In this document: positions 1 through 46,139 of the stretch, piece by piece
Numbering within the stretch: the stretch's first letter is position 1
How the letters are laid out: each line of letters begins with the position of its first letter
DNA from: Rhizaria sp. SCN 62-66
Taxonomy: Eukaryota
Direction of reading: 5' to 3'
NCBI GenBank assembly: GCA_001724265.1
Contig: MEDY01000245.1
Span: forward strand, 1-46,139
Length of the DNA: 46,139 nt
Program-made: the position numbers and the translations under genes
Notes under the pieces: model-generated
Database searches by the model: none
The model's input: the letters and a program-made list of their open reading frames with translations, nothing else
Told to the model about the DNA's origin: nothing

Positions 1-1264
1 AAGTTCAGCGAGTACAAGTTCCCCACCAAGGAGGAGACCGAGGCCGCGGCCAACGATGCCGACGCCACTGCTAAGCTGCTGCTGTCGCGTCGCCGCTTCG
101 TTAACCTGATGCGTTTTGTCGGCGAGCTCTTCCTGTGCCGCAACGTGCTGGCCTCCAAAGTTGTGCGCATCTGCATCAACACTCTGTTTACGGCCGCCAC
201 GCACGACGTGCCCCAGGTCGGAGAGACCAACTGGCAGCCCGCCGAGGATCAGATGATCATCGAGGACGCCATGGAGGGTCTGTGCTGTTTCCTCACCACC
301 ACGGGCCGCCTCTACACCGAGGTCAAAAACCCCCAGTGGCAGGCTGATTTCAACGCCGTAATTGCTCGTCTTAAGGCCATCGCCACCATCCGTGACACTG
401 ACCGCCTGAGCTCGCGTATCCGCTTCGCCATCGTCGACGTCGTCATGCTCGCGCGCAACAACTGGGTCCCGCGTTCCGGTGCCCATAGCGGTGGCTTCGC
501 TGCGCTGTGCTCCGATGTTTACATCAAGCAGCTTAAGGCCTAGCTTGCCGCAGCTCGTGTTGCCGTGCTCAAGGCCACTCTTGCTGTCGCACTGGCCGCC
601 AAGGCCAATGCATCTGCTGATGTTGAGGCTAAGGCCAAGGCTGCCGAGTCCAGGGCCCACTCCCCCAAGGCAGACGACGACGACGAGGTCTATGAGGACG
701 ACGAGGTCTATGAGGACGACGAGTTCTCTGAGGACGACGAGACCTTCGAGAACCGCATGTCGCGCCACTGCGCAACATGCTGTTGCCGCGGGCGCCACTT
801 CGACCTCAAGGAGTACGACGAGGTCTATGAGGACGACGAGGTCTATGAGGACGACGAGGTCTATGAGGACGACGAGGAGGTCGAAGGGGCTGCGCCCATT
901 CCCTCTGACGACAACGACAAGCCCGTGTCCGAGGACGAGGCTGAGGCTGAGGCCGAGGCGGGTACGGAATTTGGCGCTGCGCCGACGAGTTCACGACCGA
1001 CCTCGAAGACCAGGTGCCTCAGAGGAGATGAAATCCATCTTCAACGAGTACCGCGCTGGCCGTGAGACCAACAAGCTCAAGGCACGCATCGCCAAGCTTG
1101 CGCTCACGGGCGACCGCGACGTGCTCATGTTCACGGCCGTCACGGCGCCTCTCGCGGTCGCGCTCTCCGGCACCAATCTGCAGGAGACAATCGAGGTACT
1201 CATGACTGCTTGGAGCCTGCTTATCGACAATTATTATAACACATTCCGAGTTAATCTAGCTTAA
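1..1264 (+). CDS. eIF4G-type MIF4G-domain protein, 5'-partial; in-frame TAG at 541-543 and a frame change near 960-1015 before an MA3-like tail
   Basis: Frame 1 is open from base 1 (KFSEYKFPTK...SRRRFVNLMRFVGELF...EGLCCFLTTTG...LSSRIRFAIVDVVMLARNNWVPR), matching eIF4G MIF4G motifs. The frame continues past TAG 541 with the same codon bias into acidic repeats. The frame-2 tail EEMKSIFNEY resembles an MA3 start and ends at TAA 1262-1264. A 52-nt GTACGG..CAG intron at 962-1013 would join the two frames (uncertain). Confidence 0.65.
679..879 (+). repeat. 18-bp coding tandem repeat GACGACGAGGTCTATGAG (DDEVYE) in two blocks
   Basis: Units at 679-696 and 697-714 (degenerate copies 715-750), and at 814-831, 832-849, 850-867. 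The blocks flank HCATCCCRGRH. Confidence 0.9.
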
Positions 1265-1591
1265 AGTTTTCAAAAATAATATTTGTTGACTTAAAACCCA
1301 TCATTTGACGCGACATTTATCGAGGATCATGAACGGCTTCTCGTATTTCAAGATATACTTTAAGAAAAAACAAAGTTTTATAATGTCCTGGTCATTTTCC
1401 AGTCTCCTTTTTTCTTTCCCAGGAATGACAACGGTTTAGACTGATGCCCACAGGTTTTTTACATCAAAATATGTATGATTTTGTACGATCACAATATTTA
1501 AGAACAAAAACAGTAGTTTATAATACATAAATTCTAATGTATCTCATATTTACTAATATATCAAAAAAACTTACGATAATGAAGATGTAAA

Positions 1592-4500
1592 TTACGGTTG
1601 ATCGCGCCTCGCCTGCTCCTGACCCCCTTCTTCCAGATTCCTCTTGCGCCCAATCCCCGCACTGCGTCCCGCACCAGTTCTAGTCGAAAAGCCGGCCGCG
1701 GCCAGCGCGCCGCCCGCGCGGGCCCACATCTCCCGCTGTAGCCGGTACACCTCCTTCTCCCAGTCCAGACGCAACAGCGCGAACGCCACCTGTTCGGCGC
1801 TCGGGGCCGCGTCCGCCGCTGACATAGCCGACGCCGCCGACGCGGCAGCGGCGCCCAGCTCGGCCGCCAGCGCCACCGGCGACAGCGGACACGCAGCGGG
1901 AATCGCCACGGGCGCGTGCCACACACCCTCAGCCCCGGCCGCAGCCGCAGCCGCAGTCGGTGAAGTGGAGCTGGTCGACAGGGGCGCGGCGGCGGACGCG
2001 GCGGCAGCAACGGCGTCGGGCACTGCGCAGTTGCTCAAAGCTACGCATGTCGCACCATCAGCACTGCTAGCACTCGTCACGAGCGAAGACTTTGCAACGT
2101 AGGCGTTCACCCAGGCACGCACAGCTGCTGTGACAGCATCCGCGTTGGCGGCATACTTGTCTACGCTCACTCCACCGCCTCTGGCGCTTGGGCCCGCAGC
2201 CCCGGCAGCGGTCACGCCGACAGTCCGGAGACTGTTCGCGAGCAAGGGGTGTCCCCAGCCCCAAGAGGCAGGAAACGCGCGCAGCGCCCGCGCCACCGCG
2301 CCCGCAGTCGCCGGGTAGTTCATCATGTTCTTCTGGCAGAAGCCGCGCAGTGAGAACGCCGCTGCGGCCGCTGCAGCCGTCGCGGCCGGTGTCGGGGCGC
2401 CGGAGCCGGGCGTGGGGGCGCTGAGGGCGGCGAGGAGCACGCGCTGCGCGACCGTCGTGGCGCCGCTGGCTAGTAGCACGCGAGCGACGGCGGTCGCCGT
2501 GGGCGCCGCGAGGGCGAAGCAGAGGCCCGGTTTGCGGGAGCAAGAGCCTGAGCCAGAGCTAGGGTCAGGAGTCTCGCGGTCAGTCACCGAAAACGCCTCA
2601 CCGTCACTCTCATTGTGAGTTGAACAAGCAGGGGCGAACCATTCGCCCTTGACGAGAGCTCCGCTAGCGGCTCTTGCGTTCGTTACACCGGGTCCTGTCG
2701 TAGTCGCATTCGTGGCGGGCGTAGACACAGGCGTGGTGCAGAGACAGGAGCACAACGGCCACCACGGCAGCGGGCGGGGGTAGTACTGTTTGTCGCGCGC
2801 TGCAAACGCCACCGCCAGTGCAGCCGCAGCAGCAACCGAGGCATCCGGTGCACCTACATTCGCACTGTCAGTGGATGCGTTCCAAGGAGCGGACAGAGCA
2901 AGCGCAGCTTCGACTTCCACACGAGCGCTGTCGTTGTTGCTGCTTAGATTCGAGAGCGGGAATGGGATCGCGACAGGCGCCAGCGAGTTTGCCTCGAGCG
3001 CGGCAGCGACAGCGGGGTCAGCTGCCACAGCATTGTGCGCGGTCGCGGTCGGCGCAAGAGCAGCGGCGGCTTCGATGTCGGCGGCGACAGAGGCAGCCCG
3101 CGTCACAGTGTCGGGCTCAGACTTCACCACGCCAGTCGCAGACTGCGGCGTCGTGTTGCCGCTACTGCTGCCGACGGAGCCCGCACCGTTGCTCTTGGGC
3201 GTGACGGTCATGGCGGCGAGAGGAAAGCGGAAGCTGAGCGCCGGGCTGCTCCCCAGCAGCGCGGCCTCCGCCTCGGCCTTGGCCGCGCTCTCGGCCACCG
3301 GTACCGGCAGTAGCGCGCCGGTGCTCGCGCCCGTAACGACGACATCGCCGTCGCTTGTGCTGCAAGACACCGCACTAGCACCCGCACCTGCACCGGCATT
3401 CAGACGCGCGTTCGCGCTGGTGCTGTTCGGGAACGCGCCAGAGCCCGCGCTCGCGGCTGCGCTAACATGGCGATTCGCGGCGAGCGCGGCCGCCGCATGC
3501 CCCGCAGCGACCGCAGTCGCGGTGGCGGCGGACACGGTCGCAGCGAGGTGCCGCGCGATGATCCCCGCGCGCGCCGTCACGGCCTTGACCTCCGACGCCG
3601 ACGTGCCGGTGGCCGCGGCCAGCGCCTCGAGCGAGGCGCTTTCCCAGTCGGTCGTCGTCGCGGTGCGCTCGCGGTCCGCGATGGACTGCGCTTGCATCAC
3701 TAAATGCGACGACGAAGGGAGCAGCACGACGGAGCCACTGACAAAGTTGGAGCCGGCGCTTGCGTGAGGGCTTGGTGCTGATGCGGCAGCAGCTGCCGTA
3801 GCTGCAGTGGAAGCATTGGCGCTATAGATACTGCCATTGCGAGCGGTGTTGCTCGTGTTGTCAGCTGCACAGCTGCTGCTGCTGCTGGTGTTATTCGCAG
3901 TCTTTACAAGCCATGGGCTCTTGGTCGCAGCATCAGACGCAGAGGTCAGGCCGTTTTCCTCGGCATCAGACATCACAGTTGCAGCATTGCTCGTATTCGG
4001 CAAGGGGTTGAGAGCCGCAGCCGCGACGGCGGGGACAGCGACGGCGTCGGGCAGTGCCCCCTGCGGTGCGATCCGCGTGATGAATCCCTGCTCGTCCTTG
4101 ATGACGGCGACAAGGTTGGTGACGAGCCCCTTGCGTTCGCTCACGCGCCGGATCAGAGCCATCAGCGCGGGCCCGTACGTCTCCACCTTGCGGTCGCCGA
4201 CGCCGTCGATCATGCGCAGGTGCGCGGCGTCCACAGGCCGCTTCGCCGCCAGCTCGATCGTCGTCGCGCGCGTGAAGATCATGAAGGGCGCGACGCGCCG
4301 CGCGCGGGCCTCGCTGTCGCGCAGCGCGGTGATCTCGTGCCACAGCTCAGTCTCCGCGGGCGACAGCCTCAGCGCCGCGTCCACCGCTGCGCCGCCCGCC
4401 GCATCGCCGCCCGCGCCGCCGGCGGCGGAGGCCGACGAGAGCTGCAGCATCAGTTTCTTGATGTCTTCGGGCAGCGGCAGCAGCAGCGGCGGCAGCGCGA

Positions 4501-7500
4501 CCGACGCGAAGGGCTTCCGCCCCGCGTACAAGTGCTCCGTGCCGCGCACCGCGCGCCCGTTGGGCACGGGGTCGTCGGTGTCGGTGCCGAGGACGTTGAC
4601 GAACTCGCCAAGCGTCTGCTGGCCCTTGTCCGTCAACGCAGGTGCCGCCCAGGAACGGCTGAATCCGCCGCCGAACCGCCCACCGCCACCGCCACCGGTG
4701 TTGAGGCTGACCGTCTTCTCGACGACGTAGCCGGTTTCGATGAGGCTGGCGAGCACGGCGGCCCAGTAGGCCGTGCCCTGCCCCGTCACGCCCGCAGCGC
4801 GTGCCACGTAGCTGGCGCAGCCGGTGAAGCCGCGCGCCTGCTCGGCGCCGATGACCAGCGAGCGCTTCTTGGACGACGTGCCCCCGCTGTGCGCAACCGC
4901 CTGCGCGGCGTACACCAGCGTCGGGTCGCGCGTCAGCACCAGGTCCATGAGCGTAGACTTGCCGATCCGCTCATTGGTCTTGGCAATAATCGACAGCAGG
5001 CAGTACGCCTCGCGGCACGCGTCCACCGTGGTGTGTGAGGTCACCCCCGCCGTCGCGCCCAGGCAGACGTCGCAGCCGGTGCACTTGACTGTGGTGGCCG
5101 CGGGGTCGTGGAAGTAGCGCATCAGCGTGCGGCGCCGGCACTCGCGCGCGGTCGCTGCCGCGGCCGCGCCAACCGTGGCCGCCGCAGTCACCGTGCCGGT
5201 CCCGAAGCAGTAGTCGGCCATGTGCTTGAGCAGCGTCTCGGCACGGCCCGCACTCTCGGGCGTGCTGCGCGCGGCGTCGAGCGCGATGAGCGACCGCGCC
5301 GTGGTGAGGTCCTTCGTGTCGCACAGCAGCAGACACTCGGCGGGGCCGTTGTCGCGCCCGGCGCGGCCCGTCTGCTGGTAGTATCCTTCCAGCGTAGTAG
5401 GCACGCCGTAGTGCACGATGCGCCGGATGTCGGGCTTGTCGATGCCCATGCCGAAGGCCGAGGTGGCGACGAGCACGTCCAGCCGGTCGTGCAGGAAGTC
5501 CGCGTGCGCCTGCGCGCGGTCGCGGTCGGACCGGCCTGCGTGGTACACGCCCACGCGCAGCTTGCGCGGTGGCGGCAGACTCGTCGGAATCGCGCCAGAC
5601 GGGCGCTGGACGGAGAAGGTGCCGCTCGTCACAGCGCTATTGCCGTTCACGTTGTTGTTAGTCGCATCGACGACGTGCTCCAGGTCGTCACCGACATTAC
5701 AGTTAACATTCGCAGTGTTTGCATTATTCGCAGTATTCGCGTTATTCGCAGTGCTTGCATTATTCGCAGTACTTGCATGAGCGTTGCCGTTCGCGGGCTT
5801 GACAGGGGACGCATTGGCACTGCCAGAGCGGCTGCCAGTGGCAATCAGCGGCAGCGTGCTCTGCCGCACAATCACCGTCGCTGCGCCCGCGCCCGCGGGG
5901 CTGGTGCGCGAAAACGGGTTGTCTTTGAGCGCAAAGCGGGGCGTGATGGCGCTGCCTGGAGCCGCGGCCGTGGCAGTGCGCTTCAGCGCGTAGATGCTCG
6001 GCCGCGGCAGCGTGCTGGAGCCCAGGCCCGGCGCGATGAGCCCGCCGGTGACCGTGCGCGCGACGCCAGAGCCAGCGGTCGTAGTGTTGGCTGTGCCGGC
6101 GTGAGTGGCAGTGTCGCGGGTGGCGGCGTCGTCGTCGTCATCGTCACTGAGGTTGACAGGCACGTCGTCGTTGACGTAACGCAGCGAATAGTCCTCGTCA
6201 CGGTCACGGTCACGGTCAGGCTCTGCGTCGTCATCTTTGCGCTCCAAGTTCTCGCCTGACGTACTACGACCGATCTCAGTTGATTCCTTCTCAGCCTTGA
6301 CAGCCCTATCGTAAATCACACTGCGGTCACCGCTGGTTGCGTCAGATTCACGCGCGTTCGCTTGAATGGTCGCCGCAGCCTCGGCCGCCGCAGCTGCGTT
6401 GGCCGCCGCTGCGCGCGCGCTGGCTGCGGCCACGGCGGCGTACGACGTGAGTCCGCGCTTGACCACCTGCTGCGGTGCGCGCGGCTGCTGCTGGTCCAGC
6501 TGCTGTTGTTGCTGCTGGTACGCCGAGGCGTCGAACGCGGCGCCACAGCCCACAGGCACTGCGCCGACTGTCACGGCGTCAGGCAACGCACTGGCGCTCA
6601 CATTGGAGCTCGAGTTGGCGCTCGAGCTCGTGTTGTTCATCAGAGCGTTGAAGTGCGCTCCCTTCGTCGCGTTCATGAGCTCCGTGACGTACGCCTCGAC
6701 CGACGCGAGGCTAGGCTCGGTCCAGGTGATTTCGCTGAGAAAGCCCGCCAGGTCTTCAGCCTCCTTGCGCGTCTGTGTGTAGATAAGCGTGACGCCTCCA
6801 TCGATCGAGCCGCAGACCCAGGGGTTGCGCCGCGGGAACGCATCCCCGCCGTCGACGCTGTTGGCTGCGGCCACTGCGACGTCGGCGGCGCGCAGCACGA
6901 CGTCGTTGCAAACGTCCACTGAGACAGCGCCGCCATGCTGCCGCTGTTGCTCGAGCTGCTGTTCGCGCCACTGGCGCACGAGGCGAAGCTTGCGCCGAGT
7001 CATCTCGCTGGCGCTGGGTACAAAAAGCGGGCGCAGGTCGCGCGCGCGCGCGGCCGAGGCGCTGCCGGCAACCGCGCTGGGCGTCTTGCGGCGGACGAAA
7101 TACACCAGGTTAGGCCGGTTGACTGTGCCGATGTACCGGGACACGGGCGGGAGCCAGTTGCGGGAAAACGCACGTAAACCAGCCCCGCCATAGTTACCGT
7201 AGCCGCCATAGTTGTCATAGCCAAAGCCGCCCCCGTCGCTGCCAGTGGTCCCAGTGCTGCTGAAGGGCGGTGGCTCTTGCAGCCCCATCTGCGCGATCAC
7301 GTCGTCGACCACGGCGGTCGTGGCCGTGGCGGTTAGGCACACGACTGGCAGGTCCCAGCCCAGCGCCTCGCGCACCTGGCGTAGCTGGCGGAACTCGGGG
7401 CGGAACTCGTGCCCCCACTCGGACACGCAGTGCGCCTCGTCCACAGCCAGTAGCCCCACCACGCCGCGCGCGCGCAGGGAAGCCAGGCCGTCGAGCCAGC

Positions 7501-8243
7501 GCAACGCCTTCTCGGGCGCCATGTACACGAGCGCGAAGTGCCCGCCGCGGTACAGCGCGTCGAGCTCCTCGGCGCGCGTGCTGGGGCCGAGATACAGCGC
7601 GCGCACGCCGCGGGCGCTGAGTCCGGCGACCTGGTCCTGCATGAGAGACACGAGCGGCGAGATGACAACCGTAGTGAGCCCCGTTAGCAGCGGCGGCAGC
7701 TGGTAGCAGAGCGACTTGCCGCTGCCCGTGGCCTGCATCACGAAGCTGTGCCGCGGCAGCGTCACGGGGCCCGTCGCGCGCGGGACCACCGAGACGGAGG
7801 CGAAGTCGCAGCTCACGACCGCGCTCGCGGTCTCGCTGGCGCTGTCAGAGCTGCCGGCCATGTTTGTGAGCGGGAAAAGGAAGGATGACGTGGGTGGCGC
7901 GCCCGCGCTGCCATTGTTTGAGCCGTTGTTGAACGGAAAGGGCATTGCTGCAGTCGGATGCAGTCCTCCTGTATTCACGCTCTCAATATCAGGCAGAGAG
8001 TACGCGAGCACAGCGTTCGTAACGGCGCCGATCTGGAAGGGCTTCAGAGACGCAAAGCCGAAGGTGCTACGGAGCACTGCTTGCAAGCGCGCTGCAACGT
8101 GGGGAGGCAGCTCATGCGCAACAGTGCCAACAGAGACAGAGGTGGATGCAGATGACTGGCGATACAATGACATTAGTCGATCATGCGAGCTGGAAGCGGC
8201 TGGCGCATCATGCTGACCCTGTGTATGTTGTTGGTGCTGCTAC

Positions 8244-8276
<33 letters not shown>

Positions 8277-8629
8277 GACTGCTGCGGCTCCGGCTTGACG
8301 CGGGGCTCAACCGTCGCAGTTGGAGTCGCGGTCGCTGTCATGGGTGGACGCAGGTCGCTGCTCGTCGTTGGACGGAGCTCGCTGTTGTCGGTCGGGCGCG
8401 GCAGCGCTGTTGCTAAGCTTACAGTAGGCACCGCAGAAGACCCTGATGCCGCTGTCGGTGTTGCTGTTGCCGTCGTGGCCCCTCCTCCAACTTGAGTCTG
8501 CGTTTGCTGCTGCAGCGGCTGCAGACCAGGCTCTGACTTGACTACCGGGGCTGTCGCTGCTGCTGCTGCCGCGGCGGCGCTTGCACGGGCAGCAGCAGCA
8601 GACGCCGCAGCCTTCTTGTATATAGACAT
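1592..8629 (-). CDS. RECQ: RecQ-family DNA helicase (WRN/RecQ-like: helicase core, RQC, HRDC); 2345 aa if TAG 8240-8242 is decoded
   Basis: Motifs FGFASLKPFQ, ATGSGKSLCYQLP, VDEAHCVSEWGHEFRP, LTATAT, NRPNL, YHAG, VATSAFGMGIDKPDIR, YYQQTGRAGRD; Zn ligands CRR..CTGCDVC; HRDC (LRDSEARARRVAPFMIF..IDGVGDRKVETYG). ORF 8240..8629 is in frame with 1592..8173 across a single TAG. Ends TAA. Confidence 0.92.
5709..5780 (-). repeat. 18-bp coding tandem repeat x4 (A[S/N]TANN) inside the RecQ insertion
   Basis: TTCGCAGTGTTTGCATTA-like units start at 5709, 5727, 5745 and 5763. Confidence 0.85.
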
Positions 8630-9366
8630 GCAGGCCCGGGTGTGTGCGCGTTCGGGGAGCTAGGAGCGCTGAGTGTGCGAGCGCGAGAGTAAGGCGAGAA
8701 AAGAGAGAAAGGGCTTTGCTCTCCCTGGACAATTGATGTGTCGCATAGAGGAGAATAATCGATGATGTTAGATTGGATAATTTGAGGCAATATACAATAT
8801 TCAAGCTTTGGATTGTATCATGTACCAAAATCAAGAAATAACGATTATATAGCTACAATTTCGTGATTGCCTGATCAAGGACAGAAGCGCGCGGGCTACT
8901 GTGACAGCAAACCGGTTTGTGGTTGTCGGAACTTTAAGAAGCACGTCATCGCCAAATCAAAAGCCAAACTAAGTGTGTAGCTCGAGACACAGGATTTAAA
9001 AATGGGTCATATGTATTGCTGTACATGATCCGTCACTGCGTTCCCCTGCTTCAACTCACTCATTTCAAAACGAAAGAGAAGCGAGGAAGAGTGGCGCAGC
9101 GTCAAGCCAGCAGCTGTACTGCGAGAACTAAGGCAGCGGGAAACCAAGCAGAGCACATGTGAATCAACACTGTGCGTTGAGTTCCACCGTTATCTTAACT
9201 ACAAGCACGCCACTGAGACTCAACAGAGGATACTTTACTAAAATCTTCACCAAGGAGAGAGAAGGGATAAAACTCGGAGTTTACAAAATCAACTCGCATC
9301 ACAACCTCGCACTACACTCACACGTAGCATGCTGTCGTACGAGGACTAGAACAGCGGCCGGTTCGC

Positions 9367-10173
9367 TTACTTCTTGCCGTACTTAAGCTGCTTGGTGAGG
9401 AGGTCGCGGTTGAGCCACCAGACGGCGCCCTCAGTGCGGGGCTGGCCCTCGGTGCGGGTGCCGGAGGCAAGGCCGCGGGAGGCAATGCGGACAGCAGCCT
9501 CGGCGGTGATGAGCAGGCGGCGGAGCTCCTCGGCGAGGGGGGAGGCGTGGAGCTGGGCGAGCATGTTCTTGGCGGTGAGGCCCTTGACGCCGGGGAGGAG
9601 CGACTGCTCCTCGAGGCGGGTGCGCTCAGCCTCGTACTCGCGGATCTTGCGGTTGACGTCCTCGAGGGCGGACTTGGCCTTCTCGAGGGCCTCGTTGACG
9701 GGCTCGCCGGCCTTGGAACGCTCCATGAGGTCCTTGGGGGAGAGGTCGTACTGGTAGAGGAGGTACTCGAGGAACGAGACGCGGCCGTCGAAGTTGACGT
9801 CGACACGCTCGCGGATCTCCTTCTTGCGGACGATGGCGGTCATGTCCTTGGGGATGGAGCGGGGGTAGTTCTCCTTCCAGCGGGCGTTCTTGGCGTCGTC
9901 GAAGAACTTGAAGATGGTCTCGAAGAGGTGCAGGGCCATGTCGAAGTCAAGGTCGTTACCCTCGTTGTAGAGGTGGTAGTAGTGGATGTTCTTGTTCTTC
10001 ATGTCGACGTACTTGATCTTCTCCCAGGCGACGTTGTAGATGCACTCGGCCTCATCCTTGAGCTCATCGTAGAAGGCGTTGAGGATGAAGATCGCCTGCT
10101 CAGAGAAGCTGCGCTGGGAAACCTCGTTGAAGTACTTGAGCGACTCGGCGTCAAGCTTCTCGACGAAAGACAT
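9367..10173 (-). CDS. abpB: Calcium-regulated actin-bundling protein (Dictyostelium ABP34-like, EF-hand), 268 aa
   Basis: Start MSFVEKLD at ATG 10173, where strong GC3 codon bias begins. EF-hand DVNFDGRVSFLEYLLYQY. C-terminal GVKGLTAKNMLAQLHASPL..LITAEAAVRIA is typical of the ABP34 F-actin-bundling domain. Ends TAA. Confidence 0.85.
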   Translation of the reverse strand: MSFVEKLDAESLKYFNEVSQRSFSEQAIFILNAFYDELKDEAECIYNVAWEKIKYVDMKNKNIHYYHLYNEGNDLDFDMALHLFETIFKFFDDAKNARWKENYPRSIPKDMTAIVRKKEIRERVDVNFDGRVSFLEYLLYQYDLSPKDLMERSKAGEPVNEALEKAKSALEDVNRKIREYEAERTRLEEQSLLPGVKGLTAKNMLAQLHASPLAEELRRLLITAEAAVRIASRGLASGTRTEGQPRTEGAVWWLNRDLLTKQLKYGKK

Positions 10174-10894
10174 CTTGCGAAGAAAACTAGATACATAATA
10201 GCCGATCCGATCAGATGGTTGACAAGATGGATAACACAGCACGAGTTTAGCGACGAGCAGGCGAGGGAAGGAACGGAATGCAAGGGAGGAAGGTGAGGGA
10301 GGCGTGAGGTGAGCCGAAGAAAGGAGGATATCAGCATATTGCCGACGTCAGAGGTCGTAAAACAGAAACACATCATGAAGTTGCAAGAGTAAAATGTGTA
10401 GAGCTGCGATGGTTTGCGAGCCGTGAGAGATCTGAGGGTCGATCGAAAGGCGCGCGCGTGGCACGAGCACCCTCGAAACGCCAAGGACAAACATATCTTG
10501 CGTCCAGCGAGCCCTTTCCTGACACACCAAGCGGTTGACAAAGAGTGTTGTAAGTACTCGAGCAACTGACACCAAGTAATGTATCACTGACAAACTCTTT
10601 CAGTCATGTTTGAGTCAATACTGCCTCGATTCGTGGTTGTTTTTGATTCTCTCGAGCCTGCTCTTCGAGACCAGACCCCCGTCTTAACTTCGGAACAATC
10701 CGACTTTTCACGAACCAGGCACGCGACAACCGCTTGACCAAGCGAAACAACATATTTTACTTAAAAGAATGTCACATTGTGTATAGTTATCTGTGCTATA
10801 GAATTATATACGTTCTGAATTAAATAATTATGGCAGTTCTATATATCTGTCGGTTTGTTATGAACATTGAATTCCTTTAAGAGTGTTGACGAAG

Positions 10895-13800
10895 TTACAC
10901 CCTGGTGCTTGTAGTTGACATAAGGAGGTCGGCATAAGCACGGTCAACGTCAAACTGCTCTTCAGCACGACCAGGGGACGCCTTGGAGTTGACACTCATA
11001 GCCCCTGTTACATCAGTGTCAGTGGGCTCGATCACGTGATCGACGAGACCGCACTGCTTGCATTGGTACACAGTGCACATCGGAGTTTCAGTCACAGCAG
11101 ATCCGGTGTTACTGGTACCAGTGGACGAAGAGCTTCCACGTTTGCGGGCACAGTCTTTGTCGGTGCAGATAGACTCCGTGACGTTGATATGCGCACAATC
11201 ATTTTGGCTGTACTGGGGCTTGGACTTGGATTTGGATGTCTGTGATTGAGATTGCGGCTGATTGTGGTGTAATAAAGCGTCGTTGCTACTCGTGTTGTTA
11301 CCACTGCTACTGAGATTGCCGCGAGCAGCATAGTTCTCTGCCGTGAGGTTTGCTAAAGCTGCTTCGACCATAGCAACCTCACTCTCCAGTGCAGACCGAG
11401 GCTGACTCTGGCCGGACGCAGAAGTTGAGTGGTCATTGGCAGCAAAGCTCCGATACAACTCTTCGACATCAACATCGCCGTTAAGCTGCTTCGGCTTTGT
11501 GTCCTTATTGTGGAAATCGCTATTCCTTAACAAACCTTTGTTGGTTACTGATGGCTGCGCATTTTGGTTTGACTTCGAGACAGCAACAAACTCGATGTCA
11601 TCGAAGTCACCAGCAAACCGATGCTGTAAAGGTACTTGCTGTGACTGTTCTTGTGCTAGCTGTGGCGAGCTAAACGTGCTTGTGTTAGCAGTGGAAGCAT
11701 TCGTGCGTTCGTGCGCGGGCACCCACACCCTCTCCACATCCGCATCGCTCTCACTCAAACTCGGCTGATGTTGTGTGGTTGCGTTGTTCCGCGAGAAGAG
11801 ACTTCCAAACCATGACTTTGCAGGCGCACGCGCGGTGGTGCCAGTCTGAGCAGACGCTGCACTGACATTGATGTTAGCGACTGGGGAAGCAACAGACGCG
11901 CGCTTTTGTGCCAGCATGGACTGCACGAACGCGAGATCTTCTGCGTCGTCATCTTGAGCATTACCGATACGGTTACTATTGTCACCAGCACTCGGCTTCG
12001 GCCCAACTTGTGATGCCCCAACCTCAGATACAGATTCAGGGTCAGTCGTATACGCAGCACTATTCCTATCAGCAGGGTTGTCACTGTGGTTCAGAGCGCT
12101 CTCAAGCTCAGCCATCGCCTGTTGTTGTGACTGCGCCCGCGCTTGTAGGGCTGCCTCAGCCTCAGCAGCGTTCTCGAAAGCGCTCGGGCCGTAGTTGCCA
12201 CCAGCCACCACGTCATTGTAGTTGGAGCTCTCATAGTTAGCGGCCGCAGTCCGCAGCCACAGTGCAGCTTGTGGCAGCGCAGGCGGGATCAGACCGGGGC
12301 AATGCACGGGCCGCTGCACCACGATAGCGCTCGCGGGCAGTTGGGGCAGCAGCGGATGCGGGCGCTGTTCCAAGTCACAGTCGCCACAGCCGTCATCAAG
12401 CGCGAGCGCTGCGGCCACCGCGGCGTCGTTGTCGGCGACCTCGACCGCGCGACACAGGCCGAGTACCAGAGCGTCCGCAAGCGCGCGCACTGTGCGGTCT
12501 ACGGTGCGGTCGGCGGCGGTATTCGCAGCGGTGCTTGCAGCAGTAGTCGCGCTGGAGCTACCGATGACAGCACTAGATGAACTAGCGCCCATGATTGCTG
12601 AAGTTGGCAGTGTCTTGTTGGCATTGCTGTTAAACGTGTTGTTGTTTACAGGGGCACTGATTGCCATTAAACCACTCGCACCACTAACGACATTGCTCCC
12701 GTTGTTGCTCGCAGTTATAGTCGTCGTGCTGCCTTGAGCTCCGATATCGCGGGTGGTAGCAGCCGAAGCAGCAGCGCTTGCGGCAGCTTTTGCGACAGTC
12801 TGGAATAGGGCACTGACTGGCGCAACCCCAAGCAACACGTCCGCCAACACCTTCGCGTCCTCAGCGTCAACACTGCTCTTTGCGCCAGATCCATTCACCG
12901 AAGCAGAAGAGGCCAGTGCGTTCGTGTTGGCGCTGGCGGCTGCAACGGCCGAGGCCCACTCGAGGTCGCCGGCGGCAGTGCTGTTTCCAGCTGCAGCCGC
13001 GGCGGCAGAGGCGTGGTGCATTAGCGACAGCAGCGGTGCGCGCATTGCGGCACTGCTAGATCCTGCACCAGCTGTGGCGGCGCCAGCGGCCGAAGCTGCG
13101 GCAGCCGCAGCAAGTGTGGCCGCGGCAGCACGCAGAGTCGTGAGCGGGAGAAGCAGCGGAAGCAACGCACTGATGTTAGAAGGCGTAGAGAGCGACGGGG
13201 ACGCGTGCAGCGCTGCAGCAGAGGTGGCGGCGGCCGATGCACGAGCCAAAGCGAACCGTGCAGTAGCTGCCATTGCTGCCGTCGTTGCAGCATTAGCAGA
13301 GACTGCAGTATTAGACAACGATGCCCCTGTTTCTGGGTGTGCATTTGGGCCTGTGACGAGATTGCACGGTGGACGCGTTGGCAGGGGGAGCACGTAAGGG
13401 GATGAAAAGTCTTCTTTGACGCCGTCTAAGAGAGGCGGTGCAGTATCAGCAGCTGTAGATGCAACGGTGACAACCCACGGGGATACAGTCGTATCTGCCT
13501 CCGCATCAAGATCAACTTGAGCATTCTTGTCAGCAGCTACTCCTTGGTCCCCACTCGGCATGAATTGAGAGCACGTGACCGCGGGTACGGTGGCGCGCAG
13601 TGTCGACTGCGCGACAAGCGGGAAGCGGCTAATGAGAGCCCACGCAAGTCGCTCAAGAGGGCTTGCACCGCTGCTACCAGCGCCATCACGGGCGGGTGTC
13701 TGAAGCAGTGGCGTAATCGGAGAGAGCAGAGCGGCACCGCGCGTTGTCGCGATGACAGCAGCCTCCGACACATAGCTGTGATCACGAATGCTGCTGTGCT

Positions 13801-16800
13801 CGTCTTCGTTTTGATTGAATTGATCTTCGTCCTGCCCAATGGTCGTATTGCGCGCCGTGATCAAACGCACATTGTGTGCAGAGTTAGCAGCATTGACACA
13901 GTCGGTGCTTTGCTCCCACGGCGACTGCGTCATCAGCGGATGAGTGGCGACGCCGACCGCGGCGCGCACTGACGTACTCTGCAACAGCGCATCGACTGCA
14001 CGAGCGGACGCCTGCGCTTGAGATGCTGACTGTGCTGAACTTGCCTGTGCATGCAAATACGCGTGTGTGACGCAGTGCGCAGGGGTCGGCAGTGCGCTGT
14101 GAAGTGACACTGTGGTGCGCCTCCTGCTGCCACCATTCGAGCCCGCAATCACGCTCGGAGCAGGACGCTGGGAAGGTCGCGCAAGTGCAGTGGTCGCGGC
14201 GGCAACTGCGGCTGCAGTATAAGGCGCAAGCATCGCGTCAGTACTGTAGGCCTCACGCGCCTGGTGCCACAGCACGACGTCGTGCCTTGGCCGACGTGCG
14301 GTCGTGACCAGTTGCGACAGAGGACGACGGGAGATGAGAATCGACGGCAACTCAGAGGGGGTTGAAGCTGCCTGTGCGCCTGCGGCCACGGTACTGTTGA
14401 GTGCAGTCGTGAGTGGCAAAGAGCGCCAGGGCGGTAGTGACGCCAGGACGGCTGCAGATGGCGAGGACTGCGCAGGTAACGGCTGCCCGGGAATCGGCGG
14501 ATGCGTCACCCAGGAAACTGCGGTGTGAAGGCGCGACAGCTGCTCAGAGAAAAGTCCCTTTTGCCGGTTCAGCAGCTCGGCGCGTTCCCTGTCTTCCGGC
14601 GCGGGCAGCGCCGTCAGAGCGGCGGAGAGCGCGCGGAGGCGCGTGAGCACCGCGGAGAAGCCCGCCAGATCTCCCCACAACGCGGTCTCGAGCAGCGGCA
14701 GGTCAGCATCGAGGTCGATCGTGAGCGCGAGCGAGGTCACAGTGGACAGCGCGGTCGCAACCGGGAGCTCCATGCGCACGCGCACGCCCGCGCCGACGCC
14801 GACCTTGGCGGTGTTTCCGTGGCGAAGTCGCTGCTTCACCAGCGCAGACTCGGCGAGCATTGCAAGACGCTTGCTGTTGCTGCGACGCGCGTACACGGAG
14901 ATGAGCGCGCTCACACTTGTCACCCTCGGAAGATCACTGTCAAAGATGTTCGCAGGAGCCGTCGTCGCAGTATTGTTTGCGTCGTTTGCACAGACATTGT
15001 AGCCGCTGTTCACAGTGGGCGTAGTGAGTGATGGTAGCATCACACCTCCAAACGCAAACTCAGCACCCACAGCAAACGCGTCTTCAAGAGCGCCGGCAGC
15101 AAACAGATGACTCACCGACGGCGACTGCACGTCAACTCCACTATGTGGAGCAAGCGTTGCAGTCGGCACACTGTTGGTCCCATTAGCGGCACTTTTAATT
15201 GACGCTGGTGCAGTATCAACACTTGGATTCGTTGAGAGTTGCTTCGAGATGGCGGCCATACTCGTGATGCCAGCGTCGGTGATCGCCGTAACAGGGAACA
15301 CTGAGGTGGCAGCAGCAAGTGCGTCAGCCTCTGCTTCAACTTCAGCTTCAGCAGCCTCAGCGGCGGTCTCTGCTGCAGCCGCAGCCGCTGCTTCTTCCTC
15401 AGCAGTCCCGGCAAGCGGAAATGGCAACGTCGCGTGTCCTTCCTTGACGTTGATGTGCGAATTAACGGCTGACGTTACAAGCGACGAGCGCGCGAGGCCA
15501 GATACACGCATGAGAACAGACGACGCCAAATGGGCGCGAGTGGCGACTGAGGCGGCCGCCATAGCAGCCACTGTCGCCGCAGCAATCTCAGTGACTCCAT
15601 GCGCTTGAGGGCTTGGAGCCATCTTTGAGTGAGACTGGGGAGTTGCGCTCGTATGAGCTAACGAGCGTGCAAGGTCGACTGCAGACGCCGCCGATGCGGC
15701 GGCCGAGGCCGGCGCAGTTGCGGCAAACGCCAGCAGTAGCGACTGCGTGTAACGGCGACCAGCTACAGCAACGGGGCCCTTCGGCACAGTCTTAGTATCT
15801 GTTGCATCAGCGTCGGAGTTCGTTGTGTTTGCGACCAAGGAGCCAAGGACAACCGCGATGTCCATGCTGACAGTCGCAATCATCGAGTTCGCCGCGACGA
15901 GGTGGTTGGGCTCAGGTGTCTCTGCGGCCGTTAGCTGCGACAGACACGCCGCGGCGGCCGCACGCGCCTGTTGCATCCGCGCCAACGCTCCCGCGAGAGT
16001 GCTAATGTACCGCTTCGCATCTGCAATGGCGGCCAGAGTGTGGCGCGGCGCAGGAACTGCGTTCATCGGCAACAAAAGCGACTGTGACATCAGTTGTAGA
16101 GGAGTGAACGGAGACCATGCCAGCGGACGCGGGTGCGCCGCGCCGCCGACAGCGACGGCATCGACATCGTGACTGCCTGGGATGGTGTTGCACGGCAGCG
16201 CACCCATTGCAGTCGCAGTCGCAACAAAGCGCGCGATAAGAGACAACGGATTCACATCTAATGTTGGTACGAGTGTACTGCGTCCTTCGTCGTACGAGCT
16301 TGCGCTTGCGCTCATCGCGCGTGAGTCCACATTGCCCACGGTCGCGGGCGCCGATGCGGCTTTACTTTGGTACGCCGGGTCGACGACAAGCCCGCGAATG
16401 AGGTCGGGGTGCGGCCCCCACGCCCCGAGCACGGCGCTATGCAGCGGCACTACGGCGTCGCTCCACGCGGCAAGCGCGGCGACACGCACGCCGCGCCGCA
16501 GGAGCAGGTGCATGTTTGCGGCGTGGGCGCGCGCCGCCGAGGTCGAGGGCGCGGTGAGGCGGAACAGCTCCTGCGTGGCCGGGAGACCGTCGGTGAGGGT
16601 GTCGCGGTACGGCCCGTGGTGGGTGCCAGCGAGCGCCAGGAAGGAGAGAGATTGTGTGCACGGGTCCAGCACTCTGTGAAAGTAAGAAACAAGAACATAC
16701 GTTAAAGACTAGTTGCAACTTCTACATTTCAAAAGATAACGATCGAAACATGATAATACACTCCCGCATCTGACGATCAATGATTTGGTTGAGAACGTAC

Positions 16801-19800
16801 TTGTCTTTGATGAGCGTGGCGACAACCTGCGCTGCCACGACGCAGCCCTGACTGTGTCCCGTGGTCACAACCACGTCGCTCTGCGCCAGCGCGTGCGCAT
16901 AGCGGGCCTGCGGCAGCACGACGGCAGTGTAGCGGTGGCAACGAGCCTGGATATCGCCGTACGAGTGCAGCGGGATCAGACGCAGCGAGACGCCGAGGAG
17001 AGGTAAGATGTTGGCCGGGGAGGGAAAACCGTGGACGGTCGGTAGATGCGCTGCGTCAGCGGCGGGATCGACAAAGAATGCACCGTTATCAGCGCCAAAA
17101 TTGGCCTCACTGTAATTTACAAGGTCAAGGTCATTGATGGCGCCACAAATCCCGTCACTGATGAGACCAACCTGTGCGTCATCTTCGTCGTCGTTTCCGA
17201 AGTCTTCACCATGCACATTGTCAGCAAAGTCGCCATCGCCGCAAAACAAAATGCTCCTCGAATTTTTAATGGTTAGCTTCCACGCGGAGTCGTTGGCACC
17301 CTCAGTCTCACGAGTCTCTGCCTCGTCACTCTGCGCCGATGACAGCGCACGCTGCTGCTGCTGTAAAGCATTGAAGCTATCATGTGCGTGGCTCATAACT
17401 CCAGCGACAACGACCCGTTCTGCGCGCTTCAACACGCGCCTCGCCGCCGAAACCCAGACGGCGCCGACAGCGCGCGCCGCCGCAACGGCTGCCGCGCCAG
17501 CCGCCGCTTGCGCAGCGGCCCGCGCCTCGGCCAGCGCGCCCTGGCGCTCCCAGCGCAGGCGCAGCGCGGCGGCCTCGGTCACGATCTGGTTCAGACAGAA
17601 GACAGCAATGCCTGCGGCGGAGCGCTGCGCAAGGCCCAGCGAGATGGGCTTGCCAGAGGGGTCGTGGAAGGGCAGAATCAGGGCTTTCCAGCCGTGGACG
17701 CCGATGCACGTCAGCTAGAGTTGAGGGAAGGAAACAAAGAAGAGAGGAGAATTTAAATGATATCACATGTTGGCATCGGCATAATGAAATCAAGCAGCGC
17801 TATTCAATAAATTTACGTACCATGCGCATTGTTTTCCACGTCGGCAGTCCATGTTCCACTCCGGCCGCAGCTCCCAAGCCATCGATCTCGCAGTCGCCAA
17901 CCTGCCCACAGTCACCCTGCTGCTGCTGCTGCTCGCTGTCGACGCCAGTGCCGGCGCCTGCGGCGTGCATACGTCCCCAGTCGGTAGCCAGTGCGAGCAG
18001 CTGCTCTTGGTGCGCGAGTGACCGTGAGCGCTCACCGGTCGCGTCCTGGACAGCGGCGGCAATCGCAGAGCGCGCGGCTGCGGCTGCCGTCGTCGCGAGA
18101 TGGCGCGAATATGCGTCGACAATAACGGCCAGGGGCAGCAGAGGGGCGAGAGCGGTGCGGGCGCGGGCGCGAGCGCGGGCTAGGGCGGCAGCGCGCTCCT
18201 CTGCGACTGGAACACTGACTGCAAGCGAAGTTGGAACCGAGGGCGACGGCGATGGAGGCTGAGTCGATGAAGGAACATACATTGCAGGATTGGTGCTAGA
18301 AGAATTTGCAATCAAATCAGCCTCCATATTTGCATCAGGTGCGTTCTGTGTGGGTAACAGAAGATCGCTTGTCGAGTGCCTCGCATCGTCGAGATCGGTG
18401 TCCACGCTCGGGCTTCCTGTCGTGCTCGTGCTGGCAGTAACGACATTTGTTGCCGGGCCAGAGACATTGCTCATGCTCGAGCTCACGTTAGAATTTGCGC
18501 TCGCAGGAGTATTGTTACCGCCGGTGACAAGAGAGGTAGCAGCAGGACCGAGCTTGCCAAACCAACTCAGCACGGTCGCCAGCCGCCGCCACGTCGCCGG
18601 CCCAGCCTGCGTCAACGTCTCACTCCACGACCCGTCACCTGGGTTGCTCGAGGTCACAGGTGCTGCCGCCGCTGGAGTGATATGCGCAGGTAAAGTCGTC
18701 GCGCTGGCGGTCGCCTTATCTATGAGATTATCGTTACTAATGGCAACATCTGTCTGCTTTAAGGCGTCTTTTTCAACCTTGGGCGGCGCTGCAGTCATCT
18801 CGTCATAGAATGCCAGCTCGGCATCAACGACAGCGCGCGACTTAGGTGCATCCAGATCGTTGTGAGCAACTTGATTCAAGTCAGTGGGAAAGCCTGGCGC
18901 TGAGTTACCAACCGCGACCGAGGTTGCCGTTGTCTCAGTGCGCGCGGCGGCAAGTGCAGCGGCGCGCGTCTGTTGCTTGGTCTCAAGCGTTGTCTGGGCA
19001 GCAGCCTTGGCTTCGGACAAAGACACACGGGCGCGCTCGGACTGAGCACGTAGCCAACGTTCTAACACAGTCACACTGTTGTTAGCAACCGCAGAACCAG
19101 TAGCAGCGCTCGCGCTAGACCCGAACACACCTGCAGCTGCCAGTCCGGCAGCGGCGGCGGCAGTGACAGCGGCAACCTTGACCATAGAGTGGCGCCGCAG
19201 CTCGTGGCCATCAGTCCGGTCATCGTTCACCTCGTCGACCGAGCGGAGCAAGGGCTCGTTCTCCGCAGCGCCGCGTTGTAAGTACCCCGGGTACTTAGCC
19301 ATCATCGCGATCAGCAGTGCGTACGCGCGGGGCTGGCGCACCATGCCCGGCACCGACACCAGCGCGGTGGCGCCTGACAGAGACGACGGATGCAAGAGAA
19401 GCGGCGTGCCAGCGTTCTGCAAAGTGCTTTGACTCGCCGGCGCGGGCGCCGCTGAGCTCGAATTTACTTGTGGCTGCGGTTGTGATTGCGTAAGGATGTC
19501 GGTTGGGGACACCAAGTGTGCGTGCGCCTCGTTGTTATTAGTGGCGCTCGTAGCATCAGCATTTACGGCTGCGCCCACCGTCTCATCTTGCGGAGGTACG
19601 TTGTCAATCAGTCCAGTCGAGCTAATAGCACGACTTGCTCCCGCACTTGGATGAGAACCTGGCAGGGCAGACGGCGGGAACGCGGCGGGCTCAACGCCGG
19701 CGACGTGAGCTGCAAGCGCCTCCGTAAACGACAAAGGTAGCGCACGAGCCAAGTGGTAGATCAGCGCGTCGGCACGTGTGCGCGCAAGTTGAGGTGGCAC

Positions 19801-21288
19801 GTAGTCGTCGTTCTTGTCTCCGTTATTAGACTGAACCTCACCGCCAGTCTTTGAGCTCGAATTCGGATTGTTTGTACTTGCGCTCACGGTGGCGTTGCGG
19901 GTGTAGATGCGTGGCAGCCATGGCGACGGGCCTGCGAGCACGACAGGCGGCAACGGGGGCAAAGGAGTGCGGCGCAGCGGCTTGCCTTGCTTGTTACTCG
20001 AGCTCGAGCTAGGAGTAGAACCTGACACGGTACCGCTCTCGGCACCAGCAACAGAAGTGGACATCCCCGTGGCGTTGCTGTTGATGTCTTGTGTCTCGTC
20101 GTCAGCTTCGTCGGTTTCCTCGTCTCCGCTCCCGTTGGCGTCGTCGTCGTCATAGTCAGACGCAAACTCGCTGCCAAAGCCACTCGGAATACCGCCTGGA
20201 CTGACGATCGTGCCCGCTGAAGGTCCGCTAGTCGAGGGGCGGATTTGTTGTTTAAGGACTTGAAGTTGTTGCTGCACGCGCTCTAACAACCGTTGACGCG
20301 TCGTCGCCGTTGCGGTCCCAGTGGTGCTCATTGTCCCCTGCTGTTGCGTTGTAAGCAGAGTGCCGACATGGGGGCTGCTGTTGAAGTTCGAACTATTCGC
20401 GTTGCTGCTGATCAATGCTGCTGCGGCAGCGCGCGTGGCAGCAGCCGCAAGTGACGACGATGACGACGACGATGACTGCGTCGGTGTCATTGTGGCGGTT
20501 GCCACATTGACTGCAAACGGCACTGCCGGCAGCTGCAGAGCGGTTCCAGACAAGGTCGAGCTGCTCATTGCACTCACGCTCGCAGAATTGTTATAGCCTG
20601 CTGTACTACCATCTGTAGCGGCACGCGCAGGGAGATTGTCAGCCACACCCGTTGCAGCATCGGTTGCATCCGTGCTCGCTGCAGTTGCTCCAGTCGCAGT
20701 CGATGCTGCTGCTGGTGTGCTCGTAGCTAGAGCTAGAATTTCAGAGCCTGGAGCAAACATCGGCACAAATGGCCTTTGCGCCGTACTCGACGCACTCAAA
20801 GTAGCCTCCGAGCGGGGCTCATTTACAGCGGTTGTTGTGGCAGGCACTGGGGGAGTCGCACTAGGAGGGACACTGCGCGCGTCAGAACGAGCACTGGACA
20901 CGACAGTATGTCCTGATGTGATAGCAGTTAATGCGCCAACTTGTGCTGGAGACGTTAGTGCAGATGCTGTCAGGCCAGCGGGCGCTGCGGCCGCAGCAGA
21001 TGGCGTCGGAGTTGCTGATGCGTTTGTGGCCGGGTCGGTTCCAGCCACAGTCGGAGTCGCGGCGTCAGGCGACGGGGTCCTGCGTACCAGCCGTGATAGC
21101 AACGAGTACGCGCGGTCACGCTTGCGCTGTGTGGCAGGCTGTGGGGCGTCAGGGGCCGAGCCTGGGGCAGCCAAGGCGGGGTCATGGTCAGCCGGCGGGA
21201 GGGAGTTGGATGAGGCCGCGGAGAGAAATACCCCGCGCTGAGAGACACACTCAGTCGGAGGCACGTTAGGACCGTAATGAATAGACAT
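10895..21288 (-). CDS. YML020W-like alpha/beta-hydrolase-fold protein with very long low-complexity flanks, ~3386 aa, 3 exons
   Basis: Exons 21288-17821, 17714-16801, 16673-10895. Introns 17820-17715 (GTACGT..CTAG, phase 0) and 16800-16674 (GTACGT..CAG, phase 2) restore the frame. Motifs CIGVHGW, DVVVTTGHSQG, LAGTHHGPY, ELF, DAVVPLHSAV, HPDLIRGLVVD recall the fungal YML020W family. Ends TAA. Confidence 0.75.
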
Positions 21289-22118
21289 ATACAAGTCTCA
21301 AAACAGTGTTAATCGTGAAGTTAAACTAAATATGTGTTCTTGTGTCGCGGAAAACGCAGATATTTGCGGATCGAGATGACTGTGGGAAGGCCACGATCGA
21401 GTTGAATCGTGGTCGGCCTGAGGCGAAATGAAATGATGAAAATGGGGGCGTGGTGAGTTTTTTTGAATTGCTAATTTTGTAAGATTAATTTCTTGAATGC
21501 GATACATTCGAGATTATTTTCCACCGGCGCTTGTATGGTCATAGGCGCTTATACAATGATCCTCGAAACATCGGTTTTGCTCTCCTCGTGTTCTTCGTGG
21601 TAGGCCTACACCACCGCAATGTTGGTTCCAAGGTTGTTCGACTTACGATGCACGTTACCTTCTGTATCTCACCAATTACATTTCATTGTTCTTCTGTTTT
21701 ATTCGCCATCTTTGTCATACATGCTCGATGACACTGTTCATTGCCCGTTTTGTGTCGCCCTCTCCAATCCACAACGTCCGCTTAAAATTTGATCGACGCC
21801 TCGCCGACTTTTTTGCAAATTCGCACTTCAAACTGAACATCTGGTTTCATTTCTAAATGACAACTATCACTGATAATATGGTCCTTGCTCTATTGCCTCC
21901 TCAACTTCACATTTGTGTCTGTCACAAACGCTCTCTCCGATGACTTCAATCTCCGCATTAACTGTGGACTGTCGCTTGACGGCTGCAATCCAAATCACTG
22001 TGTTGGGTCTCCTGCCTCCTCTCTTGACCGTGGTCGTCACCAATAACCTTGTCCTTACTCCTGCAGCTCGGTTAAGCGCTCATTTGCATTTTAACGTCGT
22101 AGATCGTTAAAGATAACG

Positions 22119-24047
22119 ATGAACTCGTTAGAAATTGGCGTCCTGAAGGCCTGTAGGCCTGACAAGGAAATCCCCAAGGCCAAGCACGTAGATGCGTTGA
22201 TCAGTGCAATTACGCGCAATGGCGACTTCTCATTTGTTGGTCCACTCACTCGTTGCTACCGTGACCGCAACTACAAGGTCGTTGTCAAGGCTCTCTGCGT
22301 CACTCACCGCCTCGCCCGCGACGGCTCCCCCGTGCTGCTGAAGCACCTGGAGCGCCACTTCCGCGAGCTGGCTGTGCCGCGCGTGTTCCGCGACCCTGAG
22401 CACCCGCATGCGACGCAGCTCATCCACGTCTACTCGGATTACATCGCCACAAAGGTCATCGTGTACTCGAAGCTGGGCCGCTCCACGGAGCGCGTCACGC
22501 CCGCACAGGCACGCGAGTGGGCGACGCGCGACTCGCCCTCCGCGTCGCTGCGCACGCTGCCGCTGCTGCAGCGCCAGCTCGACAAGTTGCTCTGCATCTC
22601 GCCCCGCGACGCGCTCACTAACATGGGCACGCGTCTGCCGCCGCTTATGGTGCATCTGCTCACCATGATCCACCTCGACGCCGTGCGGCTGTTTGCGCAC
22701 ACGACATACCTGCAGGCCATGCATCTGGCGCGCGCGCGCTCTCTCACTGCGCTGCAGGCGACGATCTTGCTGCAATGCCTCGACAACGCGCCGGGGCTCT
22801 CGCGCCGCTTCGAGACGTGGTGCAACGAGCTCTATAACGTCAACATCCCCGTTGACACGGTCCCGCCCGCCGCGCGCCCCGACGCGACCGCGCTGGCGGC
22901 GCTGCGCGCGCGCGTCGAGGCTCACGAGGACGACGACGCCGAGGCCGCCGCCGCGGAGCCCGACGGGGGCGCCGACCCGGCCGCTGACGAGGCGATGCTT
23001 ATCACGGCGCGCTCCGTCGGCGACAACAAACCCACGCTCAACGTCGTGTCGTCCGCGACGGCCAACCGCTTGCAGCAGCAGCAGATCCAGCAGCAGCAAC
23101 AGCAGCAGCAGCAGCGCCGCTTTGACAATGTCGACCGCGACCGCGAGTCGGCGCACCCGCAGACCAACGCGCGCCCCGCCGCCGCCGCCTCTGCTGCCGG
23201 CCCTGGTGCTGGTTCGAGCAACGGCCGTCGCACGAGCACCACCGGTCAGACGTACGACTTCGGCGACTTTGCTGAAGACAACCAGAGCGGCAAGCCCACC
23301 GCTGTTGCTGCTGCTGCCAAGCCTGCGCCCGCCGCGGCCAAGGCTGCGGCCGCACCTGCTGCCGCGCTTGCTGTTGACAACGACGACCCGTTCGCCGCGT
23401 TCGCGGCCGACTTTGACGCCCTGTCGATCAACGACACCACCGGCAACGCGAACAACAACAACAGCAGCGGCCACAGCGCCGGCGCTAGCGGGCACGGCAA
23501 CGTGAGTAGCAGCGCGGCCAACAGCAACCACAACGCTGTGGCCGGCGCGAGCAGCTCGGGCCACAACGCCACCGCGTCGGGCTCCGTCTCGGTCGAGGTC
23601 GACCTCTTCTCACTGCTCGCCGACTCTGCGCCTCCCGCCAACAACAACAACAACAACAACAACGCTGGCTTCATGAACATCAACGACGGCTTCAACGCTC
23701 CTGCGCAGAACAACAACAACGCCGGCGCTGCGAACGGCAACGGCAACAACCTGTGGTTCGACCCCTTCGCCTTCGCGGCCGCGCCGACGACGCCGCCGTC
23801 GAACCCCCCGCCCGCGAGCATGACGCCCGCGGGCGTGCCGCCGCCCTACTCGCCCGCGCCCCATGCGCACCAGGAGGGCCGGCCTGCCGTCGGCAACGGC
23901 AACAACAACGGCAAGTTCGGGTTCTATGATGTCGAACCTGCGTTTGCGCTCCAGAACAACGGTCAGCAGCAGCAGCAGCAGCAGCAGCCAAAGCAGCAGC
24001 AGCAGCCTGTGAACACTGATGATGACCCGTTCAGTGCCTTCTTCTAA
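22119..24047 (+). CDS. ANTH-domain clathrin assembly protein (AP180/CALM-like)
   Basis: N-terminal ANTH signature (VLKAC..EIPKAKHV..NYKVVVKALCVTHRLARDG..LIHVYSDYI). Disordered tail with DPF (three copies) and DLF adaptor/clathrin-binding motifs, polyQ and polyN. Ends TAA. Confidence 0.88.
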   Translation: MNSLEIGVLKACRPDKEIPKAKHVDALISAITRNGDFSFVGPLTRCYRDRNYKVVVKALCVTHRLARDGSPVLLKHLERHFRELAVPRVFRDPEHPHATQLIHVYSDYIATKVIVYSKLGRSTERVTPAQAREWATRDSPSASLRTLPLLQRQLDKLLCISPRDALTNMGTRLPPLMVHLLTMIHLDAVRLFAHTTYLQAMHLARARSLTALQATILLQCLDNAPGLSRRFETWCNELYNVNIPVDTVPPAARPDATALAALRARVEAHEDDDAEAAAAEPDGGADPAADEAMLITARSVGDNKPTLNVVSSATANRLQQQQIQQQQQQQQQRRFDNVDRDRESAHPQTNARPAAAASAAGPGAGSSNGRRTSTTGQTYDFGDFAEDNQSGKPTAVAAAAKPAPAAAKAAAAPAAALAVDNDDPFAAFAADFDALSINDTTGNANNNNSSGHSAGASGHGNVSSSAANSNHNAVAGASSSGHNATASGSVSVEVDLFSLLADSAPPANNNNNNNNAGFMNINDGFNAPAQNNNNAGAANGNGNNLWFDPFAFAAAPTTPPSNPPPASMTPAGVPPPYSPAPHAHQEGRPAVGNGNNNGKFGFYDVEPAFALQNNGQQQQQQQQPKQQQQPVNTDDDPFSAFF

Positions 24048-24515
24048 GTCACTTGAAACGTGCACGTTGCTGAATGTGAGTCAATTATCTTGCGAAACTT
24101 TTTGTTGTTAAAAATGGTTCTTCTTTTTATGTAAAAACCTAAGTCTTAGCTATTTGTTGATAAACTTATTGTGTTATATGTGTGGACGTCATTGTTGCTG
24201 TTGATTTGTGCTAGTTAATTAATGTCAGTAGATTCCGTACAGTGCATCTCTAGTTTGTTGTCGTTCACGTACTGCAGAGGTTCTGTCGAGCAAACGCATT
24301 GCGGAATGAATACACACTGAATCAAGACAATCATTCTTTTCTACGGTGATCTTAAATTGACGACATGCATTGAGTTGTAGTGCTACTAGGTAAGTTGTTT
24401 AAGTTAATAATTTACTGTACATGATCATGCATAAGCTGCACATACTACGTTGTTAAATTGATTTCATTTAAGGACATAAATCACATTATGAGCCCGGCGA
24501 CTCAGGTTTGCAGCG

Positions 24516-26135
24516 TCAGATGTCTTGCTCACTGCTGCTTCCATCACTCTCTTCTCGCTGCAGCTGCAGTCGCCATGGCTCGAGCTTCTCTAAGTACCCG
24601 GGGATTTGGGGTTGTTGCATCTGTGCCCGCGGTGGCACGTAGTCCTTAGTATAGTCGCCCAAGATGGCTTCAAGGACACGGAATAGCTACATTGCACTCT
24701 CATTTGTCTCTGCACAGATGCAGTCACTCTCGGATAGTTCCAGAAGAGCGTCACGACCGCCCGCCGCAAAGAACGCTGCGAGGAACACGTTACGTGGCCT
24801 CGTGCCTTGCTCTATCACCTCACGATCTTCGCCTGTGTCGCCTGTCTCAATCATGAGACGCACAACTTGCAGCAGCCGATTTGTCCAATCGTAGTGTGGA
24901 GGCTCTGGCATAGTCGCAGCTGCATAGAGCGTCTGTGCACAGTGCTGCAACACGCCGGCATTGAGAAACATCAGTGCAACGGTCAGCGTGCCGCCGTCTG
25001 CTTTCCTCGCGTGTGCCAGTCCGGTGCGCACCAGGCGGTGCAGAAGTGAAGCCGCCCTCCACTTGCTGGACCAAATGCTGTCGGTGCGCCGCGGGACAGG
25101 TACGCGCGGGATAAACGTTTGCAGGACGTTTGACGAAAAGACACGCTGCACCATCACAACGCTTTTGGTGAGTAAGTTTGATAGTATGACCATGAGCTCT
25201 GCAAACTCGTCCAATGCAGTAAATAGGGGTGAACTAGAAAGTTGTTGCAACTGTGCTAACACAGGCGGTATAAAAACTCTCAATAAAATGTCGTAGTCGT
25301 CAAGCATGGAAAGCTGACCCATGATGCGCAAAACGGGTTCACGAACCTGACTGCCGACGTCAAGTTGCTCGAGCACAAGCGGCAAAATATTGTACTGCTC
25401 GGAAGCGAGGTCTTCAAACTGCACACCATCTCGGTCTTTGTGAAAAATATGCGCCAATAATCCTAAAGTAGATTTAAACGCCCTTTTACAGCCTGGAGTC
25501 ACTGCAAGCCTGCGTAGCGTAAGGGAGAGCAACGGCAGCCACTGCACGGCTACGTTGTACGGCAGTTTAGGACCGCTCTCTCTTGGTTTGACGTTAAGAA
25601 AAGTGAGCACCGTCTGTGCAACGCGGTAGTGTACTCTTTCCGCGATCTTAAAAGAGCAATCACTCGCGACGTAGTGCGTGATGTAGTGACACAAGAGCGG
25701 GATAACGTCATGCACGACAAGAGAGTACGCATCCAATTGGCCAACTGCAACGATGTGGCCACATGTCTCAAGTATGTACTCGATAACATCATCGGGCTAA
25801 CCAAGATAGAACAGATAACAAAGCCTTTCAGCAACTCCGAGCTCTAGTAGTGTTACGCAAGCAGTGCGTGACCTGGAGAGTGCAGAAATGGCATGGAGCG
25901 TTTTCTTCTTGTGCTCCGCGTCTGTAGAATACTCAAGTGACTGCAATAACCAAGCATACACGTTATGCTCAAGACAAATCTCAGTCACTAAAGCCAAGCC
26001 GGTGTCTGGAACTCGCCTCACAACTGTTGCAAGCCTTTCAACTTCGCGTATACTGGTTGGTGATGATGGTGATGCAAGTGACAGCAAGTCCGCTACTGCC
26101 TCATGGAGGTCATTGAGGGCAAATAGTGCCGACAT
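24516..26135 (-). CDS. Armadillo-repeat (importin-alpha-like) protein, 539 aa if two in-frame TAGs (25797-25799, 24687-24689) are decoded
   Basis: ORFs 25797..26135 and 24687..25736 share a frame, joined by ...LFYLG-TAG-PDDVIEYILETCGHIVAVGQL. After the second TAG the frame runs 56 more codons (LFRVLEAILGDY...ESDGSSSEQDI) to TGA 24516-24518. ARM-like helical repeats (VREPVLRIMGQL, FFAAGGRDALLEL). Confidence 0.65.
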
Positions 26136-26929
26136 GGTGTGTTATTGGTTGCGCGTCTTACGCACGGAGGCTCTTGATGTCAGATCAATGATCTGCTCAA
26201 AGTAAATCTGATGTACACCCTCCGAAGTTGGTCAAGGACGTCCAAGTCGGAGCTGGCAAGATATTATATGTCGACGGGCACATTTGATATTGGAATGTGC
26301 AAGAGTGAGTCTGGTATGAATTGGCCATCCATGTTAAGCTATAAAAAATATTTCTTAGTAATCGGCTTTTTTTATCAAATCGTGTCCAGATCTTGCGGTT
26401 ATCTTCACAATGTCACCGTGCAAGTCCCGTTTGAGTCTTGTGATCCGGCGAGCACAGTGATTCGCGCGCCTTCTGCATTTTCAAGAGATAGCTCAGGGAT
26501 CTTGCCGTCAGAGACATTGTGATAATGGTGGATAACTGATGAGTGTCGCAAGAATGTCATACTCTTATTCGAGCTCGTTAGATGCATATTTTCAATGGGT
26601 GTGGGGTTTGTTGTTCAATGAGACTGAAAATGACGCGTCGTGTATTTGCGAGTAACGGATACTGCTCGGACGACAAATGCCAGATTAAACATATCAACGC
26701 GACAAGCAACTAAAAGTAATGGGTGTTTTGATAACATGGAATATATGATTTGGCGACTACAAAACATTGTGCGACTGAACTGTTGTCGGGGAGTATGAGT
26801 TCGCGCAATCGCTCACCGAAGTCTAAGGGGCTTGAGTTATTGAGGGGTGATCCAGACGCATCCGATATTAGTGAGCCCCATCTCGCAAATAGCATTGAGC
26901 AATTGATATGGCTGCTATCTTATTCCCGC

Positions 26930-27560
26930 AGCTACCATCACTCTCGTACAGTCTGCAACTCCATTGAGAGCGACAAAGCTCTCAGGAAGCTCTGTTCACA
27001 CATGGACGTCTAAGCCCTGTGTAAAGTCGACGAGAGTGTTACGTATGAATTGATACAGTTGGATAGCCTCATCATACACGTGCTAGATCACGTGATCATT
27101 CCTGAAGAGACGAACTAGCATGTTGCCACCTTGTGCTTTCGTGAACGAAACTCGTTGCTCGGCGCCTTGGCGAGCACAGCAGGATCCGCATTCATATCGC
27201 CAGCTGCAATCATGAGACGCATCGTATTCAGCAAATCGCAAGAGATGAAAGCTAAGGAACCTGTTGGCATGGTTGATGCAACTGTCATAGCCAACGTGGC
27301 CAGGCAGTGCAGTCCCTGAGCCACAGCAGTCCGATCAGTGTCAGTGGCTTCTGTCATCGCGTTGCAAAACAACTGCAACAGAAAAGAAGCCGACTGCCAA
27401 ATCGGGGAGTTCTACAAATACGGATCTCGTGGCACAGGAACACGGGGTCGGAGCGCTTGAAGCACATTTGACTTGAGCACACGGGATACCATTGTGGGAC
27501 GTTGGATCATCAGATCAAGTCACAACAAAAGTTCGCGTGCCCAGAGTGAAGACATACGTC
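26930..27560 (-). pseudogene. Decayed tandem paralog fragment of the neighbouring ARM gene (C-terminal half)
   Basis: Translates MVSRVLKSNVLQALRPRVPVPR..W..AS.L..STMP..LLNTMRLMIAAGD versus MVQRVFSSNVLQTFIPRVPVPR..W..ASLL..ATMP..LLQVVRLMIETGD in the intact gene. 26931-26945 matches 24537-24551 at 14/15 nt (ESDGS). It has in-frame TGA (27520, 27088), TAG (27412, 27115) and a frameshift. Confidence 0.75.
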
Positions 27561-28314
27561 AGCATCAGTATCCGCATAGGTATAGCTGGGACTACCGCAG
27601 TTTCAATCAGGTGATCCGCATATCATTCAAGAAACGAACAAATATATCGTGCAGCCGCCGTTTAAGTCACCAAATCATCGATCTGCACTGAGCGCGGGAA
27701 GGTGTTAATCCAGCCGCAAGTTAAGCATATGACCGTCAAAGAGTGTGCGCGTGTAATATAATTGATATTAAAAACGCTAGAACTAACAACTCTAATTATA
27801 CTTCGTTTAATACTTATGCTGCGGTGCATCACCCTTTTTCGTACCCAGCCCGAGCTTGTCGCCGCTCGCTTCCAAGCCGAGACCGAGCCGAGCCTGAGAC
27901 GGTCAGCGAAGTTCCGTTATCGTTTTTATCGGCACAATTAACGTTGGTTTGACATAGAAAGCGTTGTAAACGTATGCCGTGGTCATTTTGTATATAATGT
28001 TTGTTTCCGAAGCCGTCAACGCATGGCATGGGCTCTTTTTGATACCGGGTCTGAACCCAATCCAGCATCGACTCGCCAGAGATTATTCCGCCCTGCGGCA
28101 AGGTCCTGGAAGTCACCATCCTCACAAATCGGACTTGTTTTCTCACCAATAGTTTGCCACATATACTATTTTAATGCCCACTGCTACGTATAGGCTCTTT
28201 TCTTTCCTTTAACTCCTGCCTTGAGCACACCTCTTGGCTCCCGATAACGAACTCTACTACAGCGTGCCCTCTTCCATCCTTGCTTAGTGAGCCAAGCAAG
28301 CTTCTAACCCCATA

Positions 28315-31300
28315 ATGTCTCACTCGCCCGAGAGTTCATTCACTCTCGGTGCGTCCCCCGCGTCTTCGGCACTCGTCGGCCCCGCCGAGCCGTCCTCCGC
28401 GCGGCCCTCCTTGCATCAGCCGCGCTCGCCCCTCATGCCCTCCAGCTCCAGCTCCAGCTCGGCCTCGGCGCCGGCCCCGGCCCCGACCGTGGCCTCCGCT
28501 GCGCCGGGCCTCTCCCCGGCCCAGCTGTCATCTGCGCCTCGCTTTGCGCCCAGCTTTGGCGCCGCTGCGGGGGTCAAGTCTCCAGGAGCCTCCCCGCGAC
28601 TCACCTCCACCTCGCTCTCGACCAACAGCACCAGCAGCAGCGCCGCACTGCCCCCGCGGCCGCCGCCGCACGCCGCGCACTCAGCGCCGCACGGCAGCGG
28701 CGTTCTCGCCACGCTCTCTGCCCTCCAGTCTCCCGCCACAGGCCCCGCCTCGGCCACCAGCGCCGGCACCGCCGGTAGTTCCGGTGCCTATAATGCCAGT
28801 GCGGGGAGCTCGCCGGTGTTCCCGCCGCTGCCGCCGTCAAAGCCGCCGCTGCACGCGCCCGCATTCGTCGGCGTTGGCTCAGGCTCGCCGGCTCCTGTGG
28901 GCAATCCCAGCTCGAGCGGCAGCAACGCCGCAAGCGCCGGCGGCTACGGCTACGGCGATCACGGCGTCAACAGCAACAGCGGTAACGTCGGCAGCATCCT
29001 GCTGTCTCTGTCCGCGGGCCCACACGCCGCGCCCGCGCCCGCGCCCGTGGAGACCACCAACGGCGGGGCGACGCCGCCGACCAGCTCGCCCAATACGCAT
29101 CCGTACTCGTACATCAACCCGCCTAAACCGCAACAGCAGCAGAGCTACGGTACCACCAGTAGTAATAGTGGTGTGATGATGTCGTCGTACTCAAGCTACA
29201 ACAACAACAATAACAACAATGCAAACAGCAGCAGTAAGCTCAAGCTGAGTGCAAGTATCAAGGATGGCGCCGACTCCAGTCCCGCCGACCCTTCAGCGGC
29301 GGCCAGTGCGCTGGCACAGCCGCCCGGCAACGCGGCACTAATCGTGACGTCGCTCCTGCTGCTCTTCACGGCGATCATCAACTCGATCTTCTTCAAGAAG
29401 ATGACCGACGCGATGCCCAACTACCCCTGGTTCCTGGCACAGCTCTCGACCATCGTCTATGTGCCCGTCTTCTTCGGACTCGTCTTCATGCACCGGGACA
29501 AAATCACACCCGAGATGCACGCATTCCCCAAGTTCAAGTTCTTCGTCATGGGCGCCTTTGATGCCATGTCGGGCATCCTGTCCATGTTTGGCGGCGTTCA
29601 CACGTCTTGCTCGCTGCAGGCGCTGCTGTCGAACGCCATCATCCCCTTCACCATGGTGCTCGCCTACTTCTGGGCGCAGGAGCGCTTCACTCGCTATCAG
29701 GTCCTCGGCTCTACAGTCATTCTCGTCGGCGTCGCCGCGGCCATGATGCCTTCATTCTTCCCCTCGGGTGCCGCCGCGGCCGCCGCGAGCGAGGACCGGT
29801 CCAACTCGCCCTTTTACGTCGTCCTCTTCGTCCTCAACAACCTGCCCTCTGCCGTGTCCTCGGTCTATAAAGAGGTTGCCTTCAACGACGTCGAGATGGA
29901 CGTCAACTTCCTGCAAGCTTGGGTCGCGCTGTGGCAGCTGCTCTTCGGCTTTGTCATGATCCCGCTCAACACGCTCTCCATTCTGGGCCCCGACCGCATC
30001 CCGTTCGACGAGATGGGCTCTTCCTTCATGAACGGGCTCTGGTGTCTGCTCGGCTACGACCACATCAAGCTGCCCAAGTGCCGCATGCCGCGCCCCGCGC
30101 TGCCGCAGCGCCTCCGCGCCGGCCGCCGTCGCCGGGGCACCCCGCCGCCGCCGCCAGCCTCCGCTGCCGGTCACTCATCGAGCTCTAGCGCGGGCTCTGG
30201 CTCTGACGCGTCGACTGCGGCGTTCCTCGAGGTGGCCGCGAGTGTCACTCAGCAGCAACTGGGTGGCCATGGTGCATCCATTCTTCTCTCGTCCTCGTCC
30301 ACGTCCTCTGTTGCTGCTGGTGGTGACTACTCCGGCCAGACTGCGACGAGTCTGGGCAACGCCGCGGGCAGTGTCGACGGCGCTCTGCTGCTGTCGTCGC
30401 TGTTCCTGCTCCGTGGCGGCAGCGCGACGGGCGGCCCACAGTCGCTCGCGGAAGTCAAGCCGCCCCGTGATGCAGTGAACCCCGATGTGTCAGCCGTCGC
30501 AAGCGAGTTTAGCGCTTACCCCACGGCGGAAGCCTTTGAGCAAGCGCTGCTTGAGCTCTCTGCTGATATCACTCACAGCAAGAATCCTGAGAACGCCAGT
30601 TTCAACAGCGCTCGCGTCATCAACGTCGAGTCCAGCGTGAGCGACACCGTCTACGTGAGCGCCGATGGTGGCAGCAACAGCGCCGACGATGACGACATCA
30701 CAGTCACCGACGACGACGACGGCGACGACGACGGCAGCGCGGCGGACGCCGACACGAGTCCCAACCCTGGCCACGGCAAGTCGTCGCCCTTCGCGGCCGC
30801 GGACGACGCGGCGGAGCCCCACGTGAACAGAGCGGCACTGCCCGCGTGCGACGCCTGCCGCGGCGCGTGGCTGCCGGTGTTCATCTACCTCAGCGCCAAC
30901 ATGCTCTACAACTACTTCATGGTCGTGATCATCAAGAACGGCGGCGCGTCGCTGCTGTACGTGATCATGACGCTGCGGCTGCCGCTGGTGCAGCTGGCGA
31001 TGGCGATCCCGGCCATCAACACGCCGCCCGACACGTTCGGCGCGGCCGAGCTGTCTGGGTTGTCGCTCATCCTGCTCGGGCTCGGCTCGTACAAGTACGG
31101 CGAGCCTGACCCCGACGACGCCGCGGGCGACGGCGACGAGTCCGACACAGAGACCATCGACGACGGCACGGGGCGCGCGATCAAGACCAAGCGCGCGGGC
31201 GCCGCCACTGCGCTGACTGCCGCGGCCGGCCCTGGGATGGGCAGGCGCGGAGTCAAGGTGTACGACGCGGACGGGTTCCTGATTGACGAGGACGACTACT

Positions 31301-33270
31301 CGATGCGCGACCACTTCCATGACCACGACGGCACAGCCGGCGCTGCCGAGGCCGGCTACGGCAGCTACGGTGGACAGTGGGGCGCCGCCGGCAAGCAGGC
31401 GCAGAAGGGCGCGGCGAGCACCGAAAGCACCGCGCTGCTCGGCCCCGGCCGCTCTTCCAGCTCAGGCCCCAGTAGAGCCCACCACGGCGCCGGTGCGAGT
31501 GGCGCGGGCGCGACCAAGAAGCCCCGCTTCGCGGCTTCGATGCTGTACTCTGCCGCGGGCCACGGCAACGTGGGCGTCAACATCACGACGTCGATCCAGA
31601 CGCGCGCGCACGCCGAGTGGGCCGGCGCCGTCCGCCGCGCCAAGACGGCCGTGCAGCAGCGCGAGGCCTACCTGCTGCGCGTGCTCGGGCTCGCCGGCGC
31701 CTCGCCGCGTGTTGCCGCCGTGGCCGCTGCGTCGCCCGCCTTCGGCGGCGGGCTCAGCTCGCCGCGCGTCGGCGCGATGAACACGCCCCGGCTCGGCGCC
31801 GCCGCGTCGCCGCGCGTTCCGCCCTCGGGCTTCGCGGCGGCCGCGCTCGGCGGCAGCGCCGTCACTAGCCATGGACTCGGCGCCAGTCTGGGAGGGTCCC
31901 CCTTCACGCTGGCCGCGCCCTCGTCGCTCTCAACCTCGTCGTCGCTGTCGAGCGGCGGCGGCGGCGGCTTTTCCTCACTGGCCTCCGCCGCAGTCTCGCT
32001 ACCCGCCCCTGTGCCCGTGTCATCCGCCTCCGCCGCTGCGGCCGCGACGCTAAACATGAACGGCGGGGGCGGCGCGTCGCCGCTGTCGTCGCTGTCGCTC
32101 GCATCGCAGCCGTCTCCATCGCCGCCCGCGGGCGCCCTCAACGCTAGCGGCGGCGCCAGCGGCGCGGGCACGCCGACGTGCCGCGCAAGCACCGCAGTCG
32201 CCAGCGGGTTCGCCATCGTGAACCCCGCACGCAGCCGCAACAACAGCATCACCGGCACGCTTTTCCCCAAGCTGCCCGCGAACGCGACCGGCAACGCGAC
32301 CGCGGTTGTCAGCTCGAGCTTCGCCTCTAGCAGCAGCAGCAGTCTGTCTAGCAACAGTGCGAACGGCAGCGTGCTGATGTCGCCAGTGTCGCCCATCACG
32401 CCTCTGTCGGCCGCGACTGGGCCGGCGCAGCAGCAGTCCGTGTTCGCCAACGTGTCCGACTCCCACCTGTACAGCCAGAGCCACGGCCACAGCGCCGGCT
32501 CGGGTGTGCTGGGCGGCCTGGGCCTCGTGGCGTCGACCGCGACGCCGAGTCCCCGCGCCAGCCCCAGCGCGACGCCCAGTCCTGCCCACAGCCCCAGCTC
32601 CAGCTCCAACAGTGGCGCGCATTTCGCGAGCGCCGGCCAGTACGGCGCGGCGGGGCTCGGGCTCTCGCTCGTCACGCCGCCGGCTGCGAGCACGCCCAAC
32701 GTGAACGCGACGCTCGCCGCGACTGGCGCCATCCCGGCCGGCGTGAGCAACGTCGCGGGCGGCGTCAGTGGGTCGTGCAGTGACTCTGCGGCGGTGTCGC
32801 CAGCGGCCTGTGTGCCGCCGTCCCCGCTCTCGGCCCACAGCCTCAGCCAGAGCAGCAGCAGCCTCAACCACGGTCTGCACTATGTACCCTCGGCCAACGG
32901 CACTAGCGCTGGCGCTGGCTCAGGTAGTACTGGTGGGCTGCTGACCGGCGTGACCCCGCGGACGCCGCGCGCGCTGCTGCAGCCGACGGTGATCACGACG
33001 ACGACAGCAACAACGACGACAACGGTCACCGTCGGCAGCGGCGCGCCGGCGCACACCGTTCTTGTCAACGGCAGCGGCGGGCTCAACGGGCTCGGAGCCA
33101 AGAGGGTGCTGTGGAACTCGCCGCTCGCCACCCCCGCTGCACCGCTCAACGGCAACAGCAACAACCTTAACGCCAGTGCTGGCAACAGTGCGGCTATGGG
33201 GACTCTCCGGCAGGCGCCGCAACAGCAGCAACAGCAGCAGCAACAGCAACCTCAGGACCCGTCCAAGTAA
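28315..33270 (+). CDS. CRT-like (chloroquine resistance transporter / CLT family, DMT superfamily) transporter with long low-complexity extensions
   Basis: Motifs NSIFFKKM..MPNYPWFLAQL, FPKFKFFVMGAFDA, IPFTM, LPSAVSSVYKEVAF, WVALWQLLFG, NGLWCLLG and CDACRGAW..Y...N..YN. About 10 hydrophobic segments. Ends TAA. Confidence 0.9.
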   Translation: MSHSPESSFTLGASPASSALVGPAEPSSARPSLHQPRSPLMPSSSSSSSASAPAPAPTVASAAPGLSPAQLSSAPRFAPSFGAAAGVKSPGASPRLTSTSLSTNSTSSSAALPPRPPPHAAHSAPHGSGVLATLSALQSPATGPASATSAGTAGSSGAYNASAGSSPVFPPLPPSKPPLHAPAFVGVGSGSPAPVGNPSSSGSNAASAGGYGYGDHGVNSNSGNVGSILLSLSAGPHAAPAPAPVETTNGGATPPTSSPNTHPYSYINPPKPQQQQSYGTTSSNSGVMMSSYSSYNNNNNNNANSSSKLKLSASIKDGADSSPADPSAAASALAQPPGNAALIVTSLLLLFTAIINSIFFKKMTDAMPNYPWFLAQLSTIVYVPVFFGLVFMHRDKITPEMHAFPKFKFFVMGAFDAMSGILSMFGGVHTSCSLQALLSNAIIPFTMVLAYFWAQERFTRYQVLGSTVILVGVAAAMMPSFFPSGAAAAAASEDRSNSPFYVVLFVLNNLPSAVSSVYKEVAFNDVEMDVNFLQAWVALWQLLFGFVMIPLNTLSILGPDRIPFDEMGSSFMNGLWCLLGYDHIKLPKCRMPRPALPQRLRAGRRRRGTPPPPPASAAGHSSSSSAGSGSDASTAAFLEVAASVTQQQLGGHGASILLSSSSTSSVAAGGDYSGQTATSLGNAAGSVDGALLLSSLFLLRGGSATGGPQSLAEVKPPRDAVNPDVSAVASEFSAYPTAEAFEQALLELSADITHSKNPENASFNSARVINVESSVSDTVYVSADGGSNSADDDDITVTDDDDGDDDGSAADADTSPNPGHGKSSPFAAADDAAEPHVNRAALPACDACRGAWLPVFIYLSANMLYNYFMVVIIKNGGASLLYVIMTLRLPLVQLAMAIPAINTPPDTFGAAELSGLSLILLGLGSYKYGEPDPDDAAGDGDESDTETIDDGTGRAIKTKRAGAATALTAAAGPGMGRRGVKVYDADGFLIDEDDYSMRDHFHDHDGTAGAAEAGYGSYGGQWGAAGKQAQKGAASTESTALLGPGRSSSSGPSRAHHGAGASGAGATKKPRFAASMLYSAAGHGNVGVNITTSIQTRAHAEWAGAVRRAKTAVQQREAYLLRVLGLAGASPRVAAVAAASPAFGGGLSSPRVGAMNTPRLGAAASPRVPPSGFAAAALGGSAVTSHGLGASLGGSPFTLAAPSSLSTSSSLSSGGGGGFSSLASAAVSLPAPVPVSSASAAAAATLNMNGGGGASPLSSLSLASQPSPSPPAGALNASGGASGAGTPTCRASTAVASGFAIVNPARSRNNSITGTLFPKLPANATGNATAVVSSSFASSSSSSLSSNSANGSVLMSPVSPITPLSAATGPAQQQSVFANVSDSHLYSQSHGHSAGSGVLGGLGLVASTATPSPRASPSATPSPAHSPSSSSNSGAHFASAGQYGAAGLGLSLVTPPAASTPNVNATLAATGAIPAGVSNVAGGVSGSCSDSAAVSPAACVPPSPLSAHSLSQSSSSLNHGLHYVPSANGTSAGAGSGSTGGLLTGVTPRTPRALLQPTVITTTTATTTTTVTVGSGAPAHTVLVNGSGGLNGLGAKRVLWNSPLATPAAPLNGNSNNLNASAGNSAAMGTLRQAPQQQQQQQQQQPQDPSK

Positions 33271-35031
33271 ACAACTGTTGTTGGTGTTCTTATTTATATT
33301 TATCTCATATCATGTTATGTTGGGCCCCGTCTAATGACTGGGATCATCGATTTCTCGTAATTTAATCAATGTGCAGACCCTACCTAGAAATTGTATCGAG
33401 AGTTGGATCATCGTCCGTCGTTGTTTCACGTATCACAGTTGTTGTTTTTTTCAATATTCGGTGTAAGTAGATTCAAATACATCGTGTATTTAACATCATA
33501 TTTTTTTTTTAAACCTCTATAATGCCATGATTGAGCATATCTTCAGAGTGAGATGTTGTGTCACGACAGTTGTCGTACTCACAGTCTCTCTCTTGACGTA
33601 TCAAAATAGCGTTGCAACACTAGCAATATAGACGTGCGTATGATTTGCTGTCACTAAGACGCTGAAGATATTGTTTACATCAGGCATAGCGCGCGCGAGA
33701 CTCAACACACGTGAGTAGACACAGAGCGAAAAATCAATGACCACAGAAGCAAGAAACAGATACAAAACAAAGACTACGAAACTGGCACAAACAGGACAAG
33801 GAACGCTTTTGGTGCATAGTGTGATGATGAGTGCAGAGAACGAATGAAATGAAGGTAAATCGACACAGAAAGATGCAACTTGGTGGGGTGACACAATCAA
33901 GTATGTTATACCGTCTCTAAGTGTCTACCACCAAAACAAAAGAGCAAAGTGAAACGCAATAAAACAGAACAACGATACCGAAGGGAGTTTGAGAGATCGT
34001 GCATTCAGCAAGCATCGCAAAGAACAGTTGGAAGTCGCTCTGATGAGAGCAACTGAGCGGCTCCTTGTTAAGACGATGGTGACATGACTTGAACAGCACT
34101 CACGAGGCGGTGCGTTTAGTAGAGTAGCTGTTCACAGTGATTGTGATGAATGGTATGTTTTGATGTGTTTTGAGTCGAACGAAAATGTACCAAAAGAATA
34201 GGGCAAGGAAACAAAGTGTGTAGAACGAAACACGAGTCGTGGTGTCATATGGAACGACAGAAAGAGCACGGATGTCATTTTCGTTTGACATAATATAAGA
34301 CTTGATCATCGGATACAAATTGTGTTTGATTTTTGTGGTATTTGGTATCCACGATGAACACATCACATGACTAATATTGGCTGTGACTAATGTCACTGGC
34401 TCGCATGCCGTATCACCCTAAGGGCAACAACAGCAGCAGTGAACGCACGACAGTGAACGAACGACTGAGAACAAGTGACAAAAAAAATAGAATGAGGCTG
34501 TCAATGAATTATTGAAGGCGATGAACGCGACTGTAAATGGGTTGGCTGTGAACGAACGAGTAAGTGTGAGCAAAGAAGTGCAGACACGGCAAATGAAGCG
34601 GCATCAATAGCACTTGGCTCAGAGTCTCGCAGTCAGGAGCAACAAACGTCATAAACAAGACAGCAATCAGCAAACAGCAAGGAGGATTTAAAAAAAATAT
34701 ACAACCATGAAGAGAAAAAAAAAAACTGAAAATGCACTAAAATAGTTTCATAAACAAAGAAAGCAAAAAAGACACTCTAAAGTTCTGTGGCAGTGAAACT
34801 GAGACATAAGAAGACTAACTTGACTCAACTTGACGAATAGGTCCTGTACATATAAACGCAATGAAAAGCAACAAAGTACACAAGTCAACAGTATCAACAA
34901 CGCAAAGCAGCTAAAGCTTTGAAGGCGTAGTCATAGTCAAAGCCGATAACTATTTAGTAACGTGGGCGGTGACGACTACTTATGAGCAGCAGAGCATGGC
35001 AGGCACGTGCCTAAGCAGCGTGTATGCGTGC

Positions 35032-36249
35032 TTAGGCCTCGACGGGGATGGGGGCCGCGGGCGCAGCGGCCGGGGTGGCGGCGGACTCGTCCTTGTTCTC
35101 CTCGCCTTCGCCGACCGTGCTGACGACGGCCGCGGTGACCGCCACGGCCAGCGCTGCGACCGTCGCCACGGTCTTGACGACGTCGCTCTCGACCGCGCGC
35201 GTGGGGCCGTCCTGGCTGCTGTCCTTGAGGGCGTCGCTGTTATCCTTGCTGGCGGAGAAGTCCGCCGCGCTGGCGGCGCCGTCGGAGCTCGACACGCGCG
35301 GCGCGCCAGCGTCTGTCTCTCTAGACTCGCCGCTGCTACCGACGCCGGCGTCGCTGTCGTCGTCGTCGGTGATGAGCACATCGTCGTCGTCGTTGTCCTT
35401 GAAGTCCATCGACGCCGCGAAGCGCTTGACCGCGGCGCCGGCCTCGTCGCTGCCTTGCGCCTGCGCGTCGGCGGCCATCTGCGTCAGCAGCGCGCGCGCC
35501 TCCTCGCGCTCCGACGCCGCGTCGTAGTCGTCGTGCACCGAGATCGACAGGCGGCGGCCCTTGACGATCACGTCGGGCTCGCGCAGCAGCTTCGGCAGGA
35601 ACACGGCCTGCAAGTCGTCGAGAGTGATGTAGTTCTTGCTGCTGCGGTCCAGGTCTTCGAAGCAGCTGCGCGCGCGGATGCCCGCGTCGCGGCGAAAGCG
35701 CGTGTAGTGCGCCGCGAGAATGGGTGTGACGGTGTTGAGCGTGAGCTGCGAGTACCCGATGGGCTGCTTCGTGGCCTGTGCGAAGTGGGACACGAGGGCA
35801 GGCGCGATGAGCCGCGCGACCTTGGCCTGCGCCGCGATGGCGAGCTTCGCGGCGCGGAAGGCCTGCACGCGCGGCCACACGGAATAATTATCGACGTAGT
35901 CGGTGAGGTCCTTCATCTTCTCGCACACGGCGTCCTCCCAGGCCTCGTGGTGCAGGTGCATGGGGATCACGGTATCGTCGAGCTGCATCTGCACGTTCCG
36001 GATCTCGCCAGTCGCCGTCGCGCCGCCCGAGACCGAGGCCGCGAGCTGCTGCGCGGGGGAAACAAGGCGTTCGCCGTCTTTGTTCACCAGCGGCGGGGCC
36101 ATGTCCTCGGGGTCCGCGCGGAACGGCGAGTCCTTGGCGTAGTTGACGGCGGCGACAACTGAGTGCGCCGCGCCCTGGAGGATCGCGCGCTGCGTCGCCG
36201 TCCACGGCGTTTGCGACTCGGTGCGCGAGTCAGAGCACAGGTTGCCCAT
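35032..36249 (-). CDS. Putative N-myristoylated/palmitoylated EF-hand-containing protein, 405 aa
   Basis: Start MGNLCS at ATG 36249 (MGxxxS plus Cys), where GC-biased codons begin. EF-hand-like CFEDLDRSSKNYITLDDL. Acidic tail. Ends TAA. Confidence 0.65.
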   Translation of the reverse strand: MGNLCSDSRTESQTPWTATQRAILQGAAHSVVAAVNYAKDSPFRADPEDMAPPLVNKDGERLVSPAQQLAASVSGGATATGEIRNVQMQLDDTVIPMHLHHEAWEDAVCEKMKDLTDYVDNYSVWPRVQAFRAAKLAIAAQAKVARLIAPALVSHFAQATKQPIGYSQLTLNTVTPILAAHYTRFRRDAGIRARSCFEDLDRSSKNYITLDDLQAVFLPKLLREPDVIVKGRRLSISVHDDYDAASEREEARALLTQMAADAQAQGSDEAGAAVKRFAASMDFKDNDDDDVLITDDDDSDAGVGSSGESRETDAGAPRVSSSDGAASAADFSASKDNSDALKDSSQDGPTRAVESDVVKTVATVAALAVAVTAAVVSTVGEGEENKDESAATPAAAPAAPIPVEA

Positions 36250-37153
36250 GGGAGAGTTCTCGCTGCACGCAAAGGGCCGCGGAAGGGTTGGGTTGGGGGG
36301 CGAACGGAACCGAGGTGGTTTCGTACGGAGGGGGAGCTGAGTCGCGGGGTTCGTCAGAGTGGCGTTAGAGGTGCGCGCGTCAATAAAAGAGGGAAATAAA
36401 CGCATTGTTGATGGTTATCGTGAGAATTAGATAGTACATTATCATTACTGCTAGGTTTCATTACTTTGTGATCTCTAGGCATCGATTAAGATGTGCTACT
36501 ACACTTTCAAAAGAATACGGGTTGTTTCAATGCCTCCTTCGGCCAAACTGGTCAAACGAAATTTGCCATGACCACAAGAAGTTCTAAGGGATAGCCTTGA
36601 ATTCTAATGTGACCTATTATGCAAGCATTGTGCAGATTTGGTTGCATGCAAGTTTGACGGATCTCAAGAAGCCTAGTAAGCTCTTACAGGATCTCCGCGT
36701 GGCAACTCCCAAAGGAGCCTCGTCACCAGCCAGCGGTATCCGAACCTATCCAAGTTTGACTGTAAAGTCATCCGTTTGGGTCACTATCTTCTTAAACTTA
36801 ACCAATCCAATGCTAGATTTGGGCGTATAAAGTAAAACAGCTCAAATATAATCTTTATTCCGAGCATCTATACTCGTCAATCGCTGTAATGTCAAGATAT
36901 CCTTGCATATTTCTCGTAGGTCAACCCGACCGAGAGCGATGAAGATCATACGGCACACACCCGCAAAATAAACACACATAGAAACCAAACATCAACTAAA
37001 CTATTTAACATTAGTCGCCGTATCCTCATAAGCGCATCAGACACGCACAAGAGACGCATACCGATCTCTCAAGAGCTGACCGTGAGGATTCGACATCGCC
37101 CAAAGATTCCACGAAACGCGAGCGATCTCGCGTCGCAAAGCATGGGTCCGCGC

Positions 37154-38008
37154 TTACGCGTGGTAGGTCTGCACAACATCCTGCGCCTTCTGGAGAGCTT
37201 CAATCATCGCGTCCAGTTCCTTTGCGTTGAGCTCGATCTTGACGTTCCTGACGGCAGCGGCGGCAGAGTCAGCTTCCTCGGCCTGCGCCACGGGCGCAAG
37301 CTGCAGGTTCACCAGCACCGTCGGCTCCTTCAGCGCCGAAAGCTGCTGCGAGGACACGACAAGGCGCACAGACCAGTCGACGTCCTTGAGCGCGTGGGGA
37401 AAGAGGCGCGGCGCGCGCTCGATCAGCGCGGCGCGGACCTCGCAGGAGCGGGCTTGGATCGCGGCGTTAAACGCGGCGGCGTGCGCGGAGAGAGAAGCGG
37501 CCGCAAGTGCAGCGGTAGTCTATAGAAACATAGAAATCATCGATAAATTAGAGGAGTGAGAGCGTTTTGCAAGATTTGGGTGCGGCTTGAGAGTTGTAGC
37601 GAGAGACTAGTGCGAGGAGATACGCAAATAGAAGTTAGTTGGGGTAAATTGGAGAGTGGTGGATATGAGAAGAAAACGTACTTCAGTCTCGCCCCAGCGA
37701 CCGCCAATAATGGCAACAAGAAGGGTCTTAAGTGCAGTAAAGCTGGATGTAGGCACAGAGGTCTGGGTCTCCTCGCGGCCGCAGATGGAGTCGACGGCGA
37801 CGTGGAGCAGCTGCAAAAGGGCGATGGAACGAAAAGATGCGATAATATGAGTTATATATGTTCGTAGAAAGCCATTAACATAAGAAATTGCGAATTAAAT
37901 AAGCATGTGTGCAAGGAAACGCACCTGTGTGATGTCGGAGAGAGCGGCAACGGGCTTGAGCATGGCGACATCAACGACGCCCGTCAGTGGAGACTCCTCA
38001 GTAGACAT
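37154..38008 (-). CDS. COMMD8: COMM-domain protein (COMMD8-like), 192 aa, 3 exons
   Basis: Exons 38008-37925, 37810-37682, 37519-37154. Phase-0 introns GTGCGT..CAG (114 nt) and GTACGT..TAG (162 nt). COMM motif LKDVDWSVRLVVSSQQLSALKEPTVLVNLQL..VKIELNAKELDAMIEAL. Ends TAA. Confidence 0.85.
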
Positions 38009-38403
38009 CCCCTCTAAAGACAGCAAGAAACAAGGAAAGATCGGCTGTGAGCGCGAATTTGAAATTGATTATATGTGAACATACGGCGCGAATATCAATA
38101 AGTGGTGTTTACATTTAGATTGACGTTCAGAACATGGAGAGCTGAGCTGGTTTTGGAATGGGTAGATCGATCGACGCGACCTGGCTGCTGCCACCGATCG
38201 ATCGTGGTGACCGAGGTTCTGAAAAATCGCGACTTTACTGAAGCTAAACCAACAAAACACTGCGTAATTCTGTGATATCGATCATTTCGATACAAATATC
38301 TACTATTTTGTGTATATAAATAGTCTAAGTAACATAAAAACGTATATATAACAGCATATCATAGTGCTATGAAGCAACAGCACTCGAAGTAATTAATGGC
38401 AAC

Positions 38404-41400
38404 TTAAAGCCGTTTCTTCGCAATAGCGTTCTCAATCGTCGTCTTCACGATCATGAGCTTCTCCCCAAGCCTCGCCAATTCTTGCACACTCATTTGCTCC
38501 CACGGCCCCGCCCTCCCGCCGACCGCGGTCGCCACAGACCACGCCGTCGCGGCCGCCAGACAGCTCTCGAGCCTCGCCGCCTCGGCCCTCGTCGCTGCCG
38601 ACACCTCGCCCCTCGTCGCGGCCGACACCTCGCCCCCCGCGGTCCCGCTCGCCGCGCCGCCGCCGCCGGTAAGCCGGTCCCGCAGACGCTTGATCTCCCG
38701 CGTCAGCGCGAGCTCGCGCTCCGCGCCTTCCTGTGTCGCCTCCTCCCAGCCTGCGGCGCGCGCGGCGGCGACTTCGGTCTCGGCGGCGCGGGCGCGAGTC
38801 TCCCAACCGGCGGACCCGGCGGCCATCTGCGCGACCTCGCGCGCCCAACGCTGCCGCACGGCGCGCTCGCGGGCCACGTCGTCGGCGTTAAGCGCGCGGT
38901 ACCGCTCGAGCTCGTACGAAAGCGCGGACCGCAGGGAAAGACATTGGGACAGTGCGGCGAGCGAGTGTGCCGCTGACATCGTTGCCTGCAACGGTGGCGA
39001 CTGGGGTGATTGTGAGTCAGAGTCCGTCTGCAGCTGCAAGGTGTCGTTTGCTGATTGCGATTGGGAGCCAGTGGTATTGCTCTGCGTATTTTCAGTGTGC
39101 AAACTACTCGCGTTGCCACTATTGCTAGAGCTTGCATTGTCTGCTACTGTGTAGTCGTCGTTACGCTCGCTCATTGCTTCCTCGAATAGCTTCACCATGG
39201 CAAGTGTATCGCTGCTACTGAGCGCAGGCCACGTCGCCAGCGCTGGAGGCACAGCTGCAGCGGCGCGCGCAGGGGTGACGCTTAAGACTGACGGCGCCAG
39301 CGACGCACAGAAACGATCAAGCAACGAACTCATCTTGGCGTTATACTGTGCGTCACCAGTAGTGCAATGTTTGCCCAGCAACGAGTGGGTTAACCGGAAA
39401 AGTGCGTTGCCAGTACCGTGGTTTGTTGATGCAGTGTCTTCATCTAATGCGGCCGCAGCAGTCGCGGCAACGGTGGCGGCCCTGGTGAAGGCGGCTCGGA
39501 GCACGAGCGCTGACTCGCGATCACATTCATCGCCGCGTAACGCTGATACAGGCACAGCTTTAGTCAAAACATCATCGCTTTCACTCCCTCCGCTTGAGAT
39601 CTCACTCCTTGACGCTGTGGCAGAGGCGGCCTTGGCACTCGCTGCAGCCTTTGTCGTCGCAGAGACGAATGCAGGCGCGGTGTCGTCGTCGTCGCGGAAT
39701 ACCGCGCGCACTGCGGGGCTCAGCGGCGTCGGCACTGGCAGAGACGTGCTGCTGGTCGGCGTGCGCGGCGCTTTGTGGCTGTTGCCGCTGCTACGGCGGC
39801 GTGGCGGGCTCTTAGACGTCGCGTTGCCACTCTCAGACGCAGGCGCATTTGCGAATGCAGACAGTGGTAGTTGCGTAGATTGCTTGCTGGCAAAGACGTT
39901 GGTGTTGTTGCTAGACGCCAGTACCGCTGGTGTGGTGCTAACGCTGCATGTGTCGTCGTCGGAGTCGCTTGAGGCTAGATTGATCACGTTGGTGATACTC
40001 TCTGTAATGTATCTGCCCGAGTTTGGAGAAACAATCGGCGCTGCCGCTGCGGCTAATGCTGGAGTTGTGGCAGTTGAAAGAATCGGTTCCTGCAGGTAGT
40101 TGTCACCGCTCATGCTTGAGACCGCAGTGGCAATAGCACGCGCACGAGCGGATGCGTCACGAGCTGCCTCCGCGACCGCAGGGTCGTCGATCGCGGACAC
40201 AAAGCTCAAAATGTCGCCGCTGAGTGCTCCACTGGCGTCGGAACGCTTCTTACGCAAAGCTTCTTGAATCCACCGCCCTGACTCCGGGGGCGGCAACAAA
40301 TGTGAATAATCGTTGCTACTGCTCCCATTCGTCGCAGAGCTATTACTCACAGAAGAACTGTCGCCGGGAGCCGTCGACGCCCCAGAGCTCTGCTCACTCG
40401 CAGTGTTCTTGGCGCTCCCGCTGCTGCTGATGTGGATGTTGCTGTTGCTGAGGAGCGCACTCGGCGCCGGCAGCAAGCAGTCTGCGCTGTCATAGCTCGG
40501 GTCGAGCGCGCCGCCCCCGCGCGACACCACGATGGACCCCGCGGCCGCACCCGTCGTCACGCTGACGGGGCCGCCCATGGCGCCGCTGACGTTGTCGTGG
40601 AAACCGTGCGCGTACGCGACGCGCATCGGAGACAGCTGTGTGTGCGCAGCAGCGGAAACCGGCGTGGTGTGAGTGCTGGCGCTCGTGGCGTCATCACCTG
40701 CAGTTGGATCTGAAGAAGAAGCCGTGAATCCATTGGTTAAGTTGTTGTTGCTGGTGTTACTGGCTGCAGGAGCACGGAAGCACCCCGGCGCAAGCGGCCT
40801 CATCTGTGCACGCCCGGTCCGCAACGCCAAGGTGGCGAGAAAGCCGGTGCCCGCTCCAACCCTGGCGCTTGTGATTGGCGCAAACGCATTTGCCGCGTCG
40901 GCATCAGCGGTCGCCGCAGCGATGCCTGGGGGAACAGGCAAGGGCAGCAGATTCGGTGGCGAAATGGCTGTGCTCGCAGCGACGCTACTCGGATTAACTC
41001 CGTCACCAGTAGTTGGGTTCACAGTGCTGGTAAGCAGACTGAGTTTACGCTGATTGATCGCCACAGGAATCTTACTCTCGCGAGTGTTCGCGGGCATTGA
41101 CGTGATTTGACCAACACTTGATGTTGCGCTATTATCGGCAGCAGCTAATGTGGCTTTGGTAGCGGCAGCAGCGGCAGCGGCAGCAGCGGCCGCTGCAGAT
41201 ACATTGTTATTATTGTGGTTGCTGATGTTGTTCGTATTCTTGTTGTTGCTGTTGTTCGCGGTAAACGCAGTCGGCGTTGCGCTCGCGTCGAGGCAATTGC
41301 TCCCGTGCGCTGCGGAAATGCGACTGCTCACGGCCACCAAGTCGCGCGCAGTCGCAACGCCGCCGACTTCTGCGCTGTTCTGAGCGCGGCTAGGCGTCAC

Positions 41401-43182
41401 ATCCTGCGCCGACCGTGCTGTCGGAAGAGCGTTGAAGTTGAGCTTGGTCGCGCTCGAAGGAGTGCGCCCAGTGTAAGACGGCGCGGGCGTCGAGGTGACT
41501 GCAAATGATGGGTCGCCTCTACCAGGATAACTCTGTCTAATAATCATGACACTGTGAGGAGCAGGTCTTTGAATGATGTTGTAAGCTGCAGCAGCGGGGA
41601 TAACTGTAGCTGCAGGTTGTTTACTATGCGATGTTTCTGATGTGGTCTCGGAAGCGTTGTTTGTCGCAGCCACGCGGGGCCGTTTAGCGGTAGCGTCGGC
41701 ATTAGGCGGTGCTTGAGCAGAAGATGCAGAAACAGCTATATTCTTTGTGCTGCTGCTATTCTTGCTATTCAGTGTGTCAGCCGCCGCGCGCTTCAGCCCC
41801 CGATCGTTCGCACTAACTGTGGTCTCAACTCTAGCTGGCGCACTGTGCAGATTTGTGTGTGGATTAACGAAAACAAGTTCGAAGTCGGCGTCACTATCGT
41901 CGTCACTGCTGTCACCGCGCAAGGTATTGGACTGCGTGATTGGAATTTGAGTTGATGTCGACAGATGTGGCTTTGTCGCCGCAGCCTTCGGGGCAGAGCC
42001 GGAAGCGGTAGCAGCAGCAGCGGCAGCAGCGGCTGCGGCCGCCGCGGCAGCGGCTGCAGCAGCGAGCTTGTTTACAGGCGGCGGTCGCTGCGCACATGCA
42101 CTCGCCGCGTTGCATACGGCCACGCCAAACTCGTGTTTACTGCCACCGACCCTAACAGCGTTGCCGCGAACATAAGCGTGTTGAGGTTGCGGCTGCAGAC
42201 CGTACCGTGACGGTGAGTGCTGCAAAAGCGACTCCGGCCTCTGTCGCCGCAGCTGCTGTTGGTGTTGGTGTTGCTGTTGCATAATCGCGCTTTGCCCCGC
42301 CGCCGCGGCCACGGCGAGTGCCAGCTATTCCGCCTCCGCGGTCACGGGGCAGCTCGCGGCCAGCGCACGCAGCACGTGCGCGGTGGTCTCGCTCTCGAAC
42401 GGGGCCGGGGCCGCGGGCCTGGTGCTCGCGACGCGGCTGGGGCTCGCTGCCAGAGCCGCTGTCACAGTGACGGCCGTGTGCGAATGCGATTGCGCCTGCG
42501 GCGGTGAGATTGCCACAGCGGCTGACATAGCGGCAGCGCTAGGTGAAATGACGTGACGAGGAGGCGTGCGGGACGGCGAGGGTGAGCGGCGGCAAAGATT
42601 AGCATTAGTAGAGCTTGTAATCACGGTAGCACTTGTGCTGACACTGCTGAGAGACGCGCTTGGACTCGTGGTGATCGACGCGTAGGAGTTTGTGGAGAGC
42701 GCAAAAGAAGCTTCGTGGGTGTCACAGCGCGTTGACACCCCCGAGATCAACGACGATGGCGACAAGGACGACGACACTGGAGGGGGGCTTGCGAGAGAGG
42801 CTGCAAACGCGGCCCGGTTGGCGGTGGTCTGGAAGTCGCGCGCATTGACGAGAATCGAGGGATTGAGTCCCTGATCTGTCAAAGTCACAAACCTGCGCGC
42901 AGTGTTCGGGTCTGCGTAGCGCGGTGGAGGTGGAAGCAGGCGGGATGGTGTGCCGGGGGCAGAGGAAGCCGAGGCTGGAGCATGGGCAGGAGACAGGGAC
43001 GTGGGCGGGGTGCCTGGGTGTGGCACCGCTGTGTGCGCTGCCATAGGGCTTTGGTGGACAACAGTTGGTGCATGATTTGATGGTATGTTATTAAACCATT
43101 CGTCAAGAAGTGCTATGCCTTTCAGGGCTGATCCTGCAGCGTTCTGACGCTTTGACGAGTTAGAAGGGGGGAAGCGATCCAT
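38404..43182 (-). CDS. Large low-complexity protein with C-terminal coiled coil, 1592 aa if TAG 42325-42327 is decoded; function unknown
   Basis: ORFs 42325..43182 (ATG after an AT-rich spacer) and 38404..42312 are in one frame, separated only by TAG CTG GCA CTC GCC. C-terminal heptads and GPWEQMSVQELARLGEKL. Ends TAA before an AT-rich spacer. Confidence 0.75.
38587..38634 (-). repeat. 24-bp coding tandem duplication (GEVSAATR x2)
   Basis: CCTCGTCGCTGCCGACACCTCGCC followed by CCTCGTCGCGGCCGACACCTCGCC. Confidence 0.85.
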
Positions 43183-44468
43183 CGGTCAGAAAAGCTAAAC
43201 GGTTTCACCTGATTCTACTCGTAGTATCTAACCTTGTCAGTGTAAAAAAGCAGAACATAATGTTGACGTAAGTTTTAAAAAAAATCAATGCGAAACAGTT
43301 AATAATACGGTCATGGTAGAACACAGGCGTGGATCAAAAATAGAGCCCTCCGTTAGTGTTCTTCAGACTCGCTTTCGACCACAAATCTTTTGAAGCGACA
43401 TTGTCAAACCTGGGAGAATAGATAAGCTTGAGTAAGTCTATTGTGGCTGAACCAATGTTGTTATTGATAAACCAATAATTCAAAAACATACAACGCCTCT
43501 AAAGTATTATAATATCTTAGTTACATATCTGGGAGAATCGTATAGCGATCGATAAGCTTGCCAGGAAGTCTCGCTCTCATCGCGTATCCCCCGTCTGTCT
43601 CTGCATCTTCGTAATGCACACAGGCACCAACTTTATCTGGGTGACAGACCGAATGTCGCTGTATTGGACTCGTTGGACACGTTGAAGCTGCCGCCTTATC
43701 AGGTTGACACACGCTTGGTTGCTGTACGAGTTCATACGAAGCGTTATCGTGGGCTCGGATGCATGAGTTCCGAATCAGTTGAAAGCAAGGTCCGTTCGGG
43801 CCGATAGATGCTTCTCCGAGTGAGAGACTTTGCTGTGATATAATACACGTAGTTATCACTTTCAATTCCGGCAAGTGTTACATAGAACTTACTAGATCAT
43901 CGAACTTGTTCAATCTTAGTTATTTGCACGATGCTTTACTGTTTTTCAGCTTTCACTGAGGTTTGAGGGGCACCTACAGAACAAGTTTTTGTCGTTCAGA
44001 TATTCGAATGTGATTAGATAGTAGAACAGAAAATACATGCATGTGTATGGGACAATAAAAAATAATAAGCCCAATCGAAAAGAGAGACACTAGATATACA
44101 TAATTGCAGGTCGTAATACACATCACAGTGTTTTTTCTGGCTACTTTGGCATATGACATGTTTGCTCTGAAGTACGCAGAGAGCACATTGATTGTTTTTG
44201 TTTTGTTTGAAAATATACACTGTGACCATGGGTCATGAGGATAACAAAAACATATCAATAAGAGAATGCACATATGACTTCGTCTAGAAACAGACAAACG
44301 CAAAAATAAATGAACATTTACATAAGAACAAGTCTTTCATCAGATCAGGACTTGTACGCATAACAACAAAAGTACTATGAGCTCACGTGGACAAAATACA
44401 ACAAAACCAAAAGCTACGATAAACCAAACGCATTTCTGCTGCTCATCAGACAGAAAAATATCATTTTC

Positions 44469-46139
44469 TTAGAACGCCGACTCAGCAGGCGAGTACCCCG
44501 TGAACTTAATCGTGTACTGCTTCACCGACCCGTCCTGGTCGCGCACGCGCACCACCGCCGCCGAAGCCTCCTCCAGCTTCCACAGCGTAATTCCCGTCGC
44601 CTCGCGGCCCGCAAAGCGCGCTGGCACCCTCTTAAGACCCATCTTATCGGAGAACTCCTCGATTACGCGGCGCACGCCGTGGAGGTCGCTGCGCAGCGAG
44701 CCCGGGAAGAGCGCCATCTTGCTGCTCTTGACGTCGCACGCCCCCGCGAGCGTGAGCATCATAATCGGGTCCTCCTGCGTCTGTCCGTTGGCGTTGCGGA
44801 AATGCGCGGGGCAGCTCAGCACAGACGTGCAAGGGTGCCACGCCGTGGGCGTGAGTGAGAGCGAGAAATCGAAGGCGTTGCTCTGTACAATGTAGACGTA
44901 GAAGTCGAACGGGTTGCGCGCGGTGTCCCGGTCGAACTTCGCGGTGTAATGCGTGCAGTCGCTCGCGTGGGTGTACTCGCAATTGCAGTCGCGGCCGCCG
45001 AACTCGTCGACGTCGACGTCAGCGTAGGCGACGTCATCCTTAGTCTGGTCCGCAGGCTGAGGAGCGCTCGGAATATTGTTGCTGACGTCATTCTTGGCGT
45101 CCTCCGACTTCGCCTCAGTCGCCGACGTCGCCTCAGTTGCAGCCCCCGCCTTGACCGTAGCCTTGGCAGCGGTGTAGTCAGCGTCTTCCCCCTTGTCACT
45201 CGCGACAGCCTCGTCAGACTCCGGGGCAGCGACCTCGGTCTCGCCCTGCGTCTTGTCGCCGTTGCTGTCGCCCTTGCCCGCCTGAGCGGCCTCGCCGACA
45301 TTCTTGTACACGGCAGCCGTGACGTCCCACTTCATCAGGGGCGGCGCGTTGTACTTAGTCTGCGTCGTCATGCTGCCGTAGTACCCCCGCTCATGCGCCT
45401 GCACCCACATCGCAGCCGCAGTCGGCAGCACCTTCGTGACGAGCTCGTGGTAGCCGACAACAACGTCCTCGCTCTTGTCGTCGGCATCGCTCTTCTTGAC
45501 GGGCGCTGCCTCAACAGCCGCTCCGGGGATCTGGCCCTGCTTGCCCTTGGCCTCGGCCTCCGCGGCAGTGACGGCGGCGTCGCTCTTGCGCAGCTCGGGC
45601 GTCTTGCGGTCCTTCTCCCACTCCGCCACAGGCGCCAGCGGAGAGACCCACGACGCCCAGCCGGCCTTGCTGATGTCAGCAACGGTGGCCACGCGACGGT
45701 CCAGCGCGGGCTCAAGCCCGAGCTTCTTAAACGCGCGCTCTGCGGCGTTGATCTCGCCCTTGCTGGCGTCCGTCTGCGGGCGCTGATACGTCTCTGGCGC
45801 CGTCATCACGTTGAGCGTGCGCTTGATCCGGTCAACGCTGTCGCCGTTAACGAGGTGGTCGTACACCTTGCCAATAAGGTTGCTCGCGGGGTAGCACCAG
45901 CCGGGGGCCGCGGAGGCCGTGGCGCGCCACAACGCCCGGTTCGCCAGCACGGGGCACGTGGTGCTGTCGGCGTCGTAGGCGGTCTGGGGCCAGTGCGCGG
46001 TGGCGGCGACCCAGGACTGGTACAGGAACAATGCCTGCGCGCGGTGGACACAACGATAAGATAAGCACAAAAGACAGGAAGAGTAATGAGAAAGTGAGCA
46101 TGGCAATACCGTGAAGCTAACCTGTTTCCGTTTGTCGTT
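44469..46139 (-). CDS. 5'-partial gene for an uncharacterised protein resembling a bacterial/phage hypothetical family (YQRPQ motif)
   Basis: Exon 46139-46122 (NDKRKQ), intron 46121-46035 (GTTAG..CAG, 87 nt), exon 46034-44469. Motifs LWRATASAAPGWCYP, PETYQRPQ, AERAFKKLGLEPALDRR, APPLMKWD, RNPFDFYVY, ALFPGSLRSDLHGVRRVIEEFS. Ends TAA. The family resemblance is from memory, not a search. Confidence 0.7.
   Translation of the reverse strand, partial: NDKRKQVSFTVLPCSLSHYSSCLLCLSYRCVHRAQALFLYQSWVAATAHWPQTAYDADSTTCPVLANRALWRATASAAPGWCYPASNLIGKVYDHLVNGDSVDRIKRTLNVMTAPETYQRPQTDASKGEINAAERAFKKLGLEPALDRRVATVADISKAGWASWVSPLAPVAEWEKDRKTPELRKSDAAVTAAEAEAKGKQGQIPGAAVEAAPVKKSDADDKSEDVVVGYHELVTKVLPTAAAMWVQAHERGYYGSMTTQTKYNAPPLMKWDVTAAVYKNVGEAAQAGKGDSNGDKTQGETEVAAPESDEAVASDKGEDADYTAAKATVKAGAATEATSATEAKSEDAKNDVSNNIPSAPQPADQTKDDVAYADVDVDEFGGRDCNCEYTHASDCTHYTAKFDRDTARNPFDFYVYIVQSNAFDFSLSLTPTAWHPCTSVLSCPAHFRNANGQTQEDPIMMLTLAGACDVKSSKMALFPGSLRSDLHGVRRVIEEFSDKMGLKRVPARFAGREATGITLWKLEEASAAVVRVRDQDGSVKQYTIKFTGYSPAESAF

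Follow-up and report, generated by a model that had tools for sequence, protein, structure and literature searches.

The window, by which we mean the whole 46,139-nt stretch of DNA analyzed, contains five TAG codons within the reading frames of its genes. The reading that best accounts for them is that UAG is read as sense: the letters are real, the frames are long and coding on both sides, and the positions are those at which Gln is expected. We give about an even chance to the proposal that this organism translates UAG, probably into Gln, and terminates mainly at UAA, with UGA providing the rest; the means would be a tRNA-Gln(CUA) and/or an eRF1 that recognizes UAG weakly. The translation of UAG, its amino acid, and the tRNA/eRF1 mechanism are what we infer from the observations below.

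Source of the DNA and style of its introns

The contig belongs to an uncultured eukaryote, a protist, and comes from a metagenome (bioreactor/wastewater). The GC content of the window is about 60%, and its introns are few and short, with a GTRCGT donor and a YAG acceptor. Introns and spacers have GC of 0.29–0.45, with 0.35–0.42 for the real introns, and GC3 is 0.72. The sequence is present in runs of seven studies from 2015 to 2025. A scan of metagenome contigs for relatives gave short contigs only, L001–L005, and none were found among the genome contigs or viral contigs scanned. Leads to the affinity of the organism are weak; Atlas neighbors are commonest in Discosea, and the top named match is Stygamoeba at 59%, both pointing to amoebae and not to Fornicata. 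No tRNA genes were found within the 46,139 nt.

Five in-frame TAG codons and their genes

An earlier note on this DNA had claimed five internal TAGs in intact genes, all followed by C. The letters bear out the count and the following base. On the forward strand, TAG 541..543 lies in an MIF4G (eIF4G-like) gene copy and is followed by CTT. The other four are on the reverse strand: 8240..8242, followed by CAG, inside a (CAG)n run coding for polyGln in the low-complexity N-terminal part of a RecQ-type helicase; 24687..24689 (followed by CTA) and 25797..25799 (followed by CCC), at residues 483 and 113 of an ARM-repeat gene; and 42325..42327, followed by CTG, at codon 286 of a low-complexity gene of 1592 codons. 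At least four TAGs break frames that are long and open apart from them and that carry coding signal on either side, and at 42325 and 541 this signal is in one and the same frame on both flanks. Four lie in long frames that have no lesion other than TAG, and the fifth, TAG 541, is in a broken copy; alignable relatives are available only for the ARM-repeat gene. Introns are ruled out as the cause of the five TAGs by the lack of a well-placed GTRCGT donor, the exon-like GC, and the gap-free ARM alignments.

The word 'intact' fails for TAG 541. The MIF4G copy (1..1264, forward) is cut at its 5′ end by the edge of the window and stops at TAA 1262–1264, and its frame passes from 1 to 3 to 2, with the changes between about 990 and 1022. 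Compared with an intact close relative of 1213 residues on another contig, it carries an internal duplication and is without residues 834–970 and 1119–1213, the latter being the relative's last 95 residues. TAG 541 sits in an acidic insertion of about 115 residues that is absent from this relative, and the codon score for 544–963, in the same frame as the TAG, is 0.511. No Pfam match was found for an MA3 domain downstream of the TAG. We considered a 52-nt GT..AG intron at 964–1015 as the cause of the frame changes and rejected it, as its GC is 0.62 vs. 0.35–0.42 in real introns, and the third frame matches the protein of the relative. The copy is probably undergoing decay or has been rearranged.

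The RecQ-type gene (1592..8629, reverse; DEAD, Helicase_C, RecQ_Zn_bind, and HRDC; stop TAA) likely starts at ATG 8629. The stretch upstream of its TAG (8243–8629) is exon-like in GC, at 0.65, and ambiguous in codon score. Another TAG followed by C in the RecQ frame (8661..8663, reverse) is upstream of the likely ATG and is probably part of a noncoding leader. The 1592-codon gene (38404..43182, reverse; stop TAA) matches no Pfam family, and GC is 0.62 for 42328–43182, beside its TAG. In-frame ATGs are found 22 codons downstream of the TAG in the RecQ gene and 14 codons downstream in the 1592-codon gene, so a shortened protein could still be made from either.

Two other TAGs belong to introns, one of them the only TAG that looks like a stop. 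The gene at 10895..21288 (reverse; about 3386 codons; stop TAA) has three exons, 21288–17821, 17714–16801, and 16673–10895, and frame continuity across them was checked. TAG 17800..17802 (reverse), also followed by C, is intronic and not a terminator; it lies inside the 106-nt intron 17715–17820 (GTACGT...CTCTAG), with the donor 18 nt upstream. The middle exon of this gene gave no Pfam match and contains GHSQG, which we take to be a serine-hydrolase-like motif. In the COMM-domain gene (37154..38008, reverse; exons 38008–37925, 37810–37682, and 37519–37154; stop TAA), a TAG followed by A at 37520–37522 (reverse) is the 3′ splice site of the second intron. Standard gene callers cut the genes of this organism apart at TAG; three such pieces (P0005, P0023, and P0279) are on record as separate proteins.

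Frame census and stop usage

An exon-aware census of 12,030 codons gives 5 TAG, no TAA, and no TGA in frame, beside 324 CAG and 114 CAA. The true stops of 11 genes are 10 TAA and 1 TGA, with no TAG, in a small sample in which the dominance of TAA weakens the test. The base after the true stop is a purine in 8 of the 11. According to the available text of Panek et al. (PMC5304391), Guttulinopsis vulgaris has kept the standard code, yet its stops are TAA-dominant. Since such usage is also found in standard-code organisms, the absence of TAG among 11 stops is weak evidence. The earlier note's idea of an ambiguous stage predicts that UAG would still terminate; the stops fit full reassignment better, subject to the same weakness.

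Outside the MIF4G copy, there are no frameshifts in about 11,600 codons. If neutral decay is assumed to yield about equal numbers of frameshifts and nonsense changes, so that 4 would be expected, the Poisson probability of this is p = 0.018. Under the codon usage of the window, 59–62% of single-step nonsense changes give TAG, and the probability that all five would be TAG is p = 0.07–0.09.

The same letters in other studies

The suggestion that TAG arose here by base-calling or assembly error does not agree with the contigs of other studies. In the region compared, 24400–42500, contigs from other studies keep TAG at the two sites with clear coverage, 25797 (two studies) and 42325 (one contig), with identical letters there and 0–1 differences over 1.3–2.5 kb. 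L001, from a separate assembly, also has TAG at 25797, and the 285-residue ORF that terminates at TAG 42325 is found letter for letter on seven contigs. For TAG 24687, the bin has depth in both DNA runs with no differing letter listed, and none of the listed pieces shows coverage of it. PolyA-RNA contigs in the region 24400–42500 are found on three genes, with none on the ARM-repeat gene and none across a TAG.

The ARM-repeat gene and its family

The ARM-repeat gene (24516..26135, reverse; 539 codons; stop TGA) belongs to a multicopy family and has two TAGs and no frameshift. In gap-free alignments, Gln is the commonest residue in both TAG columns, with 6 of 14 family members at 25797 and 7 of 13 at 24687. 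One more ORF of the family terminates exactly one residue short of the 24687 column. BLOSUM scoring of the two sites places Q at the top (6.45), followed by E (3.85), with L at −4.65. Leu is found once among the 27 aligned residues, and a third TAG is within a polyGln run; Leu was therefore rejected as the amino acid.

Two of the related contigs extend the pattern of TAG as the only lesion. L002 has 2 in-frame TAGs in 505 codons and L004 has 3 in 487; neither has an in-frame TAA or TGA or a frameshift, and both end in TGA. None of the residues aligned to their five TAG columns is Gln, and BLOSUM scoring over all seven ARM-family TAG sites gives E 10.1 and Q 8.0. The three ARM genes together have 7 TAGs in 1,531 codons, vs. 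3 in about 11,500 codons for the remaining genes of the window, a density about 17 times higher. The family also contains decayed members. L005 is a pseudogene with frameshifts and both TAG and TGA, and a fragment next to the ARM-repeat gene (27148..27516, reverse) matches it at 35% identity across 134 residues; the single in-frame TAG of this fragment, at 27412, precedes an A. The earlier note had assigned three TAGs to this decayed paralog, at 27412, 27115, and 27010, followed by A, T, and A. The bases stand, and only 27412 is within the recognizable match.

The base following TAG

After all sense codons taken together, the next base is C in 23.7% of cases, and five of five would have p = 0.0007. 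However, if the TAGs arose from CAG codons, this comparison is not the appropriate one. After CAG, the next base is C in 144 of 302 cases, or 151 of 324 (46.6%) when exons are taken into account, and five of five then has p = 0.025 or about 0.02, post hoc and uncorrected. For CAG codons with no neighboring CAG, C follows in 76 of 239 (31.8%), and the four nonrepeat sites give p = 0.010, also post hoc and uncorrected. The TAGs of L002 and L004 are followed by T, T, C, G, and C. With these added to the window, C follows 7 of 10 TAGs (p = 0.14 against the CAG null) and a pyrimidine follows 9 of 10 (p = 0.008–0.044, post hoc). The enrichment of C after in-frame TAG is at most suggestive and may be chance. 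The stronger claim, that UAG is tolerated only where C follows, goes beyond five sites with p of about 0.01–0.02 against the CAG null, and it disagrees with the bases in L002 and L004.

The five contexts do not contain the TMV-type signal, UAG-CAR-YYA, as quoted in the earlier note. None of the following hexamers, CTTGCC, CAGCAC, CTATTC, CCCGAT, and CTGGCA, fits it; the next codons begin with CU or CA in four of the five.

Proposed decoding and its alternatives

We propose that TAG in this organism may be a rare Gln codon, born from CAG by C>T change. The UAG would be read by a tRNA-Gln(CUA) and/or escape an eRF1 that is poor at recognizing it. UAA would carry nearly all termination, with UGA as the remainder. 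CAG is strongly inclined to stand before C, a bias that a TAG derived from it would keep, and the run of C after the five TAGs would then come mostly from ancestry and small numbers rather than from a need in decoding.

The main alternative is that the code is standard and the TAGs are nonsense mutations, made by C>T change in decaying duplicates (the MIF4G copy and members of the ARM family) or in dispensable, low-complexity N-terminal parts (of RecQ and the 1592-codon gene), with the following C again inherited from the preference of CAG for C. We doubt this explanation, though it is a serious one. TAG is the commonest nonsense outcome, the density of TAG in the ARM family is far above that elsewhere, the degraded paralog adjoins the ARM-repeat gene and L005 is frameshifted, and the MIF4G copy is visibly damaged in comparison with its intact version. 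In addition, the nearby in-frame ATGs could rescue the RecQ protein and that of the gene with TAG 42325. Nor do the Gln columns by themselves separate recoding from decay, because CAG>TAG nonsense also lands on Gln positions. However, only 20–45% of the paths that create TAG start from CAG, and all three assessable sites of the window are nevertheless of Gln type. Furthermore, the approximately 11,600 codons outside the MIF4G copy have acquired no frameshift, TAA, or TGA, and the seven TAGs of the three ARM genes are accompanied by no other lesion. The TAGs are fixed in samples of several studies, with no alternative letter at 25797 or 42325. Fixed nonsense in 4 of 11 genes would also be a heavy load where ORFs of 1,600–3,400 codons stay open.

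An ambiguous intermediate, in which both a tRNA-Gln (suppressor or near-cognate) and eRF1 read UAG, so that UAG survives only in weak contexts with C or a pyrimidine following, appears improbable to us. In its favor are the five Cs, which have p = 0.010–0.025 against the CAG-context nulls, the excess of pyrimidines when L002 and L004 are included, and the purine after 8 of 11 true stops. In decayed copies, the base after TAG is A, G, or T, with no C among three (Fisher p = 0.07), or none among five if 27115 and 27010, whose frames are not established, are added (p = 0.026). The effect of the following base holds even with cognate suppressor tRNAs, according to the available text of Cridge et al. 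(PMC5829715). Every one of these tests is post hoc on 5–10 sites, however, and 7 of 10 for C is unremarkable against the CAG null. The open frames of L002 and L004 contain TAG-T twice and TAG-G once, none of the five sites of the window matches the CAR-YYA motif, and no UAG terminator is observed, yet the model needs an eRF1 that acts on UAG. In mammalian cells, C after UAG lifts readthrough only within 0.03–0.2%, and readthrough by context alone stays below 1%, in the parts of Cridge et al. (2018, PMC5829715) available; this is too little for context to rescue these genes by itself. A mid-reassignment form of the idea, with a tRNA-Gln(CUA) already decoding UAG in competition with eRF1, so that UAGs would persist only before pyrimidines, chiefly C, and be purged from gene ends, strikes us as distinctly unlikely. 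Context-limited decoding of UAG is neither demonstrated nor excluded by these data. Very improbable is an origin in CAGC misread as TAGC, or in U-to-C RNA editing that restores CAG in the mRNA. TAGC is common to all five sites, and the 1-nt frame changes that the same contig shows twice at about 990–1022, for which we have no explanation, could be assembly errors, but the contigs of two other studies agree at 25797 and 42325. We know of no nuclear U-to-C editing of such a kind.

Relation to known codes

If UAG is sense here, its nearest parallel is Iotanema spirale, where UAG codes for Gln, UAA is the main stop, UGA is minor, and UAG never terminates, as described in the available text of Panek et al. 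(2017, PMC5304391). The window shares with it UAG as the only stop codon in frame, at Gln-type positions, and the 10:1:0 usage of TAA, TGA, and TAG as stops. It differs in that Iotanema has 204 in-frame UAGs in 126 genes, vs. only 5 in 11 genes here, and in that the genome here is GC-rich and the code is read from DNA alone. In the rhizarian exLh, which like our case has UAG as its sole reassigned codon, UAG codes for Leu, and 56 UAA and 15 UGA stops are counted but not one UAG (PMC5304391, available text). Condylostoma, Parduczia, and Blastocrithidia also use stop codons as sense within genes. In these organisms, several stop codons are involved, and what tells stop from sense is described as location at the CDS end (PMC5304391, in the same text), whereas here only UAG is involved and it is not observed as a terminator. 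The C after all five TAGs is also a feature of leaky UAG signals, both of TMV type and in the general effect of the following C. Leaky signals, however, yield minor C-terminally extended isoforms rather than the main part of a protein.

Among eukaryotes outside the ciliates, the available text of PMC5304391 names few with reassignment of UAG only and UAA as stop, Iotanema and the rhizarian exLh. A literature search found no description of UAG reassignment in amoebae or wastewater eukaryotes, which is not proof of absence. If the TAGs are products of nonsense decay, the finding is an ordinary one. If UAG is part-way through reassignment, the organism would be a natural ambiguous intermediate with a visible context filter, and its lineage, perhaps an amoebozoan one, has no described change in the nuclear code so far. 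If, as we favor, UAG is sense, this would be another case of UAG-only reassignment, in a GC-rich and environmentally widespread organism. With so few UAGs in its genes as yet, it would show how a reassigned codon looks when it is young or little used, and one could test in it directly whether the context for termination influences the places at which new sense UAGs settle.

Results

The window comprises 46 kb at about 60% GC and holds long low-complexity genes of eukaryotic type. Its sequence is present in metagenome runs of several studies, from bioreactors and wastewater. By domain content, it encodes a MIF4G protein at the 5′ end (+), an ANTH protein, a CRT-like transporter, and an ABP34-type actin-bundling protein, and a domain search identified an HRDC-containing RecQ helicase (1592-8629, -). 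Discosea is the commonest group among the Atlas neighbours of one window protein; among named homologs the best comes from Stygamoeba (59% identity), and another relative reaches 85%.

Introns are few, short (106-162 nt), and AT-rich (GC 0.35-0.42), with the form GTRCGT...YAG. TAG 17800, a candidate for the sole TAG stop codon, was ruled out, as it lies 18 nt past a GTACGT donor within a 106-nt intron (next base C). Therefore, the three apparently separate ORFs in 10895-21288 (-) form a single gene with three exons; it has about 3386 codons, and its introns are 17820-17715 and 16800-16674. Its middle exon has no match in Pfam; it contains HG and GHSQG, which are typical serine-hydrolase motifs. 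TAG 37520 is a 3′ splice site of the three-exon gene for a 192-aa COMM-domain protein (37154-38008, -), a region that resembles spacer if only long ORFs are tabulated. Despite a GC3 of 0.72, the true terminators of 11 genes are 10 TAA, one TGA, and no TAG; a purine follows the real stop in 8 of the 11. An exon-aware count over 12,030 codons gave five in-frame TAGs and no TAA or TGA, and none of the five can be placed in an intron.

These five TAGs (541, +; 8240, 24687, 25797, and 42325, -) are in frame and each is followed by C, as the earlier note had read them, and the TAGs it named in a decayed paralog are indeed followed by A, T, and A. Of the latter, the stretch that can be recognised as a paralog (27148-27516), a decayed fragment adjoining the ARM-repeat gene, contains only 27412; 27115 and 27010 lie outside it. 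The description of all five as sites in intact genes fails for one, 541, which is in a broken MIF4G copy. Contigs of runs from two other studies span 25797 and 42325; they differ from the window at 0-1 positions over 1.3-2.5 kb and have no alternative letter at either TAG. Site 24687 is probably covered too, and none of the RNA contigs extends across a TAG. L001, a contig of a separate assembly, also has the TAG at 25797, and the 285-aa ORF ending at TAG 42325 is recorded on seven contigs. One DNA run with the window sequence, X4, shows single-letter differences at 25272, 28319, 30606, and 40727, the one within the ARM-repeat gene being synonymous (TTT>TTC); it therefore represents a slightly different strain, which keeps the TAG at 25797.

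Past TAG 541, the coding signal goes on, and 544-963 scores 0.511. The reference was a pair of recorded 1213-aa proteins, P0278 and P0280, which share 99% identity; P0278 is 91% identical to the window MIF4G domain. Relative to this pair, the window copy is without residues 834-970 and the last 95 residues, has an insertion of about 115 residues in which TAG 541 and a duplicate of an upstream segment lie, and has two frame changes in the region of about 990-1022. With this damage, site 541 does not qualify as a position in an intact gene. The insertion (516-870, +) is an acidic repeat of DDEVYEDDE units and includes a copy of NRMSR...RGRHFDLKEY (residues 524-544 of P0278). The frame shifts (960-1030, +), both within about 50 nt, fit two 1-nt losses compared with P0278/P0280 and may reflect an assembly error, a paralog, or genuine mutation. 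P0280 has a mosaic sequence: one part of its MIF4G domain agrees letter for letter with the window, and the rest agrees in the same way with P0278. This suggests that recombination or gene conversion occurred between the copies.

TAG 8240 breaks a (CAG)n run in the RecQ gene. The 387 nt upstream of it, to ATG 8629, have an exon-like GC of 0.65, and the codon score there is ambiguous. In the helicase core, about 580 low-complexity residues lie between the DEAD lobe (332-481) and the Helicase_C lobe (1062-1132), and VK[SP]EP motifs are repeated at both protein ends. In the 1592-codon gene, the 285 codons ahead of TAG 42325 form an open frame that starts at an ATG, with a coding score in that frame only, an exon-like GC of 0.62, and no AT-rich spacer.

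Both TAGs of the ARM-repeat gene (24516-26135, -) fall within gap-free alignment to relatives. When 1.84 billion representatives were searched with a profile, 17 members were found at E < 1e-30; the family is lineage-specific, and several of the 17 representative clusters are on record as pieces only. The 21-row alignment was used without the window's own row and without P0010, P0011, and P0023, which duplicate L002, L004, and the window. At both TAG columns, Gln outnumbers every other residue (6/14 and 7/13), and the ORF of another member stops exactly one residue ahead of the second. The family members L002 and L004, from the same assembly as L001 and either paralogs or related organisms' copies, have two and three in-frame TAGs without other lesion, followed by T, T, C, G, and C. 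L005, from another metagenome, is a true pseudogene with frameshifts and both TAG and TGA. Window positions 24516-28314 show tandem decay of the family.

Against the all-codon rate of C (23.7%), five of five gives p = 0.0007. A fair comparison instead uses the context in which the presumed ancestral codon stands. C follows CAG in 46.6% of 324 cases, and in 31.8% of 239 outside runs; the CAG-context null gives p of about 0.02 for all five sites and 0.010 for the four non-repeat sites, both post hoc and uncorrected. Pooling with L002 and L004 gives C in 7/10 (p = 0.14 against the CAG null) and a pyrimidine in 9/10 (p = 0.008-0.044). In decayed copies, the bases after TAG are A, G, and T (Fisher p = 0.07). 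The evidence for an excess over chance is suggestive and underpowered. As a rule, the proposal that UAG is sense only before C is unproven.

Discussion

We consider it likely that UAG is translated in this organism, whether or not a context rule applies. The competing explanation is nonsense decay under the standard code, and several observations fit it. TAG is the commonest nonsense outcome at this codon usage (59-62%, so that five of five has p = 0.07-0.09), and CAG>TAG mutations would likewise fall at Gln positions of the alignment. The MIF4G copy is itself damaged, the ARM-repeat family holds true pseudogenes (L005 and the adjoining fragment), TAG density is much higher in ARM genes than in other genes, and an ATG lies shortly past the TAG in both the RecQ and the 1592-codon genes. 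However, about 11,600 codons beyond the MIF4G copy are without TAA, TGA, or frameshift, three ARM genes together hold seven TAGs and no other lesion, and true gene ends do not use UAG. Each of the three window sites that can be assessed is of Gln type, yet CAG provides only 20-45% of TAG-creating paths, and the TAGs are fixed over samples and studies. We regard decay as unlikely; an artefact or RNA editing is very improbable.

For translation without a context rule, we see the chances as evenly balanced, whereas translation under such a rule appears distinctly improbable. The TMV-type leaky signal CAR-YYA occurs at none of the five sites. In mammalian cells, according to PMC5829715, a +4 C shifts UAG readthrough only within 0.03-0.2%, so context alone cannot account for genes needing full-length product. 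For UAG to be translated, a tRNA that decodes it or a modified eRF1 would be needed, both hypothetical here. Gln fits the window sites best, and Glu may also fit once the relatives' sites are added; Leu, the solution of the rhizarian exLh, was rejected. As described in PMC5304391, Iotanema spirale reads UAG as Gln, with UAA as main and UGA as minor stop. The window shows the same pattern, although in-frame UAG is far rarer here than in Iotanema. The more important point of the window is a probable UAG sense codon in a GC-rich wastewater protist; if a genome-wide census agrees, this would be a further case of an already-known type of code variant.

Follow-up and report, generated by a model that had tools for sequence, protein, structure and literature searches.

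UAG as a probable rare glutamine codon in nuclear genes of an uncultured GC-rich eukaryote

Analysis of a 46,139-nt stretch of contig DNA (the window) revealed that UAG is probably a rare sense codon for glutamine, with termination carried out mainly by UAA and also by UGA. The organism probably reads UAG as Gln because TAG codons are located inside intact genes and the genes end with TAA or TGA. The original prediction, according to which UAG specifies an amino acid (probably Gln) and UAA a stop, was thus supported in part: both TAGs of an ARM-repeat gene lie in conserved sequence aligned with Gln and no gene terminus is TAG, but the evidence comprises only five codons in 46 kb, and that at 541 may be a genuine terminator or belong to a gene in decay. 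Under the preferred reading, UAG would be decoded by the cytoplasmic ribosomes as an amino acid, of which glutamine is the most probable. By analogy with other UAG-only reassignments, as described in the available parts of the reports (PMC5304391, PMC11687900), UAG, but not UAA, would be recognized by a tRNA-Gln that carries the anticodon CUA and would have arisen from tRNA-Gln(CUG), and eRF1 would have a weakened recognition of the third-position G. No tRNA gene was detected in the window by ARAGORN or Rfam, and the eRF1 gene was absent from the window.

In-frame TAG codons and gene ends

Five in-frame TAG codons were found at 541 (+), 8240 (-), 25797 (-), 24687 (-) and 42325 (-), and the frame continued on both sides of each. 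As had been predicted, these codons fall in four genes, which corresponds to 4 of the 11 genes, and the same frame resumes after every TAG. The gene models, comprising 11,449 codons, contained these five TAGs and no in-frame TAA or TGA, in agreement with the claim that no intact gene is broken by the latter two. The predicted rarity of TAG was also evident, as UAG accounted for 5 of 419 Gln codons (~1.2%). Among the 11 definable gene ends within the window, we found ten TAA, one TGA and no TAG codons, the same count as in the original prediction, although site 541 could be a terminator. The TAA termini were those of the RecQ (1592, -), ABP34 (9367, -), giant orphan (10895, -), ANTH (24045), CRT (33268), gene H (35032), COMM (37154), gene I (38404, -) and gene J (44469) genes and of the MIF4G tail (1262, +), and the TGA terminus was that of the ARM gene (24516, -).

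The sequences that follow the TAGs and the true termini were different. On the 3' side of each terminus, the GC content decreased to 0.23-0.50 over 150-180 nt and one to six more stops occurred in 50 codons, whereas on the 3' side of each of the five TAGs a GC content of 0.49-0.65 was kept and no stop occurred within 50 codons. The AT-rich 3' spacer that had been reported as missing past the TAGs was indeed not present there. We also considered whether TAA might be a sense codon, and this was rejected since AT-rich sequence with numerous stops lies past all of the TAA termini. A codon-usage score trained solely on genes without TAG showed that, of the nine flanking segments, eight scored highest in the TAG's own frame when all six frames were compared, with the coding signal persisting for 139-300 codons beyond the TAGs. 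The exception was the N-terminal segment of the ARM gene, which is supported by homology instead.

Under the standard code, the TAGs would be nonsense codons in pseudogenes or truncated alleles, or borders of upstream ORFs (8240, 541), and we regard this explanation as very unlikely. It is favored by the finding that TAG is the most accessible stop: a random nonsense change in this codon mix leads to TAG 59-62% of the time, and 20%-45% of these routes start at a Gln codon. The occurrence of TAG in 5 of 5 cases is therefore weak when taken alone (p = 0.07-0.09). The coding signal past the TAGs argues against the standard code, which would additionally need 4 of 11 neighboring genes to be pseudogenes without a frameshift or a TAA or TGA codon, MIF4G apart. 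Mixed stops, frameshifts and lost constraint, which are expected of pseudogenes, were not found in ARM, RecQ or gene I, with MIF4G as the exception.

The base following the TAG was C at all five sites, compared with background frequencies of 0.237 for codons in general (p = 7e-4) and 0.45 when only Gln codons are considered (p = 0.019). A C after the stop codon is the weakest termination context. Because UAG is rare and always precedes C, the reassignment may be young, or decoding may still be competing with the release factor. The same context, which is above background, and the very low UAG usage are also consistent with a leaky or dual-use UAG, in which a weak stop is read efficiently by the near-cognate tRNA-Gln(CUG), with no dedicated tRNA, where the context is permissive (a C after UAG, or Q-UAG-Q). 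In-frame TAGs would then be tolerated in such contexts alone, and UAG may end other genes. The TAG at 8240 lies in such a Q-stop-Q context, and the available part of a yeast preprint describes this context as promoting Gln insertion at premature stops (PMC13192750). On the other hand, four of the five TAGs are early or mid-gene, so that with partial readthrough 4 of 11 genes would lose the greater part of their product, and none of the 11 termini is TAG. We consider a leaky UAG unlikely, although the window cannot tell it from a true reassignment that is still competing with eRF1. The geometry of programmed C-terminal readthrough was found only for the TAG at 24687, which is 56 codons from the gene end; the other four TAGs are early or mid-gene, upstream of conserved domains.

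Genes containing TAG

The ARM-repeat gene (24516..26135, -) is the strongest case for a putative sense UAG. This gene encodes 539 aa when TAG is counted as a residue and ends with TGA. Its homologues belong to only two lineages with 36-38% identity, and a profile search with the ARM alignment returned none that were new. One lineage, represented by P0002, consists of four sequences that share identities of at least 90% and carries Q at both TAG positions; the other, P0003, carries R and Q, respectively. P0002 and P0003 cross both TAGs without a gap. The first TAG (25797..25799, -; codon 113 of 540) is the best-supported candidate sense TAG and is located inside an invariant G-x-P-D-D motif, where it is aligned with Q in P0002 and P0287-P0289 and with R in P0003. 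The second TAG (24687..24689, -; codon 483-484 of 540) is aligned with Q in 5 of 5 homologue sequences ('AMQL' or 'ARQL'); past this position the homologues extend for ~52 more residues, and the window contains 56 codons followed by TGA. For the two sites combined, the aligned homologue residues were Q in 9 of 10 cases and R in one, which represent two independent lineages only. Also in favor of the preferred reading, the Q content of P0002 is just 3.4%, and only 5 of the 23 ordinary Gln codons of the ARM gene are aligned with Q. A CAG-to-TAG nonsense mutation would likewise align with Gln. Two other meanings of UAG were rejected: none of the 10 aligned homologue residues is Leu, and pyrrolysine is disfavored by the Gln alignment. 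To our knowledge, pyrrolysine at UAG has no eukaryotic precedent.

Conservation in the region preceding the first TAG is no lower than in the remainder of the ARM protein, which is a further point against the standard code: identity to P0002 is 43% in the 112 residues before this TAG (106 columns) and 38% in the middle part. The AlphaFold model of the whole protein (pLDDT 72.9) is all-helical and forms a single importin-alpha-like solenoid that matches importin-alpha over ~480 of 539 residues or columns, and residues 1-130 of the model have pLDDT values of 70-86. The ARM frame is without any other lesion, as it contains no TAA, TGA or frameshift. A decayed ARM paralogue (27148..27516, -), with 35% identity to residues 320-451 of the ARM protein, adjoins this gene, and its presence could be taken in favor of decay under the standard code. 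However, this relic, used here as a pseudogene control, is the sole clear pseudogene in the window and looks quite different, with flanks shattered by many stops in all frames, unlike the TAG-containing genes.

The sites outside the ARM gene are weaker; we rate 42325 as good, 8240 as moderate and 541 as ambiguous. Gene I (38404..43182, -), an orphan gene identified by coding score, encodes 1592 aa with TAG as a residue, ends with TAA and has no Pfam match. Its TAG (42325..42327, -; codon 287 of 1593) is preceded by 285 codons and followed by at least 300, the TAG's frame being the best of six in both parts, and neither a GC drop nor a stop follows. The RecQ-family helicase gene (1592..8629, -; Pfam DEAD, Helicase_C, RecQ_Zn_bind and HRDC) contains long low-complexity inserts and ends with TAA. 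Its likely start is the M at 8629, which places another TAG, at 8660, upstream of the start. The in-frame TAG (8240..8242, -; codon ~130 of 2346) is located in the N-terminal extension within a (CAG)n run, in the context QQQQQQQQQQQ*QHQQ, and both flanks score best in the TAG's frame. Around 8240 and 42325 the sequence is of low complexity, and neither site has a homologue that can be aligned. In both RecQ and gene I, there was no in-frame TAA or TGA and no frameshift, and the coding signal was present on both sides of the TAG.

The fourth gene is the 3' part of an eIF4G-like MIF4G gene (1..1264, +; Pfam MIF4G), whose homologues are eIF4G proteins and whose tail ends with TAA at 1262. The TAG (541..543, +; codon at least 181 of the partial gene) follows the MIF4G domain. 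Over the 139 codons that follow, the TAG's frame outscores the other five (0.43 bits per codon) and the GC content does not change; the sister-strain protein P0004 ends exactly at this TAG. A separate frame change had been predicted for this gene, and we observed frame changes downstream of the TAG, including one near 960-1020. The gene also lacks 16 conserved residues. This additional damage favors the standard code at this locus. The frame change could be repaired by a GC-rich 'intron' of 61 nt, but this was given no weight because it is unlike the real introns of the contig, and no MA3 or W2 domain (Pfam) was found in the tail at 1004-1261. The TAG at 541 is thus ambiguous: it may be a sense codon, a true or relic stop, or part of a decaying gene.

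Introns, independent assemblies and RNA contigs

An artefact, namely an assembly or sequencing error or the removal of the TAGs by splicing or editing, is extremely unlikely, although the window comes from a metagenome assembly and introns do occur on the contig. The contig is not intron-free. The giant orphan gene (10895..21288, -), which has three exons, ends with TAA and served as the intron control, contains two canonical GTACGT...YAG introns of 106 nt (17820..17715, -) and 127 nt (16800..16674, -) with a GC content of 0.36-0.37. Its spliced CDS is free of internal stops and encodes 3,386 aa; an in-frame TAG at 17800 lies inside intron 1. In the COMM gene, two TAGs are located at splice acceptors. 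Introns therefore account for three further TAGs and for none of the five. The real introns of the contig are AT-rich, measure 71-127 nt and have the form GTACGT...YAG, and no such element was found on the correct strand around any of the five TAGs. Splicing is accordingly unlikely at 541, 8240 and 42325, where this signature is lacking, and the two ARM TAGs are not spliced out because the homologue alignment is contiguous across both.

The same TAGs were found in independent contigs and records. The ARM TAGs were unchanged in contigs from other studies, with 0-1 differences per 1.1-1.7 kb piece; the TAG at 25797 was present in contigs of the X2 and X4 datasets and that at 24687 in an X2 contig. 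A separate metagenome record (L003) is identical over 7825-9526, including the TAG at 8240. Exact TAG-bounded ORF fragments recur on 2 contigs for 25797, on 4 for 24687 and on 7 for 42325, the last being the upstream fragment of gene I (P0291) on 7 contigs from three sources. Assembly error is excluded at four of the five sites. The standard code would need the TAG-containing genes to have persisted unaltered as pseudogenes across samples of at least three studies from 2015-2025, which counts against it.

In a 20-kb stretch that includes the TAGs at 8240, 24687 and 25797, no RNA contig from a polyA run (X15) or a doubtful RNA run (X11) covered any of the three, with 8224-8297 skipped as a repeat, and no splice joint was seen in the RNA contigs of either run. 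The listed sources of the ARM gene include no RNA dataset. The organism is transcriptionally active, as polyA RNA contigs matched three non-TAG genes of the contig with 100% identity. Standard gene callers have cut the genes of this organism at each TAG: a public protein collection contains two pieces of the ARM gene (112 and 342 aa) and one from the start of gene I (285 aa). Under the preferred reading, its annotation in metagenomes is therefore systematically wrong.

Source organism and comparison with known codes

The host is an uncultured, GC-rich and intron-poor eukaryote from wastewater and bioreactor samples. The contig is at least 46 kb long (up to 90 kb in another assembly), with ~58% GC and introns of ~100 nt. 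As a taxonomic marker, we used the gene for an ABP34-type calcium-regulated actin-bundling protein (9367..10173, -; Pfam PF18060; PDB 4x3n, E 4e-81), which contains no TAG, ends with TAA and is expressed (polyA RNA contigs at 100% identity). The sequences nearest to this gene are rhizarian and amoebozoan. Among the 120 matches listed, the best named relative was the rhizarian Guttulinopsis vulgaris (65% identity), and none of the five named sequences was from a fornicate. A tree of this single gene, built by a quick method from 46 of the 120 listed matches, placed the window among metagenome sequences, with neither Guttulinopsis nor the amoebozoans; kinship with Guttulinopsis is a lead only, since the tree does not group the two. 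The named MIF4G matches were animals, plants and one choanoflagellate and were uninformative on lineage. Searches of the Atlas gave broad taxonomic hints only, and no sign of ciliate affinity was seen anywhere in the window. One metagenome scan with the ABP34 protein returned only three short contigs of 1.2-1.7 kb, and scans of prokaryote genomes (two) and viral contigs (two) with ABP34 and the ARM alignment as queries gave no match.

We tentatively suggest, at odds less than even, that the host may be an amoeboid protist that is neither a ciliate nor a fornicate but belongs to Rhizaria (perhaps close to Sainouroidea) or Amoebozoa, and that it is in an early or incomplete UAG-to-Gln reassignment. 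In such a stage, UAG would be gone as a terminator, make up ~1% of Gln codons and be confined to sites where C follows. If so, this organism would be a living example of the intermediate predicted by the codon-capture and ambiguous-intermediate models, and if it is a sainouroid, it would represent a second reassignment of UAG, to another amino acid, in the clade of exLh.

Nuclear codes that part UAG from UAA are very rare and bear on how ribosomes, eRF1 and tRNAs discriminate between the two codons. The original prediction emphasized this rarity, which needs updating, as UAG for Gln with UAA as a stop is now also reported for Hartmannula sinica and Trochilia petrani (PMC11687900). In the portions of the reports available to us, such codes comprise exLh, Iotanema, three phyllopharyngean lineages and one oligohymenophorean (PMC5304391, PMC11687900, PMC10553269). 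The code type proposed here ('table 15' pattern) is already known from Iotanema and two ciliates, while the lineage appears to be new. A sense UAG in the window would add an independent case, from an environmental protist that is GC-rich and not a ciliate, in which UAG is used very little and the downstream context is uniform, and would offer a rare view of an early phase of reassignment.

In the fornicate Iotanema spirale, according to the part of the report considered here (PMC5304391), UAG encodes Gln and UAA and UGA are stops. As in the window, only UAG occurs in frame, it is aligned with Gln and it is the rarest Gln codon. Termini are dominated by UAA in both (104 UAA and 15 UGA in Iotanema; 10 TAA and 1 TGA here). 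In contrast, UAG accounts for ~8% of Gln codons in Iotanema and ~1.2% here, and the Iotanema code was based on 126-730 transcripts, reads and a change in the eRF1 GTS motif, compared with five codons here. The host of the contig also looks unrelated to Iotanema, being GC-rich and having an ABP34 nearest to rhizarian and amoebozoan sequences. The phyllopharyngean ciliates Hartmannula sinica and Trochilia petrani share the same code table, with UAG as Gln and a strong preference for UAA as the stop, within the material taken from that report (PMC11687900). However, UAG makes up 18.5-31.8% of their Gln codons compared with 1.2% here, and 78-84% of their genes contain UAG compared with 4 of 11 here (PMC11687900).

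The rhizarian exLh (Sainouroidea) uses UAG as Leu and UAA and UGA as stops, and resembles the window in its UAG-only reassignment and UAA-dominated termination; in another sainouroid, Guttulinopsis vulgaris, nearly all sampled transcripts end with UAA (PMC5304391, in part). The difference lies in the meaning of the codon, which is Leu in exLh, whereas here 0 of 10 aligned residues are Leu and one TAG is located in a poly-Gln run. Condylostoma, karyorelicts and Blastocrithidia are similar to the window in a possible dual use of a codon as stop and sense. In such context-dependent codes, as far as the source covers them (PMC11687900), the same codon also terminates near the 3' end, whereas 0 of the 11 termini here are TAG, and the sense-like TAGs of the window share one downstream context, with C as the next base.

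In-frame TAG codons and gene ends

The window contained long genes on both strands, mostly without introns, with a GC content of 0.47-0.70 per 2 kb over its 46 kb and of about 58% for the contig overall; its source is a eukaryote. We assigned an eIF4G-like MIF4G gene by its domain (1-1264, +), a RecQ helicase with DEAD, Helicase_C, Zn-binding and HRDC domains (1592-8629, -), an ABP34-type actin-bundling protein (9367-10173, -; PF18060, PDB 4x3n at E 4e-81), a giant three-exon orphan gene with no Pfam domain (10895-21288, -), an ANTH protein (22119-24047, +), an ARM-repeat protein recognized from its homologues and an AlphaFold model (24516-26135, -), a CRT-like transporter (28315-33270, +), a COMM-domain gene (about 37154-38100, -) and three orphan genes, H, I and J, with strong coding signal. 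The RecQ protein (2,346 aa) had a low-complexity insert of about 580 residues between DEAD and Helicase_C, and the CRT-like transporter (1,651 aa) had very long extensions rich in Ala, Ser, Thr and Asn. The intron signature of the organism was defined by the two canonical introns of the giant orphan gene, 17820..17715 (106 nt) and 16800..16674 (127 nt), both of the form GTACGT...YAG and AT-rich (GC 0.36-0.37), whose removal left an open CDS of 3,386 aa. Two or three short introns of 71-114 nt were present in the COMM-domain gene.

All five TAGs of the original prediction were located and lay in frame: 541 (+) in the MIF4G gene, 8240 (-) in RecQ, 25797 and 24687 (-) in the ARM gene and 42325 (-) in orphan gene I. 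As it had also claimed, neither TAA nor TGA interrupted a gene in the 11,449 modelled codons, and the 11 gene ends comprised ten TAA, one TGA and no TAG. Downstream of every terminus, GC dropped to 0.23-0.50 and 1-6 extra stops occurred within 50 codons; downstream of the TAGs, for which the absence of an AT-rich 3' spacer had been proposed, GC was 0.49-0.65 with zero stops in 50 codons. When all stop codons of the window were screened on either strand, no TAG showed the signature of a terminator. UAG is tolerated within functional-looking genes and absent from these 11 termini, and UAA is the usual terminator; that TAA closed 10 of the 11 genes despite the GC content of about 58% indicates a strong terminator bias. 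When codon usage was scored with a model trained on TAG-free genes only, the frame of the TAG outscored the other five in 8 of the 9 flanking segments. Four further TAGs were rejected as in-frame sense codons: 17800 lies inside intron 1 of the giant orphan gene, 37607 and 37520 are splice-acceptor YAGs of the COMM gene, and 8660 is upstream of the likely RecQ start.

That only TAG interrupts these genes is by itself weak evidence for reassignment, because a random nonsense change in the present codon content yields TAG 59-62% of the time (p = 0.07-0.09 for five of five). Similarly, 20% to 45% of the routes to TAG begin at Gln codons, so that alignment with Gln alone cannot distinguish sense use of TAG from a nonsense change of CAG to TAG. 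Taken together, the evidence argues against pseudogenes: 4 of 11 adjacent genes are hit and none except the MIF4G gene is otherwise damaged, both constraint and coding signal persist past the TAGs, and the TAGs are unchanged among samples dated 2015-2025. Additionally, the window has a single genuine pseudogene relic, a decayed tandem ARM paralogue at 27148-27516 (-) with 35% identity to part of the intact gene (residues 320-451), and it looks quite unlike the TAG-bearing genes. This relic lies within a 2-kb low-GC stretch that has no long ORF.

Support for the individual sites

The two TAGs of the ARM gene are strongly supported as sense codons. Among 5.8 billion proteins, homologues were found in two lineages only, represented by the protein record P0002 and its three close variants in one case and by P0003 in the other, which showed 36-38% identity to the ARM gene and an alignment that was gap-free through both TAGs. 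TAG 25797 falls within an invariant G-x-P-D-D motif, where four homologue sequences have Q and P0003 has R, and TAG 24687 falls within AM-x-L, where all five have Q; the Q content of P0002 is 3.4%, and of the 23 ordinary Gln codons in the ARM gene only 5 were aligned with Q. The 112 residues before TAG 25797 were 43% identical to P0002, compared with 38% in the middle part. The AlphaFold model of the protein showed a single helical solenoid (pLDDT 72.9) that resembled importin-alpha across about 480 columns, with residues 1-130 among its best-predicted parts. A start after TAG 25797, as in the public gene call P0001, would cost two to three conserved repeats. We also observed that in P0003 and in P0288, another relative of the ARM protein, the initial M coincides exactly with a V of P0002 that lies 57 residues inside the conserved N-terminus. 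Such a start would be consistent with gene calling resumed after an in-frame stop further upstream, a hint that these relatives may likewise carry sense TAGs.

Both ARM TAGs were reproduced in run X2, and TAG 25797 also in run X4; the two runs belong to studies other than the source. Contigs from X2 showed no difference from the window over 23849-24969 and a single one (at 25272) over 24943-26292, and an X4 contig showed none over 25043-26724. In public assemblies, the exact ORF fragment ending at TAG 25797 (P0290) was present in two contigs and that between the two ARM TAGs (P0001) in four.

Support for TAG 42325 as a sense codon is good. Same-frame coding sequence extends for 285 codons on one side and at least 300 on the other, so that the standard code would leave one of the two parts of gene I untranslated; the ORF fragment ending there (P0291) was found in seven contigs from JGI, Logan and ENA. 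For TAG 8240 the support is moderate: the codon lies within a CAG run and 129 upstream codons carry coding signal, and a Met 25 codons downstream could be an alternative RecQ start. A separate metagenome record (L003) matches window 7825-9526 exactly, including this TAG.

TAG 541 is ambiguous. The 139 codons that follow it score best of the six frames (0.43 bits per codon) with the same GC, and the AT-rich 3' flank starts only past TAA 1262; its sole support as real DNA is P0004, which comes from a sister strain (90-kb contig) and ends exactly there. Weighing against a sense reading, the separate frame change claimed for the MIF4G gene was recovered near 960-1020, and the gene lacks 16 residues (VSGAAVSAHAPKKMKR) that are kept in P0004 and in eIF4G homologues. 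Because the tail repeats a motif, ETFENRMS...RGRHFDLKEY (window 739-816), that P0004 has near its N-terminus, this tail could be a relic.

Occurrence and lineage

Window DNA was present in bioreactor and wastewater metagenomes. Of 16 runs listed, 13 contained part of the ARM gene, four of these with at least half of its words, and the runs containing it represented eight studies. Among the 120 ABP34 matches listed, five of which carried an organism name, the best named relative was Guttulinopsis vulgaris (Sainouroidea, Cercozoa; 65% identity), followed by the amoebozoans Stygamoeba (59%), Stenamoeba (58%) and Rhizomastix (57%). A quick single-gene ABP34 tree grouped the window with neither Guttulinopsis nor the amoebozoans, placing it among metagenome sequences; we regard a sainouroid affinity as a lead. 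exLh, a rhizarian with UAG=Leu, is a sainouroid, and nearly all sampled transcripts of G. vulgaris are reported to end in UAA (PMC5304391). The ABP34 genes of two relatives (L001 and L002) end in TAA too. Variant ABP34 contigs, about 91% identical over window 9430-10120, occurred in DNA run X2 and in the polyA RNA run X15, with differences spaced mostly by multiples of three bases; a co-occurring, expressed sister species or paralogue is behind them.

Probable decoding of UAG as Gln and comparison with known codes

All five TAGs (541, 8240, 24687, 25797 and 42325) are followed by C, compared with a background of 0.24 for all codons (p = 7e-4) and 0.45 after Gln codons (p = 0.019). A C following the stop codon generally provides the weakest termination context. 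The main rival to a sense codon is efficient near-cognate readthrough of UAG with no dedicated tRNA; a yeast preprint (2026) reports that Gln is inserted at stop codons with neighbouring Gln codons on either side (PMC13192750), and site 8240 has such a context. On the sequence evidence, we consider it fairly probable that UAG is a Gln sense codon, with UAA and UGA as terminators. The observation behind the original prediction therefore stands, and its interpretation, UAG as sense (probably Gln) with UAA as stop, is probably right, based on five codons, two of them with strong support. Since CUA is the only anticodon that reads UAG without UAA, a tRNA-Gln(CUA) would be expected, as would an eRF1 weakened for a third-position G, following the established logic of UAG-only reassignments (PMC5304391; PMC11687900).

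A code that assigns UAG to Gln and keeps UAA and UGA as stops is already known from Iotanema spirale (PMC5304391) and from the ciliates Hartmannula sinica and Trochilia petrani (PMC11687900); in the open-access literature, taken without supplements, our searches revealed no description of it for Rhizaria, Amoebozoa or wastewater eukaryotes. The organism is probably a further case of this known code, and possibly an early-stage UAG reassignment: the low UAG usage and the C after all five TAGs suggest that the reassignment is young or still contested. A terminator bias similar to the TAA bias of the window has been reported for Guttulinopsis, exLh and Iotanema. In contrast, UAG accounts for 5 of 419 Gln codons here, which is below the shares published for Iotanema (about 8%; PMC5304391) and for the two ciliates (18.5-31.8%; PMC11687900).
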